Shown here: positions 1 through 64,000 of the stretch, in pieces
How positions within the stretch are numbered: position 1 is the first letter of the stretch
How the letters are laid out: every line of letters begins with the position of its first letter
The notes under the pieces: generated by a model
What the model was told of the DNA's origin: nothing
What the model saw: only the letters and a program-made list of their open reading frames with translations
Database searches by the model: none
Position numbers and translations under genes: made by a program
From: a virus
Taxonomy: Duplodnaviria > Heunggongvirae > Uroviricota > Caudoviricetes
Length of the DNA: 64,000 bases
Strand: one strand, 5' to 3'
Virus record (IMG/VR): IMGVR_UViG_3300017992_000017
Span: 33,418-97,417 of that record

Positions 1-15
1 TTCTTCATCCAATGC

Positions 16-825
16 ATGGTGGAGCGATACGGCACCGGTCCGAACGCCATGCCGGGACTCAAACGACCCGTGTTGCTCTGGTGTGATGGGAACGAGTATG
101 ACCGGCGACCCTTCTTTCTTGGGAGTCCGGAAGACCATCTCCGTATGTGGCGTGCTTTCTCCTCGGGAGTACGTGCTGGCAATCCCGATGCGTTGGTGCT
201 GAGTAACGGGATTGCGGACGTACGGGATATCCGGAAGGGACGTTGCACCTCCCACGCGTCCGGGTTCTTTCGTGTGATTCTGGACCATCCGGAGTTGTAC
301 GACGTGTTTTGTCATCATGTCTACAGCTACGTGTTGCGTGATCCTGACCGTATTCGCGAGGACGCCAAGTTCATCCGGCAGGAGATGGCCAAACGCGAGT
401 ACACGAAACCGGTTGCCGTACTGGAGTGTTCTGGCGCTTATCTGGGTGACCTGGTTGCCGGGAAAGATCTTCGTAAGACGCTCCAGAATCCCCAGGACGA
501 CCAACACGCTAAAACATTGAAGTGGTATGACCAGGAGTTGGCGCGTGAGATCGTGGCGATTCACTGTCTCCTGTTTGCCAACGGGGTGTCCAGCGTGATG
601 CACTTCCCTTTTCGCGACATGGTGACCGGACCGTGGCAGGACAGCAGCTATGCCGTGTGTGGTCTCGTCAATCCAGGGGAGCCTCCGGTACGAAAACCCG
701 TGTTCGATGTCTACCGTGACTTTGTGGGGAAGGTTCGTGGGTTCTCATCGGCCAAGCAGGTAAGCGCCCGGTGCGTGGAGTTTGCGTTTGACGACGGCCG
801 AGGTCCTGTGTTTGTGTCGTGGTAA
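16..825 (+). CDS. hypothetical protein, possibly 5'-truncated by the window edge
   Basis: 269-codon ORF. The frame has no stop back to base 1. No family recognised by eye. Confidence 0.4.
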   Translation: MVERYGTGPNAMPGLKRPVLLWCDGNEYDRRPFFLGSPEDHLRMWRAFSSGVRAGNPDALVLSNGIADVRDIRKGRCTSHASGFFRVILDHPELYDVFCHHVYSYVLRDPDRIREDAKFIRQEMAKREYTKPVAVLECSGAYLGDLVAGKDLRKTLQNPQDDQHAKTLKWYDQELAREIVAIHCLLFANGVSSVMHFPFRDMVTGPWQDSSYAVCGLVNPGEPPVRKPVFDVYRDFVGKVRGFSSAKQVSARCVEFAFDDGRGPVFVSW

Positions 826-837
826 TGGGAGACCGAA

Positions 838-2124
838 ATGGCGGGTAAAGGCGACCGTACGAGACCCGAAGCAAAACCGGGTTCCTATCGAAGGGGGTGG
901 GAGCGGATCTACGGCAAGAAGAAGTCTGTGAAACGACGAGCGAAGGCAGGGGGCAAGCGTTCCCGACGTAAATCGCCCCGTGCGAAGACGTTTAGTGAGT
1001 TTTTTGCGGGAATCGGATTAGTACGCCTTGGCCTAGAGGAGTCCGGTTGGGAATGTGAATACGCCAACGACAACGACCCGAAAAAGGCGGAGCAGTACCA
1101 AGCTCAATTTGGAGATGAGGAGCATTTCCATTTGGGAGATGTGTGCGACACCGATGCCGTAGCAGCCAGGATGGCGAAAGGCACTTTTCTGGCAACCGCG
1201 TCTTTTCCGTGCATCGACTTGTCGCTTGCCGGTCACTGGCGAGGCTTGAAAGGGGAGCACTCGTCAGCTTTTTTTGGCTTTGCCAATGCAATGGACTTTC
1301 TCGGACGTAGCAGGCCCAAGTTAGTCATGCTTGAAAACGTGACTGGTCTCATTACTTCGCATGGCGGAAAGGACTTTGGCACGATTACTCAGGCTCTTGC
1401 GGAATTTGGCTACTGGCTCGATGCGTTTGTGATTGACGCACGATACTTCGTTCCCCAGAGCCGCCCCCGCATCTTTGTCGTTGGAGTGCATCGCTCGCTA
1501 GACGTTCCGTGGCCCAAGCAGTCAAAGCGATTTCTGCTGTCCGACCCCTGGCTACAGGCAATCGAGGCTGGCGGAGACATTCGCCCGGCCAAGCTGGTTC
1601 GACTAATGGAGAATACCGAACTGGCAACAGGCTGGCTGGCTACTCCGATTGAGACACCGCCGACAAGTCGGCCACCCCTTACAGAGATGATTGACTTGGA
1701 TGATAGACAGGAATGGTGGGACAAGCAGCAAGTCGATAAGCACTACAATATGATGAGCGACCTACACAGGACGCTTGTTGATGGCCTGTTGAAGCAAGAG
1801 GGGGTGCATGTAGGTACGGTCTACCGGCGGAAGCGCTACGGCAAGACGCGAGCGGAAGTCCGCTTTGACGGCATCGCAGGATGCCTACGAACACCGCGAG
1901 GCGGAAGCGCTCGCCAGATTGTGATTGTTGTGGACAATGGCACGCTCAAGTTTCGATGGATGAGCCCGCGTGAATACTCGCGGCTTCAAGGGGCTGGCGA
2001 CTATCCATTAGTCGGCAAACCGAATCAACAGATGTTCGGTTTCGGTGATGCGGTGTGCGTTCCAGTCATCGAGTGGGTAGACAAGCATGTGCTGACACCA
2101 GCTTTTGAACATGCGAACGCTTAG
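838..2124 (+). CDS. dcm: DNA (cytosine-5)-methyltransferase with a basic N-terminal extension
   Basis: C5-MTase motifs in order: FAGIGL (I), SFPCIDLS (IV, PC), MLENV (VI), QSRPRIF (VIII), GFGDAVCVPV (X). Lys/Arg-rich first ~50 aa. Confidence 0.9.
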   Translation: MAGKGDRTRPEAKPGSYRRGWERIYGKKKSVKRRAKAGGKRSRRKSPRAKTFSEFFAGIGLVRLGLEESGWECEYANDNDPKKAEQYQAQFGDEEHFHLGDVCDTDAVAARMAKGTFLATASFPCIDLSLAGHWRGLKGEHSSAFFGFANAMDFLGRSRPKLVMLENVTGLITSHGGKDFGTITQALAEFGYWLDAFVIDARYFVPQSRPRIFVVGVHRSLDVPWPKQSKRFLLSDPWLQAIEAGGDIRPAKLVRLMENTELATGWLATPIETPPTSRPPLTEMIDLDDRQEWWDKQQVDKHYNMMSDLHRTLVDGLLKQEGVHVGTVYRRKRYGKTRAEVRFDGIAGCLRTPRGGSARQIVIVVDNGTLKFRWMSPREYSRLQGAGDYPLVGKPNQQMFGFGDAVCVPVIEWVDKHVLTPAFEHANA

Positions 2125-2126
2125 GT

Positions 2127-2498
2127 ATGGCAGACACGCTCACGCCCGCACAACGAAGCAAGCAAATGGCTCTTGTTCGGGACCGAGACACACAGCCCGA
2201 ACTGGTTGTAAGACGGTTCGTACACAGAAACGGCTACCGCTTCAGACTCCACGTTCGCACGTTGCCCGGTTGTCCTGACTTGGTTCTGCCCCGCCATCGA
2301 AAGATAATCTTTGTTCACGGTTGTTTCTGGCATCAGCACAACTGTAAACGTGGGGGTCGCACGCCAAAATCGAACACCGACTACTGGAAAGGCAAGCTAG
2401 AGCGGAATCGCAAGCGTGACGCAAAACATCGACGGGCACTCAGACAACTCGGCTGGAGGAGGCTGAGGCTGATCGGATGCGAGGTAACTGTAAGATGA
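2127..2498 (+). CDS. vsr: very-short-patch repair endonuclease (Vsr)
   Basis: TQPELVVRR...GYRFR...PDLVLPRHRKIIFVHGCFWHQH core. Starts 3 nt after the dcm stop. Confidence 0.85.
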   Translation: MADTLTPAQRSKQMALVRDRDTQPELVVRRFVHRNGYRFRLHVRTLPGCPDLVLPRHRKIIFVHGCFWHQHNCKRGGRTPKSNTDYWKGKLERNRKRDAKHRRALRQLGWRRLRLIGCEVTVR

Positions 2499-2845
2499 TG
2501 GCAGAGGGCTGTCAGTGCGGCTTGTGCAAGCGGGAACGCGAGATCGAGCGACTGCGGTCTCAACTTGACACCGTAACCCGCCCGGTGCCGAACATGGCGG
2601 ATTACGAGCGGATGCGGGCGAAAGCTGCCTTGTATGACGCGGTCGATTACGCCTGCGAACATCTGCCAGAAGGCACTCACATCGAAATAGGCTTAGAAGG
2701 TGGTGCGGGCTGGCTGGGGTTGCACGGTGAGGGCAATCGACTAGGTGCGGGACCGGTGGACGGTGATGAGTCGCTTGCTGATGGCATCCGGCGGCTGGTT
2801 TCCGAAGCCCGCGAGGCCGCAGAGGAGGACGCGTGTGATGACTGA
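2495..2845 (+). CDS. hypothetical protein
   Basis: ATG overlaps the vsr stop (ATGA). CQCGLC near the N-terminus. An alternative start at 2477 is on the ORF track. Confidence 0.45.
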   Translation: MMAEGCQCGLCKREREIERLRSQLDTVTRPVPNMADYERMRAKAALYDAVDYACEHLPEGTHIEIGLEGGAGWLGLHGEGNRLGAGPVDGDESLADGIRRLVSEAREAAEEDACDD

Positions 2846-3071
2846 CCAGGAACCACACGTGAAGATCGAAAAGCCGCACTTGGCCGAGTGTGCTTCTAAG
2901 ATCGTCGAGCAACTTATGTATCTCGACGACGAAGAAGTCAAGCTCATCCTGGACTTTGTGCTGAGGGTGCTAGACACACAGTTATACGTCGGCAACGTAC
3001 TTCAAGTGAGGAACTGTGTAGCCTACGACATCGAGCTGGACACCGAGGACGTAGTGGGAGATAACGAATGA
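2838..3071 (+). CDS. hypothetical acidic protein
   Basis: ATG at 2838 overlaps the upstream stop. The longer track ORF from 2745 would overlap the previous gene. Confidence 0.4.
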   Translation: MTDQEPHVKIEKPHLAECASKIVEQLMYLDDEEVKLILDFVLRVLDTQLYVGNVLQVRNCVAYDIELDTEDVVGDNE

Positions 3072-4102
3072 CCCGTGTTCTCAAGAAACAACTCGTCGAA
3101 TCGCTGTCTCGGTGCCGTGCTGCGATATCGAGTAAGCCAACGGCCGAGATCCTCAAGAACTTCTGTTTTCGGGGTGCGACCGTCTCAGCGTTCGACGGGG
3201 AGTTGGGGGTCGTGACGGGTTGGCCTTTGCTCCAAGACTTCTGCGTCCCGGCAGCTCGTTTCTTCCGGGTCGTGGATGGTCTTGGCGAGGACCCCGATCT
3301 GGAGGTGAAGGACGACAAGCTCTTCATCACGGCCGGAGGCTACAGGACCCAGATCGCCACGTCCTCCAACGCGTCCTACCCGGAACTGATCCCCCAAGAT
3401 CTCAAGCCATTTCTCCCCGAGTCGGCAGAGGGGGTGATGGCTGCTGCGGCTCAGACGATCTTCTCATCCGACCACAAGGGAGAGGAGAAGTTCGCTGGGG
3501 TGGGGTTTCGGGGAAATTACGTCTATTCCACGGACGGGGATCGACTGACGCGTGTCCCGATCTCCCACGAGGTGTCCGAAGAGACGGTCGTGCCGGGGAA
3601 GGCCGTACGACAGATGGCACGGTTTGGAGAGCCGACTGAGTTTTCGATCTCCAAGGGTGCGATGGTGACATTTTTTGTGGAGACCAAGACGGCCGTGATC
3701 GCTCCTCTCCTGGCTCAGCGGTTTCCGTTTCAGCACATCGACGACCTGCTCTTTCGTCGTGTGGCGCCGGAGCTGGGTGTCGAGATACCGGCCGGGTTTC
3801 TGGCTGCGATTACCCGGGTACGTAATCTGGCACCCGGGAGGGAGGGATCGCAGCTGGTCCTGGAGAATACCGAGGCCGGGTTGCGTGTGGCGTCGAGCGT
3901 GTCCGAGGTGGGAGAGTCCGAGGAGATCCTACCCTGGGATTTCAAACCGTCTTTTCGACTGACGATCCGTGCGAACTATCTGGCTGATGCCGTGAAGCGA
4001 TCGGACCGGATGAACTTCTCGGACGTGATTTCGGGGAAGGGAACGATGCTACGGTTTGAGGGTGAGGATGGTTTTCGGCATCTCGTGGCACTCATGGCAT
4101 AG
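3068..4102 (+). CDS. DNA polymerase sliding clamp (beta-clamp-like)
   Basis: 344 aa. N-terminal PTAEILKNFCFRG..VSAFDGELG resembles the beta-clamp domain I pattern (PIL..v.l......l.atD.e). ATGA coupling. Lies directly upstream of the polymerase. Confidence 0.5.
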   Translation: MTRVLKKQLVESLSRCRAAISSKPTAEILKNFCFRGATVSAFDGELGVVTGWPLLQDFCVPAARFFRVVDGLGEDPDLEVKDDKLFITAGGYRTQIATSSNASYPELIPQDLKPFLPESAEGVMAAAAQTIFSSDHKGEEKFAGVGFRGNYVYSTDGDRLTRVPISHEVSEETVVPGKAVRQMARFGEPTEFSISKGAMVTFFVETKTAVIAPLLAQRFPFQHIDDLLFRRVAPELGVEIPAGFLAAITRVRNLAPGREGSQLVLENTEAGLRVASSVSEVGESEEILPWDFKPSFRLTIRANYLADAVKRSDRMNFSDVISGKGTMLRFEGEDGFRHLVALMA

Positions 4103-4111
4103 GAGATACTG

Positions 4112-6562
4112 TTGCCACAGCTGAGTCTCCTCCACGTAGTCGGGAAAGAAGTCAAGTCGAACATGCGTTGTTCGGCGTGTCCTCTCTGCGAAGATACCCG
4201 GCTCAAAAGCAACAAGATGGACGGTGCCGGATCCTCTGTGCCGACCTACCTGTTTGCCGGGTTTGCGCCGGGTTGGGAGGACGACAAGATAGGTCTTCCC
4301 ATGACCGGGGAGAACGGACGTCTCTTCAAGCAGCTTCTCAAAGAGGCCGGGTATCATCCTGGGGAATACTACATCACCAACTGCTTGAAGTGCTCCACGT
4401 TCGGCCGTGATCCACACAAGCGATGGTGGGACGCGTGCCAGGATTGGATGCGCCAGGAGATCACGAACCTGGCACCCAAGGTCGTCGTGGCCATGGGAGC
4501 CAAGGCACTCGGGATGCTGACCGACCAGAAGGGACTCGGCAAGCTACGTCGGAGAGGACTCCCGTGTGTGATCTCCCCGGGTACGTTGGTATTTCCCGTA
4601 AGACAACCGATGGCGATCAAGCACGCAGAGGGACAGGAGCGTGCGGCATTACGGCAGGAGGTGATCGACGACCTGAAGTGGATCCGGGAGGAAACGCAGG
4701 CAGGTCGAATCTACCGCGCCGGGGATATCGAGACCGACTACCAGCAAGCGAGGACACCTGAAGATGTCGACCGATTCTTCGACGAAATACGGGACGCCAG
4801 TTATATCGCCGTCGATCTTGAGACTACTGCGTTGTTTCCAGATCCAGGTGAGCATGTGGTGGCAGTCGGGTTTTCGACCAGAGCAGGGATGGGTCGTGCA
4901 ATACCGCTCTATGCCAAAGGACTCACCACCCCCACCTACTGGCCAGACGGGTACGTAGAGGAGCTCGTCCTACGGTTTCGGGAGCTCTTTAAGACCAAGC
5001 ACGTCTTTGGCCACAACTTCCTCTCGTTCGATCAGAAGTTCGTCAGACACGAGTTCGGAGTCGACCGGTGCAAGATCGACTTCGACACGATGCTTGCACA
5101 TTACATCCTCAACGAAGAGCCGGGTACGCATGGGTTGGAGAAGGTGGCGCTACTGTTCACGACTATGCCACCGTGGAAAGAGGATGTGGTCAGCATTATC
5201 GACGACACGGACCGGCTGTCACAATATCTCTGCCGGGATGTGGATGCGACGTGGAGGATACGGGAGGCGATCGAACCGCAGCTAACCCCACAGTGGCGTT
5301 GGTTGTTAGACGAGCTCCTAATCCCCGTGTCCTACGAGTTGTGCGATACAGAGTGGCGTGGTGTGTCCGTATCCAGGGAGAAGCTTCAGGAGCTGGACGG
5401 ATACCTGACGCGGCGGATCCAGGAGGAGGAGACCAGTCTACGAGCGTCCGATGCGGTCCGTCGTATGGAGCTGGCCGACAATCTGGAATTTAACCCGGCC
5501 AGTCCCGATCAACTCCGGAGACTAATGAAGGACTTTCTCCGATTACCCACGGTCAAGAAGACCAAGACCGGACTCTACTCGACCGACGCGGAGGTTCTCT
5601 CGGCGCATAAGGACACGGCTGAGATAAGGCACATCCAGCAGCTACGTGGCCTGACGAAGCTACATGGGACTTACTGTACGGGACTGGAGGAGAAGATCCG
5701 GAGTGACGGCCGGGTTCACACCTCGTATCTCATCCATCGTACCGTAACTGGACGATTGGCATCCCGAGATCCGAACCTGCAGAACATCCCGAGACCAGAT
5801 ACGGCAGGGAAGGTCTTGGAGGACGGTGCTGCGATCAAAAACGTCTTCTCGGCATCTTCTGGTTGCGTGCTTATGGAGGCCGACTACAGCCAGATCGAGC
5901 TCCGGGTCCTAGCTTGCCTGTCCCACGACCCAAACATGCTGGAGACGTACCGGGTCGGGGGTGACATTCATACAGCCACAGCAGCTGTCGTCAATGGGAT
6001 CCCGGACGACCAGGTTACCAAGGCCATGCGATCCAATGCCAAGACGATCAACTTTGGTGTGGCGTATGGGATGAGTGAGGAGACGTTGATCCACCGTTTC
6101 CAGGAGGCCGGATCCACAGAGCAGGAAGCGAACCATTTTCTGCGGATGCATAAGGAGAGCTTCCCCCTCGTCTGGAAGTTCATGGATGACCAGGAGCGGA
6201 TCGTCAGGCGCCAACGATACCAGGACAATCCATTTGGAAGACGTCGTCGGTACAGTGAGATCGATGCGAGAGCTACCAGGCAGGCGTACAACTACCTGAT
6301 TCAAAGCACAGCCTCCGACGTGACGCTCCTGGCTCTGGTGAGGTGTTGTCGAGTACTCCGCGGGTTGGGTATGGGTGCCGAGCTGGTTCTCACGGTGCAC
6401 GATTCTCTAATTTTTGACGTGCCGGAATCAGAGCTGGAAGAGACTGCACACATCGTACGTAAGGTCATGGAGAGCTTTGAGTTTACGTGGCTCACCGTTC
6501 CCCTGGTTGCGGACGTTGAGGTGGGACAAACCTGGGGAAATCTGAAAAAATTCCAAGTTTAG
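4112..6562 (+). CDS. polA: family A DNA polymerase with an N-terminal family-4 UDG-like domain and a 3'-5' exonuclease domain
   Basis: UDG4-like: CSACPLC, GFAPGWEDDKIGLPMTGENGRLF, YITNCLKC. Exo I: VDLETT. Pol motif A DYSQIELRV, motif B RSNAKTINFGVAYGMS, motif C LTVHDS. Start uncertain (TTG 4112 or ATG 4163). Confidence 0.9.
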   Translation: MPQLSLLHVVGKEVKSNMRCSACPLCEDTRLKSNKMDGAGSSVPTYLFAGFAPGWEDDKIGLPMTGENGRLFKQLLKEAGYHPGEYYITNCLKCSTFGRDPHKRWWDACQDWMRQEITNLAPKVVVAMGAKALGMLTDQKGLGKLRRRGLPCVISPGTLVFPVRQPMAIKHAEGQERAALRQEVIDDLKWIREETQAGRIYRAGDIETDYQQARTPEDVDRFFDEIRDASYIAVDLETTALFPDPGEHVVAVGFSTRAGMGRAIPLYAKGLTTPTYWPDGYVEELVLRFRELFKTKHVFGHNFLSFDQKFVRHEFGVDRCKIDFDTMLAHYILNEEPGTHGLEKVALLFTTMPPWKEDVVSIIDDTDRLSQYLCRDVDATWRIREAIEPQLTPQWRWLLDELLIPVSYELCDTEWRGVSVSREKLQELDGYLTRRIQEEETSLRASDAVRRMELADNLEFNPASPDQLRRLMKDFLRLPTVKKTKTGLYSTDAEVLSAHKDTAEIRHIQQLRGLTKLHGTYCTGLEEKIRSDGRVHTSYLIHRTVTGRLASRDPNLQNIPRPDTAGKVLEDGAAIKNVFSASSGCVLMEADYSQIELRVLACLSHDPNMLETYRVGGDIHTATAAVVNGIPDDQVTKAMRSNAKTINFGVAYGMSEETLIHRFQEAGSTEQEANHFLRMHKESFPLVWKFMDDQERIVRRQRYQDNPFGRRRRYSEIDARATRQAYNYLIQSTASDVTLLALVRCCRVLRGLGMGAELVLTVHDSLIFDVPESELEETAHIVRKVMESFEFTWLTVPLVADVEVGQTWGNLKKFQV

Positions 6563-6571
6563 GAACGGAAA

Positions 6572-6856
6572 ATGGAAACTTCGGCATATATTATACCTGG
6601 AGGGGATAGCTGGTATAGTTTGCAGGAGGTTATCAAGCTGTGGGACGATGGCTGTGTCAACGCTGCGAGACAGAAGTGGTCGTGTCTGGCAGAGGAGTTT
6701 CGCCTGGCCGTGCTCAAGTTCGCCGTAGCTATTCTGCAAGATCCCGAGAGTGTAGCCAGTTGTCCTCACGTTCACATGGAGTCACTGTGGGGGGAGTTTG
6801 ATCTATCACCTGACCGGCTGAACGCGTTGGGTCGTGTCGTGCCGGAGCTTAACTGA
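6572..6856 (+). CDS. hypothetical protein
   Basis: 94-codon ORF with an AGGAAC-type SD upstream. Confidence 0.45.
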   Translation: METSAYIIPGGDSWYSLQEVIKLWDDGCVNAARQKWSCLAEEFRLAVLKFAVAILQDPESVASCPHVHMESLWGEFDLSPDRLNALGRVVPELN

Positions 6857-6867
6857 GAGGGTAAGAG

Positions 6868-7407
6868 ATGGGAAAGTCGTTGAGAGAACGCTACGCACTA
6901 CTGATTCAAGACGAGGAAGAGTTCGTCAAGGCTGCGAGAGAGGCCACGGAGATCGACACGGACAATCTGATCGACTCCTTGGCTGCACATGCGTCGGAGT
7001 GTGTGGTCTGGGGGTTGATGGCGGCGTGGTCCGAGTTTGATTACGAATCCCAGAAGAGCCTGTTGGAGCGGCTCAAGATGGACCGGCGATTCGCGCTCCG
7101 AGCACTGCACACCCGGAACAAGGAGAAGTTCACCGAGGCCAAGCTGGACGAAGAGGTGGTGCTGACGGAAGACTACCAGACGGCCTTGGGTACGACGACG
7201 ATGCTGCTGTCGATCTACCACGCGTTCAAGGCTGTCGAGAAGGCGCTCGCGTCCAAGACCAAGATGCTTGAGGCAGCAAGCTTCCGACAGGGACGTGAGC
7301 TTGGGATGTATTCTGAGGATCAGGAGACTGTACAAGCCAGGAGGCAGGTGCAGGAGGCCGAGATGGATGCTTTGCGATCGCAGGCGGAGGCGGCTCTACG
7401 GGGTTGA
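6868..7407 (+). CDS. hypothetical protein, helix-rich by composition
   Basis: 179-codon ORF with a GAGGG SD 8 nt upstream. Confidence 0.5.
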   Translation: MGKSLRERYALLIQDEEEFVKAAREATEIDTDNLIDSLAAHASECVVWGLMAAWSEFDYESQKSLLERLKMDRRFALRALHTRNKEKFTEAKLDEEVVLTEDYQTALGTTTMLLSIYHAFKAVEKALASKTKMLEAASFRQGRELGMYSEDQETVQARRQVQEAEMDALRSQAEAALRG

Positions 7408-7459
7408 AGTTCGGGGAATGCCCCAAACATAATCGAAGGCTAGTTTAGTGAGGTACGTG

Positions 7460-8659
7460 ATGAGTGATTCGTTGGCTGAGTATGCCAAGAAGCGTGGTGA
7501 GGAGCTGGACAAGGAACAGGGGGAATTTGCCAAGGCGACCTTCTGGAAGCCAAAGGAGGGACGCAACCTGATTCGTATTCTTCCGGCTGCGGGTGAGGGG
7601 AAGTTTCCGTTCGTCGAGTTCATGCAGTCCTTCAAGGTCGGTCCCAACCAGAAGGCCGTCGTTCCTCGGGGGGCCAACGGACTGGAGGACTGTCCTCTCG
7701 CCAGGAAGATTGCGGAGCTGGAGGAGAAGGGGGACGAGATCTCCCTCAAGGAAGCCGCGAGGATTCGTCCCAAGAAGCGTGCGTCCTTTGCGATCATTGA
7801 CAGGGACGATGAGGCTGCTGGGGTGCAGATCTGGTCGTGTTCAAGCACGGCGTTTCGTGGGTTTCTCACCCTCGCGGCCGACCCGTCCTACCGGGGTCTT
7901 ACGGATGTGCATCCCAACCCCGACGATCACGGCCGAACCGGGGGTAGGAATCTGATCGTCAACTACACTCCCGGGAGCAAGACGGTGAACGGTTTTGCCG
8001 TCACCACGGTCACGGGTGAGGGAGCAACGACTCCGTTGGGAAGCGAGGAGCAGATTGCCGAGTGGACGGCCAAGGATTGGCTTGCCGAGTATCGTATCGG
8101 TGAGCCATACGAGGCAGGAGCCATTGCTGCGATTCTGGCAGGTACTGAAGAGCAGTACTGGGCCGAAAAGAAGGCTGCCAGGGAGGCAGCACGCGCGCCA
8201 GCATCCAGCGAGCCACCCACTTCGGCAGCTCCTCCGGCTTCCATGGCTCCTCCCGCGTCGATGACACCACCGGCTCCTATGACTCCTCCGGGAGCACCTA
8301 CGGTCTCGCTCCCGGAAGGTTACCAGGAGGTCACGGCGATCTGGTTGCTCGACGGGAATCAACCGCGTGCATCCACTGCCGGTGAGGTCTGCTCGCTGGT
8401 GGCTGCCGGGGAGGACCCCACGGTGCAGACCCGGGATCAGTCGTCGGGTTGGGTGAAGGCGTCCGCACTTGGATTCGTTGCTGCGGCTCCGGAAGGTCCT
8501 CCACCCCCTCCGGAATCTGACACACCGCCTCCACCTCCTGCACTTCCGAGTGAGGAGTCGGCGATCAAGGAGCAGTTGGACGCTCTCAAGGCTCAACGTG
8601 AAGTTCAGTCTTCTCGGGTGTCGCAGGATCTCGCGGCCAAGATCCAAGGAGGTGTTTAG
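7460..8659 (+). CDS. gp32-like ssDNA-binding protein with Pro-rich linkers and a GYF-like C-terminal segment
   Basis: FWKPKEGRNLIRILP...CPLARK...RASFAIIDRD parallels the T4 gp32 OB-core pattern (G..vIRfLP, C..CP.C). Pro-rich tracts from about residue 245. ATG 7460 preferred over GTG 7448. Confidence 0.5.
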   Translation: MSDSLAEYAKKRGEELDKEQGEFAKATFWKPKEGRNLIRILPAAGEGKFPFVEFMQSFKVGPNQKAVVPRGANGLEDCPLARKIAELEEKGDEISLKEAARIRPKKRASFAIIDRDDEAAGVQIWSCSSTAFRGFLTLAADPSYRGLTDVHPNPDDHGRTGGRNLIVNYTPGSKTVNGFAVTTVTGEGATTPLGSEEQIAEWTAKDWLAEYRIGEPYEAGAIAAILAGTEEQYWAEKKAAREAARAPASSEPPTSAAPPASMAPPASMTPPAPMTPPGAPTVSLPEGYQEVTAIWLLDGNQPRASTAGEVCSLVAAGEDPTVQTRDQSSGWVKASALGFVAAAPEGPPPPPESDTPPPPPALPSEESAIKEQLDALKAQREVQSSRVSQDLAAKIQGGV

Positions 8660-9777
8660 TGGCCGACTTGCGCAAAGAGCTGGACAAGGCTTTCGGCGCC
8701 AAGTTTCGTGGTGCCAAGTTCGACAGTGGTGAAGGACGGTACGTGGAGGTGATCCCAACCGGCCTTGCTCCTGTCGACTCGGCACTCGGGGGTGGTGTCG
8801 GCAAGGGACGGATCTCGGAGTGGTTTGGTAACGAGTCCACCGGCAAGACAATGCTTCTGTTGCAGTTGCTGGCCAATGTGCAGCAGCGTGGTGGACTTGC
8901 TGTGCTTGGTGATACGGAGGGTGCATTCGACTCCTGGATGTTTGAGCAGCTGGATGGGAATCCGGAGACGCTGATCCTGATCCCCGAGGAGCGGTGCGAC
9001 ACGATCGAGGCCATGTTCGACTTCCAGAAATGGTTCCTGGATGAGATGGCCAAACGGAAAGCGGACGGGGATGAGACGGAAGCTGTCCTCGGCTGGGACT
9101 CGACGGCCGGTACAGCGTCACGGCATTTGATGAAGACGGGGATGGACAAGGCCGACATGTCCGTTCCGCGTGCTATGTCTCAAGGAATGAAGCTGGTGCA
9201 GGGACGCGTCAAGCGGACGAACGTGGCACTGGTATACATCAACCAGGTCAGGGAGAAGATGGATTCGCAGGACTCTTCTCTCCATACCCCGGGTGGACGT
9301 GCGGTAAAGTTCCACGCGTCCACCCGGCTCTCCCTCAAGTTTGACGGTGGATCCAGGACGAGCCAGATCAAGGACGCGTGGGGGAAGAGTAAGGACGAGG
9401 CCAAGCATGCTGAGGATATTGGCCGGTGGACAGAGGGACGCGTCGTCAAGAACCGGTTGACCTCTCCTCAGCAGACCTTCCGACTCCCGATCTACACGGT
9501 GAACGATTGGGAGCATCCGGTCTGGGGTACGCCAACCCAAGTCGGAATCGATCCGGTCGAGGCGATCTGGGACTACTACCTCAATGGTCGTTTCTTCGCG
9601 CCGGGGTTTGAGGAGAAGAAGGAGCGGGTCATCAAGCAGTCCGGGTCGTGGTATCAGGTCCATGAGTCGCTGCACCCGGACGGCAAGAAGTTCCACGCCA
9701 AGGACTGGCCACGGATTTTGGAAGAGGTGCCACGGCTACGGACGTTGATCTACGAGGAAGAGGAGGAGACGGAGTGA
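8659..9777 (+). CDS. RecA-family recombinase
   Basis: PTGLAPVDSALGGGVGKGRISEWFGNESTGKT (Walker A) aligns by eye with the RecA N-terminal core. GTG start overlaps the upstream stop. Confidence 0.8.
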   Translation: MADLRKELDKAFGAKFRGAKFDSGEGRYVEVIPTGLAPVDSALGGGVGKGRISEWFGNESTGKTMLLLQLLANVQQRGGLAVLGDTEGAFDSWMFEQLDGNPETLILIPEERCDTIEAMFDFQKWFLDEMAKRKADGDETEAVLGWDSTAGTASRHLMKTGMDKADMSVPRAMSQGMKLVQGRVKRTNVALVYINQVREKMDSQDSSLHTPGGRAVKFHASTRLSLKFDGGSRTSQIKDAWGKSKDEAKHAEDIGRWTEGRVVKNRLTSPQQTFRLPIYTVNDWEHPVWGTPTQVGIDPVEAIWDYYLNGRFFAPGFEEKKERVIKQSGSWYQVHESLHPDGKKFHAKDWPRILEEVPRLRTLIYEEEEETE

Positions 9778-10118
9778 TCGGCAAATCCGTGATCGTCGAC
9801 ATCCTGAACCGGTGGATGAATGAGCACGACATTCTCATGACCGAGGAGCGTGCTGATCAGCTGGCCGTGTACATCGACCAGACGTTGATTGCCATGACGC
9901 AGCAAGGACACATACCGGACGCGACAACTACCTCGGCGGCGCTTCGGATCTTGGAGCGACAGGTAGCGGACGTGGATGACCTGGTGGTGCGTCTCGTACC
10001 CTCCGGCCTCTTGCAAGCTGAGATTGGGGACACGGTGGCTTACAACCTGAGCGAGCAAGCACCGCTGCAGGATGCGATCGTGCAGTTGGCCAGACAGGTG
10101 GTGAGGAAGACATCATGA
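9774..10118 (+). CDS. hypothetical protein
   Basis: 114-codon ORF with 4-nt overlaps on both sides. Confidence 0.5.
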   Translation: MIGKSVIVDILNRWMNEHDILMTEERADQLAVYIDQTLIAMTQQGHIPDATTTSAALRILERQVADVDDLVVRLVPSGLLQAEIGDTVAYNLSEQAPLQDAIVQLARQVVRKTS

Positions 10119-11152
10119 AGATTCTCGCGTTTGCCGATCTCCAGTGCCACGCGTACCAGCAGTTCCATACCAGGACGGAGCGTGGGCTGAACTCTCGGTT
10201 TCAGGATTGTCTGGATATCGTTCACCAGGCCACGGCGCTGGTTCGGCAGCATGGGGTTGACCTCGTGGTGTTCGCCGGGGACCTGTTCGAGGCGAGGACC
10301 AAGCTGGACATCGACGTATACACGGAGACGTATCGAGCGTTCGAGCTGCTCTCCCGGGCGGTCGACAAGAACCTTTTGATGGTCTGCGGTAACCATGACC
10401 AGCATGTACGTCTCGGCAATATCCATTCGTTGGTGCCGTTTTGTGCGTTGGGTCGAGTGGTGGCTGGGAATGACGAGAGAATTCCGGTCGAAGCAGAGGT
10501 CGTTGCTGCTGCTCACGCCTACACGACCGACATCGACTCGCTCAAGGAATGGCTCAACAACCTACCGAAGACGGATCTCTTGGTCTTGCATCAGACGATC
10601 TCCGAGGCCGTTGCAGGACCGGTTGATACGCACCTGACGGACGGGATCTCGATTGCTGACATCCCCACGGACCGGATCGGCATGGTTATCTCCGGTCATA
10701 TCCACAAACGACAGAACCTCCTGCTCGGTCGTGTCCATATCCCCGGGTCTCCCTTGCAGCTGACGTTCGGGGAGGCAGGTGAGGACAAGGCGTTTTCTCT
10801 GATCGACACAACCACGTGGACGGTGGAAACGATCCCGACTAATGCACCGAGGTTCTTCAAGTTTGACTATCCGGATATGGACCTCTCCGGTGTCAACACA
10901 ATGCGTGACTTCGTCCGTGTGACCTACGACCGGGAGCATGCTGACGCGATCCAGCGGTTGACGGAGCAGTACCCACGGATCGACTTTGTGGAGAATGCGA
11001 AGGATGAGACGATCTTTCGCACGACCGAGAAAGCGGCCGACGACGATCAGCAACTGTTACGTGAGTATCTCCGGCATGCGTCCCTTGATGGGATGGACGA
11101 GGAGATGTTGTTGGAGACGGGACTCGAATTGTTGGCTGGGGAGCAAGCATGA
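10115..11152 (+). CDS. sbcD: SbcD/Mre11-type nuclease (calcineurin-like phosphoesterase)
   Basis: Motifs ADLQCH, FAGDLFE, CGNHDQ, SGHIH in canonical order. Confidence 0.8.
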   Translation: MKILAFADLQCHAYQQFHTRTERGLNSRFQDCLDIVHQATALVRQHGVDLVVFAGDLFEARTKLDIDVYTETYRAFELLSRAVDKNLLMVCGNHDQHVRLGNIHSLVPFCALGRVVAGNDERIPVEAEVVAAAHAYTTDIDSLKEWLNNLPKTDLLVLHQTISEAVAGPVDTHLTDGISIADIPTDRIGMVISGHIHKRQNLLLGRVHIPGSPLQLTFGEAGEDKAFSLIDTTTWTVETIPTNAPRFFKFDYPDMDLSGVNTMRDFVRVTYDREHADAIQRLTEQYPRIDFVENAKDETIFRTTEKAADDDQQLLREYLRHASLDGMDEEMLLETGLELLAGEQA

Positions 11153-11496
11153 GCGGTCGTAGAAGTCGTAACAAGGGTGCTCAGGGTGAACGAGAGCTCT
11201 CCAAGGAACTCAACCGGTTGTTCGGGTGTGAGAGCCATCGCGGTCGGCAGTACCACGGAGGACCTGAGTCCCCGGATATTGCCAAGGCTCCTCCCGGCAC
11301 TCACTGGGAAGTCAAGCGTACCGAAAAGCTGAGTCTCTACAAGGCAATGGATCAAGCCACGGACGACGCGGGAGAGCAAGACATCCCTGTCCTGGCACAT
11401 CGAAGGAACGGAAAACCCTGGCTGTTTGTCTGTTACCTCAACGATCTACCGACGCTGGCCAAGCTGCTGTCGCGTGAACCGGAGGAGACCGAGTGA
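11149..11496 (+). CDS. PD-(D/E)xK nuclease, Holliday-junction-resolvase-like
   Basis: RNKGAQGERELSKEL N-terminus, then D...EVK, as in small phage/archaeal resolvases. Sits between sbcD and sbcC. Confidence 0.45.
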   Translation: MSGRRSRNKGAQGERELSKELNRLFGCESHRGRQYHGGPESPDIAKAPPGTHWEVKRTEKLSLYKAMDQATDDAGEQDIPVLAHRRNGKPWLFVCYLNDLPTLAKLLSREPEETE

Positions 11497-11837
11497 AGTT
11501 TCTTTACTGCAAAGCCTGCTACGACATCTTCCGGTTGTGGGAGGAAGAAAGAACCTGCAAGTGTGGCAAGACCAAGGGACGATACCTTGATCTCTTGGCC
11601 GCTGAATACGTAGGGGATTTCGCCGTTCCGCTTGGTGTGGACAACTTCAGCTTCGTACGAGCGGTCAGGAGACAACCGGAGAAAGGTCGCGGCGAGCAGT
11701 TTGAGGCGTTCGTCATACCAGAGCGATGTCCGACGTTTAAGAGAAAAGGTACTCCGGGAGAGGGTTGGGACGGTGGTGTAAAGGGTAGCACACCGGCTGT
11801 AACTGGAGGTGCGGGTTCAATTCCCGTCCGTCCGTGA
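11493..11837 (+). CDS. hypothetical protein with a CxxC...CxC zinc-ribbon-like N-terminus
   Basis: CKACYD...CKCGK. GTGA overlap with the upstream gene. Confidence 0.45.
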   Translation: MKFLYCKACYDIFRLWEEERTCKCGKTKGRYLDLLAAEYVGDFAVPLGVDNFSFVRAVRRQPEKGRGEQFEAFVIPERCPTFKRKGTPGEGWDGGVKGSTPAVTGGAGSIPVRP

Positions 11838-11856
11838 ACCCCTTATTGAGGCACGT

Positions 11857-12075
11857 ATGGCACGGTTCATCATAGACGTCCGAGATGACATTGATCCGGT
11901 GACGGCGTTGGTGCGAGTAGCCACTGTCATCCGGCAAGGGAAGATCAGTGAAGCCAGAGGGATCAAGCACTACTGCTGGCACACAACATTCAGGACAGAC
12001 AAGATTGCCGTGAGTGCGAGAGAGAAGAAGAAGGATACCTCAGCTGATTCATTTTGGGTGTGGGAGGACGCATGA
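11857..12075 (+). CDS. hypothetical protein
   Basis: ATG 11857 chosen. The longer track ORF from 11809 overlaps the previous gene. Confidence 0.4.
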   Translation: MARFIIDVRDDIDPVTALVRVATVIRQGKISEARGIKHYCWHTTFRTDKIAVSAREKKKDTSADSFWVWEDA

Positions 12076-14207
12076 GTTTGTTATCGCTAGAAGGCACGGA
12101 CATCTTCAGCTACGCGGATATCTCCCTCGATCTCCGGGATCGTGGTCTTGTTCTTCTGGAGGGTGAGAACGGTGCTGGGAAATCCTCCATCTTCCGGATT
12201 CTGGCCTGGACGCTCTATGGTGACCAGCTCCGAAACACCCGAGCCGATGCCGTGGTCCGCAAAGACATGAACCACAAACCGATCACCGGCAAGACCTCCG
12301 GCATCGTACGGTTCGAGCGTAACGGCCAGGAGATCCGCGTTGAACGGTATCGCAAGCACAAGGAGTTTGCCAGCAAGCTTCTCCTCTTCGTAGACGACCG
12401 GGAAATTACCGGAGCCTCCAACAACGAGACGCAGGGACGCATCGTTGATCTCCTGGGTGGGATCGACAGTGACACTTTCTGCTCGGCCGTGTTGTTTCCG
12501 CAATCGGCCAAGGGATTCTGCAGCAAGTCCGACGCCGAGATGAAGGCCGTCTTCGATCGTCTCCTCCAGCTCGATCGCTTCTTCCAGGCCAGAGAGCTCG
12601 CCAAGTCCCGGTCTCGACAGTTCCAGGACCTCACCACGGGACTGCAGGCAACCACCGTATCTCTCGAACAGCAACTTACAGACGGACAGACCAGGATCGA
12701 ACAGCTGCAGTCTGAGGTAGCCAACTTCGATCTCAAGAAACTCCAAGACATCCAGAGCTGCAAGGAGGAGGTCGCCAAGCTAGAAGCCGCAAAGCCAGCT
12801 CCAGTCGATCCAAACATCATCGCCGAGCTGACTACCCTCCAAGGCATGATCACCGAGGCAGCCAACGTAGAGGAGCAATACAACCAGGTCACGACCACTC
12901 AGACCTCCCTCGTCCGTCAACAGGCTGGCCTCGAATCCCAGATCCAGAGTCTCCAATCACAGATTCCGGGAGAGACGCCAGCACCTCCCGTAGCTGAAAA
13001 GACCATAGAAGAGGTTGCCGATTTGCTCTCCGTACTGGGTCGGGAGGAGGCAAGACTGGAGATCGGTCTCACCTCGGCCGAACGTGAGGTGGTTTCGCTC
13101 GACAACAAGATCGCGCAACGGGACTCCATGGACGAGTGTGGTGCGTGTGGACAGGAGCTTACTGACAAGGCCAAGTCCAAGCTATTCGGCGATCTAGACA
13201 GCCAGCGAACCCAGAAGATGGCCGAGATCGAATCGACCACGCAGAAACGCCGGGAAGTGACCCAGCAGCTGGAAGGACTCCGCGACGTCCAGGCTCGAGC
13301 TCTGGCGTACCGGTCGTGGGAGGAGATGACCCAGGATCGACGCCGGATCCAGGACCAGCTCGTTCAGCTACAGGATCAGCTGACAAAAATATCCCTCCAG
13401 TTAGGGGGTGCGGAGGAAGAGGCCGTCAGACTGCGAGATTTGGCTTCTAAGGGACGCGAGGCCAAAGACAGGTACTCGTCCCTCCAGGCTCTGAAAACGC
13501 AGCAGGAGGCCGCACAGGAGCTCTGGGAGACTAAACTAGCATCCATACTATCCCAGCGAAACGAGGCTGAGTCTAGGATCAATCCGTTTGGGGACCTTCT
13601 GCTCCAAGAAACAGGCCGCATGGGGGGTGTGCGCGACAGTCTCGGGTGGTACGGGATGCTGCAGAAACGCACAGACCTGGAGACCGGGATCTTCGACTGG
13701 TGGGTGGACGGGTTTGGCCAGCAGGGAGTGAAGACGTTCCTGATCGAGCGAGCCATCCCCTTCATCAACTCCCGTCTGCAGGAGTATCTGGCGGTACTCT
13801 CAGGGGGGAAGGCTACGGCCACTTTCTCTGCGACGTCCCGACTGGCTGACGGATCGGAGAGGGACAAGCTATCGGTCAACGTGGATTACCGTGGGGGGGA
13901 CGACGAGTACGCCGGGTTGTCGGGGGGAGAAATGGCTCGCGTCGACATTGCTATGATGCTCGCTCTCGGGGATTTGGCGTCGGCGCGGAGCAACATCAAC
14001 TTCGGGGTGCGGTTGCTCGACGAACCGTTCGATGGTCTAGATTCGATCGGTAAAGAGTTGGTAGTCCAGGTGTTACGCGAAAATATCCTCCCGAAATGTG
14101 GCACGATACTTGTCATGACACACGATGATAGTCTCAAGCAATTGTTTCCCCGTATAGTAGGGGTTGACAAACAAGACGGTGTGAGTAGAATTGAAATAGT
14201 AGGGTAA
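12072..14207 (+). CDS. sbcC: SbcC/Rad50-type SMC ATPase
   Basis: Walker A GENGAGKSS, long Gln/Glu-rich coiled coil with a central CGACGQ zinc hook, signature LSGGE, Walker B LLDEPFDGLD. ATGA overlap and GGGAGGA SD. Confidence 0.85.
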   Translation: MSLLSLEGTDIFSYADISLDLRDRGLVLLEGENGAGKSSIFRILAWTLYGDQLRNTRADAVVRKDMNHKPITGKTSGIVRFERNGQEIRVERYRKHKEFASKLLLFVDDREITGASNNETQGRIVDLLGGIDSDTFCSAVLFPQSAKGFCSKSDAEMKAVFDRLLQLDRFFQARELAKSRSRQFQDLTTGLQATTVSLEQQLTDGQTRIEQLQSEVANFDLKKLQDIQSCKEEVAKLEAAKPAPVDPNIIAELTTLQGMITEAANVEEQYNQVTTTQTSLVRQQAGLESQIQSLQSQIPGETPAPPVAEKTIEEVADLLSVLGREEARLEIGLTSAEREVVSLDNKIAQRDSMDECGACGQELTDKAKSKLFGDLDSQRTQKMAEIESTTQKRREVTQQLEGLRDVQARALAYRSWEEMTQDRRRIQDQLVQLQDQLTKISLQLGGAEEEAVRLRDLASKGREAKDRYSSLQALKTQQEAAQELWETKLASILSQRNEAESRINPFGDLLLQETGRMGGVRDSLGWYGMLQKRTDLETGIFDWWVDGFGQQGVKTFLIERAIPFINSRLQEYLAVLSGGKATATFSATSRLADGSERDKLSVNVDYRGGDDEYAGLSGGEMARVDIAMMLALGDLASARSNINFGVRLLDEPFDGLDSIGKELVVQVLRENILPKCGTILVMTHDDSLKQLFPRIVGVDKQDGVSRIEIVG
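14164..14191 (+). promoter_or_regulatory. sigma70-like promoter inside the sbcC 3' end
   Basis: TTGACA (14164-14169), 16-nt spacer, TAGAAT (14186-14191). Followed by AAACTATACC at 14223-14232 and the gene at 14255. Confidence 0.4.
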
Positions 14208-14254
14208 ATAGATGGCCTGGGTAAACTATACCCCAAACTAGAGGAGGTTAGGCG

Positions 14255-14638
14255 ATGCGTGGTGACGGCAATATGGGACGTGCGACCGAGTTTCTGGTTG
14301 CCAATCCACAACCTCCGGAGCTACCACCCGAAGAGAGGCAGCTTCCCAAGATCCCGGCTGTGAAGGGTGGCGAGTCGGTTGATACTCCCGTCCCCGAGTC
14401 GCAGACACAGGTGATGGAGGCGAAAGCGGCCGAGTTGCGGGAAGAGCTGGAGATCCTTCCGGACGAGGATGTTCAGCTGCTGTGTGAGATCGTGAAGGAT
14501 CGTGGACTAGCAAACATCGATGGTCGGTGGGGACGTGAGAACCAGATCAGGGCGCTGGTGGCGTGTGAAGCGTCCCCGTCCTGGCTGGACACGATCCTGC
14601 CGGAGTTGCCTCCTCCACCTCCTCCGGGGGTGGTGTAG
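14255..14638 (+). CDS. hypothetical protein
   Basis: GAGGAGG SD. 127 codons ending in a poly-Pro tail. Confidence 0.5.
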   Translation: MRGDGNMGRATEFLVANPQPPELPPEERQLPKIPAVKGGESVDTPVPESQTQVMEAKAAELREELEILPDEDVQLLCEIVKDRGLANIDGRWGRENQIRALVACEASPSWLDTILPELPPPPPPGVV

Positions 14639-14759
14639 GCGCCAGCGTAGTGCGACGGCGATTAGCGAAAGAAGCGTCGGCGTCCCGAGCACGGTGACCG
14701 AAGCGCAATGCCTCGGGAGTAGCTATCCCCAGGTGATGGTCTGAGCTCGAAGAAAGGGA

Positions 14760-15068
14760 TTGTTTCCGGTGAGTCACCCGGATCCGTCGCGCGATCGTTG
14801 GCAACTAGAAGACCTTGAATCGTACTTGCGCGATCGGCTTCGGGTGTTGTTTGGTGGGGATGAGGACCACCTGGTCTTTGCGCCAGGTGGTCCTCGGCGT
14901 CTCCTGTCGTTGGAGGAGCAAGATGCGTTACCTCGAGAGTCGCCGGATGAGCTGTGTGTGCTATGTTGGAACCGATACGCCGATCACTTTGTCGACGTGG
15001 ACTACTTGAACCATGAAGGACGTCCGTTTCTGCGGACCCTGTGTGACGGGAGAGTGGTGAAGATATGA
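14760..15068 (+). CDS. hypothetical protein
   Basis: 102-codon ORF. Start uncertain (TTG 14760 or GTG 14769). Confidence 0.4.
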   Translation: MFPVSHPDPSRDRWQLEDLESYLRDRLRVLFGGDEDHLVFAPGGPRRLLSLEEQDALPRESPDELCVLCWNRYADHFVDVDYLNHEGRPFLRTLCDGRVVKI

Positions 15069-15289
15069 AGAGACTGAAGTTCTGCATCGGCGCGACCCTG
15101 TTCTGGTTGGGTCTGCCTTTTGCCGCTCTCTCCATCTTGATTATGTTTGCTCTCGGGGTGGTTGGTCTTCTGGGGATACTGGCCGTCATACTCCTCATGT
15201 CGTTTCCGTGTCTGGTGGGTGGTTGGTTGGCGACGGATGGTTGGTTGGAGAGGATCGAAGCCATGTCTGGTTTGGAGGACAAGGAGTGA
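15065..15289 (+). CDS. small membrane protein (two hydrophobic spans)
   Basis: FCIGATLFWLGLPFAALSILIMFALGVVGLLGILAVILLM. ATGA overlap. Confidence 0.5.
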   Translation: MKRLKFCIGATLFWLGLPFAALSILIMFALGVVGLLGILAVILLMSFPCLVGGWLATDGWLERIEAMSGLEDKE

Positions 15290-15954
15290 AAACTGTCGCG
15301 TTCATGCCAATCAAGCTGAACAACCAGCGTCTCTCTGGGAAGAACACCCGGATGCTGAGAGACAAGCCGCTCTGCCAGTGGGCGCTGAACGAGTTGTTGG
15401 AGTTAAAGAACGACGAAGCGGTGGAGGAGGTCTACGTCTACTGCTCCGACCCTAAGATCGAGGACTATCTCCCGAACGGCGTGGAGCTGCTGTTGCGTAA
15501 CCCGTCGCTCGATCATCCACATGTCCAGGGTAATGACATCTACCGGTCGTTCATTGCCGAGGTACCTGCCGATCTGTACATGCTCCATCATGCGACCAGT
15601 CCCTTCGTCAAGGTTGAGACACTGTACCGGTGTCTTACTGCTGTGTCCTCTGGGAAGCACGACTCGGCCCTGACGGTCAAGGAGATGCACGGCCGGTTCT
15701 GGAGAAACAATGCTCCCGTGTGGCATGACCTGGAGACGGTGGGTCGGACGCAGGACATGACTCCCGTGTACTTCGAGACGGAGGCATGCTACGTCTTTCC
15801 TCCGTATCTTCTGGAGATTTACGGAAGACGGGTAGGGTTTAATCCATACCTGTGTCCCGTCGATGCGAAAGAAGCCATCGATATCGATACCCGGGACGAT
15901 TTTGAGCTGGCTCAGTGCGTGGCATGGCCGAGATATGCGTCAACTAACGGCTGA
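15286..15954 (+). CDS. acylneuraminate/nonulosonate cytidylyltransferase family protein
   Basis: GTG start in a GTGA overlap after an AAGGAG SD. VAFMPIKLNNQRLSGKNTRML.DKPL matches the N-terminal CMP-sugar synthetase motif. Confidence 0.6.
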   Translation: MKTVAFMPIKLNNQRLSGKNTRMLRDKPLCQWALNELLELKNDEAVEEVYVYCSDPKIEDYLPNGVELLLRNPSLDHPHVQGNDIYRSFIAEVPADLYMLHHATSPFVKVETLYRCLTAVSSGKHDSALTVKEMHGRFWRNNAPVWHDLETVGRTQDMTPVYFETEACYVFPPYLLEIYGRRVGFNPYLCPVDAKEAIDIDTRDDFELAQCVAWPRYASTNG

Positions 15955-16669
15955 ATACGATCGACTCCGAGACTCCGTGATCTCCAGTACGAGCACGGAT
16001 GCACAGCTGGAGTGTTTGCACAACGCACACGCAGGGGAGACGGCATACCTGGTGGCTTGCGGACCGTCGACAGGACAGTACCGGGAGGAGTTTCTGCGGC
16101 AGCGACTGGCCAACGAACTGGTCATTGCCGTGAAGCAGGCCATGGATCTCGTACCGGGGATCGCTGACTATCACCTGATCAACGCCGTCAACCGGAAAGA
16201 GTACGACTACACACATCCCCGGCCGATCGTGATGTTCGTCTGCGAGATCGAACAGATGGTCCGGTGTCCGATGCTGCACGACGTTTACACCCCGAGACCA
16301 GGACGAGGGGACAAACACATCTACGTTAGCCAGAGCAAGGATTTCGACAGTTGGACGTTGGACAAGATCATTCGACGTCCTCTGGGTCCGACGATCGTGT
16401 TCACGCTGGGTATGTTCCTGGCCGTGCATCTTGGTGTGTCTCGGATCATCACGTTGGGTGTGGACATGGCGCCGGAGGACATGCGGCATTACTACCCGAG
16501 CAATCTGAATGAGGGACAGATCCTGCATTCGGAGTGGGAGGCCGGGTTGGTTCGGGATGCGCATGAGGACTGGGACCGGTGGTTGCGTAGCCGGGGTGTG
16601 AGGTGGTTACGTGCCGAGTCGGATGAACCCAACGGTTTTCCTTCAATCGAGGAGGTGAGTTTGTTGTGA
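15935..16669 (+). CDS. DUF115 / MptE-like (motility-accessory-factor-like) putative nonulosonate transferase
   Basis: GETAYLVACGPSTGQ...VIAVKQAMDLVPGIADYHL resembles the DUF115 core (a.IvgnGPSL...i.a..a...L...gi.PD). Confidence 0.4.
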   Translation: MRQLTAEYDRLRDSVISSTSTDAQLECLHNAHAGETAYLVACGPSTGQYREEFLRQRLANELVIAVKQAMDLVPGIADYHLINAVNRKEYDYTHPRPIVMFVCEIEQMVRCPMLHDVYTPRPGRGDKHIYVSQSKDFDSWTLDKIIRRPLGPTIVFTLGMFLAVHLGVSRIITLGVDMAPEDMRHYYPSNLNEGQILHSEWEAGLVRDAHEDWDRWLRSRGVRWLRAESDEPNGFPSIEEVSLL

Positions 16670-17031
16670 CAGCTAGGACAGTGGAGCAAACAACTAAGGA
16701 TTGGGGAACGGTGCGTACGCTATTCAATCGTGGCGATACGCGGGTGACTCTCATTGATGGACCACGAAAAGACCGGAACGAGGTTTGCTCGGAGCACGTT
16801 CACGCATATACGCATAACCTCTTCTTTGTGCTTCAGGGGTCGTTGGAGGTTCATTGCTGCAACCGAGGTGTGTGGAGCAACAACCTCCTCCAGCCTGGGG
16901 AGAGCTTTCTCGTACCGGCCGGGATGTGGCATTATTTCCGGATCCTAGAAGACCCTACCCAAGCCATCGAGATCTATTGGTCCGACAGCATGGAAAAGGA
17001 CATCGAACGGAGAAACGATGGCTCGAATTGA
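16666..17031 (+). CDS. cupin-fold protein (sugar-nucleotide isomerase/epimerase-like)
   Basis: HVHAYTHNLFFVLQGSLEV and GESFLVPAGMWHYF give a two-motif cupin signature. Confidence 0.5.
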   Translation: MTARTVEQTTKDWGTVRTLFNRGDTRVTLIDGPRKDRNEVCSEHVHAYTHNLFFVLQGSLEVHCCNRGVWSNNLLQPGESFLVPAGMWHYFRILEDPTQAIEIYWSDSMEKDIERRNDGSN

Positions 17032-17527
17032 CCGGAAACAGATCGTTGCGTGGCTCCGACGTGCGTACCAGGTGGGGATGGATCAGTCGGATGACATGGA
17101 CACGAAGGTCGGTGCGATTCTGGTCGTGCCCTGGATGCCGGAGGACTGCGTTGAGGGTGCGAACCGGATACCTACAGGTCTCTCCCGTAGACCGTCGAGA
17201 AAGAAGCGACCCGACAAGTACCGGTATCTCGTCCACGCGGAGGAAGACTCGATCCTCCAAGCAGCCAAGCTCGGGAGGTCCACCAAGGGACTGACCATGA
17301 TCTGTCCGTGGGCGGCTTGTGCTCGGTGTAGTCGGATGATCGTGCAGGCCGGGATCAAACGGGTGATCAACCACAAGTCTTCCATGGACGCTACGCCAGA
17401 TCGATGGAAGGCCGACATCGAGCTGGGACATTCCATGCTGCGTGAGGCGAATGTTGATCTGATCACGTACGACGGTTGGGTTGAGGACGTGAAATCGAAA
17501 TTCGACGGAAAGGTTTGGTATCCATGA
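17018..17527 (+). CDS. deoxycytidylate (dCMP) deaminase
   Basis: Zinc motifs HAEEDSI and PWAACARCSRMIVQAGIKRV (HAE...PCxxC). Confidence 0.8.
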   Translation: MARIDRKQIVAWLRRAYQVGMDQSDDMDTKVGAILVVPWMPEDCVEGANRIPTGLSRRPSRKKRPDKYRYLVHAEEDSILQAAKLGRSTKGLTMICPWAACARCSRMIVQAGIKRVINHKSSMDATPDRWKADIELGHSMLREANVDLITYDGWVEDVKSKFDGKVWYP

Positions 17528-18126
17528 AGACCGTCGCAATCATCGGCAACTCACATCATCTCCTGGGATCACGTCTCGGGGACAAGATCAACTCGCATGA
17601 CGTGGTGATCCGACTGAACAGCTACAAACTGTATCCCTACCAGGCCGACGTAGGGACCAAGACGGACACCATCGTCCTTGTCCAAAATGCAGACAACAAC
17701 ATGCTGGCTCGCAAGGGGTTGTTGCCGGAGGAGCTCCAGACTTGCAACGAGCTCTGGTTCTCTCGTCCTCTTGGAGATCGTGGGGACATGGACAACGACA
17801 TGCGGGTCATCTTGAAAGCGATCGGCCGGTTCAAGGTGAAGGACTGTCGGTTTCCGGACTCGAAGGGTGTGAAGGAGCTCCGTGCCAAGCTGAACTCACC
17901 GTACTATCCGTCGACAGGGATAGTCACGATCTTCATGGTACTGGAAACGTACCCGGATGCTGACATTCGGATCGCTGGTTTCGGGGATCCACAGGAAACA
18001 GCGTTCAAAGAAGGACATTACTATCCGAACGTGCATGGTTTCAAGTGGATCCATGACGGTCTGGGTGAGCGTGCCTTGATCGATCACCTGGTAGACGAGG
18101 GGAAGATCTCGTGGCTGACGTCGTAG
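17524..18126 (+). CDS. GT29-like sialyltransferase
   Basis: Sialyl motif L-like VAIIGNSHHLLGSRLGDKINSHDVVIRLN. Motif S-like YYPSTGIVTIFMVLETYPDADIRIAGFG. Downstream H...E. ATGA overlap. Confidence 0.55.
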   Translation: MKTVAIIGNSHHLLGSRLGDKINSHDVVIRLNSYKLYPYQADVGTKTDTIVLVQNADNNMLARKGLLPEELQTCNELWFSRPLGDRGDMDNDMRVILKAIGRFKVKDCRFPDSKGVKELRAKLNSPYYPSTGIVTIFMVLETYPDADIRIAGFGDPQETAFKEGHYYPNVHGFKWIHDGLGERALIDHLVDEGKISWLTS

Positions 18127-19091
18127 CAATCATCCCGGCTCGTGGTGGGTCGGAGGGTGTGTGGAAGAAGAACCTGCAGAAGGTCGGTGGCGTGCCGTTG
18201 ATTGCGCGTGCCGTCCGTGCTGCCAAGGATGCTGTGTTGGTTGATAAGGTCGTGGTCTCGTCGGACGACAGCGAGATCCTGGACGTTGCGATAGGTGAGG
18301 GAGCGTCCATCTACTACCAGACTCCGGAGGTGAGTGGTCCGGACGATCTGCAGGAGAAAGCGATTCTTGAGTGGCTGGACGTGACAGGACGCACGGAAGG
18401 AACGCTGGCGATGCTCCAGTGTACGGCGCCGTTCATGACCGGTACGGACATAGATGGTGTGATTGTGGAGATGGACGTAAAGGAGGCTGACTGCTGTTTC
18501 GCTGCATGTCGGTTCCAGCATTTCATTTGGAGACACGACGGATCGAGGCAGGCATACGGGATCAATCACGACTCTTGGACGCGTCAGCAGAGACAGAACC
18601 GACACACGGAGTATTTAGAAGCTGGTAGCGTCTACGCTATGGATATCGCTGGGTTTTTGAAGCACAAACACCGGTTTTTCGGGAGGATCGCTATACACCA
18701 GGTGAATCCATCTCGCGTTTTTGAGATCGACACCTACGAGGAGCTGTTGTTAGCCAACCGGATCGCTGGGCTTCCCGAGCCGTTGTCTGGTCAGCGGGTG
18801 TTCGTGGACATCGACGAGACGATCTGCGAGACGCCATCGACCCGGGACTATACGAAGTCGACACCGAACTTGGACGCTATTGCCGAGATCAACCGGATGC
18901 GTGACCGGGGAGTTGTGGTCACCTATTGGACGGCGCGTGGTTCGGGGTGGCCTTCGGCGAGGGTTGAGGAGCTGACCAGGAGACAGATGAAGGAGTGGGG
19001 TGCCGAGTATGACTACCTGCTGTTCGGCAAACCTGTGTACGACCGGCTCTACGACGACAAGGCAGACTATCAGATACCGGGAGTCAACTGA
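18111..19091 (+). CDS. neuA: N-acylneuraminate cytidylyltransferase fused to a HAD-type phosphatase domain
   Basis: N-terminus AIIPARGGSEGVWKKNLQKVGGVPLI (NeuA/KdsB motif). C-terminus VFVDIDETICET (DxDxT), TYWTARG, GKP...DDKA. Confidence 0.75.
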   Translation: MADVVAIIPARGGSEGVWKKNLQKVGGVPLIARAVRAAKDAVLVDKVVVSSDDSEILDVAIGEGASIYYQTPEVSGPDDLQEKAILEWLDVTGRTEGTLAMLQCTAPFMTGTDIDGVIVEMDVKEADCCFAACRFQHFIWRHDGSRQAYGINHDSWTRQQRQNRHTEYLEAGSVYAMDIAGFLKHKHRFFGRIAIHQVNPSRVFEIDTYEELLLANRIAGLPEPLSGQRVFVDIDETICETPSTRDYTKSTPNLDAIAEINRMRDRGVVVTYWTARGSGWPSARVEELTRRQMKEWGAEYDYLLFGKPVYDRLYDDKADYQIPGVN

Positions 19092-20147
19092 ATGACGGAC
19101 GTGAGGTTGGAAACGGGTGACTGTCGTGAAGTGATGTCGGCGTACGAGGAGAGCACGTTCACAGCGTGCGTGACCGATCCTCCCTACGAGCTGGGTTTCA
19201 TGGGTAAGGACTGGGACCAGGCCGGGGTTTCCTACGATTCCGAGACGTGGCGTGCCGTGTTACGTGTCTTGAAGCCGGGTGCGTTTCTCCTGGCGTTTGG
19301 GGGGACCAGGACGTACCACCGGATGACCTGCGCGATTGAAGATGCCGGGTTTGAGGTTCGGGACTGCATGATGTGGCTGTACGGGAATGGGTTTCCTAAG
19401 TCGCATAACATCTCGAAAGCGATCTCCAAATCAGGAGACAGAACAGCGTCTGACATGTGGGACGGCTACGGGACTGCTCTGAAACCCGCCTGGGAGCCGG
19501 TTGTTGTGGCCATGAAATCCTTGTCTGGGACGTTTGCGAAGAACGCTTTAGAGCAGAGGGTGGCTGGATTGAATGTTGATGGCGGGCGAGTGGAGTATGA
19601 GACCGGCGGCAGTCTCGCCAGCAATCCCTCCTTACGTCGCTCGGTCAAGGGTGGCAACGGCGGCCATATCATCGCCACAGAATCCGAAAGCCGCGAGATG
19701 GTTTCTCACGCCAAAGGCCGCTGGCCTGCGAACCTCCTGCTCGATGAAGAGTCGGGGGCGATGCTGGACAAGCAGAGCGGCGAGCGTCCGGGGTGTAGGT
19801 CGCGCAGCAACGCCAAGCCGGAGAGCAAGTTCCGACCCGGTCAAGGCGAGTACATGCCCCAAGGGCCAATCTACCCGGACACGGGCGGCGCGTCTCGGTT
19901 CTTCTACTGCGCCAAATCCAGCAAGAAAGAACGTGGCGAAGGAAACGACCACCCAACCGTCAAACCACTGAGACTGATGAAACATCTACTGACCCTCGTG
20001 ACTTACCCAGAGCAGAACCTGGTTCTCGACCCGTTCTGCGGATCTGGGACGACCCTACTAGCGTGCCGGGAGATGGGGTTGTCGTGCGTGGGTATCGACT
20101 CGGACCCACATGCTGTTGAAATCGCGGAAGCACGGGGAGTCAACTGA
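19092..20147 (+). CDS. DNA methyltransferase, beta-class N6A/N4C (DPPY)
   Basis: CVTDPPYE (motif IV) near the N-terminus and DPFCGSGTT (motif I) near the C-terminus. Confidence 0.85.
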   Translation: MTDVRLETGDCREVMSAYEESTFTACVTDPPYELGFMGKDWDQAGVSYDSETWRAVLRVLKPGAFLLAFGGTRTYHRMTCAIEDAGFEVRDCMMWLYGNGFPKSHNISKAISKSGDRTASDMWDGYGTALKPAWEPVVVAMKSLSGTFAKNALEQRVAGLNVDGGRVEYETGGSLASNPSLRRSVKGGNGGHIIATESESREMVSHAKGRWPANLLLDEESGAMLDKQSGERPGCRSRSNAKPESKFRPGQGEYMPQGPIYPDTGGASRFFYCAKSSKKERGEGNDHPTVKPLRLMKHLLTLVTYPEQNLVLDPFCGSGTTLLACREMGLSCVGIDSDPHAVEIAEARGVN

Positions 20148-20440
20148 TGAAGCAGGAAACGATCGCACGTCTGGTTCGTGAGTGTCCAGACGATGATGAC
20201 CTGGCGAAACTCCTACACGAGCAGCTGGAATTAGAGAAGTCCATCCGTAAACGTCGGTACGAGATCCGTTCGCAAGAGGAGCAGGTGCGGAAACAGCACG
20301 AGGAAGCGATGAAGACCCTCCGTGACCAGTGGCGGCTACTTTGGGAGAACTGTCCTCATCACGAGACGACGTACCATCCCGATCCGGCAGGTGGTTCGGA
20401 CAGTCATATGGCGTGCAATCTCTGTGGGAAGGAGATGTGA
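20147..20440 (+). CDS. hypothetical protein
   Basis: 97-codon ORF. TGATG coupling to the methyltransferase. Confidence 0.45.
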   Translation: MKQETIARLVRECPDDDDLAKLLHEQLELEKSIRKRRYEIRSQEEQVRKQHEEAMKTLRDQWRLLWENCPHHETTYHPDPAGGSDSHMACNLCGKEM

Positions 20441-20655
20441 TGGTGATGACCCGAGAAGAAGCACGTGAGATTTTGGATCAGGTTGTGGCTAACCAGAAGA
20501 CGCTGACTGCCTGCTCCGGTCCCCACGAGTTCGAGCCGGTGAGTAAGGATAAGAAGTTCTCTCGTAGGTATCGTTGTAAGAAGTGTGGGGGTGAAGTTGA
20601 GAGCCTGCATAAGTACTGGTACGAGCAAGGACTGAAACACGGGAGTAGGAAGTGA
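20440..20655 (+). CDS. hypothetical zinc-ribbon protein
   Basis: CSGPHEF...CKKCGG. ATG overlaps the upstream stop. Confidence 0.4.
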   Translation: MVMTREEAREILDQVVANQKTLTACSGPHEFEPVSKDKKFSRRYRCKKCGGEVESLHKYWYEQGLKHGSRK

Positions 20656-21098
20656 AACACTCCGAGATGTGCAATCTGATGGGACAGGTAGTGACAGTAC
20701 GTCAGCAGCTCTGCGCCCGACGTCAGGGTATCCAGAAGAGATGGCTGTCCGAGAAAGTACCTGAGAGAGCTGGCTGGGTTGTCGGGTTCACGATACGGAT
20801 GGATGGACAAATTGAGCAGGGTGGTGACTTCTACAAGCCTCCGTACTTTCGGGAAACCAAGCGTACACCGTGTCTTCTGGTCGCATACTGGCCAACGGTA
20901 AAGCCTGTGCCGGTTCCTCTTGACGGATACGAGCTAGGTGGAACCCCAACGCCTCCGGACTTTGGCGGGTGGAGAGGAATCAATGAGGAAGCACTCCAGC
21001 GATACAAGCGAGAGCTCCGGGACGACATGATTCGCTGGCCTCGTGACAAGAAAGGCCGGTGGTTGAAACAGACTCCGGTACTTGGGAGCCAAACATGA
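20652..21098 (+). CDS. hypothetical protein
   Basis: 148-codon ORF. GTGA overlap. Confidence 0.45.
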   Translation: MKHSEMCNLMGQVVTVRQQLCARRQGIQKRWLSEKVPERAGWVVGFTIRMDGQIEQGGDFYKPPYFRETKRTPCLLVAYWPTVKPVPVPLDGYELGGTPTPPDFGGWRGINEEALQRYKRELRDDMIRWPRDKKGRWLKQTPVLGSQT

Positions 21099-21442
21099 TT
21101 GAGGTCGCGGTCGATTACACCGTTACGATCCTTGTCTTGGCGATTCTGGTTGTTGGCGCCGGGACGTGCGTGGCGGGTGGTCTCTGGCTGCTGGTGAAGT
21201 TCTTTGACTGGATCCTGGTCGGTGGCAATCCCCGTCTTCCTGGTCGAGGTGCTGTAGCTGTTTGTAGCCAGGGGATCGTTGGGATGATCGAGAACGACAA
21301 ACCTCAACGCGTCCATTACCCGGACGGAAACACGGGAAAAGCGTGGGTCGGACGTGCGATCTGGCCACCTGGTGTGTTTGGTGAGAAGTGGTCGAGTCGG
21401 AATCCGCGTGTGCTGTGTAGGATACCAAAGGAGATGCTGTAA
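21095..21442 (+). CDS. membrane protein
   Basis: ATGA overlap. N-terminal TM segment VTILVLAILVVGAGTCVAGGLWLLV. Confidence 0.45.
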   Translation: MIEVAVDYTVTILVLAILVVGAGTCVAGGLWLLVKFFDWILVGGNPRLPGRGAVAVCSQGIVGMIENDKPQRVHYPDGNTGKAWVGRAIWPPGVFGEKWSSRNPRVLCRIPKEML

Positions 21443-22363
21443 ATGAAAGCCAAGAACGTCAAGTCAGTTATCCGTAGCAAGATCAACCATTTCCTGAAGC
21501 ATGTTCGGGACGAGGATGTCCGGAAGGTTCTGGAGAAGAACATCGTTGTTACTGGTGGAGCGATCGCGTCGCTGCTTCTCGGCGAAGAGGTGAACGATTT
21601 CGACATATATCTCCGGTCCAAGGAAGCTGCGTTGACGGTGGCTCAGCACTATGCAGCCGAGTTCGCCAATAATTCGCCACCCAGGCACCGCAATTCAAGC
21701 CAGAAATGCAACGTCGTCGTGGAGGAGCTGCCGGATCGCATACGCATCAAGGTCCAGTCAGCGGGCATTGCATCAGAGCAAGGCGACGAAGACTACGAGT
21801 ACTTCGAGACAACCAACCCCGAAGACGCCGACGCGCACGAGTATGTCAGCAAGGTACTGTCTATCGCACAAGATGCTGAGCCGGATAACGAGAAACCGAA
21901 ATACAGGCCGGTCTTCCGCACGGCCAACGCAATCACACTGAGCGACAAGGTCCAGATCGTGACCCGGTTCTTTGGCGAACCGGACGAGATCCACGAGAAC
22001 TACGACTTTGTACACGTCACCAACTACTGGACCAGCTGGGATAACAAATTGGTGCTTCGGCCGGATGCGATAGAGGCTCTCCTTGCTCGCGAGCTCCGGT
22101 ACGTCGGCAGTAAGTACCCCCTCTGTTCCGTGATCCGCACACGTAAGTTCATCCAGCGGGGGTGGGCCGTTACAGCTGGTCAGTACCTCAAGATGATTAT
22201 GCAGCTCCAGGAATTAGACCTGCATGACATACGTGTGCTGGAGGAGCAACTGACCGGTGTGGATGCAGCGTATTTTGATGAAGTCCTGGCTGCTCTGAAG
22301 AAGAAAGACGCGAAAAGGGTTGACGCGGCGTACTTGGTTGAGCTGATCGACAGGATCTTTTGA
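21443..22363 (+). CDS. hypothetical protein with a possible Pol-beta-superfamily nucleotidyltransferase motif
   Basis: VVTGGAIASLLLGEEVNDFDIYL resembles the GG...D.D head of CCA-adding/poly(A) polymerase-type NTases. Motif-level evidence only. Confidence 0.3.
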   Translation: MKAKNVKSVIRSKINHFLKHVRDEDVRKVLEKNIVVTGGAIASLLLGEEVNDFDIYLRSKEAALTVAQHYAAEFANNSPPRHRNSSQKCNVVVEELPDRIRIKVQSAGIASEQGDEDYEYFETTNPEDADAHEYVSKVLSIAQDAEPDNEKPKYRPVFRTANAITLSDKVQIVTRFFGEPDEIHENYDFVHVTNYWTSWDNKLVLRPDAIEALLARELRYVGSKYPLCSVIRTRKFIQRGWAVTAGQYLKMIMQLQELDLHDIRVLEEQLTGVDAAYFDEVLAALKKKDAKRVDAAYLVELIDRIF

Positions 22364-22884
22364 TGCACGACACACTCTACAACCTCGAACTGGTGAGAGA
22401 AAAGCTAGACCTATGTGATCCTGACGTTTTTACCGAGGTGGTGCACAAGGAGACAAAGGCGCTGACCACGTATGCTCGTGATCTTGTCGGGGACGATCTT
22501 GCGCAGGACGTGGTACAAGAGGTTTGGTTGCATGCGTGGATGAAGCGACACGAGTACGATGGTAATCCCAAACTAATTCGTTGGTGGTTGTGTAGGTTTG
22601 CTTACTACTACGGACTGAAGATCCAGAGGGAGGAGGCACGACAGAGACACTACCATCTTTTCCCAGCCGAACCGGATCCGAAAGAACCTGTGGAAGATGT
22701 CGTGCTTTGTAGTCTCGTTGCGGAGTTTGTCCAGGGTCTTCCACCGAAACAGGAGCAAGCTGTACGTTTATGGTCCTTGGGATACACGTACAAAGAAATC
22801 GCTGGCCAGATGAACATCTCAGTCTCAGCTGCCACGTCGAATGTCAGTCTTGCACGTAAGAAGCTACACGAATTACTCAACTAA
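22363..22884 (+). CDS. sigma-70 family (ECF-like) sigma factor
   Basis: Region 2-like AQDVVQEVWLHAW. Region 4 HTH LPPKQEQAVRLWSLGYTYKEIAGQMNISVSAATSNVSLARKKL. Confidence 0.7.
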   Translation: MHDTLYNLELVREKLDLCDPDVFTEVVHKETKALTTYARDLVGDDLAQDVVQEVWLHAWMKRHEYDGNPKLIRWWLCRFAYYYGLKIQREEARQRHYHLFPAEPDPKEPVEDVVLCSLVAEFVQGLPPKQEQAVRLWSLGYTYKEIAGQMNISVSAATSNVSLARKKLHELLN

Positions 22885-22896
22885 GCAGGAGCCTAC

Positions 22897-23457
22897 ATGA
22901 CGTTCGGACGTGACGACCCCGTTGACCTGACATCCCATGAAGTGTTTGAAGCCGTGGTTCGGAAGTACAAGAACTGGATGTACCGGCTGGCTGGCCAGTA
23001 TGTGGAGCAACCTGCCGACCAGGATGACGTTGTGCAGTATGCGTGGTTGATCGTGTGGCAGGGACGGCACAAGTATACCGGTCCTGTGGGTAAGCTCCCG
23101 TTCTGGTTGAAGAAAGCAATACGCTACGCCGCACTGAATATCTACCGACAGCACCAAAGATTCCCGATGACAGGCTGTGATTTCTCGCGGGAGATCGATC
23201 CGTGTGCAGCAGAACCGGCAGTAGGTAGGGAGAAGGCCGAGCAAACGGAGGATCAGCACCAGCAAATCGACCGTGCTATGGCAACATTTCGGTTTCTCCC
23301 CAAACAACAACGGAGTGTCGTCAGGTTACGGATGGAAGGTCTACGGAATGAGGATATCGCCAAGAAGATGCGCCTCTCCAAGTCGTGCGTAGGCTCCCAT
23401 CTTCATCGTGCCAGGAAGAAGATCCGGCGTGAGATCGAGGAATCTCCAACTCTCTAA
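22897..23457 (+). CDS. sigma-70 family (ECF-like) sigma factor, second copy
   Basis: DQDDVVQYAWLIVWQ. Region 4 LPKQQRSVVRLRMEGLRNEDIAKKMRLSKSCVGSHLHRARKKI. Confidence 0.7.
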   Translation: MTFGRDDPVDLTSHEVFEAVVRKYKNWMYRLAGQYVEQPADQDDVVQYAWLIVWQGRHKYTGPVGKLPFWLKKAIRYAALNIYRQHQRFPMTGCDFSREIDPCAAEPAVGREKAEQTEDQHQQIDRAMATFRFLPKQQRSVVRLRMEGLRNEDIAKKMRLSKSCVGSHLHRARKKIRREIEESPTL

Positions 23458-23485
23458 AACTCTAAGACTACAGAATCGTGTGAAT

Positions 23486-24463
23486 ATGGCTGACAAGAAC
23501 ACTTCCTACACAAGCGCTGACGTCCTACCGATCAAGGTAGTCCTCGATACCCAGACCGTGGACCATATCCGTCGTTACCGCAGGATTCCACCGATCCACG
23601 CTCAGGTCATCCCGACGAATCGCTGCAACAGAAACTGTCCAATGTGCAGCTGTAGCGAACGGACCAAGAACCACGAGATGGATCTGTTCGACGTCGAGAC
23701 CATAGCCAAGGATCTCCGTCGACTGGGGTGTCGAGCCGTGACGTTGACCGGGGGTGGTGAGCCGTTAGTGCATCCGCAGATCGTCGACATCATCCGGCTC
23801 TTTCACGTCCTGGATATCGAGATCGGGATGACCACCAACGGGATGCTGTTGCACGAGCTCCCCGAGGAGGTAGTCGAGCTGCTGACCTGGTGTCGGATCT
23901 CGAACGACGACTCCAGACACATGTCCCCTCTGTACATGGCCAGTCTCGACAAGGTGTTTGTGGGAAGCTCCGTAGGCTGGGGTTTTTCGCACGTGGTCTC
24001 CAAGACCCCTAACTTCGAGGAGATTGCCAGGGTTGTACGGTACGCCAACGAGTGGAAGATCACCCACGTTCGCCTCATCGCTGACCTGTTCGAGCCAAAG
24101 GCCGTCGATCTTACGAAGGTGCGGCAGTATCTCTATGAGGAAGGGATCGACGACTCCCGGGTCATCTACCAGAACCGCCAACAACCAGTCCGGGGAGGTC
24201 CTTGCTACATCGGGTACTTGAAACCCCTGATTTCTGCCGACTGCAAGGTATATGCGTGCTGTGGGGTGCAGTACGCGTTGGATCCCCCTACCCGTGACCT
24301 ACCTCCGGAACTCTGTATCGGGGACGCGTTGGACCTGGGTGCGCTCTATGACAGCAGCGACGTACAGCTCAACGGGGAGATATGCAAGACCTGTTACTAC
24401 GACAATTACAACAACCTTCTCGGGTCGCTCCTGAAAGACACCACGCACGAGGAGTTTGTATGA
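23486..24463 (+). CDS. radical SAM enzyme
   Basis: IPTNRCNRNCPMCS (CxxxCxxC), GGGEPLV glycine motif, extra C-terminal Cys cluster (CKVYACCG, CKTC). Confidence 0.8.
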   Translation: MADKNTSYTSADVLPIKVVLDTQTVDHIRRYRRIPPIHAQVIPTNRCNRNCPMCSCSERTKNHEMDLFDVETIAKDLRRLGCRAVTLTGGGEPLVHPQIVDIIRLFHVLDIEIGMTTNGMLLHELPEEVVELLTWCRISNDDSRHMSPLYMASLDKVFVGSSVGWGFSHVVSKTPNFEEIARVVRYANEWKITHVRLIADLFEPKAVDLTKVRQYLYEEGIDDSRVIYQNRQQPVRGGPCYIGYLKPLISADCKVYACCGVQYALDPPTRDLPPELCIGDALDLGALYDSSDVQLNGEICKTCYYDNYNNLLGSLLKDTTHEEFV

Positions 24464-25143
24464 CCTTCGCTATCATCTCCGGTGCTCGATCTGGCACGCA
24501 CATGCTCCGACTGGCGTTGTCGCAGCATCCGGACATCCACGTCTCTCACGAGTTGTTGAATCCTGATCGTTTAGGACACCGGTTTGGCGAGGAGACAGCG
24601 GAGACGATCATCCGGGAGTGGCAGCAAGAGCACTACCGGGAGGTCAAACAGCTAGGGTCTTTGTTGCATCGGGATCTTTACAACCGATCGGAGGAGATAC
24701 CTGGCGACCCCTGGAGAGATGTTCGTCGGAGTCACGCCAAGTTTATCAGCCTCTACCGGTACAACCTCCTCCGCAAGGTTCTCTCCGGGAGGACTGCGTT
24801 TGTCCACAAGAACTGGCAGTGCACGTCTCCCAGGACCAAGGAGTTGCCACCTATCACTCTGGATCCGGACCATCTTGAATCACATTGTCGCAAGGAGTGG
24901 AGGTCTTTCGGTCTGGTGGACGCGAGACTGCCACGTCACTTCGTCATCTCTTATGAAGATCTGGTGAGTGACTGGACGTATCACACGATGGCCATGCAGG
25001 AGTATTTGGGGGTGACGCCGGTTCAGCTCCACCCCCGAACTCACAAACAAGAAACACGCAGCCTCCGGGAAGCCATTGCGAACTACGACGAGATAGCTGA
25101 CCGGGTTTGTGAAATGGGTTGCGAAGACTGGTTAGAGGAGTAG
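24460..25143 (+). CDS. sulfotransferase (Stf0-like)
   Basis: ATGA overlap. FAIISGARSGTHML (5'-PSB-like loop) and ISLYRYNLLRKVLS (3'-PB-like R...S). Confidence 0.5.
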   Translation: MTFAIISGARSGTHMLRLALSQHPDIHVSHELLNPDRLGHRFGEETAETIIREWQQEHYREVKQLGSLLHRDLYNRSEEIPGDPWRDVRRSHAKFISLYRYNLLRKVLSGRTAFVHKNWQCTSPRTKELPPITLDPDHLESHCRKEWRSFGLVDARLPRHFVISYEDLVSDWTYHTMAMQEYLGVTPVQLHPRTHKQETRSLREAIANYDEIADRVCEMGCEDWLEE

Positions 25144-25145
25144 TC

Positions 25146-25892
25146 ATGCCAACTGTTAGCGTAATCTTGACGTCCCACAACCACGGACCGTTTCTGCGTC
25201 AAGCCATCGAGAGCGTGCTGGCTCAGACGTACACGGACTTCGAGCTATTGATTCTGGATGATGCGTCTACGGATGGGTCAGCAGACATTGCACGGGAGTA
25301 TGTCGGATCCAACGCCTTTCTCCAGGACTACCAAGAAAAGGCATCCAGTCTCGGGGTTGTCCTGAACCGTAGCATTCGTCTGGCTCGTGGAGACTACTGG
25401 GTCTGGGCACCTTCAGATGACGTGCTCAAACCGGATCTCCTAGAGAAGAAGATGGCCACGGCACAGGAGCATCCCGGCGCCGTCCTCTACTCAGACTGGG
25501 AGTACATCAATGAGCGGGGGGACGTGACCGGGACCAAACGTCTACCGGAATGGACCGCCGAGGATATCGCAAGGATGGTGTGGGAGAAGTCCATGCTCGG
25601 GTTCACCGGCATCTGGATACCCATGTCCGTCTTCGATGAGGTGGGGAACTGGCCGACGCACATGCTCTTCTCCGAGGACTTCTCCTGGTTCGTTCGAGCT
25701 ACGATCCACGGAATACCTTTCATCAACTGTCCTGAGGTCCTCTTCCAGAAACGGCTCAACCCTCTGCAGACAGCCAGTAAGGTCGGGACGAAACGCATCC
25801 TTGAGCTGGTACCCGCAATCCATAGTGAGCTCCGTTGGTACCAACATCTCTACCAACAACACCATCCTGACTACGAGGTGCCGAGTCAATGA
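25146..25892 (+). CDS. GT2 family glycosyltransferase
   Basis: VSVILTSHNHGPFLRQAIESVLAQTYTDFELLILDDASTDGS. Confidence 0.8.
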   Translation: MPTVSVILTSHNHGPFLRQAIESVLAQTYTDFELLILDDASTDGSADIAREYVGSNAFLQDYQEKASSLGVVLNRSIRLARGDYWVWAPSDDVLKPDLLEKKMATAQEHPGAVLYSDWEYINERGDVTGTKRLPEWTAEDIARMVWEKSMLGFTGIWIPMSVFDEVGNWPTHMLFSEDFSWFVRATIHGIPFINCPEVLFQKRLNPLQTASKVGTKRILELVPAIHSELRWYQHLYQQHHPDYEVPSQ

Positions 25893-26728
25893 GGGTTGTC
25901 TTCTTCTGGGGAACGTCTCCGTTGTCGTGGATGAGGTACGCCACGATCGCCAGCTTCCGGAAACTCAATCTGGACTGGGAGATCGAGCTGTATCTCTACC
26001 ACCACCAGCACGTCAAGAAGTACTGGACCGACTCCCCGGTGCAGGATTTTTCCGAGTACCGAGGAGCCGACTACTTTCCTTTGCTCACGGACCTTGGTGT
26101 TCGGGTCATTCCGTGGGAGTTGCCGGAGGAGCTGCAGGACAAGAAGCACGTCATCGGTCCTTCCCACGCCAGTAACTTCTTCAAGTGGAGCTGGCTGTCC
26201 GAGAACGTGGGTGTCTACTGCGACCTGGACATCCTCTGGACGTCCCCGCTTACGGACTGGCTTGACTGGGTGGCCACGTACGATGCTGCTCTTGCTTACA
26301 CGCCGGAGTACTTCTCGATCGGCCTTCTCTGGTCGGGACAGCAGCCGAACCCCGTCTACAAGGATATCCTGGCCGAGAGTTACCGCACCTTCACGCACAC
26401 CAAGTACCAGAGTGCCGGGGTCGTGGCACTCTATCGGTTACTGCAGAAGTTCGACCCAGCGTACCGTGAGCACCCGTGGGATAAGGATCTGCTCGCGAGG
26501 TACGACAACGCATACCTCTTCGACATGGACTGGGTCTATCCTTGGCGATTCAACCAGATGGAGGAGGTTTTCAACAAGAAGCACGAGGTCATCCCACCGA
26601 TGTGCAAGGGGATCCACTGGTACGCCGGGTCTCCAATCGCACAGAAGTACAACAACCTGATCACCGAGGACACGTTGGATCAGTACGACAATACGTTCAC
26701 CCATTTCGCGAGACGGGTCCTTGGTTGA
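25889..26728 (+). CDS. DXD glycosyltransferase (GT32 / Gly_transf_sug-like)
   Basis: FKWSWLSENVGVYCDLDILW. Paralog of the next gene. Confidence 0.45.
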   Translation: MRVVFFWGTSPLSWMRYATIASFRKLNLDWEIELYLYHHQHVKKYWTDSPVQDFSEYRGADYFPLLTDLGVRVIPWELPEELQDKKHVIGPSHASNFFKWSWLSENVGVYCDLDILWTSPLTDWLDWVATYDAALAYTPEYFSIGLLWSGQQPNPVYKDILAESYRTFTHTKYQSAGVVALYRLLQKFDPAYREHPWDKDLLARYDNAYLFDMDWVYPWRFNQMEEVFNKKHEVIPPMCKGIHWYAGSPIAQKYNNLITEDTLDQYDNTFTHFARRVLG

Positions 26729-27536
26729 TCCTAAGAAACATATCGTCTTCTTCTGGTCCGGTCGTTCGCTGTCTTGGCTGCGATACCTGACGATCTACTC
26801 GTTTCGTGTCCTGAACCCGGAGTGGAAGATCTCCCTGTACCTGTGTCATACGAGTCTGGTGACGACTTGGCTCGATCATAACCGTCTCGACTTCAGTGAG
26901 TATGAAGGTGAGGACTATCTTCCCAGGCTCCAGTTTCTAGGGGTCGATGTCCAGCAGTGGGAGTTGCCTCCGGAGATCTGTAGTGCCACACCTCCCCACG
27001 CGTGCGATCTATTCGAGTGGCAGTGGCTGTCGGAGAACGTCGGGTACTACGCCGACATGGACATCCTGTGGGTCCGACCGATGAAGGTCCCGGACTCTGA
27101 TGCAGCGATTGTGTACGGCAAGCAATTCAGTATCGGCTTGGTGTGGTCGGGTGTGGCTCCGAATCCTATGTTCCGGGACATCTACCAGGAGAGCCTCCGT
27201 ACGTACACACCCGCCGTCTACCAGAGTGCCGGGGTCGTTCCCATCTACCAGCTCTTAGGACATTCCGGTCCCGAGGTTGACCTGTCCATACCCTGGTTCG
27301 AGCGATTACGAGAGAAGTATCCCACGGTCTCCAAGCTGCCGTTCCCCATGATTCATCCGTGGGATCATGAGCAGCTGGAAGCCATGTACGACGAGCTACA
27401 TACCGAGGTACCAACAGACTGTGTCGGAATTCATTGGTACGGTGCTGCTCCAAGGTCCCAGACGTTCAACCAGGAATACGGACCGAGGACGCAGCAGGAT
27501 AATACGCTAAGTCATTTTGCGAGACGGGTGGCATGA
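26721..27536 (+). CDS. DXD glycosyltransferase (GT32-like), tandem paralog
   Basis: FEWQWLSENVGYYADMDILW and colinear similarity to 25889..26728 (VFFW, SIGL.WSG..PNP, YQSAGVV, GIHWY, HFARRV). Apparent TTG start. Confidence 0.45.
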   Translation: MVDPKKHIVFFWSGRSLSWLRYLTIYSFRVLNPEWKISLYLCHTSLVTTWLDHNRLDFSEYEGEDYLPRLQFLGVDVQQWELPPEICSATPPHACDLFEWQWLSENVGYYADMDILWVRPMKVPDSDAAIVYGKQFSIGLVWSGVAPNPMFRDIYQESLRTYTPAVYQSAGVVPIYQLLGHSGPEVDLSIPWFERLREKYPTVSKLPFPMIHPWDHEQLEAMYDELHTEVPTDCVGIHWYGAAPRSQTFNQEYGPRTQQDNTLSHFARRVA

Positions 27537-28303
27537 AACCCCTGGTGTCCGTGGTGGTGGCGACACGCAACAAGGACAAGATCCTGGCCAAGGTGCTGGC
27601 TAGTATCTACCGTCAGTCGTGTGCCTATCCCTTGGAGGTCGTGGTCGTTGATGACGGATCCACGGACAACACCCGGGAGACCTGCCTCGCGTACCCGGAC
27701 TTGCGATACATCAGGTTGGAGGGTGGGGAGTACCGAAACTCCTGCTTTGCTCGAAACTGTGGGTACTGGGCAGCGAACGGCATGGCGTTGGTACTGCAGT
27801 CGGATGATGTGGTGCATGTCTCCGAGCGTGCCGTCGAGAAGCTGGTCGATCGGTTGGGACCTGGCGAGTTTACGATTGCCACGGTCTACAACTACGACCC
27901 CGAGACCAACGCACCGGTCCTGATGTACACGGGGACGGGATGGAAGCGACCGTTCTTCTTCCTGGGAGCGATACGGACCGAGGACATCTATGCAGTCGGT
28001 GGGAATGAGGAGGAGCTATTGGATGTGGGGGTTGGGTTCGATGATACGTGGTTGGCCGACTGTCTCACGCTAGGACAAGGACTAACCCCGGTATTTATGC
28101 ACACCGTTCTTGGATATCACCAGAATCACCGTCCCCTGATCCCCGGCATCATGAGGGAGAAACACGCCGACGCGAAACTCTGGTACGAGGCAAAGGTGCG
28201 TACGGGAAGGTTCGTGACCTCTACCGGCGCGTGGACAGAACGAATGGATCCTGACGAATGGGTACGGCATTATCACGTGTGTCAAGATCTATCGAGGTAC
28301 TAA
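27533..28303 (+). CDS. GT2 family glycosyltransferase
   Basis: VSVVVATRNKDKILAKVLASIYRQSCAYPLEVVVVDDGSTDNT. Confidence 0.75.
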   Translation: MKPLVSVVVATRNKDKILAKVLASIYRQSCAYPLEVVVVDDGSTDNTRETCLAYPDLRYIRLEGGEYRNSCFARNCGYWAANGMALVLQSDDVVHVSERAVEKLVDRLGPGEFTIATVYNYDPETNAPVLMYTGTGWKRPFFFLGAIRTEDIYAVGGNEEELLDVGVGFDDTWLADCLTLGQGLTPVFMHTVLGYHQNHRPLIPGIMREKHADAKLWYEAKVRTGRFVTSTGAWTERMDPDEWVRHYHVCQDLSRY

Positions 28304-28407
28304 TGTCCGAAGACGTCTACTACCTGACTCCGAAAGCCATCATGGTCGGGGTGCTCAGTGAATATATCCCGCATGAAGAACTTGTAAACGCAGAGGACGA
28401 GGAATGA
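28303..28407 (+). CDS. small ORF (34 aa), translationally coupled on both sides
   Basis: TAATG overlap with the GT2 stop and ATGA overlap with the neuB start. Translation MSEDVYYLTPKAIMVGVLSEYIPHEELVNAEDEE. Not on the ORF track (under 60 aa). Confidence 0.3.
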   Translation: MSEDVYYLTPKAIMVGVLSEYIPHEELVNAEDEE

Positions 28408-29279
28408 GCACCACGATCGTAGCTGAGATCGGGATCAATCACAACGGCTGTCTCGCATTCGCCAAAGAGATGATCGACGCAGCGTATGAGGCTGGTGCCG
28501 ACGTGGTGAAATTCCAGAAGCGTACCCTGCCTGCCGCCGTTCCCATCCACCAGCGACACGCACTCAAAGAGACGCCTTGGGGACAGATGACGTACCTCGA
28601 CTACCGAAACAAGCTGGAGTTCGGGTTCGAGGAGTACTGCACCCTCGATCGGTGGTGTGCCAGGTACCCGATCTCCTGGACTGCGTCGGTGTGGGATGCG
28701 GAGGCTGCCAAGTTCATCGCTCAGTTTGACGTGCCGTACCTCAAGATCCCCTCAGCTGCCATTACGGACGCTCGACTCCTAGATGTCGTACGAGCCACGG
28801 GTAAGCCGGTCGTGATGAGCACCGGCATGTCCACGCTGGAGGAGGTAGACGCTGCGATCAACGTGCTCATGGGTAGCCGGTACTGTGACGGAGACTCCTG
28901 CCGTCGTACGCGTCAGCTACCACCGGCTCAGCTCACGCTCCTGCATTGTGTGAGCACCTATCCGACAGCCATCCCAGACATCAACCTCCGGGTCATGGAC
29001 ACGCTACGAGCTCACACGGGACTCCCAGTAGGCTATTCAGGACACGAGGTAGGGATGGCTGTGAGTATTGCCGCTGTTGCTCGTGGTGCCTGCATGATCG
29101 AGAGACACTTCACCACGTCGCAGACCATGTGGGGTACGGATCAGCGAGCATCTATGGAGCCGGGGGATTTTGCTGCACTGGTCAACGGTATCCGATCGGT
29201 GGAGAGAGCACTCGGTGATGGGGTGAAGATTGTCTGCACCCGAGAACTTCCTATTCGACAGAAGCTACGGGGTGTGTGA
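28404..29279 (+). CDS. neuB: N-acetylneuraminate (nonulosonate) synthase, NeuB family
   Basis: IVAEIGINHNGCLAFAKEMIDAAYEAGADVVKFQ and downstream GYSGHE. At 291 aa it seems to lack a full C-terminal SAF domain. Confidence 0.85.
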   Translation: MSTTIVAEIGINHNGCLAFAKEMIDAAYEAGADVVKFQKRTLPAAVPIHQRHALKETPWGQMTYLDYRNKLEFGFEEYCTLDRWCARYPISWTASVWDAEAAKFIAQFDVPYLKIPSAAITDARLLDVVRATGKPVVMSTGMSTLEEVDAAINVLMGSRYCDGDSCRRTRQLPPAQLTLLHCVSTYPTAIPDINLRVMDTLRAHTGLPVGYSGHEVGMAVSIAAVARGACMIERHFTTSQTMWGTDQRASMEPGDFAALVNGIRSVERALGDGVKIVCTRELPIRQKLRGV

Positions 29280-29566
29280 TGACTACCGTTATGTCCAATA
29301 CGCTGTTCGACATCGTCTCCGAGATCCACGAGAGGCTACAGCAACAGATCGACGAGGGGGTTGTCAGATGGGAAGTGCTCGATACCGGAGGAGCAGCACC
29401 AGTACCGTGTGGGGTCGTCTTTCGGTACGAGTTTGTGTGGAACAATCACAAATACATATGGAAACATGCTTTCTCAGCCATCGAGCTCCTGTGTTGTCCG
29501 GATCCTATCTGGGTGGCTGAGTGGTTGGCCGATAGCTGGTTGCATGATGCTAAGGCTGTGAAATGA
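29276..29566 (+). CDS. hypothetical protein
   Basis: 96-codon ORF with 4-nt overlaps on both sides. Confidence 0.45.
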   Translation: MMTTVMSNTLFDIVSEIHERLQQQIDEGVVRWEVLDTGGAAPVPCGVVFRYEFVWNNHKYIWKHAFSAIELLCCPDPIWVAEWLADSWLHDAKAVK

Positions 29567-30423
29567 AGATTGTCCACTACAAGAAGACCCCCCTGGCTTA
29601 CGCTCCGGACTGGTTGTCGATGGCAATCAACAAGTACTCGGAGCATGAGTCTTCGGTCGTCACGTATCCGAAGCAGCTCCCCAAGCCAGCCAAGGATACG
29701 GTCGTCCATTTTCACAACCGGTTCGTCCCCTACGCCGGTCCCTGTCTGATCCAATACCATTCGGAGCCAGACGAACCGAACCTGATGCATCCGAAAGACC
29801 ACCCCACCGCTCCAGAACGTCGGTTGGTGGTGGCTCATTATCACCCCACGCTCCCCGAATACAAGGACATGCACCCGGTCCGTAACGTGGTGGACTTCAG
29901 ACGTCCTCAGTTTGCATACACCCCGGTTCGGAAGTTCAAGGTCGGTTACTCTCCCTCAGTCACGCGTCGGATCAGCAGGTGGTACGACAAGGGATATGAG
30001 AAGACAGTACAGATCCTCCAGCGTGTTGCCAAAGAAGTCCCGGAGATGGAGGTCGACATTATTGCCGGGGTTTGTCTGGATGAGTGTCTCCGGCGTAAAC
30101 GGGACTGCTCCGTGCTGATCGATGAGTGCGTGACCGGGAGCTATCATCGGAGTGGACTGGAAGGACTGGCGTTGGGGAAGGTGACGATAGCCGGTATGGA
30201 TGCTGCCGTGGTTGATGTGTTTCAGAACGTGTCGGGATCTGTTCTGATTCCGTTTACGATCTGTGGCATCGACTACCTGTGCAACAAGCTGATCCGTCTG
30301 TCCAAGGATATTGATGCGTTGAGAGAACGAGGACTGCACAACCGGCAGTGGTTTGAGAATTTCTGGGCGCCTGAACAGATCGTGGCCGAGTACGTGGAGC
30401 ACTACAAGGAGGTGCTGGCATGA
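29563..30423 (+). CDS. hypothetical protein, possible GT-B-fold glycosyltransferase
   Basis: The C-terminal half (VGYSPS...ILQRVAKEVPEMEVDIIAG...GSYHRSGLEGLALGKVTIAG) resembles the GT1/GT4 C-domain. Weak. Confidence 0.3.
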   Translation: MKIVHYKKTPLAYAPDWLSMAINKYSEHESSVVTYPKQLPKPAKDTVVHFHNRFVPYAGPCLIQYHSEPDEPNLMHPKDHPTAPERRLVVAHYHPTLPEYKDMHPVRNVVDFRRPQFAYTPVRKFKVGYSPSVTRRISRWYDKGYEKTVQILQRVAKEVPEMEVDIIAGVCLDECLRRKRDCSVLIDECVTGSYHRSGLEGLALGKVTIAGMDAAVVDVFQNVSGSVLIPFTICGIDYLCNKLIRLSKDIDALRERGLHNRQWFENFWAPEQIVAEYVEHYKEVLA

Positions 30424-30806
30424 CTAGGATCATTACCCACCCAAGCAACGTGGCCGAGCTACGACGTCACTTTGAGAAGCAGCAGCGTACCAGGTCACCC
30501 TTTGGCATCCTCGGAGCACTGTCCCGGGGTGTGGAGATCCAAGAGAGCGAGCACATGGAGAAGGACCGACCCACCGGCAAGTACATACTACCGGACGGTC
30601 GGGTCGTTGAGAATCAGGACGTCGTGGTCGATACACCGTTCGTCACTTACGGACCAGAGGATATCCCCTCCCTTCTCTACGCCGGGATGATCCAAGAGGA
30701 AAGGGAGGCTCTCTACTATATGCTTAGCGACAGCTGGTGGCTTCATCTGGATCTCCTCCTGGCGGTTCGTAACCCGGCCGTCCTGCTTAGTAGTGCGTGT
30801 TGCTAA
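30420..30806 (+). CDS. hypothetical protein
   Basis: 128-codon ORF. ATGA overlap. Confidence 0.45.
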   Translation: MTRIITHPSNVAELRRHFEKQQRTRSPFGILGALSRGVEIQESEHMEKDRPTGKYILPDGRVVENQDVVVDTPFVTYGPEDIPSLLYAGMIQEEREALYYMLSDSWWLHLDLLLAVRNPAVLLSSACC

Positions 30807-30815
30807 AGGAGTACC

Positions 30816-31055
30816 ATGACCGACAAAGACCGAGAGATCCAACGCCTGCAGGCACTCGTCTACATGCTCTACGACGACGAGGAGTGCAGAATGACCGACC
30901 TTCACGGAGTTCCTTATTGTGAGACCCATGACCACATCTATTGGAATCCTGGCGATATGTGTCCCCATGCCGTAGCTTACGCAGTCCTCCCGGCGTCTGT
31001 GGCATTGGGGCCACCGTGTAACTTTCGAGAGTGGGTAAAGGAGAAACAACAGTGA
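30816..31055 (+). CDS. hypothetical protein
   Basis: 79-codon ORF with an AAAGGAG SD. Confidence 0.45.
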   Translation: MTDKDREIQRLQALVYMLYDDEECRMTDLHGVPYCETHDHIYWNPGDMCPHAVAYAVLPASVALGPPCNFREWVKEKQQ

Positions 31056-31060
31056 CCGTG

Positions 31061-31133
31061 GCCACCGTAGCTCAATTGGCAGAGCAGCGGATTTGTAATT
31101 CGCCGGTTGTGGGTTCAAGTCCCTCCGGTGGCT
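31061..31133 (+). tRNA. tRNA-Thr (anticodon UGU)
   Basis: Hand-folded cloverleaf. Acceptor GCCACCG/CGGTGGC, D arm GCTC-AATTGGCA-GAGC, anticodon arm GCGGA-TTTGTAA-TTCGC, T arm GTGGG-TTCAAGT-CCCTC (one T:T mismatch), discriminator T. No encoded CCA. Confidence 0.85.
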
Positions 31134-31150
31134 TTGACAAGGAGAAGAAC

Positions 31151-31405
31151 GTGAACAACCCCCCAGCGTTTCCCCGTCCGATTGGTGCGGCTATTACGAA
31201 GGATGATGGATATGGTACACGACACCGTACCGTTTCCCCAGCCGCGCCTGGCATGACCCTGCGTGACTACTTCGCTGCACACGCACTGTCTGGCATTATC
31301 GGTAACGGAGCGCTTCATTTCACACATGGACACACACAGAAAACAGTCCGGTGTGCTTACGAACTCGCCGACGAGATGCTGAGACAAAGGGAGGTTAGCG
31401 AATGA
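31151..31405 (+). CDS. hypothetical protein
   Basis: GTG 31151 after an AAGGAGA SD. The track ORF from 31031 would read through the tRNA. Confidence 0.45.
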   Translation: MNNPPAFPRPIGAAITKDDGYGTRHRTVSPAAPGMTLRDYFAAHALSGIIGNGALHFTHGHTQKTVRCAYELADEMLRQREVSE

Positions 31406-31683
31406 GACTGTGCTTTCCGAAACAACAGAATGGATGGAAGACCAAATGCTGGCACGGTATCTTCTCGATCCAACCAGACATCCTTCGTCGTGTAGAGGGA
31501 TGGAACGTCTTTGATCTGGCCTTGTTCTATCTCGACCAGGCACCAGTAGAAGGTGCTTACGTTGCTCCCGCTAACTATCGTGGGTTCTGGCTTCACTTTC
31601 GTTTCTGGCTTCCCGTCATAGGTTGGAGGCTTGGGTTGAGTCTCAAGAAGTGTAAAGACCCTGCATCCTTCGAACAGACATAA
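31402..31683 (+). CDS. hypothetical protein
   Basis: 93-codon ORF. ATGA overlap. Confidence 0.4.
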   Translation: MRLCFPKQQNGWKTKCWHGIFSIQPDILRRVEGWNVFDLALFYLDQAPVEGAYVAPANYRGFWLHFRFWLPVIGWRLGLSLKKCKDPASFEQT

Positions 31684-31696
31684 GTAAAAACCCCCA

Positions 31697-32317
31697 ATGT
31701 CCGGACTTGAATGGCTTGGGGAGCTGGCACACTACCTCGGATCCTGGGTGCCACATCCCCAACGAATTCTGCAACCCCAGCGTGGCGTCAAGCTCCGCAG
31801 CCTGGGTTGGTTCCTGTTCACGTCCAAAGACTGGTGGACCACGTTCTCTTGGCTAACTCCCCCGAGACCCGAACCCCTCCTGCTCACTCCCGGACTCACA
31901 TGGTATCTCCCGGCACTCACAGAGGTCACCATATTCTCCATAGTCGAGGACGAGTACCCAGTACCCAGTCTCCCCACGGTTCTGCGGGGTGGTGTTACCG
32001 TCTGTGTGGGAGGGATCGCGACCGTCAAGATCCAGTCTCCTCGCCGAGCTGTTCTGCGTTGTGTGTCCGTGAAGGAGAAGATCGAGGCAGAAACCCTCCG
32101 AGCCATCCACCAGGTCGTCGCCGGGGTTACAACGAACGAGCTGGCCGAACAGATAGCCAACAAAGCACTCGAAGAAGAGCTCACCGCCACCGTAGCCGAC
32201 AACTTACGGTACTACGGTATCCGGGTACTGCGAGTAACGGCGTTTGTTGGCACGGCGCTGGTACTTCACCATTCGTCTCAGCCACGGGTCGAATACGCAC
32301 TTGAGGACGACTCCTAA
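31697..32317 (+). CDS. SPFH/band-7-like protein
   Basis: An N-terminal hydrophobic segment followed by VKEKIEAETLRAIHQVVAGVTTNELAEQ...YGIRVLRVTAF, as in prohibitin-homology domains. Confidence 0.4.
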   Translation: MSGLEWLGELAHYLGSWVPHPQRILQPQRGVKLRSLGWFLFTSKDWWTTFSWLTPPRPEPLLLTPGLTWYLPALTEVTIFSIVEDEYPVPSLPTVLRGGVTVCVGGIATVKIQSPRRAVLRCVSVKEKIEAETLRAIHQVVAGVTTNELAEQIANKALEEELTATVADNLRYYGIRVLRVTAFVGTALVLHHSSQPRVEYALEDDS

Positions 32318-32347
32318 GGAAGGGGAACTCCTACTATAGGTTCTTAC

Positions 32348-33730
32348 ATGCCGCACCCCCACGAGACGATCCAAAGAGCACTCGAGCTCTACGAACAAGA
32401 GAACTCCATCACGGCCGCCGCAAAGGCTCTGGGGATACCCCGCACTACGGTTCGAGACTGGGTCCACAAGCAAGCCAACGGAGAACCCCTACCGTCCCCC
32501 AGGAAGTCCTCTGCACCTCCTGACGACTTCGTAGAGGACCTTCCCGACACGGACGTCACCAAGACAGGAGAAGGCTATACGAAGGACGTGCGCAAGCGAC
32601 AGACGGTGATCACGTGCCGGTCCAGGACGATCCATACCCTGGACGGAGCTCTTGAGTATGCCGGTGTGGACCTGGAAGAGTGGGAAGTCGACCGGTACGT
32701 TATCAACAAGTGGGATTGTGTAGCAAAGACGGCCATTGAGAAGGTCAGTGACGAGCCGGTTCGATGGGAAAGGGAGCTCACGGCCACGGAGCTCTGGCAG
32801 GTGAAGGTCTGGCTCAAACGGATCGAGACACCCGTAGAGAAACAGAGTCTCCAGGACTTCAAGGACGAACTACTCACAGAGATCCGAGAGCACGCACCTG
32901 AGTACCCAGCATACCCACCCCCACTGTCCGTCTCCGGGAAGTACCTGCTGGAGATCTCTTTACCGGACCTACACTTTGGAAAACTCTCGTGGGCAGCTGA
33001 AACTGGGGAGGACTACGACTGCGAGATCACGGAGAAGAGGTTCCGGGAAGCGATCGAGAACCTACTATCCCACACATCATGCTACCAGCCGGAAAGGATC
33101 CTGTTCCCCGTAGGCAATGACTTCCTGCACATCGACAACCTGGAGTCGACTACAGCTCACGGTACCAGGCAGGACGTAGACACCAGACCGCACCGGATTT
33201 TTCGTCGAGGGTGGCAGCTGTTGGTCGAGGGGGTTGACCGGCTGGCAGAGATCGCGCCGGTGGATGTGGTCGTGATCCCCGGGAACCATGATACGCTGAG
33301 TATGTTCCATGTGGGAGAGGTGCTCGACGCGTGGTATCACAAGACCGACCGGGTGCAGATTGACAACAGTCCCCGGAGCCGGAAGTATGTGGAGTACGGA
33401 CAGAACCTGCTCGGCTTCTGTCACGGCGGGAAAGAGGATCCCAAACCGGACGATCTCCCTCTGATCATGGCGACTCAGGAGAAGGAAGCCTGGGCGCGCA
33501 CGACTCACCACGAATTCCATCTGGGTCACTTCCATACCAAGCGAGAGACGAAGTACCTGGCCGGTGACACGCATAAGGGAGTGATCGTACGAGTGATACC
33601 CAGCCTCTGCGGTACCGACAAGTGGCATTTCGACAAGGGATTCGTGGAGAACCCTCGTGCTGCCGAAGCTTACCTGTACGACCACGAGGCTGGGTACCGG
33701 GGACACTATCTCTGGCAGGCAGTCGCGTAG
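32348..33730 (+). CDS. HTH domain fused to a calcineurin-like metallophosphoesterase
   Basis: N-terminal ITAAAKALGIPRTTVRDWV, then LPDLHFGK, VGNDFLH, IPGNHD, FCHGG, GHFH. Confidence 0.6.
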   Translation: MPHPHETIQRALELYEQENSITAAAKALGIPRTTVRDWVHKQANGEPLPSPRKSSAPPDDFVEDLPDTDVTKTGEGYTKDVRKRQTVITCRSRTIHTLDGALEYAGVDLEEWEVDRYVINKWDCVAKTAIEKVSDEPVRWERELTATELWQVKVWLKRIETPVEKQSLQDFKDELLTEIREHAPEYPAYPPPLSVSGKYLLEISLPDLHFGKLSWAAETGEDYDCEITEKRFREAIENLLSHTSCYQPERILFPVGNDFLHIDNLESTTAHGTRQDVDTRPHRIFRRGWQLLVEGVDRLAEIAPVDVVVIPGNHDTLSMFHVGEVLDAWYHKTDRVQIDNSPRSRKYVEYGQNLLGFCHGGKEDPKPDDLPLIMATQEKEAWARTTHHEFHLGHFHTKRETKYLAGDTHKGVIVRVIPSLCGTDKWHFDKGFVENPRAAEAYLYDHEAGYRGHYLWQAVA

Positions 33731-33934
33731 TTACTGCTCGGCCTCTTCTCTTTCCTGAGCCTTCTCGTACTCGGCCAGGAGATAAGCCAGTTGATCCCGT
33801 CGTCTGGGTCCTGCGTTAGGTGCATGGACACAGACGGGGGTTTCTCCGAGCTTGTAGTACCCGAAAAGCTGAGGCTCAAATCCGTACCGTCTGCAGGCTG
33901 CGATGAATTGAGCTTGGGTCAGATCTCTAGTCAT
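33731..33934 (-). CDS. hypothetical protein
   Basis: 67-codon ORF. Last gene of the minus-strand block, convergent with 32348..33730. Confidence 0.45.
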   Translation of the reverse strand: MTRDLTQAQFIAACRRYGFEPQLFGYYKLGETPVCVHAPNAGPRRRDQLAYLLAEYEKAQEREEAEQ

Positions 33935-34215
33935 TCGCAGACCTCCTCTTCGGTTTCAGGCTCTGAGGGTTGTGCTCCCCCTGTCCTGACGTCCTCCAGG
34001 TCATAGCACAAATAGGAGTGGCAGCCATCGTAGCCAACCCGTCCGTCAGACACCATCACCTCATAGATCGGATCGGGTTTGCTCCACGATCCTCGCAAGT
34101 CCTCAATAGCTCGGTCTGGCTCGTTGTCGTCAAACACCAGCCAGCCATAGAGCGGGTACAGACCGTCGTAGTCCTGTTTCTCCTGCTGGGTTGCTCGGCG
34201 GATCTTCGGTTTCAT
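33931..34215 (-). CDS. hypothetical protein
   Basis: 94-codon ORF. AGGAGA SD (CCCAGGAGAAATTCCC-ATG). Confidence 0.45.
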   Translation of the reverse strand: MKPKIRRATQQEKQDYDGLYPLYGWLVFDDNEPDRAIEDLRGSWSKPDPIYEVMVSDGRVGYDGCHSYLCYDLEDVRTGGAQPSEPETEEEVCE

Positions 34216-34302
34216 GGGAATTTCTCCTGGGTTTCGTCTCGTCCGGATCCACCTTAATTATACAGACTGGTGTGTTTACCCCTGCGTGCCTCACCAATAG
34301 AA

Positions 34303-34337
34303 AAGGACTTAGGACAACAAACCTGTCCTAAGTCCTT
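34303..34337. terminator. bidirectional rho-independent terminator hairpin
   Basis: Perfect 14-bp stem AAGGACTTAGGACA/TGTCCTAAGTCCTT with a 7-nt loop. T-rich run on the minus strand (TTTTCTATT) and GTTTGT on the plus strand. Confidence 0.6.
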
Positions 34338-34405
34338 GTTTGTCGGTAGTCTTATTTCCAAAGTGTCCAGTTCGCAAACTAGACCGGCCGAAAAAATAAT
34401 CCAAC

Positions 34406-34915
34406 CTATTTTCGTTTCTGCGACCCCTCTTTCTGGGAGCGGGTATACCCCTCTTCCCTCATCTGCTCCTCGATCTTGTCCACAATCTTCCTTGCCTCGG
34501 CTGGGGAGAGACCCCACGTGTTCTTCAGCAAGCTCAGCGCCTTGGTTCGGCCGGAGATTGCCACCAAGGCTCCAGGAGTCATGAGTCCGTTACCCTGTGC
34601 ACACTCGACCTGCTCGGCAATTGAACCAGATGTCAATTGCTTTGCAGCAGCTTGGGGATCCTTTGGACCCTTGTTCCGTCCGAAGTAGCCGCTGGCTGAT
34701 CCCCCCAAGTACGAGATCACGCGATAGCATGCTTGCTGGTTGGAAGCTGCCCACACGTACTTGACAATTTCCTTCCCGTCCTCGGAAGGAATGCTGATGA
34801 CGTACAGACACCAGCGTTTCTTCTCTGTTCCGTCGTCTTTGTAGGCTACCGGTGGCCGGTTTTTCAGTGCCTCTTCCGCCGTGTCGTATACTTCTGTCTT
34901 CTTCTGTCGTGGCAT
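34406..34915 (-). CDS. hypothetical protein
   Basis: 169-codon ORF followed by the hairpin at 34303..34337. Confidence 0.5.
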   Translation of the reverse strand: MPRQKKTEVYDTAEEALKNRPPVAYKDDGTEKKRWCLYVISIPSEDGKEIVKYVWAASNQQACYRVISYLGGSASGYFGRNKGPKDPQAAAKQLTSGSIAEQVECAQGNGLMTPGALVAISGRTKALSLLKNTWGLSPAEARKIVDKIEEQMREEGYTRSQKEGSQKRK

Positions 34916-35008
34916 CGTTCTCTTCCTTTGATGCTGTGGCTTTGTCCGTATGCCTTGTATTATACAGCATCCGTCCTGTCCGTACTAGATGTTGGTGTCA
35001 CTGCTACC

Positions 35009-35036
35009 ATTATACAACATATAGTTTCGTCGGCAA
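35009..35036 (-). promoter_or_regulatory. sigma70-like promoter with a TG-extended -10
   Basis: Minus strand reads TTGCCG (35036-35031), 16-nt spacer, TG-TATAAT (35016-35009). Further TGTATAAT boxes on the minus strand at 34966-34959 and 34264-34257. Confidence 0.4.
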
Positions 35037-35080
35037 GAGGGAGAAGAGGAATTTTATCATAACTTTCTGGTAGAATAGTG

Positions 35081-35299
35081 TTAATTCGCTTCATTTCGCA
35101 TATCTTCAAGCATACGAAGGAGGTGTTGATAGCCATTTCCGAGCCACCCCTCTCCATCCCAATACTTCAGGAGTGCCCTGGCTTCGTCCCAGTCCTGCTT
35201 GCGAATCTCGGCCAGAACCATCTCCCGCCTAGCACAACAACGTGCAGGAGACGTGGCATCAAACGCAGCCGCGAACTGGGATAGTATGGTCTCGTTCAT
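35081..35299 (-). CDS. hypothetical protein
   Basis: 72-codon ORF. Confidence 0.4.
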   Translation of the reverse strand: MNETILSQFAAAFDATSPARCCARREMVLAEIRKQDWDEARALLKYWDGEGWLGNGYQHLLRMLEDMRNEAN

Positions 35300-35315
35300 G
35301 TTTGGTGAATTCCCG

Positions 35316-35522
35316 TCAGTTCATTATCTGCTCAATAGAAACGCCAAACAGATCGGCCAACGCGTAGAAGTCCCGGCTCGATAGACAACACGTCCCGGAC
35401 TCGCACTGGATCAACTTGGCCAGCGTCACCCTGGACTTCTCTGCGGTAACGATCTGAGACATCCCCTGTTCTCTCCGGAGAGTCTTGATCCTCCACCCCA
35501 CCATGTCATCCCACGTGAGCAT
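35316..35522 (-). CDS. XRE-family HTH transcriptional regulator
   Basis: IKTLRREQGMSQIVTAEKSRVTLAKLIQCESG...ADLFGVSIEQI. ATG 35522 with a GAGGA SD preferred over TTG 35537. Confidence 0.6.
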   Translation of the reverse strand: MLTWDDMVGWRIKTLRREQGMSQIVTAEKSRVTLAKLIQCESGTCCLSSRDFYALADLFGVSIEQIMN

Positions 35523-36354
35523 GAATTGTCCTCGCAAGCTGTGGCCAACGCTGATACGCCGACGCGGTTATGAACTGCTCCACCCGCTCGATCTCAGCCA
35601 GCGAGTTTGCCAGTGAGCATTGCCGGGGAACTGCTGTCTGGATCTGCTGCACCCACACACGCAACTGCCGAATCTCCTCCAGACGGGACTGTACGTACTT
35701 GAATCCCCGCTCCTGTCCCAGAGCTTTACGGAGGAGGTTGCCGGATCGCTCGGTGACGACCAGCAGCATCGAACTGGCAAAGGATCTCTGTCCCCGGCGA
35801 TCAAAGTAGGCTGACCACGTGCTGATCTGCTCCGGCGATCCAGATGGACTGGCCTCCTGAACTAGCTTGACGACTTTATCCCACTTCTTTACAGACCAGG
35901 GTGGAAGCCAGTAGACTGTCCCGAAAGATCTGAGGGGTAGTCCGTCAAGTTTCCGGATGATGTTTTGCAGATTTCTGGCCAGCACAGTAGGGTCAAGCAT
36001 CTTGAGCGTGGCTGTCCAAGCGCCCTGTACCTCTTCCTTCTGTCCCTCATGATCGTGTTTGACGAGCAATGTCCCATCACCCTTGAGTACAGCCTCAAAC
36101 ACCGGGAGCGTCTGTCCATCCCGTAATACCCGGTATCCGTTGGGGAGAGACCGGATTATGTCGGGATGGGGAAAGACGTCCTGAATGGCCTTCTTGAACG
36201 TCCTCTTGTCGGACGGAACTGCGATGGAGCTGGGCATATCCATCTCTTCAAGACCTGTGTGGATCTTGCGCCGGTCAAAACTCTCGGCCAGATCCCAGTA
36301 GGTCTTGATCCCTACGAGCAGCTCCGGCAGCACACTATTCGATGTCTGGGTCAT
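35506..36354 (-). CDS. hypothetical protein
   Basis: 282-codon ORF. Confidence 0.5.
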   Translation of the reverse strand: MTQTSNSVLPELLVGIKTYWDLAESFDRRKIHTGLEEMDMPSSIAVPSDKRTFKKAIQDVFPHPDIIRSLPNGYRVLRDGQTLPVFEAVLKGDGTLLVKHDHEGQKEEVQGAWTATLKMLDPTVLARNLQNIIRKLDGLPLRSFGTVYWLPPWSVKKWDKVVKLVQEASPSGSPEQISTWSAYFDRRGQRSFASSMLLVVTERSGNLLRKALGQERGFKYVQSRLEEIRQLRVWVQQIQTAVPRQCSLANSLAEIERVEQFITASAYQRWPQLARTIHAHVG

Positions 36355-36667
36355 AGAGAATCTCCAGCTCCCACGTGTCGGGTACTTCGTCGGTTGCGTA
36401 CAGGACGGACGCGAGAAAGTCCGGTTCGTCTGGTTCCTCGGCTCGCTGCATCTGTTCCAGGATCACGTAGTCCCGACAGACGAGTTTCCGGAGGATGTAT
36501 GTCCTGGTGACAAATCGTTCCTTGTCGAAATCCCACCCCGTAATATCGTTGATTCCCCGTCCGTGGACAACCCCCAGAACTGTCTCGGTACACGCTTCCC
36601 CTTTCTCCTCCAGGTCTTTTCGGATCTTGGTCAGTGTCGACATATTGAAGGTCTCTTTTGACCACAT
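36335..36667 (-). CDS. hypothetical protein
   Basis: 110-codon ORF with a GGAGGG SD. Confidence 0.5.
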   Translation of the reverse strand: MWSKETFNMSTLTKIRKDLEEKGEACTETVLGVVHGRGINDITGWDFDKERFVTRTYILRKLVCRDYVILEQMQRAEEPDEPDFLASVLYATDEVPDTWELEILYDPDIE

Positions 36668-36705
36668 ACCTTACCCTCCGGTGAAAGATGTAGAATAGGT
36701 CTCCT

Positions 36706-36948
36706 CTACTCGACGCTAAAACCTCCTTCTTTGGATGAGATACCCATGGCCGATCTCCACCCACACCCGGCACAGCTTCGGTAGGATCCCATGCCGGTCC
36801 CTCCTCGGACGCGTGAGTCTTTCACATCGACTTCGCAGCGGAAGGTCGGCGAGCACCCACAATGCTGGCAGGGTGTGTCATGAAGCGTTTCTACAATACG
36901 CGGTTTGCCGAGTTTTTCGACGTACGGCAGGTCGGGGTTGTCGGCCAT
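36706..36948 (-). CDS. hypothetical Cys-rich protein
   Basis: ATG 36948 after an AAGGAGA SD. CQHCGC...CAGCG. Confidence 0.45.
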   Translation of the reverse strand: MADNPDLPYVEKLGKPRIVETLHDTPCQHCGCSPTFRCEVDVKDSRVRGGTGMGSYRSCAGCGWRSAMGISSKEGGFSVE

Positions 36949-36990
36949 GGGTTCTCCTTGTGGTTTGCGGTCGGAGAGACACCGCATAGA

Positions 36991-37160
36991 TCGGTTTCAA
37001 TCACGCTCACGTCTCTCCGACCGGTTGTAAGGTGAGGGACAGATACACACTCGGTTTCACGATCGTAGTCGTCCCTCGGTTGTGTCTGGCTCGTGACATG
37101 ACTCTTTTCGGATACACAAGTAAGAACGTCTCCGAGCCATAGTGTACGGTCGGTTCGGGG
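36991..37160. repeat. bipartite-motif array, distal part (TCGGTTTCA-N9-TCGYC units)
   Basis: 9-mers at 36991 and 37051 (60-bp spacing). Degenerate copies at about 37108 and 37150. Confidence 0.6.
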
Positions 37161-37212
37161 AGACACTCTGGCGATCGGCTGCAAGACCCACTTCGTCTCC
37201 CCGAACCGTACA

Positions 37213-44708: not shown

Positions 44709-45734
44709 TTAGCTGATCCCTTTCTCAACGAATGTCTGGGGATCGATCAGTCGGACATCCGCCGTACCGTCCGGGTTGCACTTGGCGAACTTCACCCCCG
44801 GTCCATCAGGGAGCTCAGCCATCTTCCGGGACGCATCCTGTAACGCACGTTCGCATGCACCCGCGACACTGGGTCCGTCCGTGTCCCCCCCCTGCACAGC
44901 TTCCTCCAGACACTCCTTGTACTGGCTCTCATGCACCCAGACGGAGAAGTTGGCGTCGAACTGGCCAACCGAGTCCAGGGAGAAGAGAAACCGATCAACA
45001 CCTCGGTCACGGAGGATGTCGGCGATCTTCTCGGGGGAGGCGTCCTGACCGTAGTGGAGTCCGTGCTCGAAACCGTCCTCGATCAATCTGTACCCGGCAT
45101 CCTCAAGATCCACAGACTGCAAGGTGCAGCACTTGCCGTGCTCTCCCTCGATCGACTGCAGGTACTCTTCCAGGAGCAGATCGTCGTGAAGCAAGCAGAC
45201 GTCGCAGATATCGCCACAACCAAAGTCGACATAGGACTTTTGCCAGCAGTACGAGTTGCCTGTGGTACGCACGAGCTTTCCACACTCATCGCAGGTCGTC
45301 CACTCATCGTCCCACTCGATCTCGACCCCTAGTTTCTGCAATAGATCACCAACACGGGACGGGGTGTTGTCGACCACGCGCCGCTTCCCGTTCACGTACC
45401 GGTCCTTGTCATTCCAGTTCCCTGTCGCGATGATCCCTGACTCCGGATCGTCGTACTCAGGCTCGGCGTACCCATTCCCGCACAGAAAAACCTCCTCCCC
45501 GAAATCACCGGCCGCACGTAAGATCGTCTGCACCCGTTCGGCGACCCAAGAGGTGATCGTCGGTGGGTTGTCGCCAATCTTCCGAGCCACGTGGGGTTGC
45601 CGGTCGATGTAGATCACCCGGGACCGGACGGCCTGTACCTCGATCCCCGGGAGGGATAGCTGTTTCTCCCCCCCAAAGAGGGAGCTGAGGGACTCTTGCG
45701 CTTCTTGGATACTAGCAAAGTGGCATGGTTTCAT
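44709..45734 (-). CDS. hypothetical protein
   Basis: ATG 45734 after an AGGAGA SD. Internal CDECGK...CGDICDVC. Confidence 0.5.
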   Translation of the reverse strand: MKPCHFASIQEAQESLSSLFGGEKQLSLPGIEVQAVRSRVIYIDRQPHVARKIGDNPPTITSWVAERVQTILRAAGDFGEEVFLCGNGYAEPEYDDPESGIIATGNWNDKDRYVNGKRRVVDNTPSRVGDLLQKLGVEIEWDDEWTTCDECGKLVRTTGNSYCWQKSYVDFGCGDICDVCLLHDDLLLEEYLQSIEGEHGKCCTLQSVDLEDAGYRLIEDGFEHGLHYGQDASPEKIADILRDRGVDRFLFSLDSVGQFDANFSVWVHESQYKECLEEAVQGGDTDGPSVAGACERALQDASRKMAELPDGPGVKFAKCNPDGTADVRLIDPQTFVEKGIS

Positions 45735-45790
45735 GGTATGTCTCCTGGGAATTTCCCGAAATACCCTCTCAGAGCTCCTGTGCGGCCGTC

Positions 45791-45997
45791 TCACGCGTTT
45801 TCGACCGGTGCAGGGTGACAAAGTCCAGTTTGCAGTAGAGCCGCTCCCAGACGTCCCCAGGAGCCTTGGAGCTTCCAGATCATGTCCGAATCGATTAGGG
45901 ACTGCACCCCGGCGATCAACTCTTCCTCGGAGTCGATCTCCCCAGTCTCGTAAGCTAGGATGAAGTCAAGATCGGTGGTGGTAGGGTCCTGTGGCAT
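45791..45997 (-). CDS. hypothetical acidic protein
   Basis: 68-codon ORF. Confidence 0.4.
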   Translation of the reverse strand: MPQDPTTTDLDFILAYETGEIDSEEELIAGVQSLIDSDMIWKLQGSWGRLGAALLQTGLCHPAPVENA

Positions 45998-46047
45998 GGT
46001 TTGGTGTCCTGGGTTTCGTGAATTCTCGGATAGTTGAGGGTTGAAAA

Positions 46048-46071
46048 CCGGCTCGCCCGAAGGCGAGCCGG
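46048..46071 (-). terminator. rho-independent terminator
   Basis: 10-bp stem CCGGCTCGCC/GGCGAGCCGG with a 4-nt loop, followed on the minus strand by TTTTCAA. Lies just after the stop of 46121..47194. Confidence 0.6.
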
Positions 46072-46120
46072 GTATGGAGACTACCTACTCATTACGGACG
46101 AGGTACTGCTCCAGACTGTA

Positions 46121-47194
46121 CTATCGAGAGAAGTTCTGTCCGTGCCACTCGATCGTGACCAGGACGGAGCGGCTACCTACGGTTCCGTCGCACTGCTCGC
46201 ACTTGCCGTAATGGAGTCGCAGGTCGTGTTGAGCATCATCCGGGATCAGCGTCTGGAGCACCTGGAACCGCTCCCAAGCTTCCTTGTCGAGTGACTCCAG
46301 GTCCTCAACACCGAAGTCAAGATCCCCGTCACACCCGTACCCACACTCCTCGTCGCTGGCGTGGGGTATGTCGTCCGACTTCAACCGCTCGTACCGGGGG
46401 AAGTCGTCCAGAGGGGCGAACAGGTGATTCCGGAGGAGGTTTCTCGCCTCATCGGACGGGAGGAGACCGGCAGCGAGGCGTTCGATCTGGTCCGTGCTCC
46501 CGTGGTGCAGGACAAAGGTGTCGAGTGCTTTGGAGAAGGCTTCCTCCTGTTCTTCCTTGGCTTTCTCCTCAGCCTGTTCTCGCTCGTATTCCTCAATCCG
46601 TTTCTGCACGGCTTGCTGCTTCCGGTCCTCGTTTTCTTTCTCCAGATCCGCGAGCCACCCCTGCGCCTCCGGGGAGCTTGTGACCTCTTCGTCGGTCGGG
46701 AGTTCGTAGCCTACAGGCCAAAACGGTTTAAGCTGTTGGTATTCTCCACTACAGGTTCGCGGATGCTTCCCCGGGTCCAAGACCGTCCACGATCCGTTCT
46801 CCTCTAACCGCAGACCAAAGTATCGCTTCTCGTTTTCTCTGGTACGTCGCTCTCGCAGGACCTCCAAGTGACGCTCTCGCGACTCCGCTCTCTTCTCCTG
46901 TGCTCTCGCGGCTTTCTTGGCCTTCTCCTCTCGTTTTCTCTCGATACGGTGGTCGAGTGCCTTAGCCAACTCCTCGACTGTTGGCTCGACCAGCGAATAG
47001 TCATGGTACTCTTGACCGATCCGTTCGCTGCTGTAGTCTCCGTTGCCAAGTCCTGCGACCCGTGCCAGTTCCTCCCTCTGCTCTTCGGTTAGGTCTGCAA
47101 TCTGTTCCTCCGAGAGGTCCAGGGACTTCGGACCGCTCACGGCCTTACCGGCACGCACCGCAGCAGCAGGACTCACGTAAATAGGTACCAACAT
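46121..47194 (-). CDS. hypothetical Glu/Lys-rich protein
   Basis: ATG 47194 after a GGGGAGGA SD (track start is GTG 47230). Long charged helical region. Confidence 0.5.
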   Translation of the reverse strand: MLVPIYVSPAAAVRAGKAVSGPKSLDLSEEQIADLTEEQREELARVAGLGNGDYSSERIGQEYHDYSLVEPTVEELAKALDHRIERKREEKAKKAARAQEKRAESRERHLEVLRERRTRENEKRYFGLRLEENGSWTVLDPGKHPRTCSGEYQQLKPFWPVGYELPTDEEVTSSPEAQGWLADLEKENEDRKQQAVQKRIEEYEREQAEEKAKEEQEEAFSKALDTFVLHHGSTDQIERLAAGLLPSDEARNLLRNHLFAPLDDFPRYERLKSDDIPHASDEECGYGCDGDLDFGVEDLESLDKEAWERFQVLQTLIPDDAQHDLRLHYGKCEQCDGTVGSRSVLVTIEWHGQNFSR

Positions 47195-47293
47195 CGAAAT
47201 CCTCCCCAGGCCAAGCCTGTTTTCAGCCACCCCAAGAGTGGCTTCTGGTATGTCACCGTCTACCCCCGGTGACTTGGGGTTAGTTGTTCTCTC

Positions 47294-47653
47294 TCACAAG
47301 GCATGCTCGATATCACCCGTCCGCGCCGCATCTTCCGAGTCGTACACCGGCAGCCAGGCGTACCTATCTACGTACGGGTGGTGATACTCCCGCCGCTCGA
47401 CTTCTTCTGCCTCGGTCAGGAGCACTTCCTTGACGATGTGTATGCCAGACGAGGTGGGTATGCTCGTCCAACCCATAATTTCGATGACCTCACCGACGCA
47501 GTTCCCTTGTTCGTCGTACACGTCGTCCCCCTGGATCTCAAACACCGTGTCCGCGAAGTCATCCCCGCAGGCATGTACTGCTTTGTGCGCGTCGTCGAGA
47601 TCATCAAAGACACTTCGTTCACCGTACGCTTCGTGGTCAATTACGATCGCCAT
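47294..47653 (-). CDS. hypothetical protein
   Basis: ATG 47653. The longer track ORF would overlap the upstream gene. Confidence 0.45.
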   Translation of the reverse strand: MAIVIDHEAYGERSVFDDLDDAHKAVHACGDDFADTVFEIQGDDVYDEQGNCVGEVIEIMGWTSIPTSSGIHIVKEVLLTEAEEVERREYHHPYVDRYAWLPVYDSEDAARTGDIEHAL

Positions 47654-47678
47654 AGCAAGTCTCCCTATTCCAATCTCC

Positions 47679-47936
47679 TCAGTCCAATGAAAGCGACCAG
47701 TCATCACCCACTGGGACGATCGTGGCATATTTCAGTTCCCTTGCCTGCACCTCTCCCGGCTGGTTCCCCGTATAGACCAGGATCACGCGTCGACCTTCGC
47801 GAACGTAGTGATCGGCGTCTCCCAGTCGAACCAGAGGCACAAACCCGTTCTTCTGTAGAAACTCCCGGACGTGTTGTGCCGTGGGAAACGCGTCGTCAAC
47901 CTGTCGGACTAGGGTCGTGTTTGCGTAGAGGGACAT
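47679..47936 (-). CDS. hypothetical protein
   Basis: 85-codon ORF. Confidence 0.45.
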   Translation of the reverse strand: MSLYANTTLVRQVDDAFPTAQHVREFLQKNGFVPLVRLGDADHYVREGRRVILVYTGNQPGEVQARELKYATIVPVGDDWSLSLD

Positions 47937-47938
47937 GG

Positions 47939-48142
47939 TCAGTTCTCCTGTTCTCTCCCGTACATTCCGATGGTATTCACGAGGTGTGCCTGCAAGGTCC
48001 TGGTTTCATCCTGATCGATCAGAAAGCACGCGAACTGGATCACGGCGGCGACAATCTCCTCCCCGGACGCCTCGTACTCATCCATCACCCCGCCAATGTC
48101 CTGCACGATGAGGTCGACTTTGGACTCGTTCTGCTCGGTCAT
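47939..48142 (-). CDS. hypothetical protein
   Basis: 67-codon ORF. Confidence 0.4.
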   Translation of the reverse strand: MTEQNESKVDLIVQDIGGVMDEYEASGEEIVAAVIQFACFLIDQDETRTLQAHLVNTIGMYGREQEN

Positions 48143-48342
48143 GCGTCATCTCCGTGGTGTACTTCGTCGATCGCCTTCTGTAAGACACCCCGTATCTTGC
48201 GTGGATCTATCCCGTACCGAAGGAGCACCAGAGAGTCAGCGATTGCGTGGTACAACGTGTTCCGCTCACACCCGATACACCGACTTGTGGTCAGCATATC
48301 CACTTCGAGTCGATTACAGATCTCGCAAGGTTCGTGGTTCAT
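48139..48342 (-). CDS. hypothetical zinc-ribbon protein
   Basis: CEICN...CIGCE. ATGA overlap with the downstream gene. Confidence 0.4.
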   Translation of the reverse strand: MNHEPCEICNRLEVDMLTTSRCIGCERNTLYHAIADSLVLLRYGIDPRKIRGVLQKAIDEVHHGDDA

Positions 48343-48636
48343 TCCTCATCTCCGTCAACCCGTTCCCAGTCTCCCAAAGGCCCCGGCTCGGTCGCGAATC
48401 CGAGTAGTGACCGCTCGCGAAACGGTCCCACGCGTTTTCCGGGGTTCGCCGCTCAGGTTGTACTAGTCACGCATGGCTCGTCCCTCCGTCTACGTAGCTT
48501 AGCAGGTGCCTGGACCCCCTGCCACGGTCTCTATTCGCTCTCTTTCAGCTTCGTTCTCTCATGGCGAATAATGCCAGCTATACCTAGAGAAAACCACTCG
48601 GATATCCCACGATAGGGACGGTTCGGCAGAGCAAGA

Positions 48637-48846
48637 TCAGGACGGATAGTAGGAGCATGAGTCACTCTCAACGCGGATCAGCTTGTAGACGTCGTACCAA
48701 GTCAGGTCGCAGTCGATGCAGACCATTCTCTGAGTCACGTATGGGGGGTTGAGGTCTAGAGACCCGCCCTCGATCTGATAGCTGTGGCAGACGGGACAGA
48801 AACCACCGTCCTTTTCAACGTATTCCTTCTCGAATTGATAACACAT
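48637..48846 (-). CDS. hypothetical zinc-ribbon protein
   Basis: ATG 48846. CPVCH...CIDCD. Confidence 0.4.
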   Translation of the reverse strand: MCYQFEKEYVEKDGGFCPVCHSYQIEGGSLDLNPPYVTQRMVCIDCDLTWYDVYKLIRVESDSCSYYPS

Positions 48847-48848
48847 GG

Positions 48849-49160
48849 CTAGCCCTCCAGGTTGTACTGAATGGAAACGTGGTACCAGATCTCGCTGAAG
48901 TCGTCCCCGAAAGGATCGATCGCTTTGGGTACGGTTGGCCACTCCTCCAGACCGGCATCTTCCAGGAGTTGCTCTTCCAGGTCCTCCGTGTCCACACCCT
49001 CCTCGGCGATCTGTTCAAGGCAGTCCTCGATCGCGTCGGCCGGGTGATTGCCGATACCTGTTCTCACGTGGTCGAACAGGGTGCCGCTGGTCCCACACCC
49101 CTGGAAGTATTGGGAATGCTCTATCCCGTGGTCGATTACTTCAAACTCGGTCACTCGCAT
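48849..49160 (-). CDS. hypothetical acidic protein
   Basis: ATG 49160 (MRVTEFEVIDHG...). The upstream part of the track ORF is translation of the 28-bp repeat. Confidence 0.45.
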   Translation of the reverse strand: MRVTEFEVIDHGIEHSQYFQGCGTSGTLFDHVRTGIGNHPADAIEDCLEQIAEEGVDTEDLEEQLLEDAGLEEWPTVPKAIDPFGDDFSEIWYHVSIQYNLEG

Positions 49161-49294
49161 TCTGACGTGTACCCGTTCCCGTTCCCATTCTGACATGCAC
49201 CTGTTCCCGTTCCCATTCTGACATGCACCTGTTCCCGTTCCCATTCTGACATGCACCTGTTCCCGTTCCCATTCTGACATGCACCTGTTCCCGT
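49159..49294. repeat. 28-bp tandem repeat, ~5 copies: ATTCTGAC(A/G)TG(C/T)ACC(T/C)GTTCCCGTTCCC
   Basis: Head-to-tail copies starting at 49159, 49187, 49215, 49243 and 49271 (last one partial). Noncoding, since the period is not a multiple of 3. Confidence 0.85.
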
Positions 49295-49388
49295 TGGTTT
49301 CGTGTCCTGTACTCATTTTCTCATCCCTGGTATTGTACGGAGTCTAGTTTGAGAGTCAACCCTGTTTGTCGGAGATTCTCGAAATTTC

Positions 49389-49982
49389 TCAACAGTGGCG
49401 AAAGATATGCAACTGCCCACTCGGTCCCTGGAGACTGTAGTTGTCCCCGATGAAGATGTCCCGTGCGAATTTCTCATAGTCGATGTAGAACTGGAGGTAG
49501 TCGGGGACTTCGTAGCACTCGTCGAACAGGTATTCGGCGTAGTCTTGCTCCGAGTCCCATTCCCCGCAATACGCTTCCTCGAAACCCTCAACCGTGGCGT
49601 GGTCGATCCCCTCATGGTCGACATAGCACGCGTAGGCTTCCCCGTACTCAGCGATCTTGGCTGCGAGGTCGGCCACTTCCTCGATTCCCTGGTACTCGGC
49701 GATCTGCACCCCGCCGAACCCTTCGTAGTCGTGGATTGCCCACTCTTCGGAGCTTGGGACCTTCCCGTCCTTGCACTCCTCACACCCTGCACCCTCACAC
49801 TCCGGACAGTCCACAAGCACGTTCGGTTCCGGGGAGGATCGGAGGATGACCCGGATCTCCTCCATGATCTCCTCAGCGTCCCGGTCTGCATCGATCCAGG
49901 CACCGTGCAAGATCCCAGCATTGTAGCTGGCCAAGCAGGCGACATAGATTCTCGGGGTATCGTCGACTTGTGTGATGGTCAT
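49389..49982 (-). CDS. ardA: ArdA-family antirestriction protein with a Cys4 insertion
   Basis: PRIYVACLASYNAGILHGAWIDA, EEWAIHDYEGF, FEEAYCGEWDSEQDYAEYLFDE, YIDYEKFARDIF. Insertion is CPECEGAGCEEC. Confidence 0.8.
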   Translation of the reverse strand: MTITQVDDTPRIYVACLASYNAGILHGAWIDADRDAEEIMEEIRVILRSSPEPNVLVDCPECEGAGCEECKDGKVPSSEEWAIHDYEGFGGVQIAEYQGIEEVADLAAKIAEYGEAYACYVDHEGIDHATVEGFEEAYCGEWDSEQDYAEYLFDECYEVPDYLQFYIDYEKFARDIFIGDNYSLQGPSGQLHIFRHC

Positions 49983-50015
49983 GCTCTCACTCTTGGGGTT
50001 GGAGTAGGCGGTGTA

Positions 50016-50783
50016 TCAACGACTGTACTCAATCTCAGCACTCTTGGCCAACTCCAGTTCGTCGGCGTCCAGGTGACCGGCCATTCCGTTTGTCTCCGGG
50101 TTGTCGCCGTAGAATCCCGAGCAAGAGTCGACATGCTCCCACTCCAGATGTCCACAACACTCGCACGGTTCACACTCCTCGACCACAAACCCGTAGACGT
50201 CTCCCCGAATGTACTGGTCGTAGGTCTCGATCTCGACTTGCAGATGCCTACGCGTACCCTCTCGGATGGTCACCTGTTCTCCGTTGTGGTCCTTGTATGT
50301 GGTATCCCAATCACCCGAACTGCCGATCAGCCAGTTCTGTTTCGCGTCGTCCAGGGATGCGTATATGTACCCGACCTGTCCAGAATCCCAAGGACACTGG
50401 AACGGACTCGTACTGATCGTGATCCCAGAATGGTCGAACAGGTAGACTGGCAGGATGACGTAGTATCGATCCAAAACGGCGTCGACCAGAGACCTTACGT
50501 GCTTGTCAACCTCCTGCCATGCCGTACCGTGGTCCCCGTCGTACTTGTCGATCAGCCTGTAGTAGCCGTCGTTCTGCCAGTACTCGATGATATATCCCAA
50601 CCGTGGGCATACCAGGACGGCTAGATACTCTTGGTACTCTTTCTGGGTCAGTATGGGTTGCTTGTCCCCCAGAGCGTATCGAGAATGCCAGGTTACAACC
50701 GTTCCCAGGTTGTCCCAGTCACGGGGGGTTTCGTGGGCCTCCTCGGCAATGATTCGGACTCGACGTTGTTTGGTGGCTGACAT
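50016..50783 (-). CDS. conserved hypothetical protein
   Basis: 255-codon ORF (PRDWDNLGTVVTWHSRYALGD...LPVYLFDHSGITIS). I recall this pattern next to ardA on plasmids and phages but cannot name the family. Confidence 0.5.
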   Translation of the reverse strand: MSATKQRRVRIIAEEAHETPRDWDNLGTVVTWHSRYALGDKQPILTQKEYQEYLAVLVCPRLGYIIEYWQNDGYYRLIDKYDGDHGTAWQEVDKHVRSLVDAVLDRYYVILPVYLFDHSGITISTSPFQCPWDSGQVGYIYASLDDAKQNWLIGSSGDWDTTYKDHNGEQVTIREGTRRHLQVEIETYDQYIRGDVYGFVVEECEPCECCGHLEWEHVDSCSGFYGDNPETNGMAGHLDADELELAKSAEIEYSR

Positions 50784-50863
50784 CGGTTCTACTCCCTGTT
50801 CTCTTTCCTACAGTTGGGACACTTTCTAGAATTTCCAGGTCGTTGGAAACTCCTCTGTCCTGT

Positions 50864-51190
50864 TCATGCGATCCCCCATTCTGCCTTGTACTGCCGGAGC
50901 CGCTCGATGCACTTCGGATTACCACTCTCCAGGATCAGAAACGCGTACGAATTCTCCCAGGCCGTGAGTCTCTCGAACCGTCCCCAGCCGTACTCTTGCT
51001 CCCTGGACTCGGACCCGTTGCCGATACTGAACGCGTGAGGATTGGCCGAGGGAGAGAACTGGATCATCACCTCCCCGTTCTCAAAGGTGGTCTCCTGCCA
51101 TCGCCATCCCTTATTGGCGAACTTGGCCTGGAGAGCGGCAACTCTCGCGAAACCGGACATGGGGATCGGCCGTTTGCAGGCGGTGGACAT
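50864..51190 (-). CDS. hypothetical protein
   Basis: 108-codon ORF. AAACTATACC motif 16 nt upstream of the ATG. Confidence 0.5.
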   Translation of the reverse strand: MSTACKRPIPMSGFARVAALQAKFANKGWRWQETTFENGEVMIQFSPSANPHAFSIGNGSESREQEYGWGRFERLTAWENSYAFLILESGNPKCIERLRQYKAEWGIA

Positions 51191-51254
51191 TAGGTTCCCT
51201 TTCTAGGTATAGTTTGCACGCTGGACACTTTGGTTTCGGGAATTCTCAGAAGAG

Positions 51255-51587
51255 CTAGTTGAAGTCAGGTAGGTCTCCGTTGGCCAGGTAGCAGAGACAA
51301 TCCTGACAAGCTCGCTCCCCGTGGACAATTTCGTTGTTTTCGTTCACTCCATGCCACGGCTCAAAGTCCCCACCCAGAACGGAGCTACAGATATCACACC
51401 CCAACCGGGAAAAGAACGGCTCAGCATGTACCTCCCCAGACGACCAGAGATCTTCAAACTCTTCCGGGGTCGAGTCCGGTGCGTATTCTTCCCGGCAAGT
51501 CTCACACCCAGGACAGATACCCACCGACACGAATTCCAGTCCCTCCAGGTTCGATTCGACGGCTTCCACGTATTCGTCAACGGTCAT
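51255..51587 (-). CDS. hypothetical Cys-rich protein
   Basis: ATG 51587 lies inside a 20-nt cassette (TGAGAAAGGGTACATCATGA) that recurs at 52452-52433. Confidence 0.5.
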   Translation of the reverse strand: MTVDEYVEAVESNLEGLEFVSVGICPGCETCREEYAPDSTPEEFEDLWSSGEVHAEPFFSRLGCDICSSVLGGDFEPWHGVNENNEIVHGERACQDCLCYLANGDLPDFN

Positions 51588-51600
51588 GATGTACCCTTTC

Positions 51601-51891
51601 TCACGCCGGGTTTCGTAGGTGATTGAGGTTCCGGGAGACTGTCCGACCGCTCCCACGCATGACGCTACAGAAGAGGTCCCTGTTCTCCTCGATCGTCTGG
51701 AGAGCACAAAGTACCCATCCCCGGCGAAGAGCTACCGGTACGCGTCGGAAGTCCTTTGGTCGGCACTCGCGCAACTGTTCTTGGACCGGCGACATGCAAT
51801 GCACCCGGCCGAGGATCTGACGTACGATCCCATAGTTGCTCCCGGTAAGCTCTTCCAGGGGACGTTCGGGGTTGATGTTGAGGTCTAGCAT
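51601..51891 (-). CDS. hypothetical protein
   Basis: 96-codon ORF. Confidence 0.35.
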   Translation of the reverse strand: MLDLNINPERPLEELTGSNYGIVRQILGRVHCMSPVQEQLRECRPKDFRRVPVALRRGWVLCALQTIEENRDLFCSVMRGSGRTVSRNLNHLRNPA

Positions 51892-51929
51892 GGGCTCCCT
51901 TTGGTCATGCCACAGAAAATGTGACGTTG

Positions 51930-52142
51930 CTACACGAAAAGTGGCAAGCTCTTCAATGCGTCTCGGACCTGTTCTCCACGATCACAACAGGCCAAGAGAT
52001 GCACGGTTTGGGGATCTTGAGGTCTCGCGGCCAGAGATCGCCACGGTACGCTCCGACCCATGAGAGACGCAGCCCGACGCAGATAGACCCGGTGCCGGTG
52101 GGAGATAGGCTCGCCGTCATGCCTGGAGTAGTGATTGGCCAT
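51930..52142 (-). CDS. hypothetical Arg-rich protein
   Basis: GGAAAGGGA SD upstream. The composition is atypical. Confidence 0.3.
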   Translation of the reverse strand: MANHYSRHDGEPISHRHRVYLRRAASLMGRSVPWRSLAARPQDPQTVHLLACCDRGEQVRDALKSLPLFV

Positions 52143-52208
52143 TTTAGATCCCTTTCCTATTCGAGAATCGATTCGATTTGCAGTACTTTGACGGACACGC
52201 TGTACCCT

Positions 52209-52436
52209 TTATCTGATACTGTTTCCGACTGCCAGAAACGCGCCGACCAGTTCCTGAGACGGATGGACAACGCGTGGCTCGACCAGGGGAAAGTCACGGT
52301 GGTGGTTCTCGATCGTATCTTGCCGGTACCGAAACGCGACTCTCCGATCCCCGGTCACAAGCTCCGTCACCCATGCACCCTGACGATATCCCACGTCAGA
52401 GAACACTTTGACGGCAAACAGGTCTTTCCGGATCAT
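52209..52436 (-). CDS. hypothetical protein
   Basis: ATG 52436 lies inside the conserved 20-nt initiation cassette, directly downstream of tRNA-like unit 2. Confidence 0.4.
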   Translation of the reverse strand: MIRKDLFAVKVFSDVGYRQGAWVTELVTGDRRVAFRYRQDTIENHHRDFPLVEPRVVHPSQELVGAFLAVGNSIR

Positions 52437-52475
52437 GATGTACCCTTTCTCAGTCTCTCAAGTGAAGGTGTAGGC

Positions 52476-52583
52476 TGGGACGGCAAGGGACTCGAACCCT
52501 GTACCCGGTTGCAGTCGTGGAGATGAGCACTTTCCCCGGCGACTGCTTGTGCTCGCCGAATAGTCTCCCGTTAGACCCGTCCC
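52476..52583 (-). ncRNA. tRNA-like RNA, unit 2 (108 nt)
   Basis: Minus strand: perfect 7-bp acceptor GGGACGG/CCGTCCC, discriminator A, T-loop GGGTTCGAGTCCC. Internal helices GGAGA/TCTCC and GAGCAC/GTGCTC. No canonical D arm or anticodon loop. Confidence 0.5.
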
Positions 52584-52595
52584 GTGATGTAGGCG

Positions 52596-52676
52596 TGGGT
52601 AGGTGAGGCTGCGAACCTCAACTGCCATGGTCGTCCGGTACCTGGACTGACTGGCGTGTCCCGTCGAACCCTACCC
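52596..52676 (-). ncRNA. tRNA-like RNA, unit 1 (81 nt)
   Basis: Minus strand: perfect 7-bp acceptor GGGTAGG/CCTACCC, T arm TGAGG-TTCGCAG-CCTCA, discriminator A. The 5' GTTCGACGGGA resembles the tmRNA D-loop analogue. The central hairpin GTCC-AGGTACC-GGAC lacks U33 and R37. Confidence 0.55.
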
Positions 52677-52681
52677 GTGAT

Positions 52682-52787
52682 GTATTATGGTGCCGGGGGA
52701 TCGAGCAAGCAGGCTATACCTCGCAAGTCCCGACTCCCCCGGACACCCTTGTTTGTGATCTTGTTCCCGCTCGCACCACCATAATAC
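52682..52787 (-). other. long structured element upstream of the tRNA-like units
   Basis: 11-bp outer stem GTATTATGGTG/CACCATAATAC encloses an 8-bp stem CCGGGGGA/TCCCCCGG. The 3' side reads ...TCCCCCGGCACCA. Confidence 0.35.
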
Positions 52788-52924
52788 CAGTATCGCCAAA
52801 CAAGACAAGACCCCGACAGTGATTTTCCGAGAATCGCTATAATTGGCTGGTTTCGTGGGTATAGTTTCTAGAAAAGTTTTCACTGGACACTTTAGAAAAC
52901 GGGAATCATACCTGCCTTGCGCAT

Positions 52925-53233
52925 AGTACCCAGTCTGACATGCACCCGTTCCCATACCTGTACCCGTTCCCTCATGCACCCACGGGCCTGTTCTCTCCTG
53001 CACCCACGCGAGGACCTGCACCCATGCACCCGTTCCCATACTTTCACTACGTAGGAAAACAAGGCATCCCAGTGAAATACCTGTTCCCGTTCCCATTCTG
53101 ACGTGTACCCGTTCCCGTTCCCGTTCCCGTTCCCATTCTGACGTGTACCCGTTCCCGTTCCCGTTCCCATTCTGACGTGTACCCGTTCCCGTTCCCGTTC
53201 CCATTCTGACGTGTACCCGTTCCCGTTTCCTGT
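52925..53233. repeat. (GTTCCC)n-ATTCTGACGTGTACC array, n = 2,4,3,3, with degenerate copies
   Basis: Clean units span 53081-53233. Decayed copies (TCTGACATGCACCCGTTCCC etc.) span 52925-53040. Same unit family as 49159..49294. Confidence 0.85.
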
Positions 53234-53235
53234 GG

Positions 53236-53349
53236 CCAGACCGAGCTTCCAGAACCAGACCGAGCTTCCAGAACCAGACCGAGCTTCCAGAACCAGACCG
53301 AGCTTCCAGAACCAGACCGAGCTTCCAGAACCAGACCGAGCTTCCAGAA
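53236..53349. repeat. 19-bp tandem repeat x6: CCAGACCGAGCTTCCAGAA
   Basis: Six identical head-to-tail copies plus a degenerate seventh (53350-53370). Confidence 0.9.
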
Positions 53350-53393
53350 CCAGACAGAATCCTCCCAGAATCGATTCTCCCCCAGCGCATAGA

Positions 53394-53421
53394 AAACCCC
53401 CGGGGTATTGTCCGGGGGTTT
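53394..53421 (-). terminator. rho-independent terminator
   Basis: 10-bp stem AAACCCCCGG/CCGGGGGTTT with an 8-nt loop. The minus strand continues TTTTCTAT. Lies just after the stop of 53441..53935. Confidence 0.6.
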
Positions 53422-53440
53422 CTAGGGGGTATCTTGACGC

Positions 53441-53935
53441 TTACATCGGGAACATTTCGCGGAGTCGCGCCACGGTCAGCGCTGCCGTTTCAAAATACGT
53501 TCCATCGTCACCGTGTTTTGCGGCCGCGCGCCAATAGATCGAATCGGCGGTTACAACCACCGTTGCGGCCGATACCGATTGCAGACAACCATCGGGCCAC
53601 CGGTGGTTGTCGGGTATTTGCACCCACTCCCTATCCGAGTCAATCAACTCGCTGGTTTCATCGTCCAGCGCGCCCGGTGTCAGGCCAATCGCCGAACCGT
53701 ATTCGACGGCCGAGTCAAACAATTCGACCGCATAGAATCCGTCATGCGCCCCCTTGAGTGTTTCCGCTTCGGCAACCAGCCGAAGCAACCACGCCACGTA
53801 GTCGGGTGTCAAGTCGACGGTTGCGTACTCGAAAGTGAAACCGTCCCCGTTAGTCAAACTGCAGGCTAATCGCATTGTTGGGCCTTCCGTTCTGCAATGG
53901 TCTTGATACAGGTTTCGACATTGCCGATCCCCCAT
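53441..53935 (-). CDS. hypothetical protein
   Basis: 164-codon ORF. Alternative ATG at 53875 with a GGAAGG SD. Confidence 0.5.
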   Translation of the reverse strand: MGDRQCRNLYQDHCRTEGPTMRLACSLTNGDGFTFEYATVDLTPDYVAWLLRLVAEAETLKGAHDGFYAVELFDSAVEYGSAIGLTPGALDDETSELIDSDREWVQIPDNHRWPDGCLQSVSAATVVVTADSIYWRAAAKHGDDGTYFETAALTVARLREMFPM

Positions 53936-53947
53936 GGCGTTTACTCT

Positions 53948-54895
53948 CTAGCTGCAAGGCCACGGGGCGATATGCAACAAACCGCCGCAATAGGGGCAAT
54001 GCCCGTTGCGGTCATCGTCTACCCAAACCACGCCCGCGCACGGTTCGGGCCGTTCGGGCAAGTCGATCGGCAAGCTACGCTGCGCCGGGTCGGGCCGTTC
54101 GGGGTAGTCGGGCCGTTCATCGGTTGCGGGGTAGTCTTCCAGCTCCGTGTATCCCTGGCCGCAGCACCCGTCGGGATACCAATTGCAACTATCGTCGGTG
54201 TCCCAATGCTTGCCGCAATCGTCGCAATAGATCGACGCATGGGCATTGTCGAAGATGCTCAGCCCCTCATAATCGGTCACATCAAACGCGACGGGATCGG
54301 TGTAGCCCCCACGAACATCGCAACCTCCGTGGATCTGCAGCAAGACGTGTGCCCCGTCATCGTCGCACCAATAGACGTACTGAATCGTCTGGCTGAGCAG
54401 GTCTTCGCCGTTGTACGTGTTCACGGTCACAGGGTCTCCCTCCCCGTAGATGCCCCCAGCGCCGTCCAGGGACTCCACAAATGCTTCTGCAGAGGGTAAC
54501 CACAGCTCCACGCCCTCGTGCTCAGCGAACTCCCTGTAGCGATCGTCGAGTTCTTCGTTGTACTCAAGTCGATCCTTAAGGAAATGGTATACGTTCACGG
54601 TGGCCAGTATGTCGGCCTCTTCCCCCCGGAGCCAGAACTCGAGCTGCCCCTCTGGCTGCGCCTCGAGGTCCACTCCCTGGTTTCGCTCCCAGTGGCGACC
54701 GTAGCCGTACCGGAAGCTGCCGTCGGGTTGCTGCTCGCCCCCGGAGTCCAGAATGCTCCGACCCGTGTTCTCTTGGAGCATTTCGGCCAGTTTGTCGGCG
54801 GTTGTATCGGTTGTGTCGGTTTGCGTTGCGGTCATGTTCGTTTTCTCCCGTTGTCGGTTGTGGTTGGTTGCGTTTAGCGTTGTCCAGGTTTCCAT
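53948..54895 (-). CDS. hypothetical protein
   Basis: 315-codon ORF. AAAGGAG SD before ATG 54895, alternative ATG at 54835. First gene of the minus-strand block. Confidence 0.5.
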   Translation of the reverse strand: METWTTLNATNHNRQREKTNMTATQTDTTDTTADKLAEMLQENTGRSILDSGGEQQPDGSFRYGYGRHWERNQGVDLEAQPEGQLEFWLRGEEADILATVNVYHFLKDRLEYNEELDDRYREFAEHEGVELWLPSAEAFVESLDGAGGIYGEGDPVTVNTYNGEDLLSQTIQYVYWCDDDGAHVLLQIHGGCDVRGGYTDPVAFDVTDYEGLSIFDNAHASIYCDDCGKHWDTDDSCNWYPDGCCGQGYTELEDYPATDERPDYPERPDPAQRSLPIDLPERPEPCAGVVWVDDDRNGHCPYCGGLLHIAPWPCS

Positions 54896-55661
54896 AATTA
54901 GACTCCTTTGCGTAGAATAGATTGGTGGGGAAACTATGTTTGATTATCGGTGGTATAGTTTAGCTGTCAATAGCACAGGGGAGCAAATAGTCTATTTTGT
55001 GGTGAATTCTCTAAAATCAGTAAGATATAGGGGGAAGGTTTGCGGGGGTTGCCCAGTCTGCGCAGATTACCATTGTGGGGGGTGTCATACAATATATTGT
55101 GCGGGAAGGTATCGTCGCCGGTGGAATCGTCCGGATATTGCGCGGCCGGTGAGTGCGCTAGCACGCTAGTACAGTTGCCCCGGGATAGCTTCCAGTCTGG
55201 CCCGATAAAGCCTACCCCCAGGGTGAATTTTAGCCTCCGCTAATGCAGATTTTCGGAACCACGGCCGATGCGGACCGAAAGCTAGGCGCTCTGGGGATTT
55301 AGGGACGGGAGGGGAATCCGGGGAAACCCCCTCCCCGGTGGTGCCTTAGTCCCTCGCTGGCGCTCGGTCCACCACAGTAGTCCATATTTCCGAGGTCCAT
55401 CTCCACACCTACCACGAGCTCCCATAACCCCCTGTAACCCCACACCTCTCCTGGTAACTTCTGGTCAACCCCCCAGAAAGAGTATATAGGATGTCTACAT
55501 AGTGCTCCATCTCCTTGCACAGTACCAAACCTCCTGGGACTGTGCAGACGTCTTTTCCCTACTCCTCCTCCCATGTCTCTAGAAATATCCCACCAAAATT
55601 CTGGGAAGGTCATATTTCCGGGGTCGAGCGAGAAAAATCCGGAAAAGTATAGTTTCTGGGG

Positions 55662-55689
55662 TTGCCTGCCGAAACTATACCGGTAGAAT
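55662..55689 (+). promoter_or_regulatory. sigma70-like promoter for the right-hand plus-strand block
   Basis: TTGCCT (55662-55667), 16-nt spacer containing AAACTATACC, then TAGAAT (55684-55689). The first gene starts at 55735. Confidence 0.45.
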
Positions 55690-55734
55690 GGTATCAGTGG
55701 GGGTTACTAGATTGATCTGCTGGGAGACTCTGAC

Positions 55735-55995
55735 ATGGCGAAAGACCCGGTACTGAAGCTTGCGAGTGAGGTGGAAGACCCGGTTACCACCCTGTACTTG
55801 GAGAGAATGCCAAACGGAAACATCGCGCTCAAGGCACGCGCTCCAAGGGGTAATGTCTGGCGCCTGTTCGAGATCCACACGCATACCGGCGACATCGTGG
55901 GGTATGACGACATTCCCGACGACATTGGACTACCGGCGGATGAGGACGGCCAGTTGGTGATCTCGAATGTTTCTGTACCGGAGAACTCCCTATGA
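55735..55995 (+). CDS. hypothetical protein
   Basis: 86-codon ORF. Confidence 0.5.
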   Translation: MAKDPVLKLASEVEDPVTTLYLERMPNGNIALKARAPRGNVWRLFEIHTHTGDIVGYDDIPDDIGLPADEDGQLVISNVSVPENSL

Positions 55996-56123
55996 CCCTC
56001 ACTACCAAACAACCGGGTGACCTGGTCGTTATCGAGCTGGAAGAGGACGAGGAGGATATCAACTTGCTCGCCACGAAGAACGGTCACAGCTGGGTACTCG
56101 CTCTGTTTATTACGCTGGCCTAG
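55992..56123 (+). CDS. small ORF (43 aa)
   Basis: ATGA overlap with the upstream stop. Translation MTLTTKQPGDLVVIELEEDEEDINLLATKNGHSWVLALFITLA. Not on the ORF track. Confidence 0.3.
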   Translation: MTLTTKQPGDLVVIELEEDEEDINLLATKNGHSWVLALFITLA

Positions 56124-56174
56124 ACCGATCTCTTTTCCGATAAACCTGCCTCTTGGTAACCCTGGAGTATTTCT

Positions 56175-56747
56175 ATGACTAATACCGTGCCTGTTAGTAC
56201 TTCACACCTTGGTTGGCGACCGCAAGCGAGGATCGAACTGCCTGTTGGAACAATCTTCGTTTCGACGGAAGAGACAACAACCGAGAAGGAACTGAGGGTT
56301 CTTGCTCGTCGGATCAAGGTGTGCATGGAAGCTCTGGCTGATGTTTCTCTAGATCTGTTTGAGGAGGGGTTCTTCGACGACGCGTTTCTGAAGATGGCTC
56401 CGGCTGCCAAGGACGAACTCGCGAAACGATCTGCCTTCGATGAGGTGCCGGAACAGCTGCGAAAGCACTACTCCCGTTACGACGATCTCTCCTGTAACGG
56501 CTGTGATGGCGTTCGTGGGGATCATGAAGAGGACTGTCCCGTCGCCGATCTGGAGGAGCTCTACGCAAAGACCCAGGCAGACGTCGTGCATATCTCCGAG
56601 TGTGTCGTCAAGAACTGTCAGGCTGAGAGCGTGCCTGGTGGTAAGTACGACACCCCCCAGACATGTCGCTGTGGCCGGGAGTGCTGGGAGACGGGACGAG
56701 ACGGAACAACGCGGTGTGTCTACTGTGCGTCCCTGAGGAAAGAGTAA
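56175..56747 (+). CDS. hypothetical Cys-rich protein
   Basis: 190-codon ORF. Confidence 0.5.
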   Translation: MTNTVPVSTSHLGWRPQARIELPVGTIFVSTEETTTEKELRVLARRIKVCMEALADVSLDLFEEGFFDDAFLKMAPAAKDELAKRSAFDEVPEQLRKHYSRYDDLSCNGCDGVRGDHEEDCPVADLEELYAKTQADVVHISECVVKNCQAESVPGGKYDTPQTCRCGRECWETGRDGTTRCVYCASLRKE

Positions 56748-56749
56748 CC

Positions 56750-56923
56750 ATGGCCGAACCTGAAAATCCGCTCGGCCTGACTCCGGAAGAGATTGAGGCT
56801 TTGCTGCCGCCACCGATCGATCTGCAAAACGAAGAGCGAGTTGGTGTGCGTTACGACTACTGTCCTGAGTGCGGCCGAGATCCCAAAGATCCCGGCTCCA
56901 AAGGTTGCTGTTACTGTGGATAA
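56750..56923 (+). CDS. hypothetical zinc-ribbon protein
   Basis: ATG 56750. CPECG...CCYCG. Confidence 0.4.
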   Translation: MAEPENPLGLTPEEIEALLPPPIDLQNEERVGVRYDYCPECGRDPKDPGSKGCCYCG

Positions 56924-56932
56924 GGAGATGCA

Positions 56933-57277
56933 ATGAAAGACGTGACAATCAAGATCTGGGTAACCAAGTCCTGGAAGTTCCGTGCGCGGGTTATGCCACG
57001 AGATGGACTGGCGTATGAGGTGACTGTCGGTGGGAAACAATGGCGACAAGGCAAAGGATGTCCGTATCAAAGAGAGATCCTGGACAGATGCCAATGTCTG
57101 AAAACCACGCTCGCAGAGATCTTGCTGGAGCTTGAGATTGCTGACGAACGGCGAAGGGAAGACGACACGATCTCCGATGGCTTTGGGAATGCCTGGGATG
57201 CTATTTGTCTTAATTGTGGCCGGAGGTCTATGGAGGTCGTCCGTCCCGGCAAAGTTCAATGTGCGTACTGTGGATAA
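56933..57277 (+). CDS. hypothetical zinc-ribbon protein
   Basis: AAGGAGA SD. C-terminal CLNCG...CAYCG. Confidence 0.5.
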   Translation: MKDVTIKIWVTKSWKFRARVMPRDGLAYEVTVGGKQWRQGKGCPYQREILDRCQCLKTTLAEILLELEIADERRREDDTISDGFGNAWDAICLNCGRRSMEVVRPGKVQCAYCG

Positions 57278-57286
57278 GGAGAACTC

Positions 57287-57388
57287 ATGTTTGATTCAGA
57301 CTGTCCCGCTACCGTATTTGCGATCCTGTCTAGCACCTTTGCCGTTATCTCCCCAGTGTGTGCCGTTCTCTCGCTAGCTCTGTCATGA
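57287..57388 (+). CDS. small hydrophobic ORF (33 aa)
   Basis: AAGGAGA SD. Translation MFDSDCPATVFAILSSTFAVISPVCAVLSLALS. Not on the ORF track. Confidence 0.25.
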   Translation: MFDSDCPATVFAILSSTFAVISPVCAVLSLALS

Positions 57389-57399
57389 AAGGAGAACCC

Positions 57400-57738
57400 A
57401 TGGTCACCTATGACAGCGTAGAAGAAGCGGAATTTGTCAGCTGGCTAGAAGAGGAGCTCCTGCATCCTACGCGATGGAAGAGAGCTCGGTTCCAAAAGCA
57501 GAACTACGGCACCGAGTCTGTCAGCTACTTCTACACGCTGGTACACCCGATAGCCAAGATCAAGATCCATCGTTGGCTTGCGGGTGTAGAAGTCTATGAC
57601 GGACGCAAGACCTTCGCGGTTGAGTCAGAACAAGCTCGGGATGCCTTGGACAAGCTCGAGAAGGACCACAAGGCACACGAACGCCAACGTCTTATTTCCA
57701 GGATCCTCGAACGTATCTTCGTCGGGAGAACCCCATGA
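57400..57738 (+). CDS. hypothetical protein
   Basis: ATG 57400 after an AAAGGAGA SD. Confidence 0.5.
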   Translation: MVTYDSVEEAEFVSWLEEELLHPTRWKRARFQKQNYGTESVSYFYTLVHPIAKIKIHRWLAGVEVYDGRKTFAVESEQARDALDKLEKDHKAHERQRLISRILERIFVGRTP

Positions 57739-58175
57739 CCCAACAACTACGACTCGGACTACAGCTGGTCGATCGGCAAGCTCGGTATGACAATTCGCCG
57801 GGTGCTTGGACGACGGCTGCAGACCTGATCGAGCTGTCCTTGCGAGAAGCCGAACGATGGACAAGACGGTGCGACGATGCCAAAAGGATCCCGGACATGC
57901 TGTGGGAAGCATGCCAGGACCTTCGCGCACGTGCCAAGGACTGTCTGGCTGAGTTCTCGCAACGAAGCGTGTCACCGCTCAAACTGGCTCAACGGCGCAT
58001 CCATCTTTTAGGACACGACCATTACCAGCTGAACGAGGTCGGGATCCTGGCAGCCGAGGTACTAAGACTCACCACAGAGCTTGCAGAAGCCAACCATACC
58101 ACGGAACTGTACGAGTCCGAAGTGGCCGGTCTGCAACGAGAGCTCGACCTCGAATACGGAAGGGACGAGAACTGA
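57735..58175 (+). CDS. hypothetical protein
   Basis: 146-codon ORF. ATGA overlap. Confidence 0.5.
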   Translation: MTQQLRLGLQLVDRQARYDNSPGAWTTAADLIELSLREAERWTRRCDDAKRIPDMLWEACQDLRARAKDCLAEFSQRSVSPLKLAQRRIHLLGHDHYQLNEVGILAAEVLRLTTELAEANHTTELYESEVAGLQRELDLEYGRDEN

Positions 58176-58178
58176 CTC

Positions 58179-58364
58179 ATGCACTTCAATATCTTCTTCA
58201 CCCTCAAAGGACCTGGCGGGAAGATCGATGCGCCGAACAACAGCAACCCGGTTGAATGCAAGGACCTATACACCCTACTACACGATCTGGCCGAGCAACT
58301 ACCAAATAACTGGCTGGTAGAAACGATCGGCGTACGCATCGAAAAGACGGGGGGGACATGGTAG
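58179..58364 (+). CDS. hypothetical small protein
   Basis: 61-codon ORF. Confidence 0.4.
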   Translation: MHFNIFFTLKGPGGKIDAPNNSNPVECKDLYTLLHDLAEQLPNNWLVETIGVRIEKTGGTW

Positions 58365-58915
58365 ACACACAAGCACAGGGAGTCGCACCCGCAATCTGCC
58401 TCATCAACCCGAAGACGGAAATCAACGTCGGGATGGTCGTACGTCTGGCATCCTGTTACGGAATCTCGCAGGTGTGGTGGACCGGGCACAGAGTCAACTT
58501 GGATCGCAGCGGAAAGCGTCGACTCCCACGAGAAGAGAGACTCCGGGGGTATCAGGACGTGACCATGATCCAACATGATCGTCCGTTCGATCACTTTCCT
58601 GGTGCAGTACCGGTGGCTGTTGAGGTACGCGAGAACGCCGAGAACCTCCTTGCCTTCGAGCACCCGGAGAACGCCTTGTACGTGTTTGGTCCGGAAGACG
58701 GGGGACTACGAGCGGTGGACGTGCGTCATTGCCATCGCTTCCTGATCATCCCCACGGACCACTGCCTCAACCTCGCAACTGCTGTGGCTACCGTGCTGTG
58801 GGATCGGACCGTGAAGGCGCATCTGAACGGCGACGTATCCCGTGTTGGAAGGTCCCCGGCAACGTGCGAGAACCGAGGATTTGTAGACAGTCCGATCGTA
58901 GAGGAGGTACCGTGA
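58358..58915 (+). CDS. SPOUT-class (SpoU/TrmH-like) RNA 2'-O-methyltransferase
   Basis: LINPKTEINVGMVVRLASCYG, ALYVFGPEDGGL, FLIIPTDHCLNLATAVATVLWD (the three SpoU motifs). Confidence 0.7.
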   Translation: MVDTQAQGVAPAICLINPKTEINVGMVVRLASCYGISQVWWTGHRVNLDRSGKRRLPREERLRGYQDVTMIQHDRPFDHFPGAVPVAVEVRENAENLLAFEHPENALYVFGPEDGGLRAVDVRHCHRFLIIPTDHCLNLATAVATVLWDRTVKAHLNGDVSRVGRSPATCENRGFVDSPIVEEVP

Positions 58916-59100
58916 AAAGACTACTCGACTACCTGGCTATCGTGATTGTTGCTGCGATCTATCTGGCAGTGGCGACGTTGGCATTTCTCGCTTTCACAGG
59001 GTTGATTATTCACGAGCCGGAGACAGCTGCTGGATGCACGGCGATTACTGCTGTGGTCGTACTGTTTATCTGGTCAATGCACAGACTGGAGAACAGGTGA
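58912..59100 (+). CDS. small membrane protein
   Basis: GTG in a GTGA overlap after a GAGGAGG SD. Two hydrophobic spans. Confidence 0.4.
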   Translation: MKRLLDYLAIVIVAAIYLAVATLAFLAFTGLIIHEPETAAGCTAITAVVVLFIWSMHRLENR

Positions 59101-59420
59101 TGCAAGAACGTACTGTAGATGTCGATTGTGTCCGGTTCAGTTGCTTCTCCGGGGCGCCAAAGCTCGTGCAGGACTACCTCATCCTGCGAGAGAACGAGAC
59201 CCTGGACGCGTGGGTTCTCGAGTTCAAGCGTGGGGTGACCGGATACGAGTCTCTCATCGTGACCGGACCAGGCGCCGCAGATCTGGAGAGACTGTGCGAG
59301 GTCGGATGGTGGGCCTGTGCTGGTACGACGGGTTGCTGGGATAGTCTCTTTGTACATCCACTCCAGCTGAAACGGGTCTTTGAGGATCTAGGACTTCTCG
59401 AAAAGGAGACGACGCAGTGA
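59100..59420 (+). CDS. hypothetical protein
   Basis: ATG overlaps the upstream stop (TGATG). Confidence 0.45.
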   Translation: MQERTVDVDCVRFSCFSGAPKLVQDYLILRENETLDAWVLEFKRGVTGYESLIVTGPGAADLERLCEVGWWACAGTTGCWDSLFVHPLQLKRVFEDLGLLEKETTQ

Positions 59421-60175
59421 AATTCGATGACCTAGACGCCAAGATGCGGGTCTTCGAGACTGTGGCCGATACCTGCGTTCTGCCTGAGCTCTACATGGTT
59501 GCTCGACTGGATGGACGTAGCTTCACCCGGCTGACGAAAGAGACCCACCCATTTGACACGCCGTTTGACAGCCGGTTTCGGGACATGATGGTCGCAACCA
59601 CGGAATCGCTGATGACCTGCGGCTTCCGGGTGATCTACGGGTATACCGAGAGCGACGAAATCTCCTTGCTGTTTGCACGTAACGAGAACACGTTTGGCCG
59701 GAAACTGCGTAAGTACAACTCAGTACTGGCAGGAGAAGCGAGTGCCAAATTCTCATTACTGTGTGGGAGCGTCGGGGCATTTGACTGTCGTGTCTCCCAG
59801 CTGCCAACCCCAGATCTGGTGGTTGACTACTTTCGCTGGCGTAGTGCGGACGCCACCAGGAACGCCTTGAACTCCTGGTGTTACTGGATGCTAAGAAGAA
59901 AGACCGGCAAGAGTAAACGCCAAGCCACGTCACAGCTCCTTGGACTCTCGATAAGCGAAAAGAACGAGCTGCTCTTCCAGTACGAGATCAACTTCAACGA
60001 TCTCCCTGCGTGGCAAAAACGTGGGGTCGGCGTGTACTGGGAACACTACGACAAGCCGTCCGTGAACCCGGTTACAGGCGAGTGTGTTGTGGCCGGTCGT
60101 CGTCGCATTCGGAGAGAGTATGAGCTGCCAATGAAGGACGAGTACAGCGAGTTCATTCGTGCTATTCTCGGTTAG
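59417..60175 (+). CDS. Thg1-like protein (tRNA-His guanylyltransferase / 3'-5' polymerase family)
   Basis: MKFDDLDAKMRVFE...YMVARLDGRSFTRLTKE...PFDSRF...GYTESDEISLLF...FGRKLRKYNSVLAGEASAKF matches the Thg1 N-terminal catalytic core (RiDGr.F, SDEiS, GR..Ki.S). Confidence 0.85.
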   Translation: MKFDDLDAKMRVFETVADTCVLPELYMVARLDGRSFTRLTKETHPFDTPFDSRFRDMMVATTESLMTCGFRVIYGYTESDEISLLFARNENTFGRKLRKYNSVLAGEASAKFSLLCGSVGAFDCRVSQLPTPDLVVDYFRWRSADATRNALNSWCYWMLRRKTGKSKRQATSQLLGLSISEKNELLFQYEINFNDLPAWQKRGVGVYWEHYDKPSVNPVTGECVVAGRRRIRREYELPMKDEYSEFIRAILG

Positions 60176-60183
60176 GAGAAACC

Positions 60184-60441
60184 ATGGCTGACATCGTAGA
60201 CCTTTGCCGTACTGTAGCTGACGGCGCCTCCTCTGCCTGGGGTGACGCGTCGGAGCAGTTGAAACCGATCCTCACGGCTGCCAGCAATACCTTGTTGGAT
60301 GCTGCCAAGGAGATTGAATGTCTCCGATCTGCATACCACGGGTCCTGCTACGCGTGTGAGATCCGAAAGACCTGTGACTGCGCGTGGGACATCTACAACC
60401 TGAACACGGTCGCCGGGATTGACTGCCTGGCGAGTAAGTAA
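60184..60441 (+). CDS. hypothetical protein
   Basis: 85-codon ORF. Confidence 0.45.
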   Translation: MADIVDLCRTVADGASSAWGDASEQLKPILTAASNTLLDAAKEIECLRSAYHGSCYACEIRKTCDCAWDIYNLNTVAGIDCLASK

Positions 60442-60629
60442 TGCCTAGACTTCATGTAAGCTGCAACAAGTTCGCGTGCCGGGTAGTCGTCGATGAAGCT
60501 ACCCAGACCATCACCGACGCAGAACCGGCCATGCGCAGATTCGTTGGACAGCCGATCCGGAACCTCTACGCCTGGTTCGCGAAGTTTGGCAACCTCCGGA
60601 TTGTTGATCTGGATGAGTATAGTCTGTGA
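60441..60629 (+). CDS. hypothetical protein
   Basis: 62-codon ORF. TAATG overlap. Confidence 0.45.
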   Translation: MPRLHVSCNKFACRVVVDEATQTITDAEPAMRRFVGQPIRNLYAWFAKFGNLRIVDLDEYSL

Positions 60630-60645
60630 AACCTAGTTTTGGTTA

Positions 60646-60674
60646 TTGCCAGACACCTCGTTTTCGGGTATAAT
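60646..60674 (+). promoter_or_regulatory. near-consensus sigma70 promoter upstream of the integrase
   Basis: TTGCCA (60646-60651), 17-nt spacer, TATAAT (60669-60674). AAGGAGA SD and ATG at 60706. Confidence 0.55.
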
Positions 60675-60705
60675 ATGGGTAGTTCAAGATCCAAGGAGAA
60701 CCCCC

Positions 60706-61650
60706 ATGTACGACCTGATCCCAGCAGCTTCCAATACCCTCGTCCAGCACGACTACAACCGGCTTGTGGCGCAGTGGCTGTCCGGACGCAAGGATACCAC
60801 GCTCAACACGTACAAGTCGGCTCTCCGGGACTTTGCGGCCTGGTTGGACGTCCGATCCATGGCCGAAGTCGCTGAAAGTCTCCTCACGCTGGATGCTGGC
60901 CAGGCGAACGCGAAGATCCTGGACTACAAGAACGCTCTGATCGCTAGAGAGCTGGCACCTGGGACGGTCAACCTGCGTCTTGCTGCGATCCGGTCCTTGG
61001 TGTCTCTGGCTGCCATGCTCGGGATTGTGTCTTGGACGGTCCGGATCAAGGGACTGAAACAACGAGTCTACCGGGACACGCGAGGTCCTGGTGCTGACGG
61101 ATACCGATCGATCGTCTCCAACCTTGACACGACCACGAAACCCGGCAAACGGGACGCGGCGATCGTACGGCTCCTCTACGTGCTGGGTCTCCGTCGTGGT
61201 GAGGTCGTCTCCCTGGATCTGGAGGATGTGGACTTCTCAGCTGGACGCGTCGAGATCTTGGGGAAGGGACGTCTGCAGAAGGAGTGGGTGACCATCCCCC
61301 CGGAGACGCTCGAGACGCTCCGTGAGTGGGTGGATGCTCGGGGGTGGCACTGCGGTCCTCTCTTCGTCTCCTTGGCCAGAGGGAGCTACGGGAAGCGGCT
61401 CACGGGTCGTAGCGTGGCCAGTGTGGTACAGAAGGCTGGTGTCGCGGCTGAGCTCGATCGACCGGTGCGTCCCCATGGTCTCCGGCATGCTGCTATCACC
61501 GAGCTCCGGGACCAGGGCGCCAGCGATCGGGACGTGATCCGGTTCTCTCGGCACCGCTCTCCCGACGTCCTGCAGTACTATGATGACAACCGAGACGATA
61601 TCGCTGGGAGACTCGCTACCAAATTGGAGATACTCGATGAAAGCCGCTGA
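60706..61650 (+). CDS. int: tyrosine recombinase / phage integrase (XerC/D-like)
   Basis: N-terminal SAM-like core-binding region. Catalytic residues in LGLRRGE (R), HGLRHAAIT (HxxR), RHRS...LQYY (H, Y). Confidence 0.85.
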   Translation: MYDLIPAASNTLVQHDYNRLVAQWLSGRKDTTLNTYKSALRDFAAWLDVRSMAEVAESLLTLDAGQANAKILDYKNALIARELAPGTVNLRLAAIRSLVSLAAMLGIVSWTVRIKGLKQRVYRDTRGPGADGYRSIVSNLDTTTKPGKRDAAIVRLLYVLGLRRGEVVSLDLEDVDFSAGRVEILGKGRLQKEWVTIPPETLETLREWVDARGWHCGPLFVSLARGSYGKRLTGRSVASVVQKAGVAAELDRPVRPHGLRHAAITELRDQGASDRDVIRFSRHRSPDVLQYYDDNRDDIAGRLATKLEILDESR

Positions 61651-61906
61651 ACTGAGAGAACGACTACGGAAGGTCAAGGGTGCCGAGGAGAAGGTCGACG
61701 CTCTGCTGGCCAAGTCCTTCTCCCGGGACGACAAAGACAGGATCCTTACCCGGATTGGAAAGCTGGCTCGGGAATGGTTGGAGTGTATCCGGGAAGAGGG
61801 TCGCGTCTCGCACCACGTGACCGACGCGTTCGAGGCAGTGGTCCTGATGGCTTTCTACGGTGATGACATCTATCGTGTCACCGAGCCGTTGCGGGATGAT
61901 TGGTAG
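61637..61906 (+). CDS. hypothetical protein
   Basis: ATG 61637 overlaps the integrase 3' end. Confidence 0.4.
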   Translation: MKAAELRERLRKVKGAEEKVDALLAKSFSRDDKDRILTRIGKLAREWLECIREEGRVSHHVTDAFEAVVLMAFYGDDIYRVTEPLRDDW

Positions 61907-62001
61907 ACCGCTATCACACTTCAGGGGGGTTGTTTCTCCGTCCACTGTCGGTAGAATTATGGTAGGCTGTCGGTCTACTGTTCATTTACCGGGGGTGCAT
62001 C

Positions 62002-62370
62002 ATGAAACGACTCATCTGTCTGCTGGCAATTCTTCTCGTGTGCATGGGTGCTCGTTGGCGATCCTACTACCACACCAGGGTCGTCTCTGATCTCGGGTAT
62101 GCAGAGAAGAAGGTCCCACTCTACGCCGAGAAGACCGAGATCAACATCGTCTACCCGGGTGAGAGCCGGTTGACGGTGGAACTGCGGGGTCCGAACGGTG
62201 AGCTGGCCAAGAAGCTGGTCGATCGCAAGGAGGGTCCGGTCAAGGTCTCCTTCAAGGACGACGACGAGCTCGAACTGCTGGTCAAGGGTTATTGGCGGGT
62301 CCGTGTCCACGCCGACGATGACAAGAAGTGGGCAATCCAGTTCAAGCAGACGATCATCCGGAAACGCTAG
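62002..62370 (+). CDS. putative secreted protein or lipoprotein
   Basis: MKRLICLLAILLVCMG is a signal peptide with an L-L-V-C lipobox-like site. Confidence 0.45.
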   Translation: MKRLICLLAILLVCMGARWRSYYHTRVVSDLGYAEKKVPLYAEKTEINIVYPGESRLTVELRGPNGELAKKLVDRKEGPVKVSFKDDDELELLVKGYWRVRVHADDDKKWAIQFKQTIIRKR

Positions 62371-62645
62371 CCGACCGAGGAGACCATCATGTCTCCGGCT
62401 GCCAGAACACGATCGAGCTGCTGCGATACGAGTCTGACCCGACTGCTGATATCGTCTTCTATCGCAGTCCACTCTTCGTACATGCTTCTTTCACCTCGCC
62501 AGTGTTTTGGGCCGACACTGTTGGAGTGTTGGCGTCTTTGCAGATCCATGGCGTAATCAAAGACGTCCACAAAGATTTCGTCCACAAGATCTGCGAGCAC
62601 CTCTGTTTCCTGATCAAACTTCACGGCCTCGGTAGTGGTATCCAT
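62367..62645 (-). CDS. hypothetical protein
   Basis: ATG 62645. Convergent with 62002..62370. The upstream part of the track ORF has Arg/Pro-rich, noncoding-like composition. Confidence 0.35.
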   Translation of the reverse strand: MDTTTEAVKFDQETEVLADLVDEIFVDVFDYAMDLQRRQHSNSVGPKHWRGERSMYEEWTAIEDDISSRVRLVSQQLDRVLAAGDMMVSSVG

Positions 62646-62830
62646 GAGGGGACTCCGGGGAGGGATGGGATTGGTATGCCAGGATACTACAGTGTATGCA
62701 GGATGCTGTGATGAGTCAATCCTCGTTTCATGATCGTTTAACAGCCAGTAAACTGTGCTGCCGTTGTTTTTGCCTGTACAGCGTGACAAAAATACTTGAC
62801 GATGGTCTCGCTGTATCGTAAGGTTACACC

Positions 62831-63139
62831 ATGAGCAGCAAAGACAATGGCACAGAATCACTGAAGCCTCCCCTTCCCCCGGCGAAATTTCTTGCGATTG
62901 TCCAGGAGGTGGAGCAGGAGGCACGAGAGCTGCGGGAGACCTACGAGCTGCTGCGCAGTCTCGAGGGTGCGGTCCCAAATGTCGCGAACCAAAGAATGCT
63001 CCGGCCGTCTCTCAACCGGCTACACAAGTTCGCGGTCGCAGCTGCCGAGGCCGTCAGGGAGCTCCGAATCGCCGATACCGAACGTCGTCTGGATGCTGAG
63101 GTATCGGGAAATCGTCAAGGAAATGCTCTCCCTAAATGA
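62831..63139 (+). CDS. hypothetical protein
   Basis: 102-codon ORF. TTGACG-N17-TAAGGT lies immediately upstream, so the leader is very short. Confidence 0.4.
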   Translation: MSSKDNGTESLKPPLPPAKFLAIVQEVEQEARELRETYELLRSLEGAVPNVANQRMLRPSLNRLHKFAVAAAEAVRELRIADTERRLDAEVSGNRQGNALPK

Positions 63140-63258
63140 TTTTACAACAAGGGTCTCGCTGATCCTGCCACTGTGGACACCACTGCTCCGCGTACGGACC
63201 GGGGATTAGAGCACATCGCCAACTGTCTGCGTAAATTGCGTTGAACACCTCGGCGTAG

Positions 63259-63714
63259 TCAGTAAGCTTGAGCGAGTGAACAGGTGACAAACAGAAAGCG
63301 GCGTTGGTTTCCACGTACAATCCAGACTTCGGTGCTGTAGGGACACGAAGGTGGCAGCGGTACCCGTTGCAAACTGTCTACGCCCAACACGGCAACTATA
63401 TCACCAGTTCGACCAACGATCGCGGTATGTGTAACTTGCATATTCGCAGCACCAAGTCCGAGAGCTGGCACCGTAACGGCCAGTACGATGTTCTCTTTTC
63501 CGAAATGCGCCAGGCGATGTGACTGGCAAACAGCATCTCGGGTACAAGGCACGGCAAGGTTAGGCGTACGGACCCCGGCAAAGCTCGTTGAGATGTCCGT
63601 GGTATGGGGGCCAAGAGAGATGTCGTGCAGACGGAAGTTACGGTCGGTGATTCCCACAATGTCGCTGGACGTTTCAAGCAGCCTCTCTGCCTCCTCTACC
63701 GTGTAGGTTCGCAC
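63259..63714 (-). CDS. hypothetical protein
   Basis: 151-codon ORF. Confidence 0.35.
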   Translation of the reverse strand: MRTYTVEEAERLLETSSDIVGITDRNFRLHDISLGPHTTDISTSFAGVRTPNLAVPCTRDAVCQSHRLAHFGKENIVLAVTVPALGLGAANMQVTHTAIVGRTGDIVAVLGVDSLQRVPLPPSCPYSTEVWIVRGNQRRFLFVTCSLAQAY

Positions 63715-63795
63715 AGATTGCCTCTTGGTGGTCTGGGAGGGTCGTGGGAGGAACAGTTTACCCCTATCTCGTCGCCGGAGTCAAGTAAATCCGAG

Positions 63796-63819
63796 TTGGC
63801 AGTAAATTTGGCAGTAAAT
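63796..63819. repeat. 12-bp direct repeat x2 (TTGGCAGTAAAT), with a third AGTAAAT at 63784
   Basis: Two exact adjacent copies in a noncoding stretch ~2 kb from the integrase. Confidence 0.7.
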
Positions 63820-63883
63820 GCCTGCATTCCCCGGCCTTTTACTGCTGTTTCCTACCACTACAACACACCCGAAAACAACGAAA

Positions 63884-63916
63884 AACCCCGTAAAACAGGG
63901 GTTTTCTTTGTTTTGT
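63884..63916. terminator. rho-independent terminator-like hairpin
   Basis: AACCCC-GTAAAACA-GGGGTT followed by TTCTTTGTTTTGTT. An A-run precedes it, so it could act on both strands. Confidence 0.5.
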
Positions 63917-64000
63917 TGAAGTACCAGCGGTAGTTCTGCACGGCAGTTTTTTATCACTTGACAAATAAAGGACTTACGGCTATAGGAGAAGCGTCGGGGC

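What the first reader, a model, noticed from the sequence alone, without database searches (positions are those of the whole stretch)
15286..30423. Phage-borne island for synthesis, activation, transfer and tailoring of a nonulosonic (sialic-acid-like) sugar
One strand, mostly linked by 1-4 nt stop/start overlaps, carries the following genes:
- a stand-alone cytidylyltransferase (15286)
- a DUF115/Maf-like protein (15935)
- a cupin (16666)
- a GT29-like transferase (17524)
- a NeuA-HAD fusion (18111)
- a radical SAM enzyme (23486)
- a Stf0-like sulfotransferase (24460)
- GT2 (25146), two GT32-like paralogs (25889, 26721), GT2 (27533)
- NeuB (28404)
- a possible GT-B protein (29563)

That covers condensation, CMP activation and several transfer and tailoring steps. 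I see no NeuC/PseB/LegB-type early enzyme. The HAD phosphatase fused to NeuA hints at a 9-phosphate (Kdn/Neu5Ac-9-P-type) route fed by host sugar phosphates. The island sits inside the replication/DNA-modification region and is interleaved with a dCMP deaminase and a DNA methyltransferase. The acceptor (virion proteins, host envelope or even DNA) is therefore open.
Basis: partly seen in the sequence, partly recalled or inferred. Interest (0 to 1): 0.8.

Follow-up and report, generated by a model that had tools for sequence, protein, structure and literature searches.

The report
Phage-encoded sialic-acid-like (Kdn-type) sugar pathway
An uncultured phage carries the genes to make, activate and attach a nine-carbon sialic-acid-like sugar, most likely Kdn made from ordinary host sugar phosphate, including an animal-type (GT29) sialyltransferase; similar modules are widespread in viral metagenomes, but I found no paper describing them.

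Summary
On one strand between 15.3 and 30.4 kb lie a NeuB-family synthase, a CMP-sugar synthetase fused to an intact small HAD phosphatase, a second cytidylyltransferase and a compact GT29 sialyltransferase with all four sialylmotifs. There are also a DUF115/Maf-like protein, two GT2s, two paralogous DXD proteins, a sulfotransferase, a radical SAM enzyme and a cupin. Ten labels pass curated thresholds. DUF115 and "GT32-like" are weak, and "GT-B" has no support.

The island is in two blocks, split by 4.4 kb of unrelated genes. The replicon is a roughly 106-kb uncultured phage.

The 9-phosphate, Kdn-type route is now better supported. There are no early amino-sugar enzymes. The synthetase's best solved relative is the Prymnesium CMP-Kdn synthetase, and it carries that enzyme's gatekeeper arginine. 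GT29 + SAF-less NeuB + NeuA-HAD recurs in unrelated phages. Bacterial relatives pair this NeuB clade with NeuA-HAD fusions.

All enzymes appear soluble and no lipid-carrier or export genes are present. I favour virion-protein glycosylation, but the acceptor is unproven; host envelope remodelling is the main rival and DNA is unlikely.

At least 513 IMG/VR stretches encode NeuB relatives, so this is a new variant within a widespread viral gene class.

The parts
15286..15954 (+). Second, divergent cytidylyltransferase (CT1-type, 222 aa).
   Evidence: Pfam CTP_transf_3 36.3 bits, cutoff 22.6. Weak PseF/KdsB similarity. Homologs at 31-32% identity lie near SAF-less NeuB genes in viral locus L090 and in 27 bacterial loci. 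Its substrate is unknown.
15935..16669 (+). DUF115/MptE-like (Maf-like) protein, a candidate second nonulosonic-acid transferase. It has only the catalytic core (244 aa; 230 aa if it starts at 15977).
16666..17031 (+). Small cupin (121 aa), a possible sugar-tailoring or isomerase enzyme.
   Evidence: Cupin_2 39.9 bits. PDB hits are generic cupins. A 31%-identical cupin sits in the L001 NeuB cluster.
17018..17527 (+). dCMP deaminase, interleaved with the sugar genes but probably not part of the sugar pathway.
   Evidence: dCMP_cyt_deam_1 49.7 bits. ThyX lies upstream of the window, so this gene fits dTMP supply.
17524..18126 (+). Compact soluble GT29-like sialyltransferase (200 aa).
   Evidence: Glyco_transf_29 80.7 bits, E 1.5e-22. 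It aligns to porcine ST3Gal-I 2wnb with sialylmotifs L, S, III (HYY) and VS (H177..E182). It belongs to a family of 180-215 aa proteins: 625 representatives at E<=1e-3. It has no TM segment.
18111..19091 (+). Bifunctional CMP-nonulosonate synthetase (residues 1 to about 220) fused to a small HAD phosphatase (residues about 229-326).
   Evidence: CTP_transf_3 61.3 bits. The best PDB hit is 9t4z, Prymnesium CMP-Kdn synthetase, E 5e-23. Arg188 aligns with the Kdn gatekeeper Arg196, and Glu15 replaces the Lys found in Neu5Ac enzymes. The HAD domain hits 9iqw at E 3.7e-10 and all four HAD motifs are present. A full-length homolog (42.5% identity) is found in L077.
19092..23457 (+). Intervening block that is not part of the pathway: N6/N4 DNA methyltransferase, four small unknown ORFs, a phrog_4400 protein, and two ECF-type sigma factors (22363-22884 and 22897-23457).
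23486..24463 (+). Radical SAM enzyme with a Cys-rich C-terminal part; role unknown, possibly sugar tailoring.
   Evidence: Radical_SAM 59.7 bits. Only the radical SAM core matches other families. An unrelated radical SAM gene also abuts a GT29-like gene in L014.
24460..25143 (+). Sulfotransferase.
   Evidence: Sulfotransfer_3 35.2 bits, cutoff 27. An N-terminal GARSGTH PAPS-loop-like motif is present. There is no PDB hit by sequence, so 'Stf0-like' is untested.
25146..25892 (+). GT2 glycosyltransferase a (soluble).
   Evidence: Glycos_transf_2 81.9 bits. Relatives at 23-31% identity lie near bacterial NeuA/NeuB cassettes in 19 loci. No TM segment.
25889..26728 (+). DXD-motif protein, paralog a (tentatively GT32-like).
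   Evidence: Faint Gly_transf_sug hit, E 0.0099, 17 bits, below cutoff. 48% identical to the next gene.
26721..27536 (+). DXD-motif protein, paralog b.
   Evidence: No profile hit. It shares the DxD, GIHWY and other motifs with paralog a.
27533..28303 (+). GT2 glycosyltransferase b (soluble).
   Evidence: Glycos_transf_2 71.2 bits. No TM segment.
28404..29279 (+). NeuB-family nonulosonate synthase lacking the C-terminal SAF/AFP domain (291 aa), with a private 19-aa insert.
   Evidence: NeuB 261.4 bits. TIGR03569 scores 271 bits, below its 399.65 equivalog cutoff; PseI scores 180. PDB hits are 6ncs, 1xuu and 8h2c. Conserved core residues and the two metal-binding His are seen in the alignment. 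The exact protein occurs in several independent metagenome assemblies.
29279..30423 (+). Two unknown ORFs (95 aa and 286 aa), overlapping each other by 4 nt and the first overlapping NeuB by 1 nt; function unknown.
   Evidence: No Pfam, NCBIfam, PHROG or PDB hit. The model has pLDDT 35. Overlaps.

Best explanation
The phage encodes a short-cut pathway to a CMP-activated nonulosonic acid, most likely Kdn or another sugar without a C5 acetamido group.

Proposed steps:
1. The SAF-less NeuB condenses PEP with a host hexose 6-phosphate, most simply mannose 6-phosphate.
2. The HAD domain fused to NeuA removes the 9-phosphate.
3. The NeuA domain makes the CMP-sugar.
4. The compact GT29-like enzyme, and probably the DUF115-like enzyme, transfer the sugar onto an acceptor glycan.
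5. That glycan is assembled in the cytoplasm by the two GT2s and the two DXD paralogs.
6. The sulfotransferase, radical SAM enzyme and cupin tailor it.

Status of the claims:
- Shown: family assignments, intact motifs, and recurrence of the module.
- Inferred: substrate, order of steps, and acceptor.

I favour phage virion proteins as the acceptor. The reasons are that every enzyme appears soluble, no lipid-carrier, flippase, polymerase or ligase genes are present, and in other phages the same module abuts tail or portal genes. My confidence by layer is about 0.85 for the pathway, about 0.55 for a Kdn-type sugar, and about 0.4 for virion proteins as acceptor.
For: Family assignments:
- NeuB, NeuA and GT29 score above curated cutoffs and have PDB homologs.
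- All four HAD motifs are present and the domain hits 9iqw.

Absence of early enzymes:
- No NeuC/PseB/PseC-type enzyme was found among the window ORFs scanned.
- By contrast, flanks of other viral NeuBs often hold Polysacc_synt_2 and DegT enzymes.

Kdn signature in NeuA:
- The best PDB hit is the Kdn-specific PpNeuA.
- Arg188 aligns with its gatekeeper Arg196, whereas Neu5Ac-type enzymes have L, F, F or I.
- The published R196L mutation switches preference to Neu5Ac, and Kdn-only bacteria including Streptomyces have Arg there (PMC12934254).
- Streptomyces NeuA neighbours of 48-50%-identical NeuBs share the HRFFGR motif.

Precedent for the route:
- The Man-6-P to Kdn-9-P to Kdn to CMP-Kdn pathway is established (PMC6200933).

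Recurrence of the module:
- L077: GT29, then NeuA-HAD, then NeuB, directly after the tape-measure and tail genes.
- L015: T4-type portal, GT92-GT29-GT29 fusion, 291-aa NeuB, NeuA-KdsC-type HAD.
- LR756508: four GT29-like genes, NeuB and the small HAD.
- 44 of 80 bacterial loci carry NeuA-KdsC-type HAD fusions.

Other points:
- No TM segments in any glyco-enzyme.
- The same arrangement is seen in several independent assemblies.
Against: - No biochemical data exist for any of these proteins.
- The single-residue Kdn predictor has known exceptions: trout CMAS has Leu yet prefers Kdn, and zebrafish has Thr.
- The divergent CT1-type enzymes also show an Arg at this column, so it may be a clade trait rather than a specificity marker.
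- The small HAD family is common in cultured T4-like and cyano-phages, next to phosphoheptose isomerase. Its presence alone therefore does not prove a NulO-9-P phosphatase.
- NeuB does not reach the NeuB_NnaB equivalog cutoff, and nothing tests its sugar substrate.
- In this phage the genes sit in the replication/regulation region, not next to recognised virion genes. An integrase is present, which also fits lysogenic conversion.
- The roles of the second cytidylyltransferase, cupin, radical SAM enzyme and the 286-aa ORF are unexplained.
Confidence: 0.55

Rival explanations
1. The pathway is the same, but the acceptor is a host envelope glycoconjugate (LPS/LOS, capsule, or a teichulosonic-acid-like wall polymer). 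The phage would remodel the cell surface during lysogeny or infection, for example for superinfection exclusion or to mask receptors.
For: An integrase is present at 60706-61650. The genes lie with early/replication genes on the same strand. The closest cellular NeuB/NeuA cassettes, with GT2a-like neighbours, are chromosomal in Chloroflexota, Streptomyces and Planctomycetes. Phage glycosyltransferase clusters have been interpreted as O-chain modification in pelagimyophages (PMC7029224). A phage-encoded enzyme that modifies capsule nonulosonic acid is known in Acinetobacter (PMC6586298).
Against: The island has no priming phosphoglycosyltransferase, flippase, polymerase, ligase or membrane-anchored GT, and all enzymes are predicted soluble. 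In L077 and L015 the module sits beside tail and portal genes. Six or seven transferases is a large set for a simple surface modification.
Confidence: 0.35
2. The sugar is not Kdn. It is either Neu5Ac made from ManNAc-6-P, or a Leg/Pse-type sugar made from precursors supplied by a host that already makes them. In the second case the fused HAD would have another role.
For: NeuB scores best against the NeuB_NnaB model (271 bits) and also matches PseI (180 bits). Most other viral NeuB loci contain PseB/PseC-like enzymes and DUF115 proteins. The small HAD family occurs in other sugar contexts. The Kdn gatekeeper rule has exceptions.
Against: There are no amino-sugar enzymes in the window. The NeuA gatekeeper Arg clashes with a C5 N-acetyl group in PpNeuA, and PseF has Ile at that position. 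NeuA-phosphatase fusions of two different HAD types recur beside this NeuB clade.
Confidence: 0.3
3. The sugar is attached to phage DNA as a hypermodification.
For: The island is interleaved with a dCMP deaminase and a DNA methyltransferase.
Against: ThyX lies upstream, so the deaminase fits ordinary dTMP synthesis. No hydroxymethylase-type enzyme that would create a DNA handle was seen among the ORFs scanned. None of the related viral modules examined is tied to DNA-modification genes. GT29 and DUF115 enzymes are known to act on glycans and proteins (general knowledge).
Confidence: 0.03
4. The region is an assembly chimera or host-derived cargo on a non-phage element, and the genes are not a working viral pathway.
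For: No capsid, terminase or tail genes were recognised in about 84 kb examined. There is no near match in GenBank phages.
Against: The same gene order was assembled independently in JGI, ENA and Logan data. GC content is uniform at 0.53-0.60. Genes overlap tightly on one strand, continuous with phage replication genes. Several ORFs match PHROG families. All catalytic motifs are intact.
Confidence: 0.04

Closest known systems
Kdn pathway of Bacteroides thetaiotaomicron (BT1713-1715) and Prymnesium parvum: Kdn-9-P synthase, Kdn-9-P phosphatase, CMP-Kdn synthetase (PMC6200933, PMC12934254).
   Same: It has the same three activities: a NeuB-family synthase, a HAD phosphatase and a CMAS. No amino-sugar steps are needed. 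The NeuA domain's best solved relative is PpNeuA, and it shares the gatekeeper Arg.
   Different: The phosphatase is a roughly 100-aa 'capsule biosynthesis phosphatase'-type HAD fused to NeuA, not a separate KdsC-type enzyme. NeuB lacks the SAF domain. The substrate is untested. The genes are on a phage and sit in two blocks.
Eukaryotic GT29 sialyltransferases, for example porcine ST3Gal-I (PDB 2wnb).
   Same: It passes the Pfam GT29 model and has sialylmotifs L, S, III and VS, including the His and Glu of motif VS.
   Different: It is 200 aa with no signal anchor or stem, and it lacks the conserved L/S-motif cysteine pair, so it appears cytoplasmic (from the sequence; no TM segment). It belongs to a compact environmental clade found in phages. 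Donor and acceptor are unknown.
Maf/DUF115 flagellin nonulosonic-acid transferases and GT42 Cst-I/II (the Maf biology is from my own knowledge; PDB 5mu5 and 2p56 are among the fold hits).
   Same: It has a GPS nucleotide-binding motif. It is tightly adjacent to NeuB in many viral loci. Profile relatives carry PF01973 or PF06002. Weak fold hits go to MptE, Maf and Cst-I.
   Different: Only the 244-aa core is present, without Maf's flanking substrate-binding domains. It scores below the Pfam cutoff. hhalign gives only 44% probability. There is no flagellin context.
Bacterial two-gene cassettes of NeuA-KdsC-type HAD fusion plus SAF-less NeuB (Chloroflexota, Planctomycetes, Actinomycetes including Streptomyces).
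   Same: NeuB is 45-52% identical and NeuA 35-42% identical. NeuA is fused to a phosphatase in 44 of 80 loci, and GT2a-like neighbours occur.
   Different: The HAD subfamily differs: none of the 80 bacterial loci has the small HAD. None of them has a homolog of the GT29-like or DUF115-like gene.
Virus-encoded glycosylation machineries: chlorovirus and mimivirus glycan synthesis, mycobacteriophage virion glycosylation (from my own knowledge), and LPS-like glycosyltransferase clusters in cyano- and pelagimyophages (PMC7029224).
   Same: They are clusters of soluble viral glycosyltransferases and sugar-nucleotide enzymes that act in the infected cell.
   Different: The published systems I know of do not use a nonulosonic acid with a GT29-type transferase. 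My literature searches found no such phage system.

Membership tests
NeuB family (nonulosonate synthase, PF03102) | Profile match above the curated cutoff. | tested here: met
   261.4 bits against a cutoff of 22.1, covering the whole 241-position model.
NeuB family (nonulosonate synthase, PF03102) | Conserved TIM-barrel core motifs, including the two metal-binding His. | tested here: met
   AEIGxNH, VKFQK, KIxS, STGM, CxSxYP, GYSGHE and ERHFT are conserved with NmNeuB and 6ncs and with four viral relatives.
N-acetylneuraminate synthase equivalog (TIGR03569) | Score above the equivalog cutoff, and a C-terminal SAF/antifreeze-like domain. | tested here: not met
   271 bits against a cutoff of 399.65. 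The match ends at model position 274 of 329, and the protein is 291 aa with no SAF domain.
CMP-sialic acid synthetase (CMAS/NeuA, PF02348) | Profile match, N-terminal PARGGS...KN CTP-binding motif, and homology to solved CMAS structures. | tested here: met
   61.3 bits against a cutoff of 22.6. PDB hits 9t4z, 1qwj, 1eyr and 6ifd at E 5e-23 to 5e-16. The motif IIPARGGSEGVWKKN is present.
Kdn-specific CMAS (PpNeuA type) | Arginine at the gatekeeper position (PpNeuA Arg196) in place of Leu or Phe. | tested here: met
   Arg188 aligns with Arg196 in both the HMMER and MAFFT alignments. Mouse has L, N. meningitidis F, V. cholerae F and 9ftb I. The rule comes from PMC12934254.
Kdn-specific CMAS (PpNeuA type) | Preference for Kdn over Neu5Ac in an enzyme assay. 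| not testable with these tools
   This needs recombinant enzyme.
HAD phosphatase superfamily | Four catalytic motifs: DxDxT, S/T, K, and DD. | tested here: met
   DIDET, TARG, GKP and YDDKA are present. The domain hits PDB 9iqw (E 3.7e-10) and 1xpj. No Pfam model hit it.
Kdn-9-P / Neu5Ac-9-P phosphatase (BT1713, NANP) | Membership of the KdsC/YrbI-type or NANP-type HAD subfamily. | tested here: not met
   The domain belongs to the small 'capsule biosynthesis phosphatase' type. The KdsC-type fusion is what L015 and 44 bacterial loci have instead. A functional analogy is inferred from the fusion, not shown.
GT29 sialyltransferases (PF00777) | Profile match above cutoff, and sialylmotifs L, S, III and VS. 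| tested here: met
   80.7 bits against a cutoff of 23. Motifs aligned to ST3Gal-I: IIGNS...INSHDVVIRLN, YPSTGIV...IAGFG, GHYY, and H177DGLGE182.
GT29 sialyltransferases (PF00777) | Type II membrane topology and the conserved L-S motif disulfide. | tested here: not met
   There is no TM segment. Both cysteines are replaced, V4 in place of the motif-L Cys, and the protein is only 200 aa.
DUF115 / MptE-like (Maf) family (PF01973) | Profile match above the gathering score. | tested here: not met
   20.8 bits against a cutoff of 34.6, covering only model positions 138-167. The 33%-identical L001 homolog scores 32 bits on positions 8-60.
DUF115 / MptE-like (Maf) family (PF01973) | Fold similar to Maf, MptE and sialyltransferases. 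| tested here: inconclusive
DUF115 / MptE-like (Maf) family (PF01973) | Genomic linkage to nonulosonic-acid synthesis genes. | tested here: met
   Homologs occur in 34 of 80 viral NeuB loci, at a median of 82 bp from NeuB.
GT32 (DXD sugar-binding region, PF04488) | Profile match above cutoff. | tested here: not met
   Paralog a scores 17 bits (E 0.0099) against a cutoff of 23. Paralog b has no hit. A shared DxD motif is present.
GT-B fold glycosyltransferase (ORF 29563) | Any profile, sequence or fold similarity to GT-B enzymes. | tested here: inconclusive
   There are no Pfam, NCBIfam, PHROG or PDB hits. The single-sequence model has pLDDT 35 and is unusable.
Sulfotransferase (PF13469), Stf0-like | Profile match and PAPS-binding motifs; specific similarity to Stf0. 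| tested here: inconclusive
   Sulfotransfer_3 scores 35.2 bits against a cutoff of 27, but only over residues 31-71. No PDB sequence hit, including Stf0.

The most novel reading that the evidence does not exclude
An uncultured bacteriophage coats its own virion proteins with a sulfated, Kdn-capped glycan, made entirely in the host cytoplasm from mannose 6-phosphate. It does so with a soluble, disulfide-free GT29 sialyltransferase. That would be the first nonulosonic-acid-decorated phage particle and the first functional GT29 enzyme from a prokaryotic virus. It would also open the question of whether this animal-type sialyltransferase family has deep roots in bacteria and phages.
Probability: 0.25. 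Interest if true: 0.8.

Novelty: new variant of a known kind. Interest (0 to 1): 0.62.

Why it matters
Nonulosonic acids are key recognition sugars on animal cells and on many bacterial surfaces, and GT29 is generally treated as a eukaryotic sialyltransferase family.

This analysis shows three things:
- A phage can carry a self-sufficient, three-activity route to a CMP-nonulosonic acid that needs only central host metabolites.
- The route is coupled to compact, cytoplasmic GT29-like and DUF115-like transferases.
- The module recurs in unrelated phages, while NeuB relatives occur in at least 513 IMG/VR stretches but in no cultured phage in the collection searched (only three records match, none a cultured phage).

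If the product decorates virions, it would extend virion glycosylation to sialic-acid-like sugars, with possible effects on adsorption, particle stability and aggregation, or evasion of host or grazer recognition. If it remodels the host surface, it is a new kind of phage-driven surface conversion.

The small soluble enzymes (a 200-aa GT29, a NeuA-phosphatase fusion, a SAF-less synthase) are also attractive for chemoenzymatic synthesis of Kdn glycoconjugates. They give a concrete, testable entry point into the origin of GT29.

Tried and rejected
- A megablast of the island against GenBank phages found no match.
- Single-protein scans of IMG/VR with the GT29-like and Maf-like proteins found nothing. 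A 7-sequence GT29 alignment scan also found nothing, and the 38-sequence alignment was too divergent to scan.
- The word-indexed homolog search returned only the query itself for the GT29-like and Maf-like proteins. Full HMMER, and a profile that included L001 sequences, were needed.
- The Maf-like structure prediction (pLDDT 56) gave only suggestive fold hits. The 286-aa ORF model (pLDDT 35) was unusable, so the 'GT-B' label could not be tested.
- PDB sequence searches for the cupin, radical SAM enzyme and sulfotransferase gave only generic hits or none.
- The promoter and terminator scan found no more sites than chance. The single best sigma-70-like site lies at 14164-14191.
- Seven literature searches found no paper describing a phage nonulosonic-acid pathway or a phage GT29. 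One apparent hit used 'CMP' to mean cyanomyophage, and another matched the author name 'Neubauer'.
- A look-up of the integrase with the long TTG start was not on record.
- I rejected DNA hypermodification. ThyX plus dCMP deaminase explains the nucleotide genes, and no hydroxymethylase was seen.
- I considered and down-weighted 'HAD near NeuB proves a 9-P route', because the small HAD family is common in cultured T4-like and cyano-phages beside phosphoheptose isomerase. The NeuA-HAD fusions are the stronger argument.
- The host was not identified. PolA is only about 30% identical to any cultured phage.

Full report
**What is there.** Between 15.3 and 30.4 kb, all long ORFs lie on the + strand and are tightly packed. 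Of 25 junctions, 14 are 1-4 nt overlaps, 4 are longer overlaps, 2 have no gap and 5 are gaps of 2-100 nt.

- CTP_transf_3 at 15286 (36.3 bits) and at 18111 (61.3 bits)
- Cupin_2 at 16666
- dCMP deaminase at 17018
- Glyco_transf_29 at 17524 (80.7 bits, E 1.5e-22)
- N6/N4 DNA methylase at 19092
- Radical_SAM at 23486
- Sulfotransfer_3 at 24460
- Glycos_transf_2 at 25146 and at 27533
- NeuB at 28404 (261 bits)

Three labels are weaker:
- The 'Maf-like' ORF reaches only 20.8 bits on MptE-like/DUF115, against a cutoff of 34.6.
- The two 'GT32-like' genes are real paralogs (48% identity), but only one gives a faint DXD-region hit.
- The 'possible GT-B' ORF at 29563 has no detectable relative in any library, and its single-sequence model is unusable.

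The island is in two blocks. Block A is 15286-19091 and block B is 23486-30423. Between them lie a DNA methyltransferase, four small unknown ORFs, a phrog_4400 protein and two ECF-type sigma factors.

**Is it a phage?**
- The left third of the window encodes a C5 DNA methylase, sliding clamp, PolA with a UDG domain, SSB, UvsX-like recombinase and SbcCD.
- Upstream of the window lie a helicase, DnaB, a 5'-3' exonuclease and ThyX.
- To the right are Thg1, SpoU and an integrase. Just beyond the window are MazG, CsrA, peptide deformylase and an RGP/GT75-like gene.
- GC content is uniform.
- The same gene order was assembled independently in JGI, ENA and Logan data, and the longest contig is 105,746 bp.
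- There is no near relative among GenBank phages. PolA is only about 30% identical to any cultured phage.
- No virion genes were recognised in the roughly 84 kb I could see. This is the main reservation about the 'phage' label.

**The core pathway.**
- NeuB is 291 aa and lacks the C-terminal SAF domain. It keeps the conserved core motifs and both metal-binding histidines, and carries a private 19-residue insert. It does not reach the Neu5Ac-synthase equivalog cutoff (271 against 399.65 bits).
- The 326-aa protein at 18111 is a genuine fusion. Residues 4-218 align to solved CMP-sialic acid synthetases. Residues 231-318 align to PDB 9iqw ('capsule biosynthesis protein', E 3.7e-10) and 1xpj. All four HAD motifs are present: DIDET, TARG, GKP, YDDKA.
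- The GT29-like protein aligns to porcine ST3Gal-I through sialylmotifs L, S, III (HYY) and VS (H177..E182). It has neither the conserved cysteine pair nor a membrane anchor.
- A full HMMER search of 1.84 billion representatives found 625 relatives at E<=1e-3. Many are 180-215 aa proteins with the same motifs, so a compact GT29-like clade exists.

**Which sugar?**
- No NeuC-, PseB- or PseC-type enzyme was found among the window ORFs scanned.
- By contrast, a random sample of 150 ORFs flanking other viral NeuB genes contains Polysacc_synt_2 (7), DegT aminotransferases (6) and many epimerases/dehydratases. This phage therefore carries a short-cut version.
- The best solved relative of its NeuA domain is 9t4z, the Kdn-specific CMP-Kdn synthetase of Prymnesium parvum.
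- That study showed Arg196 is the gatekeeper for Kdn. The R196L mutation switches preference to Neu5Ac. Kdn-only bacteria (Klebsiella ozaenae, Brevibacterium, Streptomyces albus) have Arg there, Neu5Ac enzymes commonly have Leu, and PseF has Ile.
- In both HMMER and MAFFT alignments the window enzyme has Arg188 at this column. Mouse, N. meningitidis, V. cholerae and 9ftb enzymes have L, F, F and I.
- It also has Glu where Neu5Ac enzymes have an invariant Lys. The paper notes that this Lys is missing in Kdn enzymes.
- The six other viral NeuA homologs for which that column could be read all have the Arg.
- Streptomyces NeuA genes that sit next to 48-50%-identical SAF-less NeuB genes share the motif HRFFGR.
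- The Man-6-P + PEP to Kdn-9-P to Kdn to CMP-Kdn route is established in B. thetaiotaomicron and P. parvum.

Caveats on the sugar identity:
- The rule rests on one residue and has exceptions.
- The divergent second cytidylyltransferase family also shows an Arg at this column.
- The NeuB substrate is untested.

**Recurrence.**
- The trio of GT29 + SAF-less NeuB + NeuA-phosphatase is not a one-off.
- L077 (IMG/VR) has a tape-measure gene and five unknown ORFs that I take to be tail-region genes. These are followed directly by GT29, a full-length NeuA-HAD homolog (42.5% identity) and NeuB (51%).
- L015 (27% GC) has a T4-type portal, a GT92-GT29-GT29 fusion, a 291-aa NeuB, and a NeuA fused to a different, KdsC-type HAD.
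- The published 484-kb phage LR756508 has four GT29-like genes, NeuB and the small HAD within 5 kb.
- Two different HAD types fused to NeuA beside the same NeuB clade is convergent evidence that a phosphatase step belongs to the pathway. So is the presence of KdsC-type fusions in 44 of the 80 closest bacterial loci.
- One point weakens this. The small HAD family alone is common in cultured T4-like and cyano-phages, next to phosphoheptose isomerase. Only the fusions carry real weight.

**How common?**
- Among the best 80 loci, 58 have a DUF115/MptE-like gene and 34 have a homolog of the window's Maf-like protein, at a median of 82 bp from NeuB.
- In the same 80 loci, 36 have the small HAD, 32 have two NeuB genes, and 6 have a GT29-like gene.
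- None of those 6 has a DUF115-like gene, whereas the window phage has both.
- In GenBank phages, NeuB matches only three records (two uncultured viral genomes and one labelled Moritella viscosa), none of them a cultured phage. The GT29-like gene matches one record and the Maf-like gene none.
- Seven full-text searches found no description of such phage systems.

**Mechanism and acceptor.**
- Shown: family membership, intact catalytic motifs, predicted solubility of every glyco-enzyme, and conserved linkage.
- Inferred: the order of steps, the Man-6-P substrate, and the acceptor.
- The island has no priming phosphoglycosyltransferase, flippase, polymerase, ligase or membrane-anchored GT.
- In L077 and L015 the module abuts tail and portal genes.
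- DUF115/Maf enzymes are cytoplasmic protein O-glycosyltransferases (general knowledge).
- I therefore favour glycosylation of phage virion proteins, at about 0.4.
- Remodelling of a host envelope glycan is close behind, at about 0.35. It is supported by the integrase, the early-region location and the chromosomal bacterial cassettes.
- DNA is unlikely, because ThyX plus dCMP deaminase explains the nucleotide genes and no hydroxymethylase was seen.
- Still unexplained: the second cytidylyltransferase, the cupin, the radical SAM enzyme, the sulfotransferase's target, and ORFs 29279-30423.

**Verdict.** This is a new variant within a large viral gene class that I could not find described in the literature. 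The combination here is a SAF-less NeuB, a NeuA-HAD fusion, a compact cytoplasmic GT29 and a DUF115-like transferase, together with a private set of tailoring enzymes.

Noticed in passing
window 31060-31134 (+); also 11767-11835: A tRNA-Thr(TGT) gene lies just after the island. A 124-aa ORF (31031-31405) that overlaps it is probably spurious. ARAGORN also reports an odd tRNA-like call with a two-base anticodon at 11767-11835.
   Followed up: partly
window 22363-22884 and 22897-23457 (+): Two adjacent ECF-type sigma factors sit directly upstream of the second sugar block. They may drive its transcription.
   Followed up: no
window 28404-29279, residues about 158-176: This phage's NeuB has a private Cys/Arg-rich 19-residue insert (SRYCDGDSCRRTRQLPPAQ). 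It is absent from four viral relatives.
   Followed up: partly
L179 = LR756508.1 322-327 kb: A published, unannotated 484-kb 'huge phage' carries four GT29-like genes, a NeuB and the small HAD phosphatase in one cluster.
   Followed up: partly
L020-L098 (IMG/VR NeuB loci): At least 513 viral stretches encode NeuB relatives. In the best 80 loci, GT29-like and DUF115-like genes never occur together, whereas the window phage has both. Many loci also hold PseB/PseC-like enzymes, so they look Pse/Leg-type rather than Kdn-type.
   Followed up: partly
INPHARED phages, e.g. NC_047838 168018-168299 and NC_015279 157412-157708: Homologs of the small HAD domain (38-46% identity) occur in 378 GenBank phage records. 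These include T4-like coliphages and cyanophages, where the gene sits next to phosphoheptose isomerase and is mostly annotated as hypothetical.
   Followed up: no
L018:5642-6583 (about 3 kb beyond the right end of the window): A PF03214 (RGP/GT75-like) gene lies near MazG, CsrA, peptide deformylase and a trypsin-like protease. It is a further possible sugar-related gene on the same phage.
   Followed up: no
window 4112-6562 (+): The family A DNA polymerase carries an N-terminal UDG-like domain. A C5 DNA methylase (838-2124) and an N6/N4 methylase (19092-20147) are also present.
   Followed up: no
window 58358-58915, 59417-60175, 60706-61650 (+); 37213-38097 (-): A SpoU-type RNA methylase, a Thg1-like tRNA-His guanylyltransferase and a tyrosine integrase lie together. 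A transposase-like ORF lies in the minus-strand block.
   Followed up: no
window 42509-43525 (-): A 337-aa protein with OCRE/PKAT_KLD-type short repeats, of unknown role.
   Followed up: no
window 14164-14191 (+): The best sigma-70-like promoter match of the region (TTGACA-16-TAGAAT, 11 of 12) lies near the 3' end of SbcC, just upstream of the ORF run that leads into the island. The total number of promoter-like sites is not above chance.
   Followed up: partly
L099, L100 (Chloroflexota genomes): Some bacterial loci carry two SAF-less NeuB genes. In L099 one sits beside a NeuA-KdsC-type HAD fusion, and L100 carries a CT1-type cytidylyltransferase. This hints at two parallel nonulosonic-acid routes. 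The phage has both types of cytidylyltransferase but only one NeuB.
   Followed up: partly

Follow-up and report, generated by a model that had tools for sequence, protein, structure and literature searches.

The open reading frame at positions 17524-18126 of the 64,000-nucleotide stretch of viral DNA analysed here (the window) is a real gene, and it encodes a glycosyltransferase of family GT29. The window itself is bacteriophage DNA and belongs to a contig of 105.7 kb. From its conserved residues and from the genes with which it is found, the protein is probably an active, soluble and cytoplasmic GT29 of prokaryote/phage type, which would transfer a nonulosonic acid from a CMP-activated donor, made by a phage pathway, to a glycan that is likewise built by the phage. 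The gene exemplifies an under-studied group and is not unprecedented: bacterial GT29s have been published, and phage GT29s have already been annotated.

The gene lies on the + strand, as do all other features located below, starts with the ATG at 17524 and encodes 200 amino acids, with the stop codon ending at 18126. As the sequence-only reading had noticed, it is coupled by an ATGA junction to a dCMP/cytidine deaminase gene of 169 codons (17018-17527; PF00383, E = 3.5e-13; phrog_174, E = 9e-20), the TGA stop of which overlaps the ATG. The 3' end overlaps by 16 nt with a cytidylyltransferase gene that starts with GTG at 18111. The locus was assembled independently in four datasets with identical sequence, the four contigs having 100% DNA identity among them, from which it follows that it is not an assembly artefact.

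The family is identified by PF00777, which matches the protein with 79.9 bits (E = 2.8e-22) at a gathering cutoff of 23, and precomputed annotation gives the same Pfam family. No family in PHROGs and none in NCBIfam corresponds to it. When the protein is compared by phmmer with the sequences in the PDB, only GT29 structures match, and pig ST3Gal-I aligns with residues 4-179 at E = 1.8e-7. The AF2 model has a pLDDT of 91 and a pTM of 0.89, with the lowest confidence in residues 161-180, the motif III loop (pLDDT 55-72). When this model is compared with the PDB by Foldseek, the best 30 matches are all GT29 (TMq 0.63-0.72, best E 7.8e-11); ST6GalNAc2, ST8SiaIII, ST3Gal-I and ST6Gal1 match at E = 8e-11 to 1e-5 with TMq of about 0.7, the GT42 enzyme CstII is next in rank, and nothing further is significant. 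The protein is thus modelled with the sialyltransferase fold of GT-A variant 2. The sequence-only reading had proposed a GT29-type enzyme and named a profile search, an alignment to sialyltransferases and a fold comparison as ways of checking it; its identification is supported by all three.

Two related types of enzyme were considered for the gene and rejected. CstII and CstI of Campylobacter jejuni (GT42), which use CMP-Neu5Ac as donor, have a His as catalytic base and are soluble or peripheral bacterial enzymes, have a related GT-A variant sialyltransferase fold. However, no GT42 Pfam model matches the protein at E <= 1, CstII ranks below all GT29 structures (E = 7e-5 against 8e-11 for GT29s, with 12-14% identity), and the sialylmotifs are of GT29 type. 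The Maf/MptE-like flagellin nonulosonic-acid transferases (DUF115, PF01973) belong to the same fold superfamily, are cytoplasmic, use CMP-Pse or CMP-Leg and co-occur with NeuB and cytidylyltransferase genes. A Maf identity was rejected since PF01973 does not match and phage MptE-like proteins reach only 2e-4 to 3e-3 in Foldseek.

Alignments with pig ST3Gal-I (2wnb) and with the compact relatives of the protein place all four sialylmotifs, L, S, III and VS, in order along the chain. Motif L, which is the donor CMP-binding motif (PMC8433944), occupies residues 4-32 (VAIIGNSHHLLGSRLGDKINSHDVVIRLN; 17533-17619) with the motif positions G8-N9, G19, I22, R30 and N32, while residue 23 is N where D is conserved in the family. 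Motif S occupies residues 127-154 (17902-17985), with P129-S-T-G132 followed by G152-F153-G154. Motif VS, H177-D-G-L-G-E182 (18052-18069), is an exact H-x4-E (PMC8433944), in which H177 falls in the column of His319, the catalytic base of pig ST3Gal-I, and E182 in that of Glu324. The succession of a motif L-like stretch, a motif S-like stretch (YYPSTG...IRIAGFG) and a later H...E pair had been pointed out from the letters alone, and stands. Motif III, which went unmentioned there, is present as H165-Y166-Y167-P168 (18016-18027) when the phmmer alignment is read column by column, and H165 aligns with the residue that we take to be His302 of pig ST3Gal-I, with a chain-index offset of +45. Compared with the consensus (H/y)-Y-(Y/W/F/h)-(D/E/q/g) (PMC8433944), its fourth residue is a Pro and not the usual D/E/q/g.

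The mammalian GT29s (2wnb, ST6GalNAc2 6apl, ST8SiaIII 5bo6 and ST6Gal1 4js1) are like the phage protein in their GT-A variant 2 fold, in their motifs L, S, III and VS and in their H-x4-E, at an identity of only 20-24%. Unlike them, the phage protein has no type II anchor or stem, no L-S disulfide, and is missing the ~55-100 residues before motif L. In eukaryotic GT29s, an invariant Cys pair in motifs L and S forms an essential disulfide (PMC8433944). Here, this pair is absent: V4 and Y143 sit in the two Cys columns, and the only cysteines are C74 and C108. The protein begins at motif L, with residue 2 at PF00777 profile position 55, and its maximal 19-residue hydropathy is 1.01, with no TM segment and no stem. 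Thus, the N-terminal TM anchor and stem of the type II Golgi GT29s are missing, and the earlier description of a compact, TM-less enzyme holds. The protein is presumably unglycosylated, and would act in the bacterial cytoplasm and not in the Golgi lumen.

These properties recur outside eukaryotes. Petit et al. 2018 (Sci Rep 8:2946; PMC5811610) reported 23 bacterial GT29 sequences, which lack TM domains and conserved cysteines; they and the phage protein are alike in having four sialylmotifs, no TM domain and no L/S disulfide cysteines. The difference is that the present gene is encoded by a phage, within a module of NeuB, cytidylyltransferase and HAD functions, while PMC5811610 mentions no phages or viruses. 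An exhaustive HMMER scan for the family gave 625 cluster representatives, of which many are compact and have no anchor. Of 182 family members, 96 have the minimal architecture seen here. The full-length proteins most closely related to the phage protein are compact as well, and come from metagenomes, phages or MAGs. One of the best, with 35% identity and E = 2e-17, is P0006, a cluster formed at 50% identity, which includes the NCBI entry 'MAG: glycosyltransferase family 29 protein [Phenylobacterium sp.]'. Elsewhere, the GT29 domain is fused to GT2, GT92, GT4, sulfotransferase, methyltransferase or TPR domains; the activities in these fusion proteins are those encoded here by separate genes. 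Searches of narrower kind found less: a single-sequence word-indexed protein search retrieved only the protein itself, an IMG/VR scan with the single protein found no relative, and 10 kb of the locus had no megablast match among deposited phages.

Against the UniProt/BFVD models, phage and giant-virus proteins match the model at E = 1e-10 to 1e-7 with ~20-23% identity. A0A6J5NLG3 ('Glycosyl transferase family 29 [uncultured Caudovirales phage]'), A0A8S5UAA1 (Myoviridae sp., 170 aa) and A0A5B8IFN6 (Mimiviridae sp. ChoanoV1) have the same fold, and in the searchable literature these three are neither discussed nor characterised. With the label of the first of them, a tailed-phage GT29 is already on record by automatic annotation. 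The earlier statement that GT29 is overwhelmingly confined to eukaryotes and giant viruses was therefore too strong, given this label, the 23 published bacterial sequences and the size of the family scan.

When the 44 compact homologues used for conservation (~25-30% identity) are aligned, the mean column identity is ~26%. In spite of this divergence, G8, R30, N32, G44 and G132 are invariant, and G19, I22, G152, F153, Y166, H177 and E182 are conserved in at least 90% of the sequences.

That the window comes from a phage, as the sequence-only reading had it, is seen from PHROG matches to a replication module (UvsX, SSB, SbcCD-like nucleases, clamp and polymerase), from bacterial-type sigma factors and from an integrase. 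The best matches of the polymerase are annotated as family A or DNA polymerase I. A eukaryotic or giant-virus origin of the window is ruled out by the replication PHROGs, the family A polymerase, the bacterial-type sigma factors and the overlapping gene junctions.

The GT29 gene stands within a tightly overlapping block that also encodes two cytidylyltransferases and an MptE/Maf-like protein, and the earlier claim of adjacent CMP-sugar synthetases is thereby confirmed. The synthetase at 18111-19091 (PF02348, E = 1.5e-16) consists of a CMP-nonulosonic-acid synthetase of NeuA/CMAS type (residues 1-~215) fused to a HAD-type phosphatase domain (~228-318). In the PDB it matches NeuA 9t4z at E = 5e-23, mouse CMAS 1qwj at E = 2e-18 and KdsB at ~1e-4, with NeuA/CMAS structures spanning 1e-23 to 1e-16. 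PseF TIGR03584 is its best NCBIfam match, with 104 bits and below cutoff. The HAD domain is called from motifs, PHROGs and one PDB match, no Pfam model matching this C-terminus: motifs I-IV occur in order as DIDET, WTARG, GKP and DD and are conserved in homologues from three phage lineages, residues 228-318 match phrog_1238 (E = 2e-16) and phrog_415 (E = 1.3e-8), and the C-terminus matches 9iqw at 2.9e-9. A HAD-like domain is also found at the C-terminus of vertebrate CMAS, and the likeness of the two proteins, which is one of architecture, is a lead. The phage module is much smaller (~100 aa), with all catalytic motifs kept.

The second cytidylyltransferase (15286-15954, 222 aa) is divergent, with PF02348 at E = 6.9e-9, PseF at 31 bits and KdsB 1gq9 at E = 5e-3. 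It is followed by the MptE/Maf-like (DUF115) protein (15977-16669, 230 aa), for which PF01973 scores 20.9 bits, below cutoff, and phrog_4603 'alpha-2,3-sialyltransferase' matches at E = 2.9e-3. Its AF2 model (pLDDT 68) matches MptE HPPK at 6.5e-4, Maf 5mu5 at 9.4e-4 and ST8SiaIII at ~1e-2 in Foldseek, and hhalign to the compact GT29 alignment is weak (E = 5.7e-3, probability 6%). This protein is of the Maf/MptE type described above and may be a second transferase of nonulosonic acid, from the fold superfamily to which the GT29 protein also belongs. A small cupin in the overlapping block (16666-17031, 121 aa; PF07883, E = 3.6e-10) is possibly a sugar isomerase or epimerase.

The remaining enzymes lie on the same strand ~5-10 kb downstream of the GT29 gene. 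A glycan-building block at 24460-28303, defined by Pfam matches and gene calls, consists of a sulfotransferase (24460-25143), a GT2 (25146-25892), two putative glycosyltransferases of DXD type (25889-26728 and 26721-27536), taken from gene calls and their paralogy, and a further GT2 (27533-28303). It precedes a NeuB-family nonulosonic acid synthase of 291 aa (28404-29279; PF03102, 261 bits; PDB 6ncs and NmNeuB, ~1e-30), which has no C-terminal SAF domain. Its PDB matches do not name the sugar, NeuB, PseI and SpsE being too alike to discriminate, but the NCBIfam model TIGR03569 NeuB_NnaB (NeuB/LegI) scores 271 bits versus 180 bits for PseI. Between the GT29 gene and this synthase, 10 kb downstream, are a DNA methylase, sigma factors and other genes; the methylase, of N6/N4 type, is directly 3' of the cytidylyltransferase at 18111-19091. 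Downstream of NeuB, a 286-aa protein (29563-30423) with no Pfam match is common to the GT29 island of another phage (L011, 9745-10599; phmmer E = 1e-58). None of the island enzymes has a TM-like segment. No genes for lipid carriers, flippases or export were noticed in the window, and no virion genes, as possible acceptors, were recognised in it. Nor were early-step genes of NeuC, Leg or Pse type recognised there, so that the sugar cannot be named.

GT29 and NeuB are found together in three further phage or phage-like lineages, usually with a cytidylyltransferase and a HAD domain as well. Phages of a lineage in IMG/VR (lineage B) have GT29 linked to NeuB, cytidylyltransferase and HAD, with a dCTP deaminase/dUTPase gene two genes upstream of GT29. 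In the 484-kb huge phage LR756508, four GT29 paralogues adjoin NeuB and a HAD open reading frame, and the neighbour of GT29/NeuB is a GDP-mannose dehydratase and not nucleotide genes. One contig (L013), which is binned as Phenylobacterium and may be a phage, has two GT29 genes, NeuB, a cytidylyltransferase and two MptE-like genes.

The following scheme is proposed for the pathway. The short NeuB-type synthase would condense PEP with a hexose(amine) or its 6-phosphate, the HAD phosphatase domain would strip the 9-phosphate, if one is formed, and the NeuA/CMAS-like cytidylyltransferase (18111-19091) would make the CMP-nonulosonic acid. In the GT29 enzyme, motif L and part of motif S would hold the CMP-sugar, H165 of motif III would contact the phosphate and H177 of motif VS would deprotonate the acceptor hydroxyl, in a metal-independent, inverting, SN2-like transfer as in the animal sialyltransferases. 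The prokaryote/phage-type subgroup would then be a bare catalytic core, reaching from sialylmotif L to the C-terminus. The acidic sugar, probably a cap, would be added to a cytoplasmic glycan made by the GT2 and DXD glycosyltransferases and the sulfotransferase of the island. Since the searchable literature holds no biochemically characterised prokaryote- or phage-type GT29, activity and donor are read from homology at ~20-24% identity. On this reading, we infer a donor of Neu5Ac, Leg or Kdn type rather than Pse or Kdo.

The same chemistry could act on another acceptor, namely a host polysaccharide (O-antigen, capsule or EPS) that is lipid-linked, put together at the cytoplasmic face and exported by the host. 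In this way, the phage would alter or cap the surface of its host, for instance in a superinfection block or in lysogeny. This is a serious possibility, although not the one that we expect. The integrase fits it, and the GT29-GT4 and GT29-TPR fusions resemble multi-module polysaccharide synthases. Soluble glycosyltransferases are normal in ABC-transporter-dependent O-polysaccharide pathways, where terminal capping residues also occur, and phage glycosyltransferases are well known to cause seroconversion. However, an initiating polyprenyl-phosphate transferase, a flippase, a polymerase and a ligase are all missing from the island, its MptE/Maf-like member points to direct protein glycosylation, and the lineage B phages and the huge phage, with their large genomes, appear to be lytic. 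We lean slightly towards a protein-linked glycan, made in the cytoplasm and carried by a virion or host surface protein, and this is the least certain part of the proposal.

It is rather unlikely that the donor is another CMP-ulosonic acid (Kdo, pseudaminic acid or a novel derivative), or that there are two separate donor/transferase pairs. Two cytidylyltransferases and two proteins of sialyltransferase fold are encoded, the first synthetase is weakly KdsB/PseF-like, the second has PseF as its best NCBIfam match, and for the GT29-like proteins of plants no use of sialic acid is known (PMC5811610). Set against this are the higher score of the NeuB/LegI model than of PseI and the much stronger matches of the adjacent synthetase to NeuA/CMAS than to KdsB. 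A degenerate or repurposed GT29 fold, e.g., a protein that binds CMP-sugar or glycan without transferring anything, could be suspected from the 200 residues, compared with ~270-290 aa for mammalian catalytic domains, from the missing ~55 N-terminal profile positions and from the atypical Pro in motif III. It is very improbable, as the residues with a known part in catalysis and donor binding are all conserved in a deep and divergent family, as about half of the members counted have the same minimal architecture, and as the gene is consistently linked to genes for donor synthesis. That the enzyme glycosylates phage DNA (base hypermodification) would account for the ATGA coupling to the deaminase, the nearby DNA methylases and the dCTP deaminase/dUTPase of lineage B, and there is precedent in phage glycosyltransferases that hypermodify DNA, reportedly described by Pyle et al. 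in 2024, but we give this hardly any credence, since the scanned open reading frames of the window include no thymidylate-synthase-like hydroxymethylase, 5-hmdU kinase or other base-activating enzyme, since we know of no DNA glycosyltransferase with a CMP-ulosonic donor or a GT29 fold, and since the gene neighbours in the huge phage and the GT2s, sulfotransferase and NeuB encoded here fit glycan assembly.

All sialoglycans of animals are made by GT29 enzymes, and the prokaryote-type branch of this family is a functional gap, with no member of known activity or acceptor. An active phage enzyme, as proposed here, would define the minimal catalytic unit of the family. Mammalian GT29 enzymes are described in one report (PMC4864186) as hard to produce in E. 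coli; a 200-residue core that has no disulfides, glycans or membrane anchor, and that comes with its own donor pathway, is attractive for expression there. The recurrent module of GT29, NeuB, cytidylyltransferase and HAD means that unrelated phages invest in the synthesis and transfer of sialic-acid-like sugars, which is relevant to how receptors are masked and virions glycosylated, and to the cycling of glycans in the environment. A bacterial origin and lateral spread of GT29 have been proposed (PMC5811610), and to this its carriage by phages is relevant. More speculatively, and with a likelihood well below that of the enzyme activity itself, several unrelated tailed-phage lineages may carry a self-contained cytoplasmic sialylation cassette of 'animal type', used to decorate their own virion proteins. 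The cassette would consist of a short NeuB, a HAD 9-phosphatase, a CMAS-like synthetase, a minimal GT29 and sometimes a Maf-like transferase. If this is true, these would be the first phage particles coated with nonulosonic acid, a prokaryote-type GT29 would have its first functional assignment, and phages would be vehicles that spread GT29 among bacteria, possibly towards eukaryotes.

The open reading frame at 17524-18126 (+) begins with ATG at 17524, has its stop codon ending at 18126 and encodes 200 amino acids, exactly as the sequence-only reading had delimited it. With the stop of an upstream 169-aa ORF its start codon forms the ATGA coupling that had been described, and its final 16 nt are shared with the next gene, which starts with GTG at 18111. 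The same reading had proposed a GT29 sialyltransferase from stretches resembling the sialylmotifs L and S, followed by a later H...E pair; these are located at residues 4-32, at residues 127-154 and at H177...E182, respectively. A fourth element, absent from that reading, is H165-Y-Y-P at the position of sialylmotif III.

By all tests applied, the ORF is a GT29. The Pfam profile PF00777, whose gathering score is 23, matches it with 79.9 bits (E = 2.8e-22) and is the only Pfam family with a match at E <= 1. In the PDB, a sequence search returns GT29 enzymes only, with pig ST3Gal-I at the top (E = 1.8e-7, residues 4-179 aligned). The AlphaFold2 model, with 44 homologues as input, is confident (pLDDT 91.0, pTM 0.89), and in a Foldseek search of the PDB its best 30 matches consist of mammalian GT29 sialyltransferases only, namely ST6GalNAc2, ST8SiaIII, ST3Gal-I and ST6Gal1 at E values from 7.8e-11 to 1.4e-5 and a query TM of about 0.7, so that the predicted fold also bears out the proposal. 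GT42 CstII follows at 7e-5 and weaker, and beyond these two families Foldseek finds no further significant match in the PDB.

When 44 compact relatives are aligned, mean column identity is only about 26%, and the columns that are invariant or at least 90% conserved include G8, G19, I22, D23, R30 and N32 in motif L, G132, G152 and F153 in motif S, Y166 in motif III, and H177 and E182 in motif VS; G44, shortly past motif L, is also invariant. The D23 column, conserved in the family, is occupied by N in the window's protein. The consensus of motif III is (H/y)-Y-(Y/W/F/h)-(D/E/q/g), and motif VS is H-x4-E with the His as catalytic base (PMC8433944). H165 aligns to the motif III His of pig ST3Gal-I, while H177-DGLG-E182 is an exact H-x4-E, aligned to His319/Glu324 of that enzyme.

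Compared with a textbook GT29, the window protein is a bare core that starts at motif L: its residue 2 corresponds to position 55 of the 272 positions in PF00777, and a hydropathy analysis finds no hydrophobic segment in it. In eukaryotic GT29s a disulfide between motifs L and S is essential, whereas the window protein lacks both of its cysteines; V4 and Y143 stand in their columns, and C74 and C108 are the only cysteines present. The same signature marks the 23 bacterial GT29s, of which 19 are alpha-proteobacterial, that Petit et al. described in 2018: they keep the sialylmotifs, lack the TM domain and the disulfide cysteines and have no known function (PMC5811610). Of 1.84 billion cluster representatives scanned exhaustively with HMMER, 625 match at E <= 1e-3; among the best 150 of these, 64 have a length of 165-225 aa, and of the 182 family members retrieved, 96 have a motif L that begins no later than residue 12. 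Judged from these sequences, the compact architecture without an anchor is common in the family. Relatives are also encoded by MAGs of Planctomycetota, Pirellulaceae and Fibrobacterota.

GT29 belongs to a series of plus-strand genes that overlap or abut one another: a divergent cytidylyltransferase (15286-15954), a 230-aa MptE/Maf-like (DUF115) protein (15977-16669), a cupin (16666-17031), a dCMP deaminase (17018-17527), GT29 itself (17524-18126), a second cytidylyltransferase (18111-19091) and an N6/N4 DNA methylase (19092-20147). The second of these cytidylyltransferases, the one overlapping GT29, reaches E = 5e-23 to 5e-16 with NeuA/CMAS structures, as against about 1e-4 with KdsB, and its C-terminal domain of about 100 residues (~228-318), to which no Pfam model matches, has all four HAD phosphatase motifs (DIDET, WTARG, GKP, DD). 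The model of the MptE/Maf-like protein, with a pLDDT of only 68, matches MptE HPPK (6.5e-4), then a Maf nonulosonic-acid transferase (9.4e-4), then ST8SiaIII; going by this model, the protein may be a second such transferase.

About 5 kb beyond this block follow a radical-SAM protein, a sulfotransferase, a GT2, two paralogous DXD-type proteins, a second GT2, the NeuB synthase (28404-29279 (+); PF03102, 261 bits) and a 286-aa protein. The radical-SAM enzyme (23486-24463 (+), 325 aa, no specific subfamily) is directly 5' of the sulfotransferase and GT2 genes. The adjacent paralogues (25889-26728 and 26721-27536 (+)) match each other at E ~1e-71 and, apart from a faint signal of a DXD glycosyltransferase (PF04488, E = 0.01), carry no annotation. 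Between the two blocks stand two adjacent sigma-70/ECF-type genes (22360-22884 and 22897-23457 (+)), a placement which suggests that transcription of the region is under phage control. A promoter-like site, TTGACA-16-TAGAAT (14164-14191 (+), 11/12 matches to the sigma-70 type), precedes the genes leading into the island, in a region where the number of such sites is not above chance. No island enzyme has a TM-like segment; the only membrane-like product nearby comes from a strongly hydrophobic 74-aa ORF (15065-15289 (+), maximal hydropathy 2.98) directly 5' of the first cytidylyltransferase. A precomputed Pfam match to PF26128 (Gad2, anti-Gabija family) on the 306-aa product of 21443-22363 (+) was not reproduced by our own Pfam scan.

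The window is bacteriophage DNA. Its DNA polymerase shares about 30% identity with the polymerases of SPO1-like Bacillus phages, for which the records give family A or DNA polymerase I, and the window encodes a sliding clamp, an SSB-like protein (phrog_1192), a UvsX-like recombinase, SbcCD-like nucleases, the two sigma-70/ECF-type factors, Vsr, DNA methylases, a Thg1-like enzyme and an integrase. No similarity at the DNA level to deposited phages was found. At 838-2498 (+), the gene directly after a DNA methyltransferase (phrog_116) encodes the Vsr very-short-patch repair endonuclease, a pairing typical of C5-cytosine methylation systems. The Thg1-like enzyme is a tRNA-His guanylyltransferase homologue (59417-60175 (+)), and the integrase is of the tyrosine type (60646-61650 (+)). 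There are also a transposase-like gene (37213-38097 (-)) and two tRNA predictions, one tRNA-like and odd in having a two-base anticodon (11767-11835 (+)), the other a tRNA-Thr (TGT) directly past the glycan island (31060-31134 (+)). Identical DNA (100% nucleotide identity, up to 20.6 kb) occurs in four independent datasets, one from ENA, two from JGI and one from SRA/Logan; since it was assembled independently in each, the locus is no chimera, and since the four copies are identical, they are uninformative on selection. What the data show is a phage-borne GT29 fold with donor-binding and catalytic residues intact, linked at the gene level to a synthase of nonulosonic acids, an activating enzyme of the NeuA type and a HAD phosphatase.

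The association recurs elsewhere. In a second lineage of contigs (L006, L010-L012, L014-L016), several of them viral according to IMG/VR, up to 64.5 kb long and carrying a family-B polymerase and PhoH, the conserved order is dCTP deaminase/dUTPase, a 101-aa ORF, GT2, GT29 (175-177 aa), cytidylyltransferase, GT8, NeuB, methyltransferases, a HAD ORF and PhoH. The HAD ORF is homologous to the HAD domain of the window (E ~1e-24). In LR756508.1 (L005), an unannotated, uncultured huge phage of 484 kb, the order is GDP-mannose 4,6-dehydratase, epimerase, GT29, NeuB, a GIY-YIG homing endonuclease, three tandem GT29 paralogues and a HAD ORF; the four GT29s (9186-14007) have 210, 227, 226 and 249 aa. 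The HAD module, with DxDxT/T/K/DD intact, is fused to the NeuA-like synthetase in the window and is a standalone ORF of 96-116 aa in L006 (15092-15382) and L005 (14004-14354). L013 (ERZ27247346 k141_9560) is a 138-kb contig of phage-like appearance from a bin assigned to a Phenylobacterium MAG, and NCBI names a protein of it as Phenylobacterium sp. MAG. GT29 is present twice in it, as are MptE-like genes, beside a short NeuB, a cytidylyltransferase, an epimerase of the NeuC type, a peptide deformylase, IS200/TnpB and numerous small ORFs without annotation; the contig may come from a large phage that was wrongly binned. The phage-associated NeuBs (window 28404-29279 (+), L005 9853-10752, L006 12974-13822, L013 13409-14248) are all short, with 279-299 aa, and none has the C-terminal SAF/antifreeze-like domain found in canonical NeuB; they may act on a different substrate. 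The 286-aa protein directly 3' of the window's NeuB (29563-30423 (+)) has a homologue in the GT29 island of L011 (9745-10599, E = 1e-58), beside a second GT29-like gene standing where GT8 would be, and looks like an unannotated component common to these cassettes. A pyrimidine deaminase is found at or near the module in two unrelated lineages (window 17018-17527; L006 7692-8273, with equivalents in L010-L012), which may be coincidence or a tie to CTP/CMP turnover. In metagenomic proteins the compact GT29 domain is fused to GT2/GT92, GT4, sulfotransferase, methyltransferase or TPR domains, activities which the window encodes in separate genes.

In the most likely mechanism, NeuB would produce a nonulosonic acid, possibly by way of a 9-phosphate that the HAD domain would dephosphorylate, and the synthetase overlapping GT29 would convert it to a CMP-sugar. 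GT29 would then transfer the sugar with inversion, H177 acting as base, to a cytoplasmic glycan made by the GT2/DXD glycosyltransferases and the sulfotransferase of the island. Sequence comparison makes the donor lean toward the Neu/Leg/Kdn type rather than Pse or Kdo, because the window's NeuB scores higher with NeuB_NnaB (271 bits) than with PseI (180 bits) and the synthetase is much closer to NeuA than to KdsB. Since no enzymes of the early sugar-pathway steps were recognised in the window, the donor is assigned by type and not by name. For the acceptor there is a slight lean to protein glycosylation, because the enzymes are soluble, genes for a lipid carrier or export are lacking and the neighbour, in its pLDDT-68 model, is Maf-like; a host polysaccharide, exported by the host's machinery, is nearly as likely. 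DNA glycosylation by GT29, which the coupling to the deaminase brings to mind, has no support; no hydroxymethylase or related gene was found among the window ORFs scanned.

The identification of the window's GT29 is correct, yet the subgroup is known, because bacterial GT29s were published in 2018 (PMC5811610) and proteins of MAGs and phages were already annotated: NCBI names MAG proteins 'glycosyltransferase family 29 protein', and BFVD/UniProt entries such as 'Glycosyl transferase family 29 [uncultured Caudovirales phage]' match the AlphaFold2 model at 1e-10 to 1e-7. A full-text search found no literature on GT29 in bacteriophages, and the literature search found no function assigned to any prokaryote-type GT29. 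The window protein is a new, well-contextualised member of this uncharacterised subgroup, and what this analysis adds is the recurrent phage module of GT29, NeuB, cytidylyltransferase and HAD.

Follow-up and report, generated by a model that had tools for sequence, protein, structure and literature searches.

The array locus and its early-gene block

The window analysed here, a 64,000-nucleotide stretch of the genome of an uncultivated tailed phage, carries phage genes for a family-A DNA polymerase with a UDG domain, a C5 methyltransferase, and SbcC- and SbcD-like nucleases. The PolA of the nearest cultured phage is about 30% identical to that of the window, and a megablast search against cultured phages gave zero matches for the 47–55 kb region. 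Small minus-strand genes form a block that extends from about 55 kb down to about 34 kb, with a strong sigma70-like promoter at its head. This predicted main early promoter (TTGACA-16-GATAAT, 54943..54970, minus strand), identified by a consensus scan, contains AAACTATACC in its spacer.

Two genes adjoin within the accessory part of this early block. The first is ardA (49389..49982, minus strand), recognised as an anti-restriction gene through Pfam PF07275 (E = 3e-42) and PHROG 2059. The second is a conserved phage gene encoding 103 aa (48849..49160, minus strand), whose product has at least 61 phage homologues and an AF2 model with a pLDDT of 90.8, and shows no match in Pfam, PHROG, PADLOC or PDB. 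The 228-bp gap between the two genes houses a 28-bp tandem array, which therefore has ardA directly upstream and the 103-aa gene downstream.

Anatomy of the 28-bp array

Tandem Repeats Finder (TRF) describes the array (49158..49295, minus strand) as 4.9 copies of a period of 28 bp, with 97% matches, zero indels and a score of 255, in agreement with the initial annotation, which had reported about five head-to-tail copies abutting the gene start. Read on the minus strand, the four distal units (GGGAACGGGAAC-A-GGTGCATGTCAGAATG) are 100% identical to one another, and the proximal unit (GGGAACGGGAAC-G-GGTACACGTCAGAATG, 49158..49185) differs from them by three substitutions. The ATG of the 103-aa gene (49160-49158) is the final triplet of this proximal unit. 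The proposal that the gene's own ATG and its 5' context are repeated once per unit is consequently correct, the last unit supplying ATG 49160, and the repeated ATGs do rotate through the frames as claimed (28 mod 3 = 1).

The array is real and far from chance. Specifically, the window contains 12 copies of GTTCCCGTTCCC where 0.01 are expected, all of them at this locus or at a related second locus (see below), and the array was recovered in four independent assemblies, namely the window and the contigs L001, L002 and L104. Outside both loci the frequency of GGGAAC is ordinary across the window, and beyond them the window holds no copies of the family's repeat motif. Immediately 5' of the array lies a leader motif, CACGAAACC (49296..49304, minus strand), with 6 occurrences against 0.61 expected; related CGAAACC motifs are found in the leaders of two related phages, L004 and L098.

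Start codon of the 103-aa gene

In an alignment of 26 family members (25 homologues and the window protein), the homologue N-termini sit 2–10 residues ahead of an invariant E7/H11 core, a range that the N-terminus MRVTEFEVIDHG fits exactly. Because the homologue N-termini lie at this distance from the core, ATG 49160 is the true start of the gene. Two observations could suggest instead that the repeats are translated as a repetitive extension at the N-terminus of the 103-aa protein: a longer ORF (48849-49316) stays open from ATG 49316 through the whole array, because the unit is without a stop in any sense frame, and the database gene call (P0001, 115 aa) starts from ATG 49196 inside the array. 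However, the period of 28 is not a multiple of 3, the homologues are without such an extension, and ATG 49196 is just 1 nt away from the SD-like AGGTG. Moreover, in the 4-unit contigs L001 and L002 the upstream ATG 49316 is shifted out of frame, and the long N-terminal extension is therefore not conserved. We regard a coding array as very improbable. The 115-aa call is an over-extension from a wrong start, and the array is, as judged from the homologue N-termini and the frame break, non-coding and part of the 5' leader or intercistronic spacer of the 103-aa gene.

Ribosome-binding content of the repeat unit

The gene starts of the early block share the ribosome-binding consensus GAAAGGG(T/A)AC...ATG; the exact 16-mer GAAAGGGTACATCATG is present twice, in addition to near copies (5 matches against 0.4 expected). 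GGGAAC and GGGTAC form the core of this consensus. In the proximal unit, GGG is followed by 11 nt and the ATG, a spacing equal to that of the homologous start in L004 (GGGAG ACAACGAAC ATG), and we take this unit as the native translation-initiation region of the gene. Since the unit combines the ribosome-binding core with the native spacing, the array repeats, head to tail, the initiation region of the very gene that follows it, and is derived from that region.

Each of the four distal units contains AGGTG, 9 nt and the ATG, the AGGTG ahead of the reiterated ATG being created by their three substitutions. At the sequence level, the initial claim of a reiterated initiation context is thus borne out, and the array contains what would characterise a reiterated initiation region, or uORF array: an SD-like element suitably spaced from an AUG, on the strand predicted to be transcribed. 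ORFs from the out-of-frame leader AUGs end at 49151 or 49141, that is 7–19 nt past the real AUG, and in-frame leader AUGs would add 12–52 residues to the protein. We estimate the chance of both alternative frames stopping so near the real AUG at roughly 6%, and the AGGTG-AUG modules and the uORF stops near the real AUG could be a coincidence.

Predicted promoter and leader RNA

A sigma70-like early promoter is predicted upstream of the array (TTGACT-16-TACAAT, 49332..49359, minus strand; consensus match at 10 of 12 positions), and the gap between ardA and the 103-aa gene holds no other promoter-like site. The predicted promoter is paralogous to the main early one. In particular, its spacer motif AAACTAGACT parallels the spacer of 54943-54970, and the motif common to the two, AAACTA(T/G)AC(C/T), is found 8 times in the intergenic regions of the window against 1.07 expected. 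A consensus scan of both strands detected no sigma70-like site inside 49158-49295; the best in-array match by eye, TGTCAGAAT, reaches a -35 score of only 3/6. The suggestion that the units act as tandem promoters has therefore to be abandoned, the sole good site lying upstream of them.

No terminator was found between ardA and the array, nor between the array and the 103-aa gene. Because a predicted promoter lies upstream and no terminator precedes the array, the repeats should be present in the mRNA leader, transcribed either from that promoter or by read-through from ardA. The predicted leader RNA is purine-rich (14% U) and less structured than any of 200 dinucleotide shuffles (z = +3.46). 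With 0–8 units, the real initiation region keeps the same predicted accessibility, and on these grounds we rejected a model in which the array opens the ribosome-binding site.

A sister array at a second locus

The same unit family recurs about 4 kb away at 52925..53233, as initially reported, and its tandem part can be narrowed to 53083-53227. This sister array (53083..53227, minus strand; TRF and sequence) consists of 4.1 copies of a 34-bp unit, one of them 40 bp long, with the structure (GGGAAC)3-4 + GGGTACACGTCAGAATG; it shares the GGGTACACGTCAGAATG core with the 28-bp array and carries three or four GGGAAC hexamers per unit. Degenerate, non-tandem copies of the family lie at 52925..53060 (minus strand), and an unrelated perfect array of 6.3 copies of 19 bp (53236..53355, minus strand; TRF) adjoins the sister array. 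The two loci of the family are 3.8 kb apart, and the proximal unit of the 28-bp array exactly matches a sequence of locus 2 (GGGAACGGGAACGGGTACACGTCAGAATG).

Locus 2 lies within a 1-kb non-coding region with an AT-richer patch. Upstream of it, a two-gene operon is closed by a terminator-like hairpin (CCCCCGG-loop-CCGGGGG-TTTTCT, 53390..53418, minus strand), for which the partial Rfam matches span the terminator portion only. No gene stands behind the sister array. A 142-aa ORF, counted from its last ATG, runs through it and was rejected as a gene: it lacks a GC1/2/3 coding signature and, among the fetched loci, has homologues only in the near-identical contigs L001 and L002. The presence of the amplified unit at this gene-less locus is not explained by a purely gene-specific translational role.

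At locus 2, (GGGAAC)3GGG creates three canonical G4 motifs, and the 28-bp array contains long-loop ones; G4 motifs are absent from the 19-bp array and from two coding arrays at 41–43 kb. A G-quadruplex function was rejected, since the motifs follow automatically from the GGGAAC hexamer. In addition, the five arrays of the window do not represent one phenomenon: the 24-bp and 27-bp arrays at 41–43 kb encode in-frame repeats at the C-termini of two paralogous proteins.

As for gene order, the 103-aa gene is found immediately upstream of the homologue of a 315-aa gene in L004 and L098, and after ardA in the window. A 399-aa protein of L004 resembles the window's 144-aa gene (53875-53447) in its N-terminus and the region 48960-48667 in its C-terminus. 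From these split matches and the gene order it follows that the block between about 53440 and about 48960 has been rearranged or inserted relative to that lineage. The sister array marks the left edge of this block, and the 28-bp array with its gene the right edge. With low confidence, we suggest that the locus-2 copy may be a remnant of the 103-aa gene's initiation region that stayed behind after recombination at short linker homology and was amplified in its turn.

Copy number in near-identical contigs and in relatives

In 9.8 kb of flank, L001 shows 1 mismatch to the window, yet the two differ in copy number at each of the three non-coding arrays (5 units in the window and 4 in L001 for the 28-bp array, 6.3 and 2.3 copies for the 19-bp array, about 4 and about 1 for the 34-bp array), although these are short-read assemblies and assembler collapse of repeats could explain part of the difference. 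L002 has 4 units at the 28-bp array, the only array that its contig covers, and the four-unit count therefore agrees in two independent assemblies. A contig from a third sample breaks off inside the 28-bp array. Near-identical head-to-tail units together with copy-number polymorphism, as seen in these short-read assemblies, are the features of a VNTR or contingency-type repeat.

That assemblies disagree on copy number, and that one contig ends within the repeats, might also be expected if the array were an artefact produced by a loop in the de Bruijn graph. Against this, four assemblies made independently, from different samples and with different pipelines, all contain at least 3–5 units and share an identical variant proximal unit, which makes an artefact extremely improbable.

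The comparison among related genomes, proposed at the outset as a check, extends from five units in the window and four in L001 and L002 to relatives without any array. Ahead of the 103-aa homologue, the array is absent at 7/7 relative loci (about five distinct phages, 46–62% protein identity), and all seven keep the gene. The initial annotation had considered that neutral duplication would be indicated by transcription starting downstream of the array and by relatives lacking it with unchanged gene content. The latter was found, and relatives that have the gene without the array favour neutral duplication; the former was not, the predicted transcription start lying upstream of the array. Since the four distal units are identical, the expansion is likely to be recent. 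The number of hexamers also varies within the 28-, 34- and 40-bp units, a nested periodicity typical of slippage and repeat instability.

L098, a related phage, has short arrays with units of 7, 12, 13 or 15 bp in nearly all of its early intercistronic spacers. These arrays are A/C-rich, with 2–7% U, and lie just 5' of a conserved ribosome-binding region; one of them shows a two-unit difference between two samples. Because the early spacers of L098 carry these other arrays, repeats habitually grow in the early leaders of this phage group, and the 28-bp array is lineage-specific.

Exact-match scans gave no real match for the unit patterns in viral contigs or metagenomes. The 20-mer core yielded single chance matches only in metagenomes, and in GTDB genomes the two-copy core pattern was matched by nothing but unrelated simple repeats, including some coding QNGN tracts. 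Searches for known RNA families returned nothing relevant, either at Rfam gathering thresholds or at E <= 10 over both loci, and we found no described equivalent of such an array in the literature.

Discussion

The best-supported assignment places the array in a known class, the hypervariable intergenic tandem repeats. It shares with bacterial intergenic VNTRs and contingency loci the near-perfect head-to-tail units, the copy-number differences between otherwise identical genomes, a site between promoter and start codon, and the shift in frames and spacing brought about by unit number. It differs from them in that it would lie in a phage early leader, in that the unit is a whole ribosome-binding region with its ATG rather than a 1–8-bp tract, and in that an on/off consequence is not evident, because the native start is intact. 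The array is also reminiscent of uORFs, ribosome standby sites and unstructured leader enhancers, with which it has in common an unstructured, U-poor leader, SD-like elements, AUGs and uORFs ending just past the main AUG; unlike these, it consists of identical repeats and brings no predicted gain in accessibility. T4-type PeSL elements and lambdoid boundary sequences are repeated regulatory cassettes at early-gene boundaries which mediate module shuffling. Here too a short regulatory sequence recurs at gene boundaries of a plastic early region, with a gene order that differs from relatives, but what recurs is a ribosome-binding region instead of a promoter with a stem-loop, and it is tandemly amplified.

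The array could instead have been selected as an expression tuner, that is a phage contingency locus in which gain or loss of 28-bp units would switch the frame of leader AUGs relative to the gene and change ribosome loading. The dose or isoform of an early, possibly anti-defence, protein would then vary stochastically. The position between the predicted promoter and the start codon, the polymorphic copy number, the one-step frame rotation per unit (ATG 49316 is in frame with 5 units and not with 4), the place of the gene beside ardA in the accessory early block and the same habit in many early spacers of a related phage are all compatible with such a role. We nevertheless hold it to be unlikely, as copy number leaves the native start and ribosome-binding site untouched, no on/off logic is evident, predicted accessibility is constant across copy numbers, and the 103-aa gene has no functional match in the databases. 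A DNA-level role, with a factor reading GGGAAC or GTCAGAAT and both loci cooperating as origin iterons, centromere-like sites or operators, is improbable. Arrays of this type, such as lambda ori, P1 oriR/incA, F sopC and P4 ori/crr, contain direct repeats of 19–43 bp, and the window resembles them in its tandem direct repeats of 19–34 bp, in having one family at two loci a few kb apart, and in the 1-kb non-coding region with an AT-richer patch at locus 2. However, units of 28, 34 and 40 bp do not keep a constant helical phase, only one copy is present at locus 2 of L001, the window has no further sites with the motif, and the array overlaps a start codon inside a predicted transcribed leader. 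With irregular units, no initiator, ParB, partition-domain or HTH protein recognisable among the flanking genes, and seven relative loci without the array, an iteron origin and a partition centromere were both rejected. The initial suggestion of operators, or of a binding array for a factor recognising GGGAAC, fares no better, given the variable unit length and the lack of a recognisable DNA-binding gene nearby; in addition, the spacers of the early promoters are occupied by a different motif (AAACTATACC).

The predicted presence of the repeats in RNA raises the further question of a decoy, in which they would sequester a type III toxin, Cas proteins (as an RNA anti-CRISPR) or an RNA-binding regulator, or would fold into RNA G-quadruplexes. 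The RNA antitoxins of type III toxin–antitoxin systems (ToxI, AntiQ, CptI and TenpI) have structured, pseudoknotted units of about 35–45 nt, longer than the 28-nt unit found here, and are followed by a Rho-independent terminator and a toxin gene of the ToxN, AbiQ, CptN or TenpN type. The likeness lies in promoter-driven tandem direct repeats directly upstream of a gene, here in an anti-defence neighbourhood, and in an expandable phage copy: phage PhiTE escapes ToxIN by expansion of a pseudo-ToxI repeat (PMC5449768). The three canonical G4 motifs at locus 2 and the long-loop ones in the 28-bp array could be added in favour, with the reservation that they come automatically with the hexamer. On the other hand, the unit is unstructured and overlaps a start codon, the array lacks both a terminator behind it and a ToxN-like partner gene, and the downstream proteins are without PADLOC, Pfam or PHROG match, on which basis a type III antitoxin or pseudo-ToxI was discarded. 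Rfam gave no ToxI or CRISPR-DR match even at E <= 10, and collection scans revealed no host counterpart, the 20-mer core being absent from metagenome arrays and the tandem matches in GTDB genomes being unrelated simple repeats. A CRISPR-repeat mimic was likewise rejected, as there is no CRISPR-DR family match, no spacer-containing array with the core in exact-match scans, and no internal palindrome; a host CRISPR array whose repeat has diverged would escape such scans. An RNA decoy is thus, in our opinion, a poor candidate.

The explanation we favour, with a confidence somewhat better than even, is that the array is a recent and unstable slippage amplification of a ribosome-binding region within a transcribed early leader; any effect would fall on translation, through uORFs or N-terminal extensions, and would most likely be modest at most. 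In the 103-aa early gene, the amplified stretch would comprise the SD-like GGGAAC together with spacer and ATG, and replication slippage or unequal recombination would be the most likely cause. Situated between a sigma70-like early promoter and the true start, the array would be transcribed and exist as RNA, which would be purine-rich, U-poor and unusually unstructured, and would add four SD-like/AUG modules in rotating frames. Ribosomes starting out of frame would make short peptides ending 7–19 nt past the real AUG, with re-initiation possible, and ribosomes starting in frame would make an N-terminally extended protein. The amount and form of the protein would then shift with each change in unit number. 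We consider it most probable that the repeats are a by-product of mutation, and that the phage tolerates them because they leave intact the native initiation region beside the gene.

A wider reading concerns a whole clade of uncultivated ArdA phages, in which U-poor early-leader repeats seeded at conserved leader and ribosome-binding motifs (CACGAAACC, GGGAAC and CAGCAAC), and varying rapidly, would act as contingency loci that make early, possibly anti-defence, proteins vary stochastically in dose or isoform, or as RNA sponges for a host RNA-binding or defence factor. We consider this distinctly unlikely; if true, the 28-bp array would be one instance of such a system.

In conclusion, these data have a direct value for annotation, since the 115-aa database call starts inside a repeat, and short-read assemblies break or collapse at such arrays. 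If copy number does tune the translation of an early gene, the locus would be a rare phage case of contingency-type hypermutable regulation, beside an anti-restriction gene, and the recurrence of the repeat habit in L098 makes this question testable.

Recurrent short sequence motifs

The 10-nt motif AAACTATACC occurs eight times in the window, compared to 1.07 copies expected, and maps to intergenic DNA on both strands (54952-54961, 55672-55681, 55646-55655, 51206-51215, 52858-52867, 34376-34385, 14223-14232 and 6612-6621). A ninth copy with two mismatches, AAACTAGACT, lies at 49341-49350, within the spacer of the predicted promoter preceding the 28-bp array, the tandem repeat in the leader of the 103-aa gene. 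Three predicted sigma70-like early promoters carry the motif in their spacers, the copies at 55646 and 55672 form an inverted pair, and at three sites the motif is preceded by AAAGTGTCCAG. AAACTATACC may act as an operator or as a phage-specific promoter element.

A further motif, CACGAAACC, was found in six copies (49296-49304, 52849-52857, 46012-46020, 50727-50735, 402-410 and 61134-61142), when 0.61 would be expected. Half of them are located in early leaders; one copy directly adjoins the 28-bp array, and another directly follows AAACTATACC at locus 2, the site of the sister array. In addition, some arrays in L098 and L004, two loci of related phages, are built of CGAAACC units, which are related to CACGAAACC.

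The initiation regions of two unrelated small genes share the identical 16-nt sequence GAAAGGGTACATCATG (51585-51600 and 52434-52449), with near copies at 51188 and 52196, and the five matches recorded exceed the 0.4 expected.

Other tandem arrays in the window and in related phages

A perfect 19-bp array of 6.3 copies (53236-53355; unit TTCTGGAAGCTCGGTCTGG on the minus strand) separates a terminator-like hairpin from the sister array; in the near-identical contig L001 it numbers 2.3 copies. The array is unrelated in sequence and is not U-poor. Two longer arrays, of 24 bp x 25.5 (42873-43483) and 27 bp x 10 (41174-41450), encode in-frame C-terminal repeats of 8 and 9 aa in ORFs 42859-43872 and 41129-41842, respectively, whose products are paralogous proteins both showing the N-terminus MC(N/D)FLS. 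These two arrays are coding repeats, in which they differ from the 28-, 34- and 19-bp arrays.

In L098 (2959-4617), as well as in the related locus L099, A/C-rich, U-poor short tandem arrays make up nearly every early intercistronic spacer. The L098 arrays, consisting of CAGCAAC x8, AACCAGCAAGCGC x7, AACCGGGCACGA x4-5 and GCCGGTCACCGGGCT x4.8, are placed just 5' of a conserved ribosome-binding region, and the two loci differ by two 15-bp units.

Folds in non-coding DNA and tRNA genes

Downstream of the sister array, a non-coding region of 1 kb contains, on the minus strand (~52677-52476), two tandem cloverleaf-like folds with UUCG T-loops and 7-bp acceptor stems (GGGUAGG...CCUACCC and GGGACGG...CCGUCCC), together with a hairpin with 28-nt arms (52682-52787). 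Neither standard ARAGORN nor Rfam called these folds. With relaxed settings, ARAGORN reported a tRNA-Glu(CUC) that contains an intron, located approximately at 52572-52477. Folding gave a z-score of -1.78. The plus strand carries two tRNA genes (11767-11835 and 31060-31134). One is a tRNA-Thr(UGU); to the other, ARAGORN assigns no anticodon ('tRNA-???', with a 2-nt anticodon call) and Rfam a tRNA match of 41 bits. Separately, a GC-rich gap of 294 bp without a called gene (48343-48636), possibly structured, divides the 69-aa and 67-aa genes.

Apparent insertion or rearrangement around ardA and the two arrays

A single 399-aa protein of L004 (13602-14801 of that locus) matches two distant portions of the window. 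Its N-terminus corresponds to the 144-aa gene (53875-53447), and its C-terminus to 48960-48667, that is, the 69-aa gene region extended by 38 codons upstream, an extension that runs, in a different frame, into the 3' end of the gene for the 103-aa protein. The intervening ~4.5 kb, encompassing ardA and both arrays, looks inserted or rearranged.

Follow-up and report, generated by a model that had tools for sequence, protein, structure and literature searches.

The closest phage analogue of the RNAs described here is the rnaC/rnaD pair of bacteriophage T4 (species 1, 139 nt, and species 2, 119 nt), two adjacent non-decoding small RNAs that are encoded on one strand at the end of a cluster of eight true tRNA genes and for which we know of no function to date. 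rnaC carries a canonical T-arm (CCGGG-UUCGAAU-CCCGG) beside an imperfect terminal stem, and the fold of rnaD has no tRNA features. In tmRNA (~360 nt) a long helix replaces the anticodon arm of the tRNA-like domain and CGGGA pairs as helix P2a with the strand just 5' of the T-arm; in jakobid mitochondrial tmRNAs the mRNA-like domain has been lost. mascRNA, menRNA and the gammaherpesvirus tRNA-like RNAs are released from longer precursors by RNase P and RNase Z, have CCA added and are not aminoacylated, and the punctuation of transcripts by tRNAs is familiar from mitochondria and from MALAT1/mascRNA. Y RNAs of the YrlA type, which occur in bacteria and phages, mimic the tRNA D/T elbow and are substrates of tRNA enzymes, the YrlA of M. 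smegmatis being cleaved by RNase P and gaining CCA (PMC4201824).

The window analysed here (the whole stretch of 64,000 nt) belongs to a large and novel phage, whose encoded sigma factors indicate that its host is bacterial. In a first-pass annotation two tandem, non-decoding tRNA-shaped units behind a structured leader had been proposed on its minus strand, co-transcribed with a protein gene, and this description was supported by folding and by a terminator scan. The two units, U1 and U2, resemble rnaC and rnaD as an adjacent phage-encoded pair of non-decoding small RNAs on one strand, all of ~80–140 nt. They differ from the T4 pair in having no sequence similarity to it, in forming full four-way junctions with perfect acceptors and in standing by themselves behind a promoter-like site, as the first elements of an operon of protein genes. 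Assignment to the rnaC/rnaD type is a functional grouping and implies no sequence family; in it U1 and U2 are placed as phage-encoded, non-decoding and partly tRNA-like by sequence and folding alone. mascRNA, menRNA and the gammaherpesvirus RNAs are likewise anticodon-less, cloverleaf-like and small, but belong to eukaryotic systems. We tentatively read U1 and U2 as paralogous mimics of the 'top half' of tRNA that would be excised from their transcript and act through the acceptor end or elbow.

Architecture of the two units

U1 was recognized from its fold and sequence as a tRNA-shaped RNA of 81 nt (52596..52676, minus strand, as are all of the features of the two units). It consists of a perfect 7 bp acceptor stem GGGUAGG/CCUACCC (52676–52670 / 52603–52597), a 4 bp D-like hairpin GUUC-GACG-GGAC (52669–52658), a long arm of 32 nt with ~11 bp and the loop AGGUACC (52655–52624), the variable region AGU, a T-arm UGAGG-UUCGCAG-CCUCA that abuts the acceptor (52620–52604) and a discriminator A (52596). 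U2, recognized in the same manner, is a tRNA-shaped RNA of 108 nt (52476..52583) with an equally perfect 7 bp acceptor stem GGGACGG/CCGUCCC (52583–52577 / 52483–52477), a 4 bp D-like hairpin GUCU-AACGGG-AGAC (52576–52563), a long arm of 59 nt with ~18 bp, internal loops and a 9 nt terminal loop (52561–52503), a T-arm AGGG-UUCGAGU-CCCU with a canonical loop (52500–52486), an extra UG between T-stem and acceptor (52485–52484) and a discriminator A (52476). Its T-stem can be drawn either as 4 bp with a 2 nt bulge or as 5 bp with an 8 nt loop. The acceptors, discriminators, T-arms and unit lengths were all as previously annotated, and CCA is encoded in neither unit, again as claimed. The accompanying statement that a canonical D stem and anticodon loop are missing held for the anticodon loop, but a short D-like hairpin exists in each unit.

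Linker nucleotides 8–9 are absent from both units. The motif ACGGGA is found in the D-like region of each, with two of the three conserved G's predicted to be paired in U1; because of this pairing and the missing linker, an authentic D/T elbow is uncertain. The U1 T-loop UUCGCAG has C at position 58 instead of A58, and closure to a triloop is possible.

A four-way cloverleaf was predicted with RNAfold, purely on thermodynamic grounds, for U1 and for U2, with acceptor pair probabilities of 0.92–1.0, and both folds were unchanged within the predicted 346 nt transcript. The minimum free energy (MFE) was −35.8 to −37.2 kcal/mol for U1 (z = −3.06) and −42.9 kcal/mol for U2, for which the z score was a modest −1.77; an alternative pairing in U2, GAGCAC/GUGCUC, costs ~6 kcal/mol.

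Judged from their sequences, U1 and U2 are paralogues: 20 of the 25 positions at their 5' ends are identical, and at about six stem positions the nucleotides have changed with pairing retained. From U1 to U2, acceptor pair 4:69 changes from U-A to A-U and pair 5:68 from A-U to C-G, a G-C and an A-U pair of the T-stem become A-U and G-C, and a C-G and a U·G pair of the D-like hairpin become U-A and C-G. This covariation is that of U1 against U2 within one phage, to which independent genomes contribute none, and the central arms of the two units have no sequence relation. The flanks are common to both, as had been noted earlier: ACAUCAC directly precedes U1 (52677..52683, minus strand) and also U2, and GCCUACA follows each unit, with one extra C after U1. 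The junction motifs are thereby 100% conserved between the units despite the divergence of the units themselves, and the window has exactly two copies of ACATCACGGG, both of them in this cluster. A spacer of 12 nt, CGCCUACAUCAC (52584..52595, minus strand), serves U1 as its 3' trailer and U2 as its 5' leader. After U2, a 3' trailer beginning GCCUACACCUUCAC runs into the ribosome-binding region of the next gene (52437..52475, minus strand), and this interval contains no terminator-like site.

Transcript and genomic surroundings

A sigma-70-like promoter on the minus strand (−35 TTGTCT, 16 nt spacer, extended −10 TGgTATTAT; 52781..52808) was predicted by a consensus scan that returned three sites in the region against 0.7 expected, and the predicted transcription start lies near 52775. 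It is followed by a leader hairpin of 59 nt (RNAfold; 52689..52747, minus strand), at the base of which is a 12 bp helix, GGUG(U)CCGGGGGA / UCCCCCGGCACC, followed by A and then by UAAUACAUCAC; the 117 nt stretch that contains the hairpin has z = −2.87. Of the 106 nt nested hairpin described in the first-pass annotation, this strong 59 nt element was recovered, but the outer part overlaps the promoter-like site. On reading the sequence, GUCGGGAC within the hairpin was found to be similar to GACGGGAC of U1, and the hairpin may be a degenerate third module.

Further upstream, two non-coding tandem arrays were located with TRF (53083..53355, minus strand), one of 34 nt × 4.1 in which GGGAACGGG is abundant and a perfect one of 19 nt × 6.3. 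Their copy number differs among otherwise identical contigs, they are parted from the promoter by a terminator-like hairpin (53082–53062) and they are described here as neighbours of the RNA unit.

Downstream of U2 lies a 75-aa gene (52209..52436, minus strand; gene calls on identical contigs), the product of which had no match in Pfam, NCBIfam, PHROG or PDB. The same callers placed no gene in the interval holding U1 and U2. Since no terminator was predicted between the units and the 75-aa gene, they would be co-transcribed with it. This gene is the first in an operon running to ArdA, and that operon, headed by U1 and U2, is predicted to be early and has a counter-defence flavour.

Among relatives with flanking genes at 67–92% amino-acid identity the cluster is absent. 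Relatives of the upstream 315-aa gene (L001–L005, 67–79% identity) had no intergenic similarity and no units, those of the upstream 164-aa gene came from a lineage of higher GC in which another region lies downstream, and for the downstream 75-aa gene two diverged homologues were found, each set among densely packed genes and lacking the RNA region. A pattern search of IMG/VR, JGI metagenomes and GTDB genomes, using exact and degenerate DNA patterns from the positions common to U1 and U2, yielded identical copies of the same phage (L044, also L007 and L008) and no diverged homologue. The other pattern matches were accidental hits to true tRNA-Pro genes, coding repeats and a site in a high-GC Solirubrobacteraceae element that was judged to be due to chance. 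When the region was compared by blastn with 50,697 phage records, no match was obtained.

These surroundings bear on the possibility that the region is a cis-acting structured 5' leader, or RNase P/RNase Z 'punctuation', that determines the stability or translation of the 75-aa gene and the genes downstream of it, the excised pieces themselves being functionless. The modules are indeed bounded by a promoter-like site on one side and a ribosome-binding site on the other, no terminator intervening, the 346 nt leader folds as three independent modules (the hairpin and the two cloverleaf-like units), and the conserved junction motifs would suit processing signals. However, on other contigs the homologues of this gene come without such a leader, so that the gene does not need it, and two diverged copies with a perfect acceptor, discriminator A and T-arm exceed the needs of a stabilizing hairpin. 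We regard this explanation as unlikely, although worth keeping in view.

Comparison with tRNA, tmRNA and other tRNA-like RNAs

Neither unit was called as a tRNA or tmRNA by ARAGORN, and Rfam, its tmRNA families included, gave no tRNA or tmRNA match to either of them at the gathering score, nor at E ≤ 10 in a search of 52300–53000. The sole Rfam match at E ≤ 10, to mir-230 (E 1.9), was far under the gathering score and at chance level. With canonical tRNA (RF00005) the units have in common the 7 bp acceptor, the discriminator base, the four-way junction, the lack of an encoded CCA, a T-stem abutting the acceptor, a T-loop starting with UUCG and the pair G53-C61. They are unlike it in their D-arm of 12–14 nt, in the absence of the 8–9 linker, in the lack of A58 in U1 and in an 'anticodon arm' of 32 or 59 nt that has no U33/purine-37 loop. 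The 5 bp anticodon stem with a 7 nt loop of that kind is absent, the U1 loop AGGUACC having G33 and C37. The centre of this loop reads GUA (Tyr) and the U2 loop has GUG and UGC; these triplets carry no weight because every loop has some central triplet.

The only tRNAs called by ARAGORN in the window are at 11767–11835 and 31060–31134. The first is aberrant, with a G1·G72 mismatch and a 6 nt anticodon loop; the Rfam mascRNA model matched it weakly and matched neither U1 nor U2. The tRNA-Thr of the phage does not encode CCA. The 5' acceptor strand of the aberrant tRNA, GGGACGG, is identical to that of U2, which would fit an origin of U1 and U2 as decayed or insertion-disrupted remnants of a phage tRNA cluster, their D and anticodon regions having been replaced, with no current function, as would the relatives without the cluster and the imperfection of both T-arms. 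Decay should erode helices, whereas both acceptors are perfect and the differences between U1 and U2 are compensated; moreover, the replacing arms are long stable helices and the flanking motifs are identical in both copies. Such an origin is in our opinion rather improbable.

The resemblance to tmRNA is also partial. The acceptor, the D-loop analogue, the T-arm and the long helix that stands for an anticodon arm recall an isolated tRNA-like domain, and the 10-mer UUCGACGGGA of U1, which lies beside the 5' acceptor strand, is identical to nt 16–25 of E. coli ssrA. The tmRNA 5' motif UUCGACGGG occurs in U1 only. The earlier comparison of this 5' segment to the D-loop analogue of tmRNA is to that extent justified, but the 10-mer is confined to U1, where it sits 8 nt nearer the acceptor than in ssrA, U2 has just ACGGGA in common with it and no P2a complement precedes the T-arm of either unit; each has a local hairpin instead, with covariation between the two. 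Both units have G3:C70 where tmRNA has the alanine identity pair G3:U70. No tag reading frame or set of pseudoknots was found in U1 or U2, for which a size of 81 or 108 nt leaves no room, and the one candidate pairing for a pseudoknot, in U2, is an alternative to its MFE fold. The ORFs that were scanned contained no SmpB domain. Together with the ARAGORN and Rfam results, these differences leave tmRNA membership, as implied by the previous label 'tmRNA-TLD-like', unsupported. They also make it very improbable that U1 and U2 are minimal tmRNA-like RNAs, consisting of the tRNA-like domain only, whose binding to SmpB or alanyl-tRNA synthetase would disturb trans-translation or take its place.

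YrlA is likewise a non-coding RNA that mimics tRNA and is present in phages too. It ends at a Ro-binding stem and its 'acceptor' is a closed stem-loop, whereas U1 and U2 have free ends at the acceptor; YrlA genes adjoin the Ro60 gene, whereas the proteins encoded beside U1 and U2 have no Pfam family. Identity as a Y RNA was rejected, there being no Ro60 gene, no Ro-binding helix and no Rfam match at E ≤ 10. Also rejected were an intron-containing tRNA (no bulge–helix–bulge motif, and sigma factors that indicate a bacterial host), an 8/4 or 9/3 allo-tRNA (positions 8 and 9 are unable to pair), an attP remnant (both acceptor strands are there, and 8 kb separate the cluster from the integrase gene), a large ornate phage RNA (no Rfam match) and a retron RNA or reverse transcriptase primer (no reverse transcriptase among the ORFs scanned).

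That the units are inverted repeats arisen by chance, in an intergenic region rich in repeats, is hardly credible: lone acceptor-plus-T-arm scanner matches are common (1.4 per window over 100 dinucleotide shuffles, and one false match in the window itself falls within the polymerase gene), but no adjacent same-strand pair arose in any of the 100 shuffles, 20 of 25 5' positions and the flanks are common to both units, and each unit folds into a four-way junction with pair probabilities close to 1.

Possible role of U1 and U2

The reading of U1 and U2 as non-decoding tRNA mimics starts from what sequence and folding show: the top half of tRNA is kept, namely a free-ended acceptor, the discriminator A, the T-arm and a D-like hairpin with ACGGGA, and the anticodon arm is swapped for a long rod whose geometry cannot fit ribosomal decoding. 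Because this rod replaces the anticodon arm, the units probably do not decode but imitate tRNA for tRNA-handling enzymes. Synthesis by the host RNA polymerase from the sigma-70-like promoter is predicted to be early and to proceed through the hairpin, U1, U2 and the 75-aa gene on to ArdA. Host RNase P would then cut at the 5' side, between ACAUCAC and GGG, and an RNase Z-type activity at the 3' side, between the discriminator A and (C)GCCUACA, after which CCA would be added; cleavage would also define where the downstream mRNA begins. The released RNAs might serve to decoy or sponge up those factors of the host by which tRNA ends are attacked or inspected, among them tRNA-targeting defence nucleases and toxins, a role that we purely infer. 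Alternatively, they might be substrates of tRNA-end enzymes, including the Thg1-like 3'–5' polymerase and the SPOUT methyltransferase of the phage.

These two enzymes, both of which had been annotated at first pass, were confirmed by matches to Pfam Thg1 (4.7e-30) and PDB entry 5axk (3.4e-27) for the former (59417–60175) and to SpoU_methylase (9e-14) for the latter (58358–58915), and their genes lie ~6 kb from U1 and U2. The possible nucleotidyltransferase listed with them was not recovered as such, only sugar-nucleotide cytidylyltransferases being found. In complexes of Thg1-like proteins with tRNA (the 5axk series) the acceptor end and elbow are reportedly recognized and the anticodon is not. 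In IMG/VR a single contig, L049, encodes a close homologue of the Thg1-like enzyme (63% identity); neither a tRNA nor a tRNA-like unit lies within 10 kb of it, so that the contig provides no evidence of linkage between such enzymes and tRNA-like units.

Many anti-phage systems cut or block tRNAs and phages respond with replacement tRNAs, as described in two reports (PMC11555353, PMC13096335). Were U1 and U2 mere punctuation or dead tRNA genes, they would be of local interest only. A decidedly doubtful but more far-reaching proposal is that they represent a new class of phage RNA counter-defence, in which early anticodon-less tRNA decoys, maybe maintained or marked by the Thg1-like and SPOUT enzymes, would soak up or misdirect host immune effectors that read the acceptor end or the elbow; tRNA nucleases and acceptor-end toxins of the nucleotidyltransferase or pyrophosphokinase kind are examples. 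The decoy idea is directly testable in vitro, since the units are small, their ends are predicted exactly and the phage encodes the Thg1-like enzyme, the SPOUT methyltransferase and a mismatched tRNA. If it is true, the phage would possess an RNA-plus-enzyme module devoted to the contest for tRNA, an RNA reduced to what processing, repair and toxin enzymes read of a tRNA, stripped of the decoding part and acting as a decoy instead of a spare, would be a different kind of phage answer, and the pair would offer a model for the function of the long-unexplained species 1 and 2 RNAs of T4.

Anatomy and folding of the paired units

The two RNA units U1 (52676-52596, 81 nt) and U2 (52583-52476, 108 nt) lie next to each other on the minus strand, and reading of this strand confirmed all of the sequence features that the first-pass annotation had listed for them. 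The acceptor stems are GGGUAGG/CCUACCC in U1 and GGGACGG/CCGUCCC in U2, and the discriminator is A in both. In U1 a D-like hairpin (GUUC-GACG-GGAC) sits flush against the acceptor and is followed by the linker AC, a long arm of 32 nt (4+3+4 bp, bulges A and CA, loop AGGUACC), the nucleotides AGU and the T-arm UGAGG-UUCGCAG-CCUCA. The corresponding elements of U2 are GUCU-AACGGG-AGAC, the linker U, an arm of 59 nt (6+7+5 bp with internal loops and a 9-nt loop), AC and the T-arm AGGG-UUCGAGU-CCCU with UG behind it. ACAUCAC stands directly 5' of both units; the 3' flank is C-GCCUACA behind U1 and GCCUACA behind U2. CCA is encoded in neither unit, nor in the canonical tRNA-Thr of the phage.

A four-way cloverleaf was predicted by RNAfold for each unit (U1, -35.8 kcal/mol, z = -3.06; U2, -42.9 kcal/mol, z = -1.77), with acceptor pair probabilities of 0.92-1.0 in both, and the two folds were unchanged when the whole predicted 346-nt leader was folded. 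The acceptor/T-arm half of a tRNA is intact and is accompanied by a reduced D element with conserved G's; in place of the decoding half stands a rod whose length would not fit the ribosome. Weak points of the tRNA-mimic reading are C58 in the U1 T-loop, the bulged T-stem/acceptor junction in U2, the absent 8-9 linker and the failure to find a relative in the collections searched.

A scanner demanding a T-stem, a TTCR loop, an adjacent 7-nt strand and a perfect complement of that strand 55-160 nt upstream was run on both strands of the window and returned U1, U2 and one match within the polymerase gene. Dinucleotide shuffles (n = 100) yielded 1.4 single matches per window; two adjacent same-strand matches were found in none of them. 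Between positions -7 and +18 the units are identical at 20 of 25 positions, and ACATCACGGG occurs in the window only twice, at U1 and U2. Differences between the stems are compensated in this within-genome comparison: from U1 to U2, acceptor pair 4:69 changes from U-A to A-U and 5:68 from A-U to C-G, the T-stem from G-C to A-U and from A-U to G-C, and the D-like hairpin from C-G to U-A and from U.G to C-G. These changes are the sole covariation evidence for the units, and their central arms show no sequence relationship. U1 and U2 are considered with good confidence to be genuine structured RNA elements, and a chance origin is very unlikely.

Comparison with tRNA and tmRNA models and search for relatives

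Both genes that ARAGORN called in the window lie elsewhere than at U1 and U2. Rfam gave no match at the units at gathering thresholds, and with permissive filters (E <= 10, 52300-53000) solely a chance-level mir-230 match; these standard models thus recognise the units neither as tRNA nor as tmRNA. The cue behind the initial tmRNA-TLD-like label stood in so far as UUCGACGGGA of U1 recurs unchanged within the E. coli ssrA 5' region (checked against annotated ssrA from 5426 genomes). In E. coli tmRNA, CGGGA pairs with a strand before the T-arm to form helix P2a. Membership itself was rejected because U2 has only ACGGGA of the motif, the motif in U1 sits 8 nt nearer the acceptor than in tmRNA, no partner strand for its CGGGA precedes the T-arm, both units have G3:C70 as opposed to the G3:U70 of tmRNA, and neither contains a tag frame. 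A minimal tmRNA-like RNA is accordingly very improbable; in overall shape, the modelled units correspond to a tRNA-like domain on its own.

The upstream 315-aa gene is present in five IMG/VR contigs (67-79% identity), one of which also has the 164-aa gene; none of the five has intergenic similarity or a unit of the U1/U2 type. Homologues of the downstream 75-aa gene (62% and 46% identity) lie in tightly packed gene arrays that do not contain the RNA region. For the 164-aa gene, the homologues (69-92% identity) come from a lineage of higher GC content, in which the downstream region differs. In these relatives (L002 9120-10361, L051 235-870, L050 1957-2427) the 164-aa protein has gained, by extension or fusion, a Cys-rich zinc-ribbon-like C-terminus and is followed by a conserved non-coding stretch of ~1 kb with an AT-rich promoter-like core in place of the repeat and tRNA-like region.

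Pattern scans using the positions common to U1 and U2 found only 100% identical copies of this phage, besides accidental matches that were set aside (true tRNA-Pro genes, coding repeats and a Solirubrobacteraceae element). The shared 25-nt pattern ACATCACGGGNNGGGTNNNACGGGA also matches a conserved ~40-nt element, ACATCACGGGGCGGGTC[A/C]TACGGGA, of high-GC actinobacterial contigs [L045 ~3339-3363 (-), L046, L047 (JGI) and L048 2983-3007 (-), a Solirubrobacteraceae MAG], the flanks of which are mutually unrelated. No T-arm or acceptor partner lies behind this element and it has no Rfam or ARAGORN match; the similarity is probably due to chance, amplified by relatedness. As far as these collections show, the U1/U2 cluster is a singleton.

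The predicted leader, its operon and the phage

Gene calls on the identical contigs place no gene in 52437-53440. Reading downstream on the minus strand, this region comprises a non-coding perfect 19-nt x 6.3 tandem array of CCAGACCGAGCTTCCAGAA (53236-53355), a 34-nt x 4.1 array, a terminator-like hairpin (53082-53062), ~250 nt with scattered GGGAACGGG motifs, a predicted sigma-70-like promoter (TTGTCT-16-TGgTATTAT, 52808-52781), a 59-nt hairpin (52747-52689), the two units and 39 nt including a ribosome-binding site, with the 75-aa gene behind. What had been described as a 106-nt nested hairpin is this 59-nt hairpin, the remainder being promoter DNA. A 12-bp helix forms its base, and A and then UAAUACAUCAC come after it. 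Three consecutive structured modules are thus present, each with a ...UACA(U/C)C...CAC motif behind it; as the motif is unchanged although the units diverged, we infer that selection acts on it as a site of processing or binding.

The operon behind the units encodes proteins of 75, 96, 110, 108 and 255 aa and, as its last gene, a 197-aa ArdA anti-restriction homologue [49389-49982 (-); the identical protein of L007 and L008 matches Pfam PF07275], according to gene calls on the identical contigs. These two metagenome contigs differ from the window solely in repeat copy number, around the 53236-53355 array. GGGAACGGG occurs 22 times in the window, on the minus strand only (1.1 expected), at 49172-49270 and 52945-53224 (-) and as single copies at 39297 and 48359, mostly within 28-nt and 34-nt tandem arrays; GGGAACGGGAACGGGAACGGG-type runs conform to a G-quadruplex motif on the sense strand. 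A strong promoter-like site (TTGACT-17-TACAAT) precedes an ORF that has the 49.2-kb array just within its 5' end, and a homologue of this ORF aligns solely to the portion past the array.

The window comes from a novel large tailed phage, the family A DNA polymerase of which is only ~30% identical to those of its nearest cultured phages. It also encodes a sliding clamp, a UvsX-like recombinase, SbcCD-like nucleases, DNA methyltransferases and a nonulosonic-acid and glycosyltransferase block; two ECF-like sigma factors point to a bacterial host. Their genes are adjacent [22360-23457 (+)] inside a large glycan module [15208-29279 (+)] containing NeuB, two CMP-sugar cytidylyltransferases, a sialyltransferase-family protein, several GT2 glycosyltransferases, a sulfotransferase and a radical SAM enzyme. 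These cytidylyltransferases were all that was found of a suspected nucleotidyltransferase. At ~34-55 kb the genes are on the minus strand, small and mostly without a family match; two long tandem arrays whose periods are divisible by three, 41174-41450 (27 nt x 10.3) and 42873-43483 (24 nt x 25.5), sit within minus-strand ORFs of this early block, presumably encoding repeat proteins.

Two further enzymes named in the first-pass annotation were verified: a SPOUT methyltransferase [58358-58915 (+), SpoU family, weak TrmJ-like affinity] and a Thg1-like enzyme [59417-60175 (+), Pfam Thg1 4.7e-30, Thg1C 3.7e-17, PHROG 4717], the best solved relative of which is the archaeal Thg1-like protein 5axk. 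With an uncharacterised 128-aa protein [59034-59420 (+)] between them, the genes of the SPOUT enzyme and of the Thg1-like 3'-5' nucleotidyltransferase form a row (58358-60175) that is possibly a tRNA-modification and repair module; an integrase gene (60646-61650) comes after it. Thg1-like homologues are present in 152 phage records, mainly of large Bacillus, Caulobacter and jumbo phages. No tRNA-like gene lies near the sole close IMG/VR homologue, so co-occurrence is not a rule. The phage also carries an aberrant tRNA [11767-11835 (+); ARAGORN 'tRNA-???' with a 2-nt anticodon; Rfam tRNA, 41 bits] in which G1.G72 is mismatched, the anticodon stem has 4 bp and a 6-nt loop (CUGUAA), and position 73 is U; it has the same 5' acceptor strand, GGGACGG, as U2. 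In mitochondrial tRNA 5' editing, Thg1-like enzymes repair mismatched first pairs; here one phage encodes both a G1.G72-mismatched tRNA and such an enzyme.

Proposed role and precedents

The acceptor/T-arm half of tRNA is read by RNase P, RNase Z, the CCA-adding enzyme, T-loop/D-loop modification enzymes, Thg1-like proteins, EF-Tu and several toxins that modify or cut tRNA ends (examples in PMC10435456 and PMC11559606). Since such factors read exactly the half that is retained, the preferred reading is that U1 and U2 are excised tRNA mimics that engage them. Release as discrete small RNAs is somewhat favoured. Most plausibly they would serve as decoys expressed early, or would be acted on by the tRNA-end enzymes that the phage itself encodes, and excision would also set the 5' end of the downstream mRNA; a decoy-type function in itself is rated as rather unlikely. 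The highest-ranked rival, a leader acting purely in cis or as punctuation, is doubtful. Dead or insertion-disrupted tRNA genes come second and are less probable again: the stems are perfect and compensated, which argues against decay. The minimal tmRNA-like RNA ranks third and chance last.

Among known systems, the nearest phage precedent for such mimics is T4 rnaC/rnaD, two neighbouring stable RNAs (139 and 119 nt) with which the tRNA cluster ends. In rnaC a canonical T-arm lies next to a terminal stem with imperfect pairing; to our knowledge, the function of the pair is still unknown. YrlA-type Y RNAs, the genes of which adjoin Ro60, were rejected as a match: their layout is permuted relative to U1/U2, and the proteins neighbouring the units have no recognisable domains. 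YrlA, mascRNA and the herpesvirus tRNA-like RNAs are functionally similar mimics and show no sequence or model match to U1/U2. We place the units among the phage and viral tRNA mimics and not in a separate category. tRNA-like RNAs in phages have precedent; the anatomy of U1 and U2 is clean, and their topic is the conflict over tRNA.
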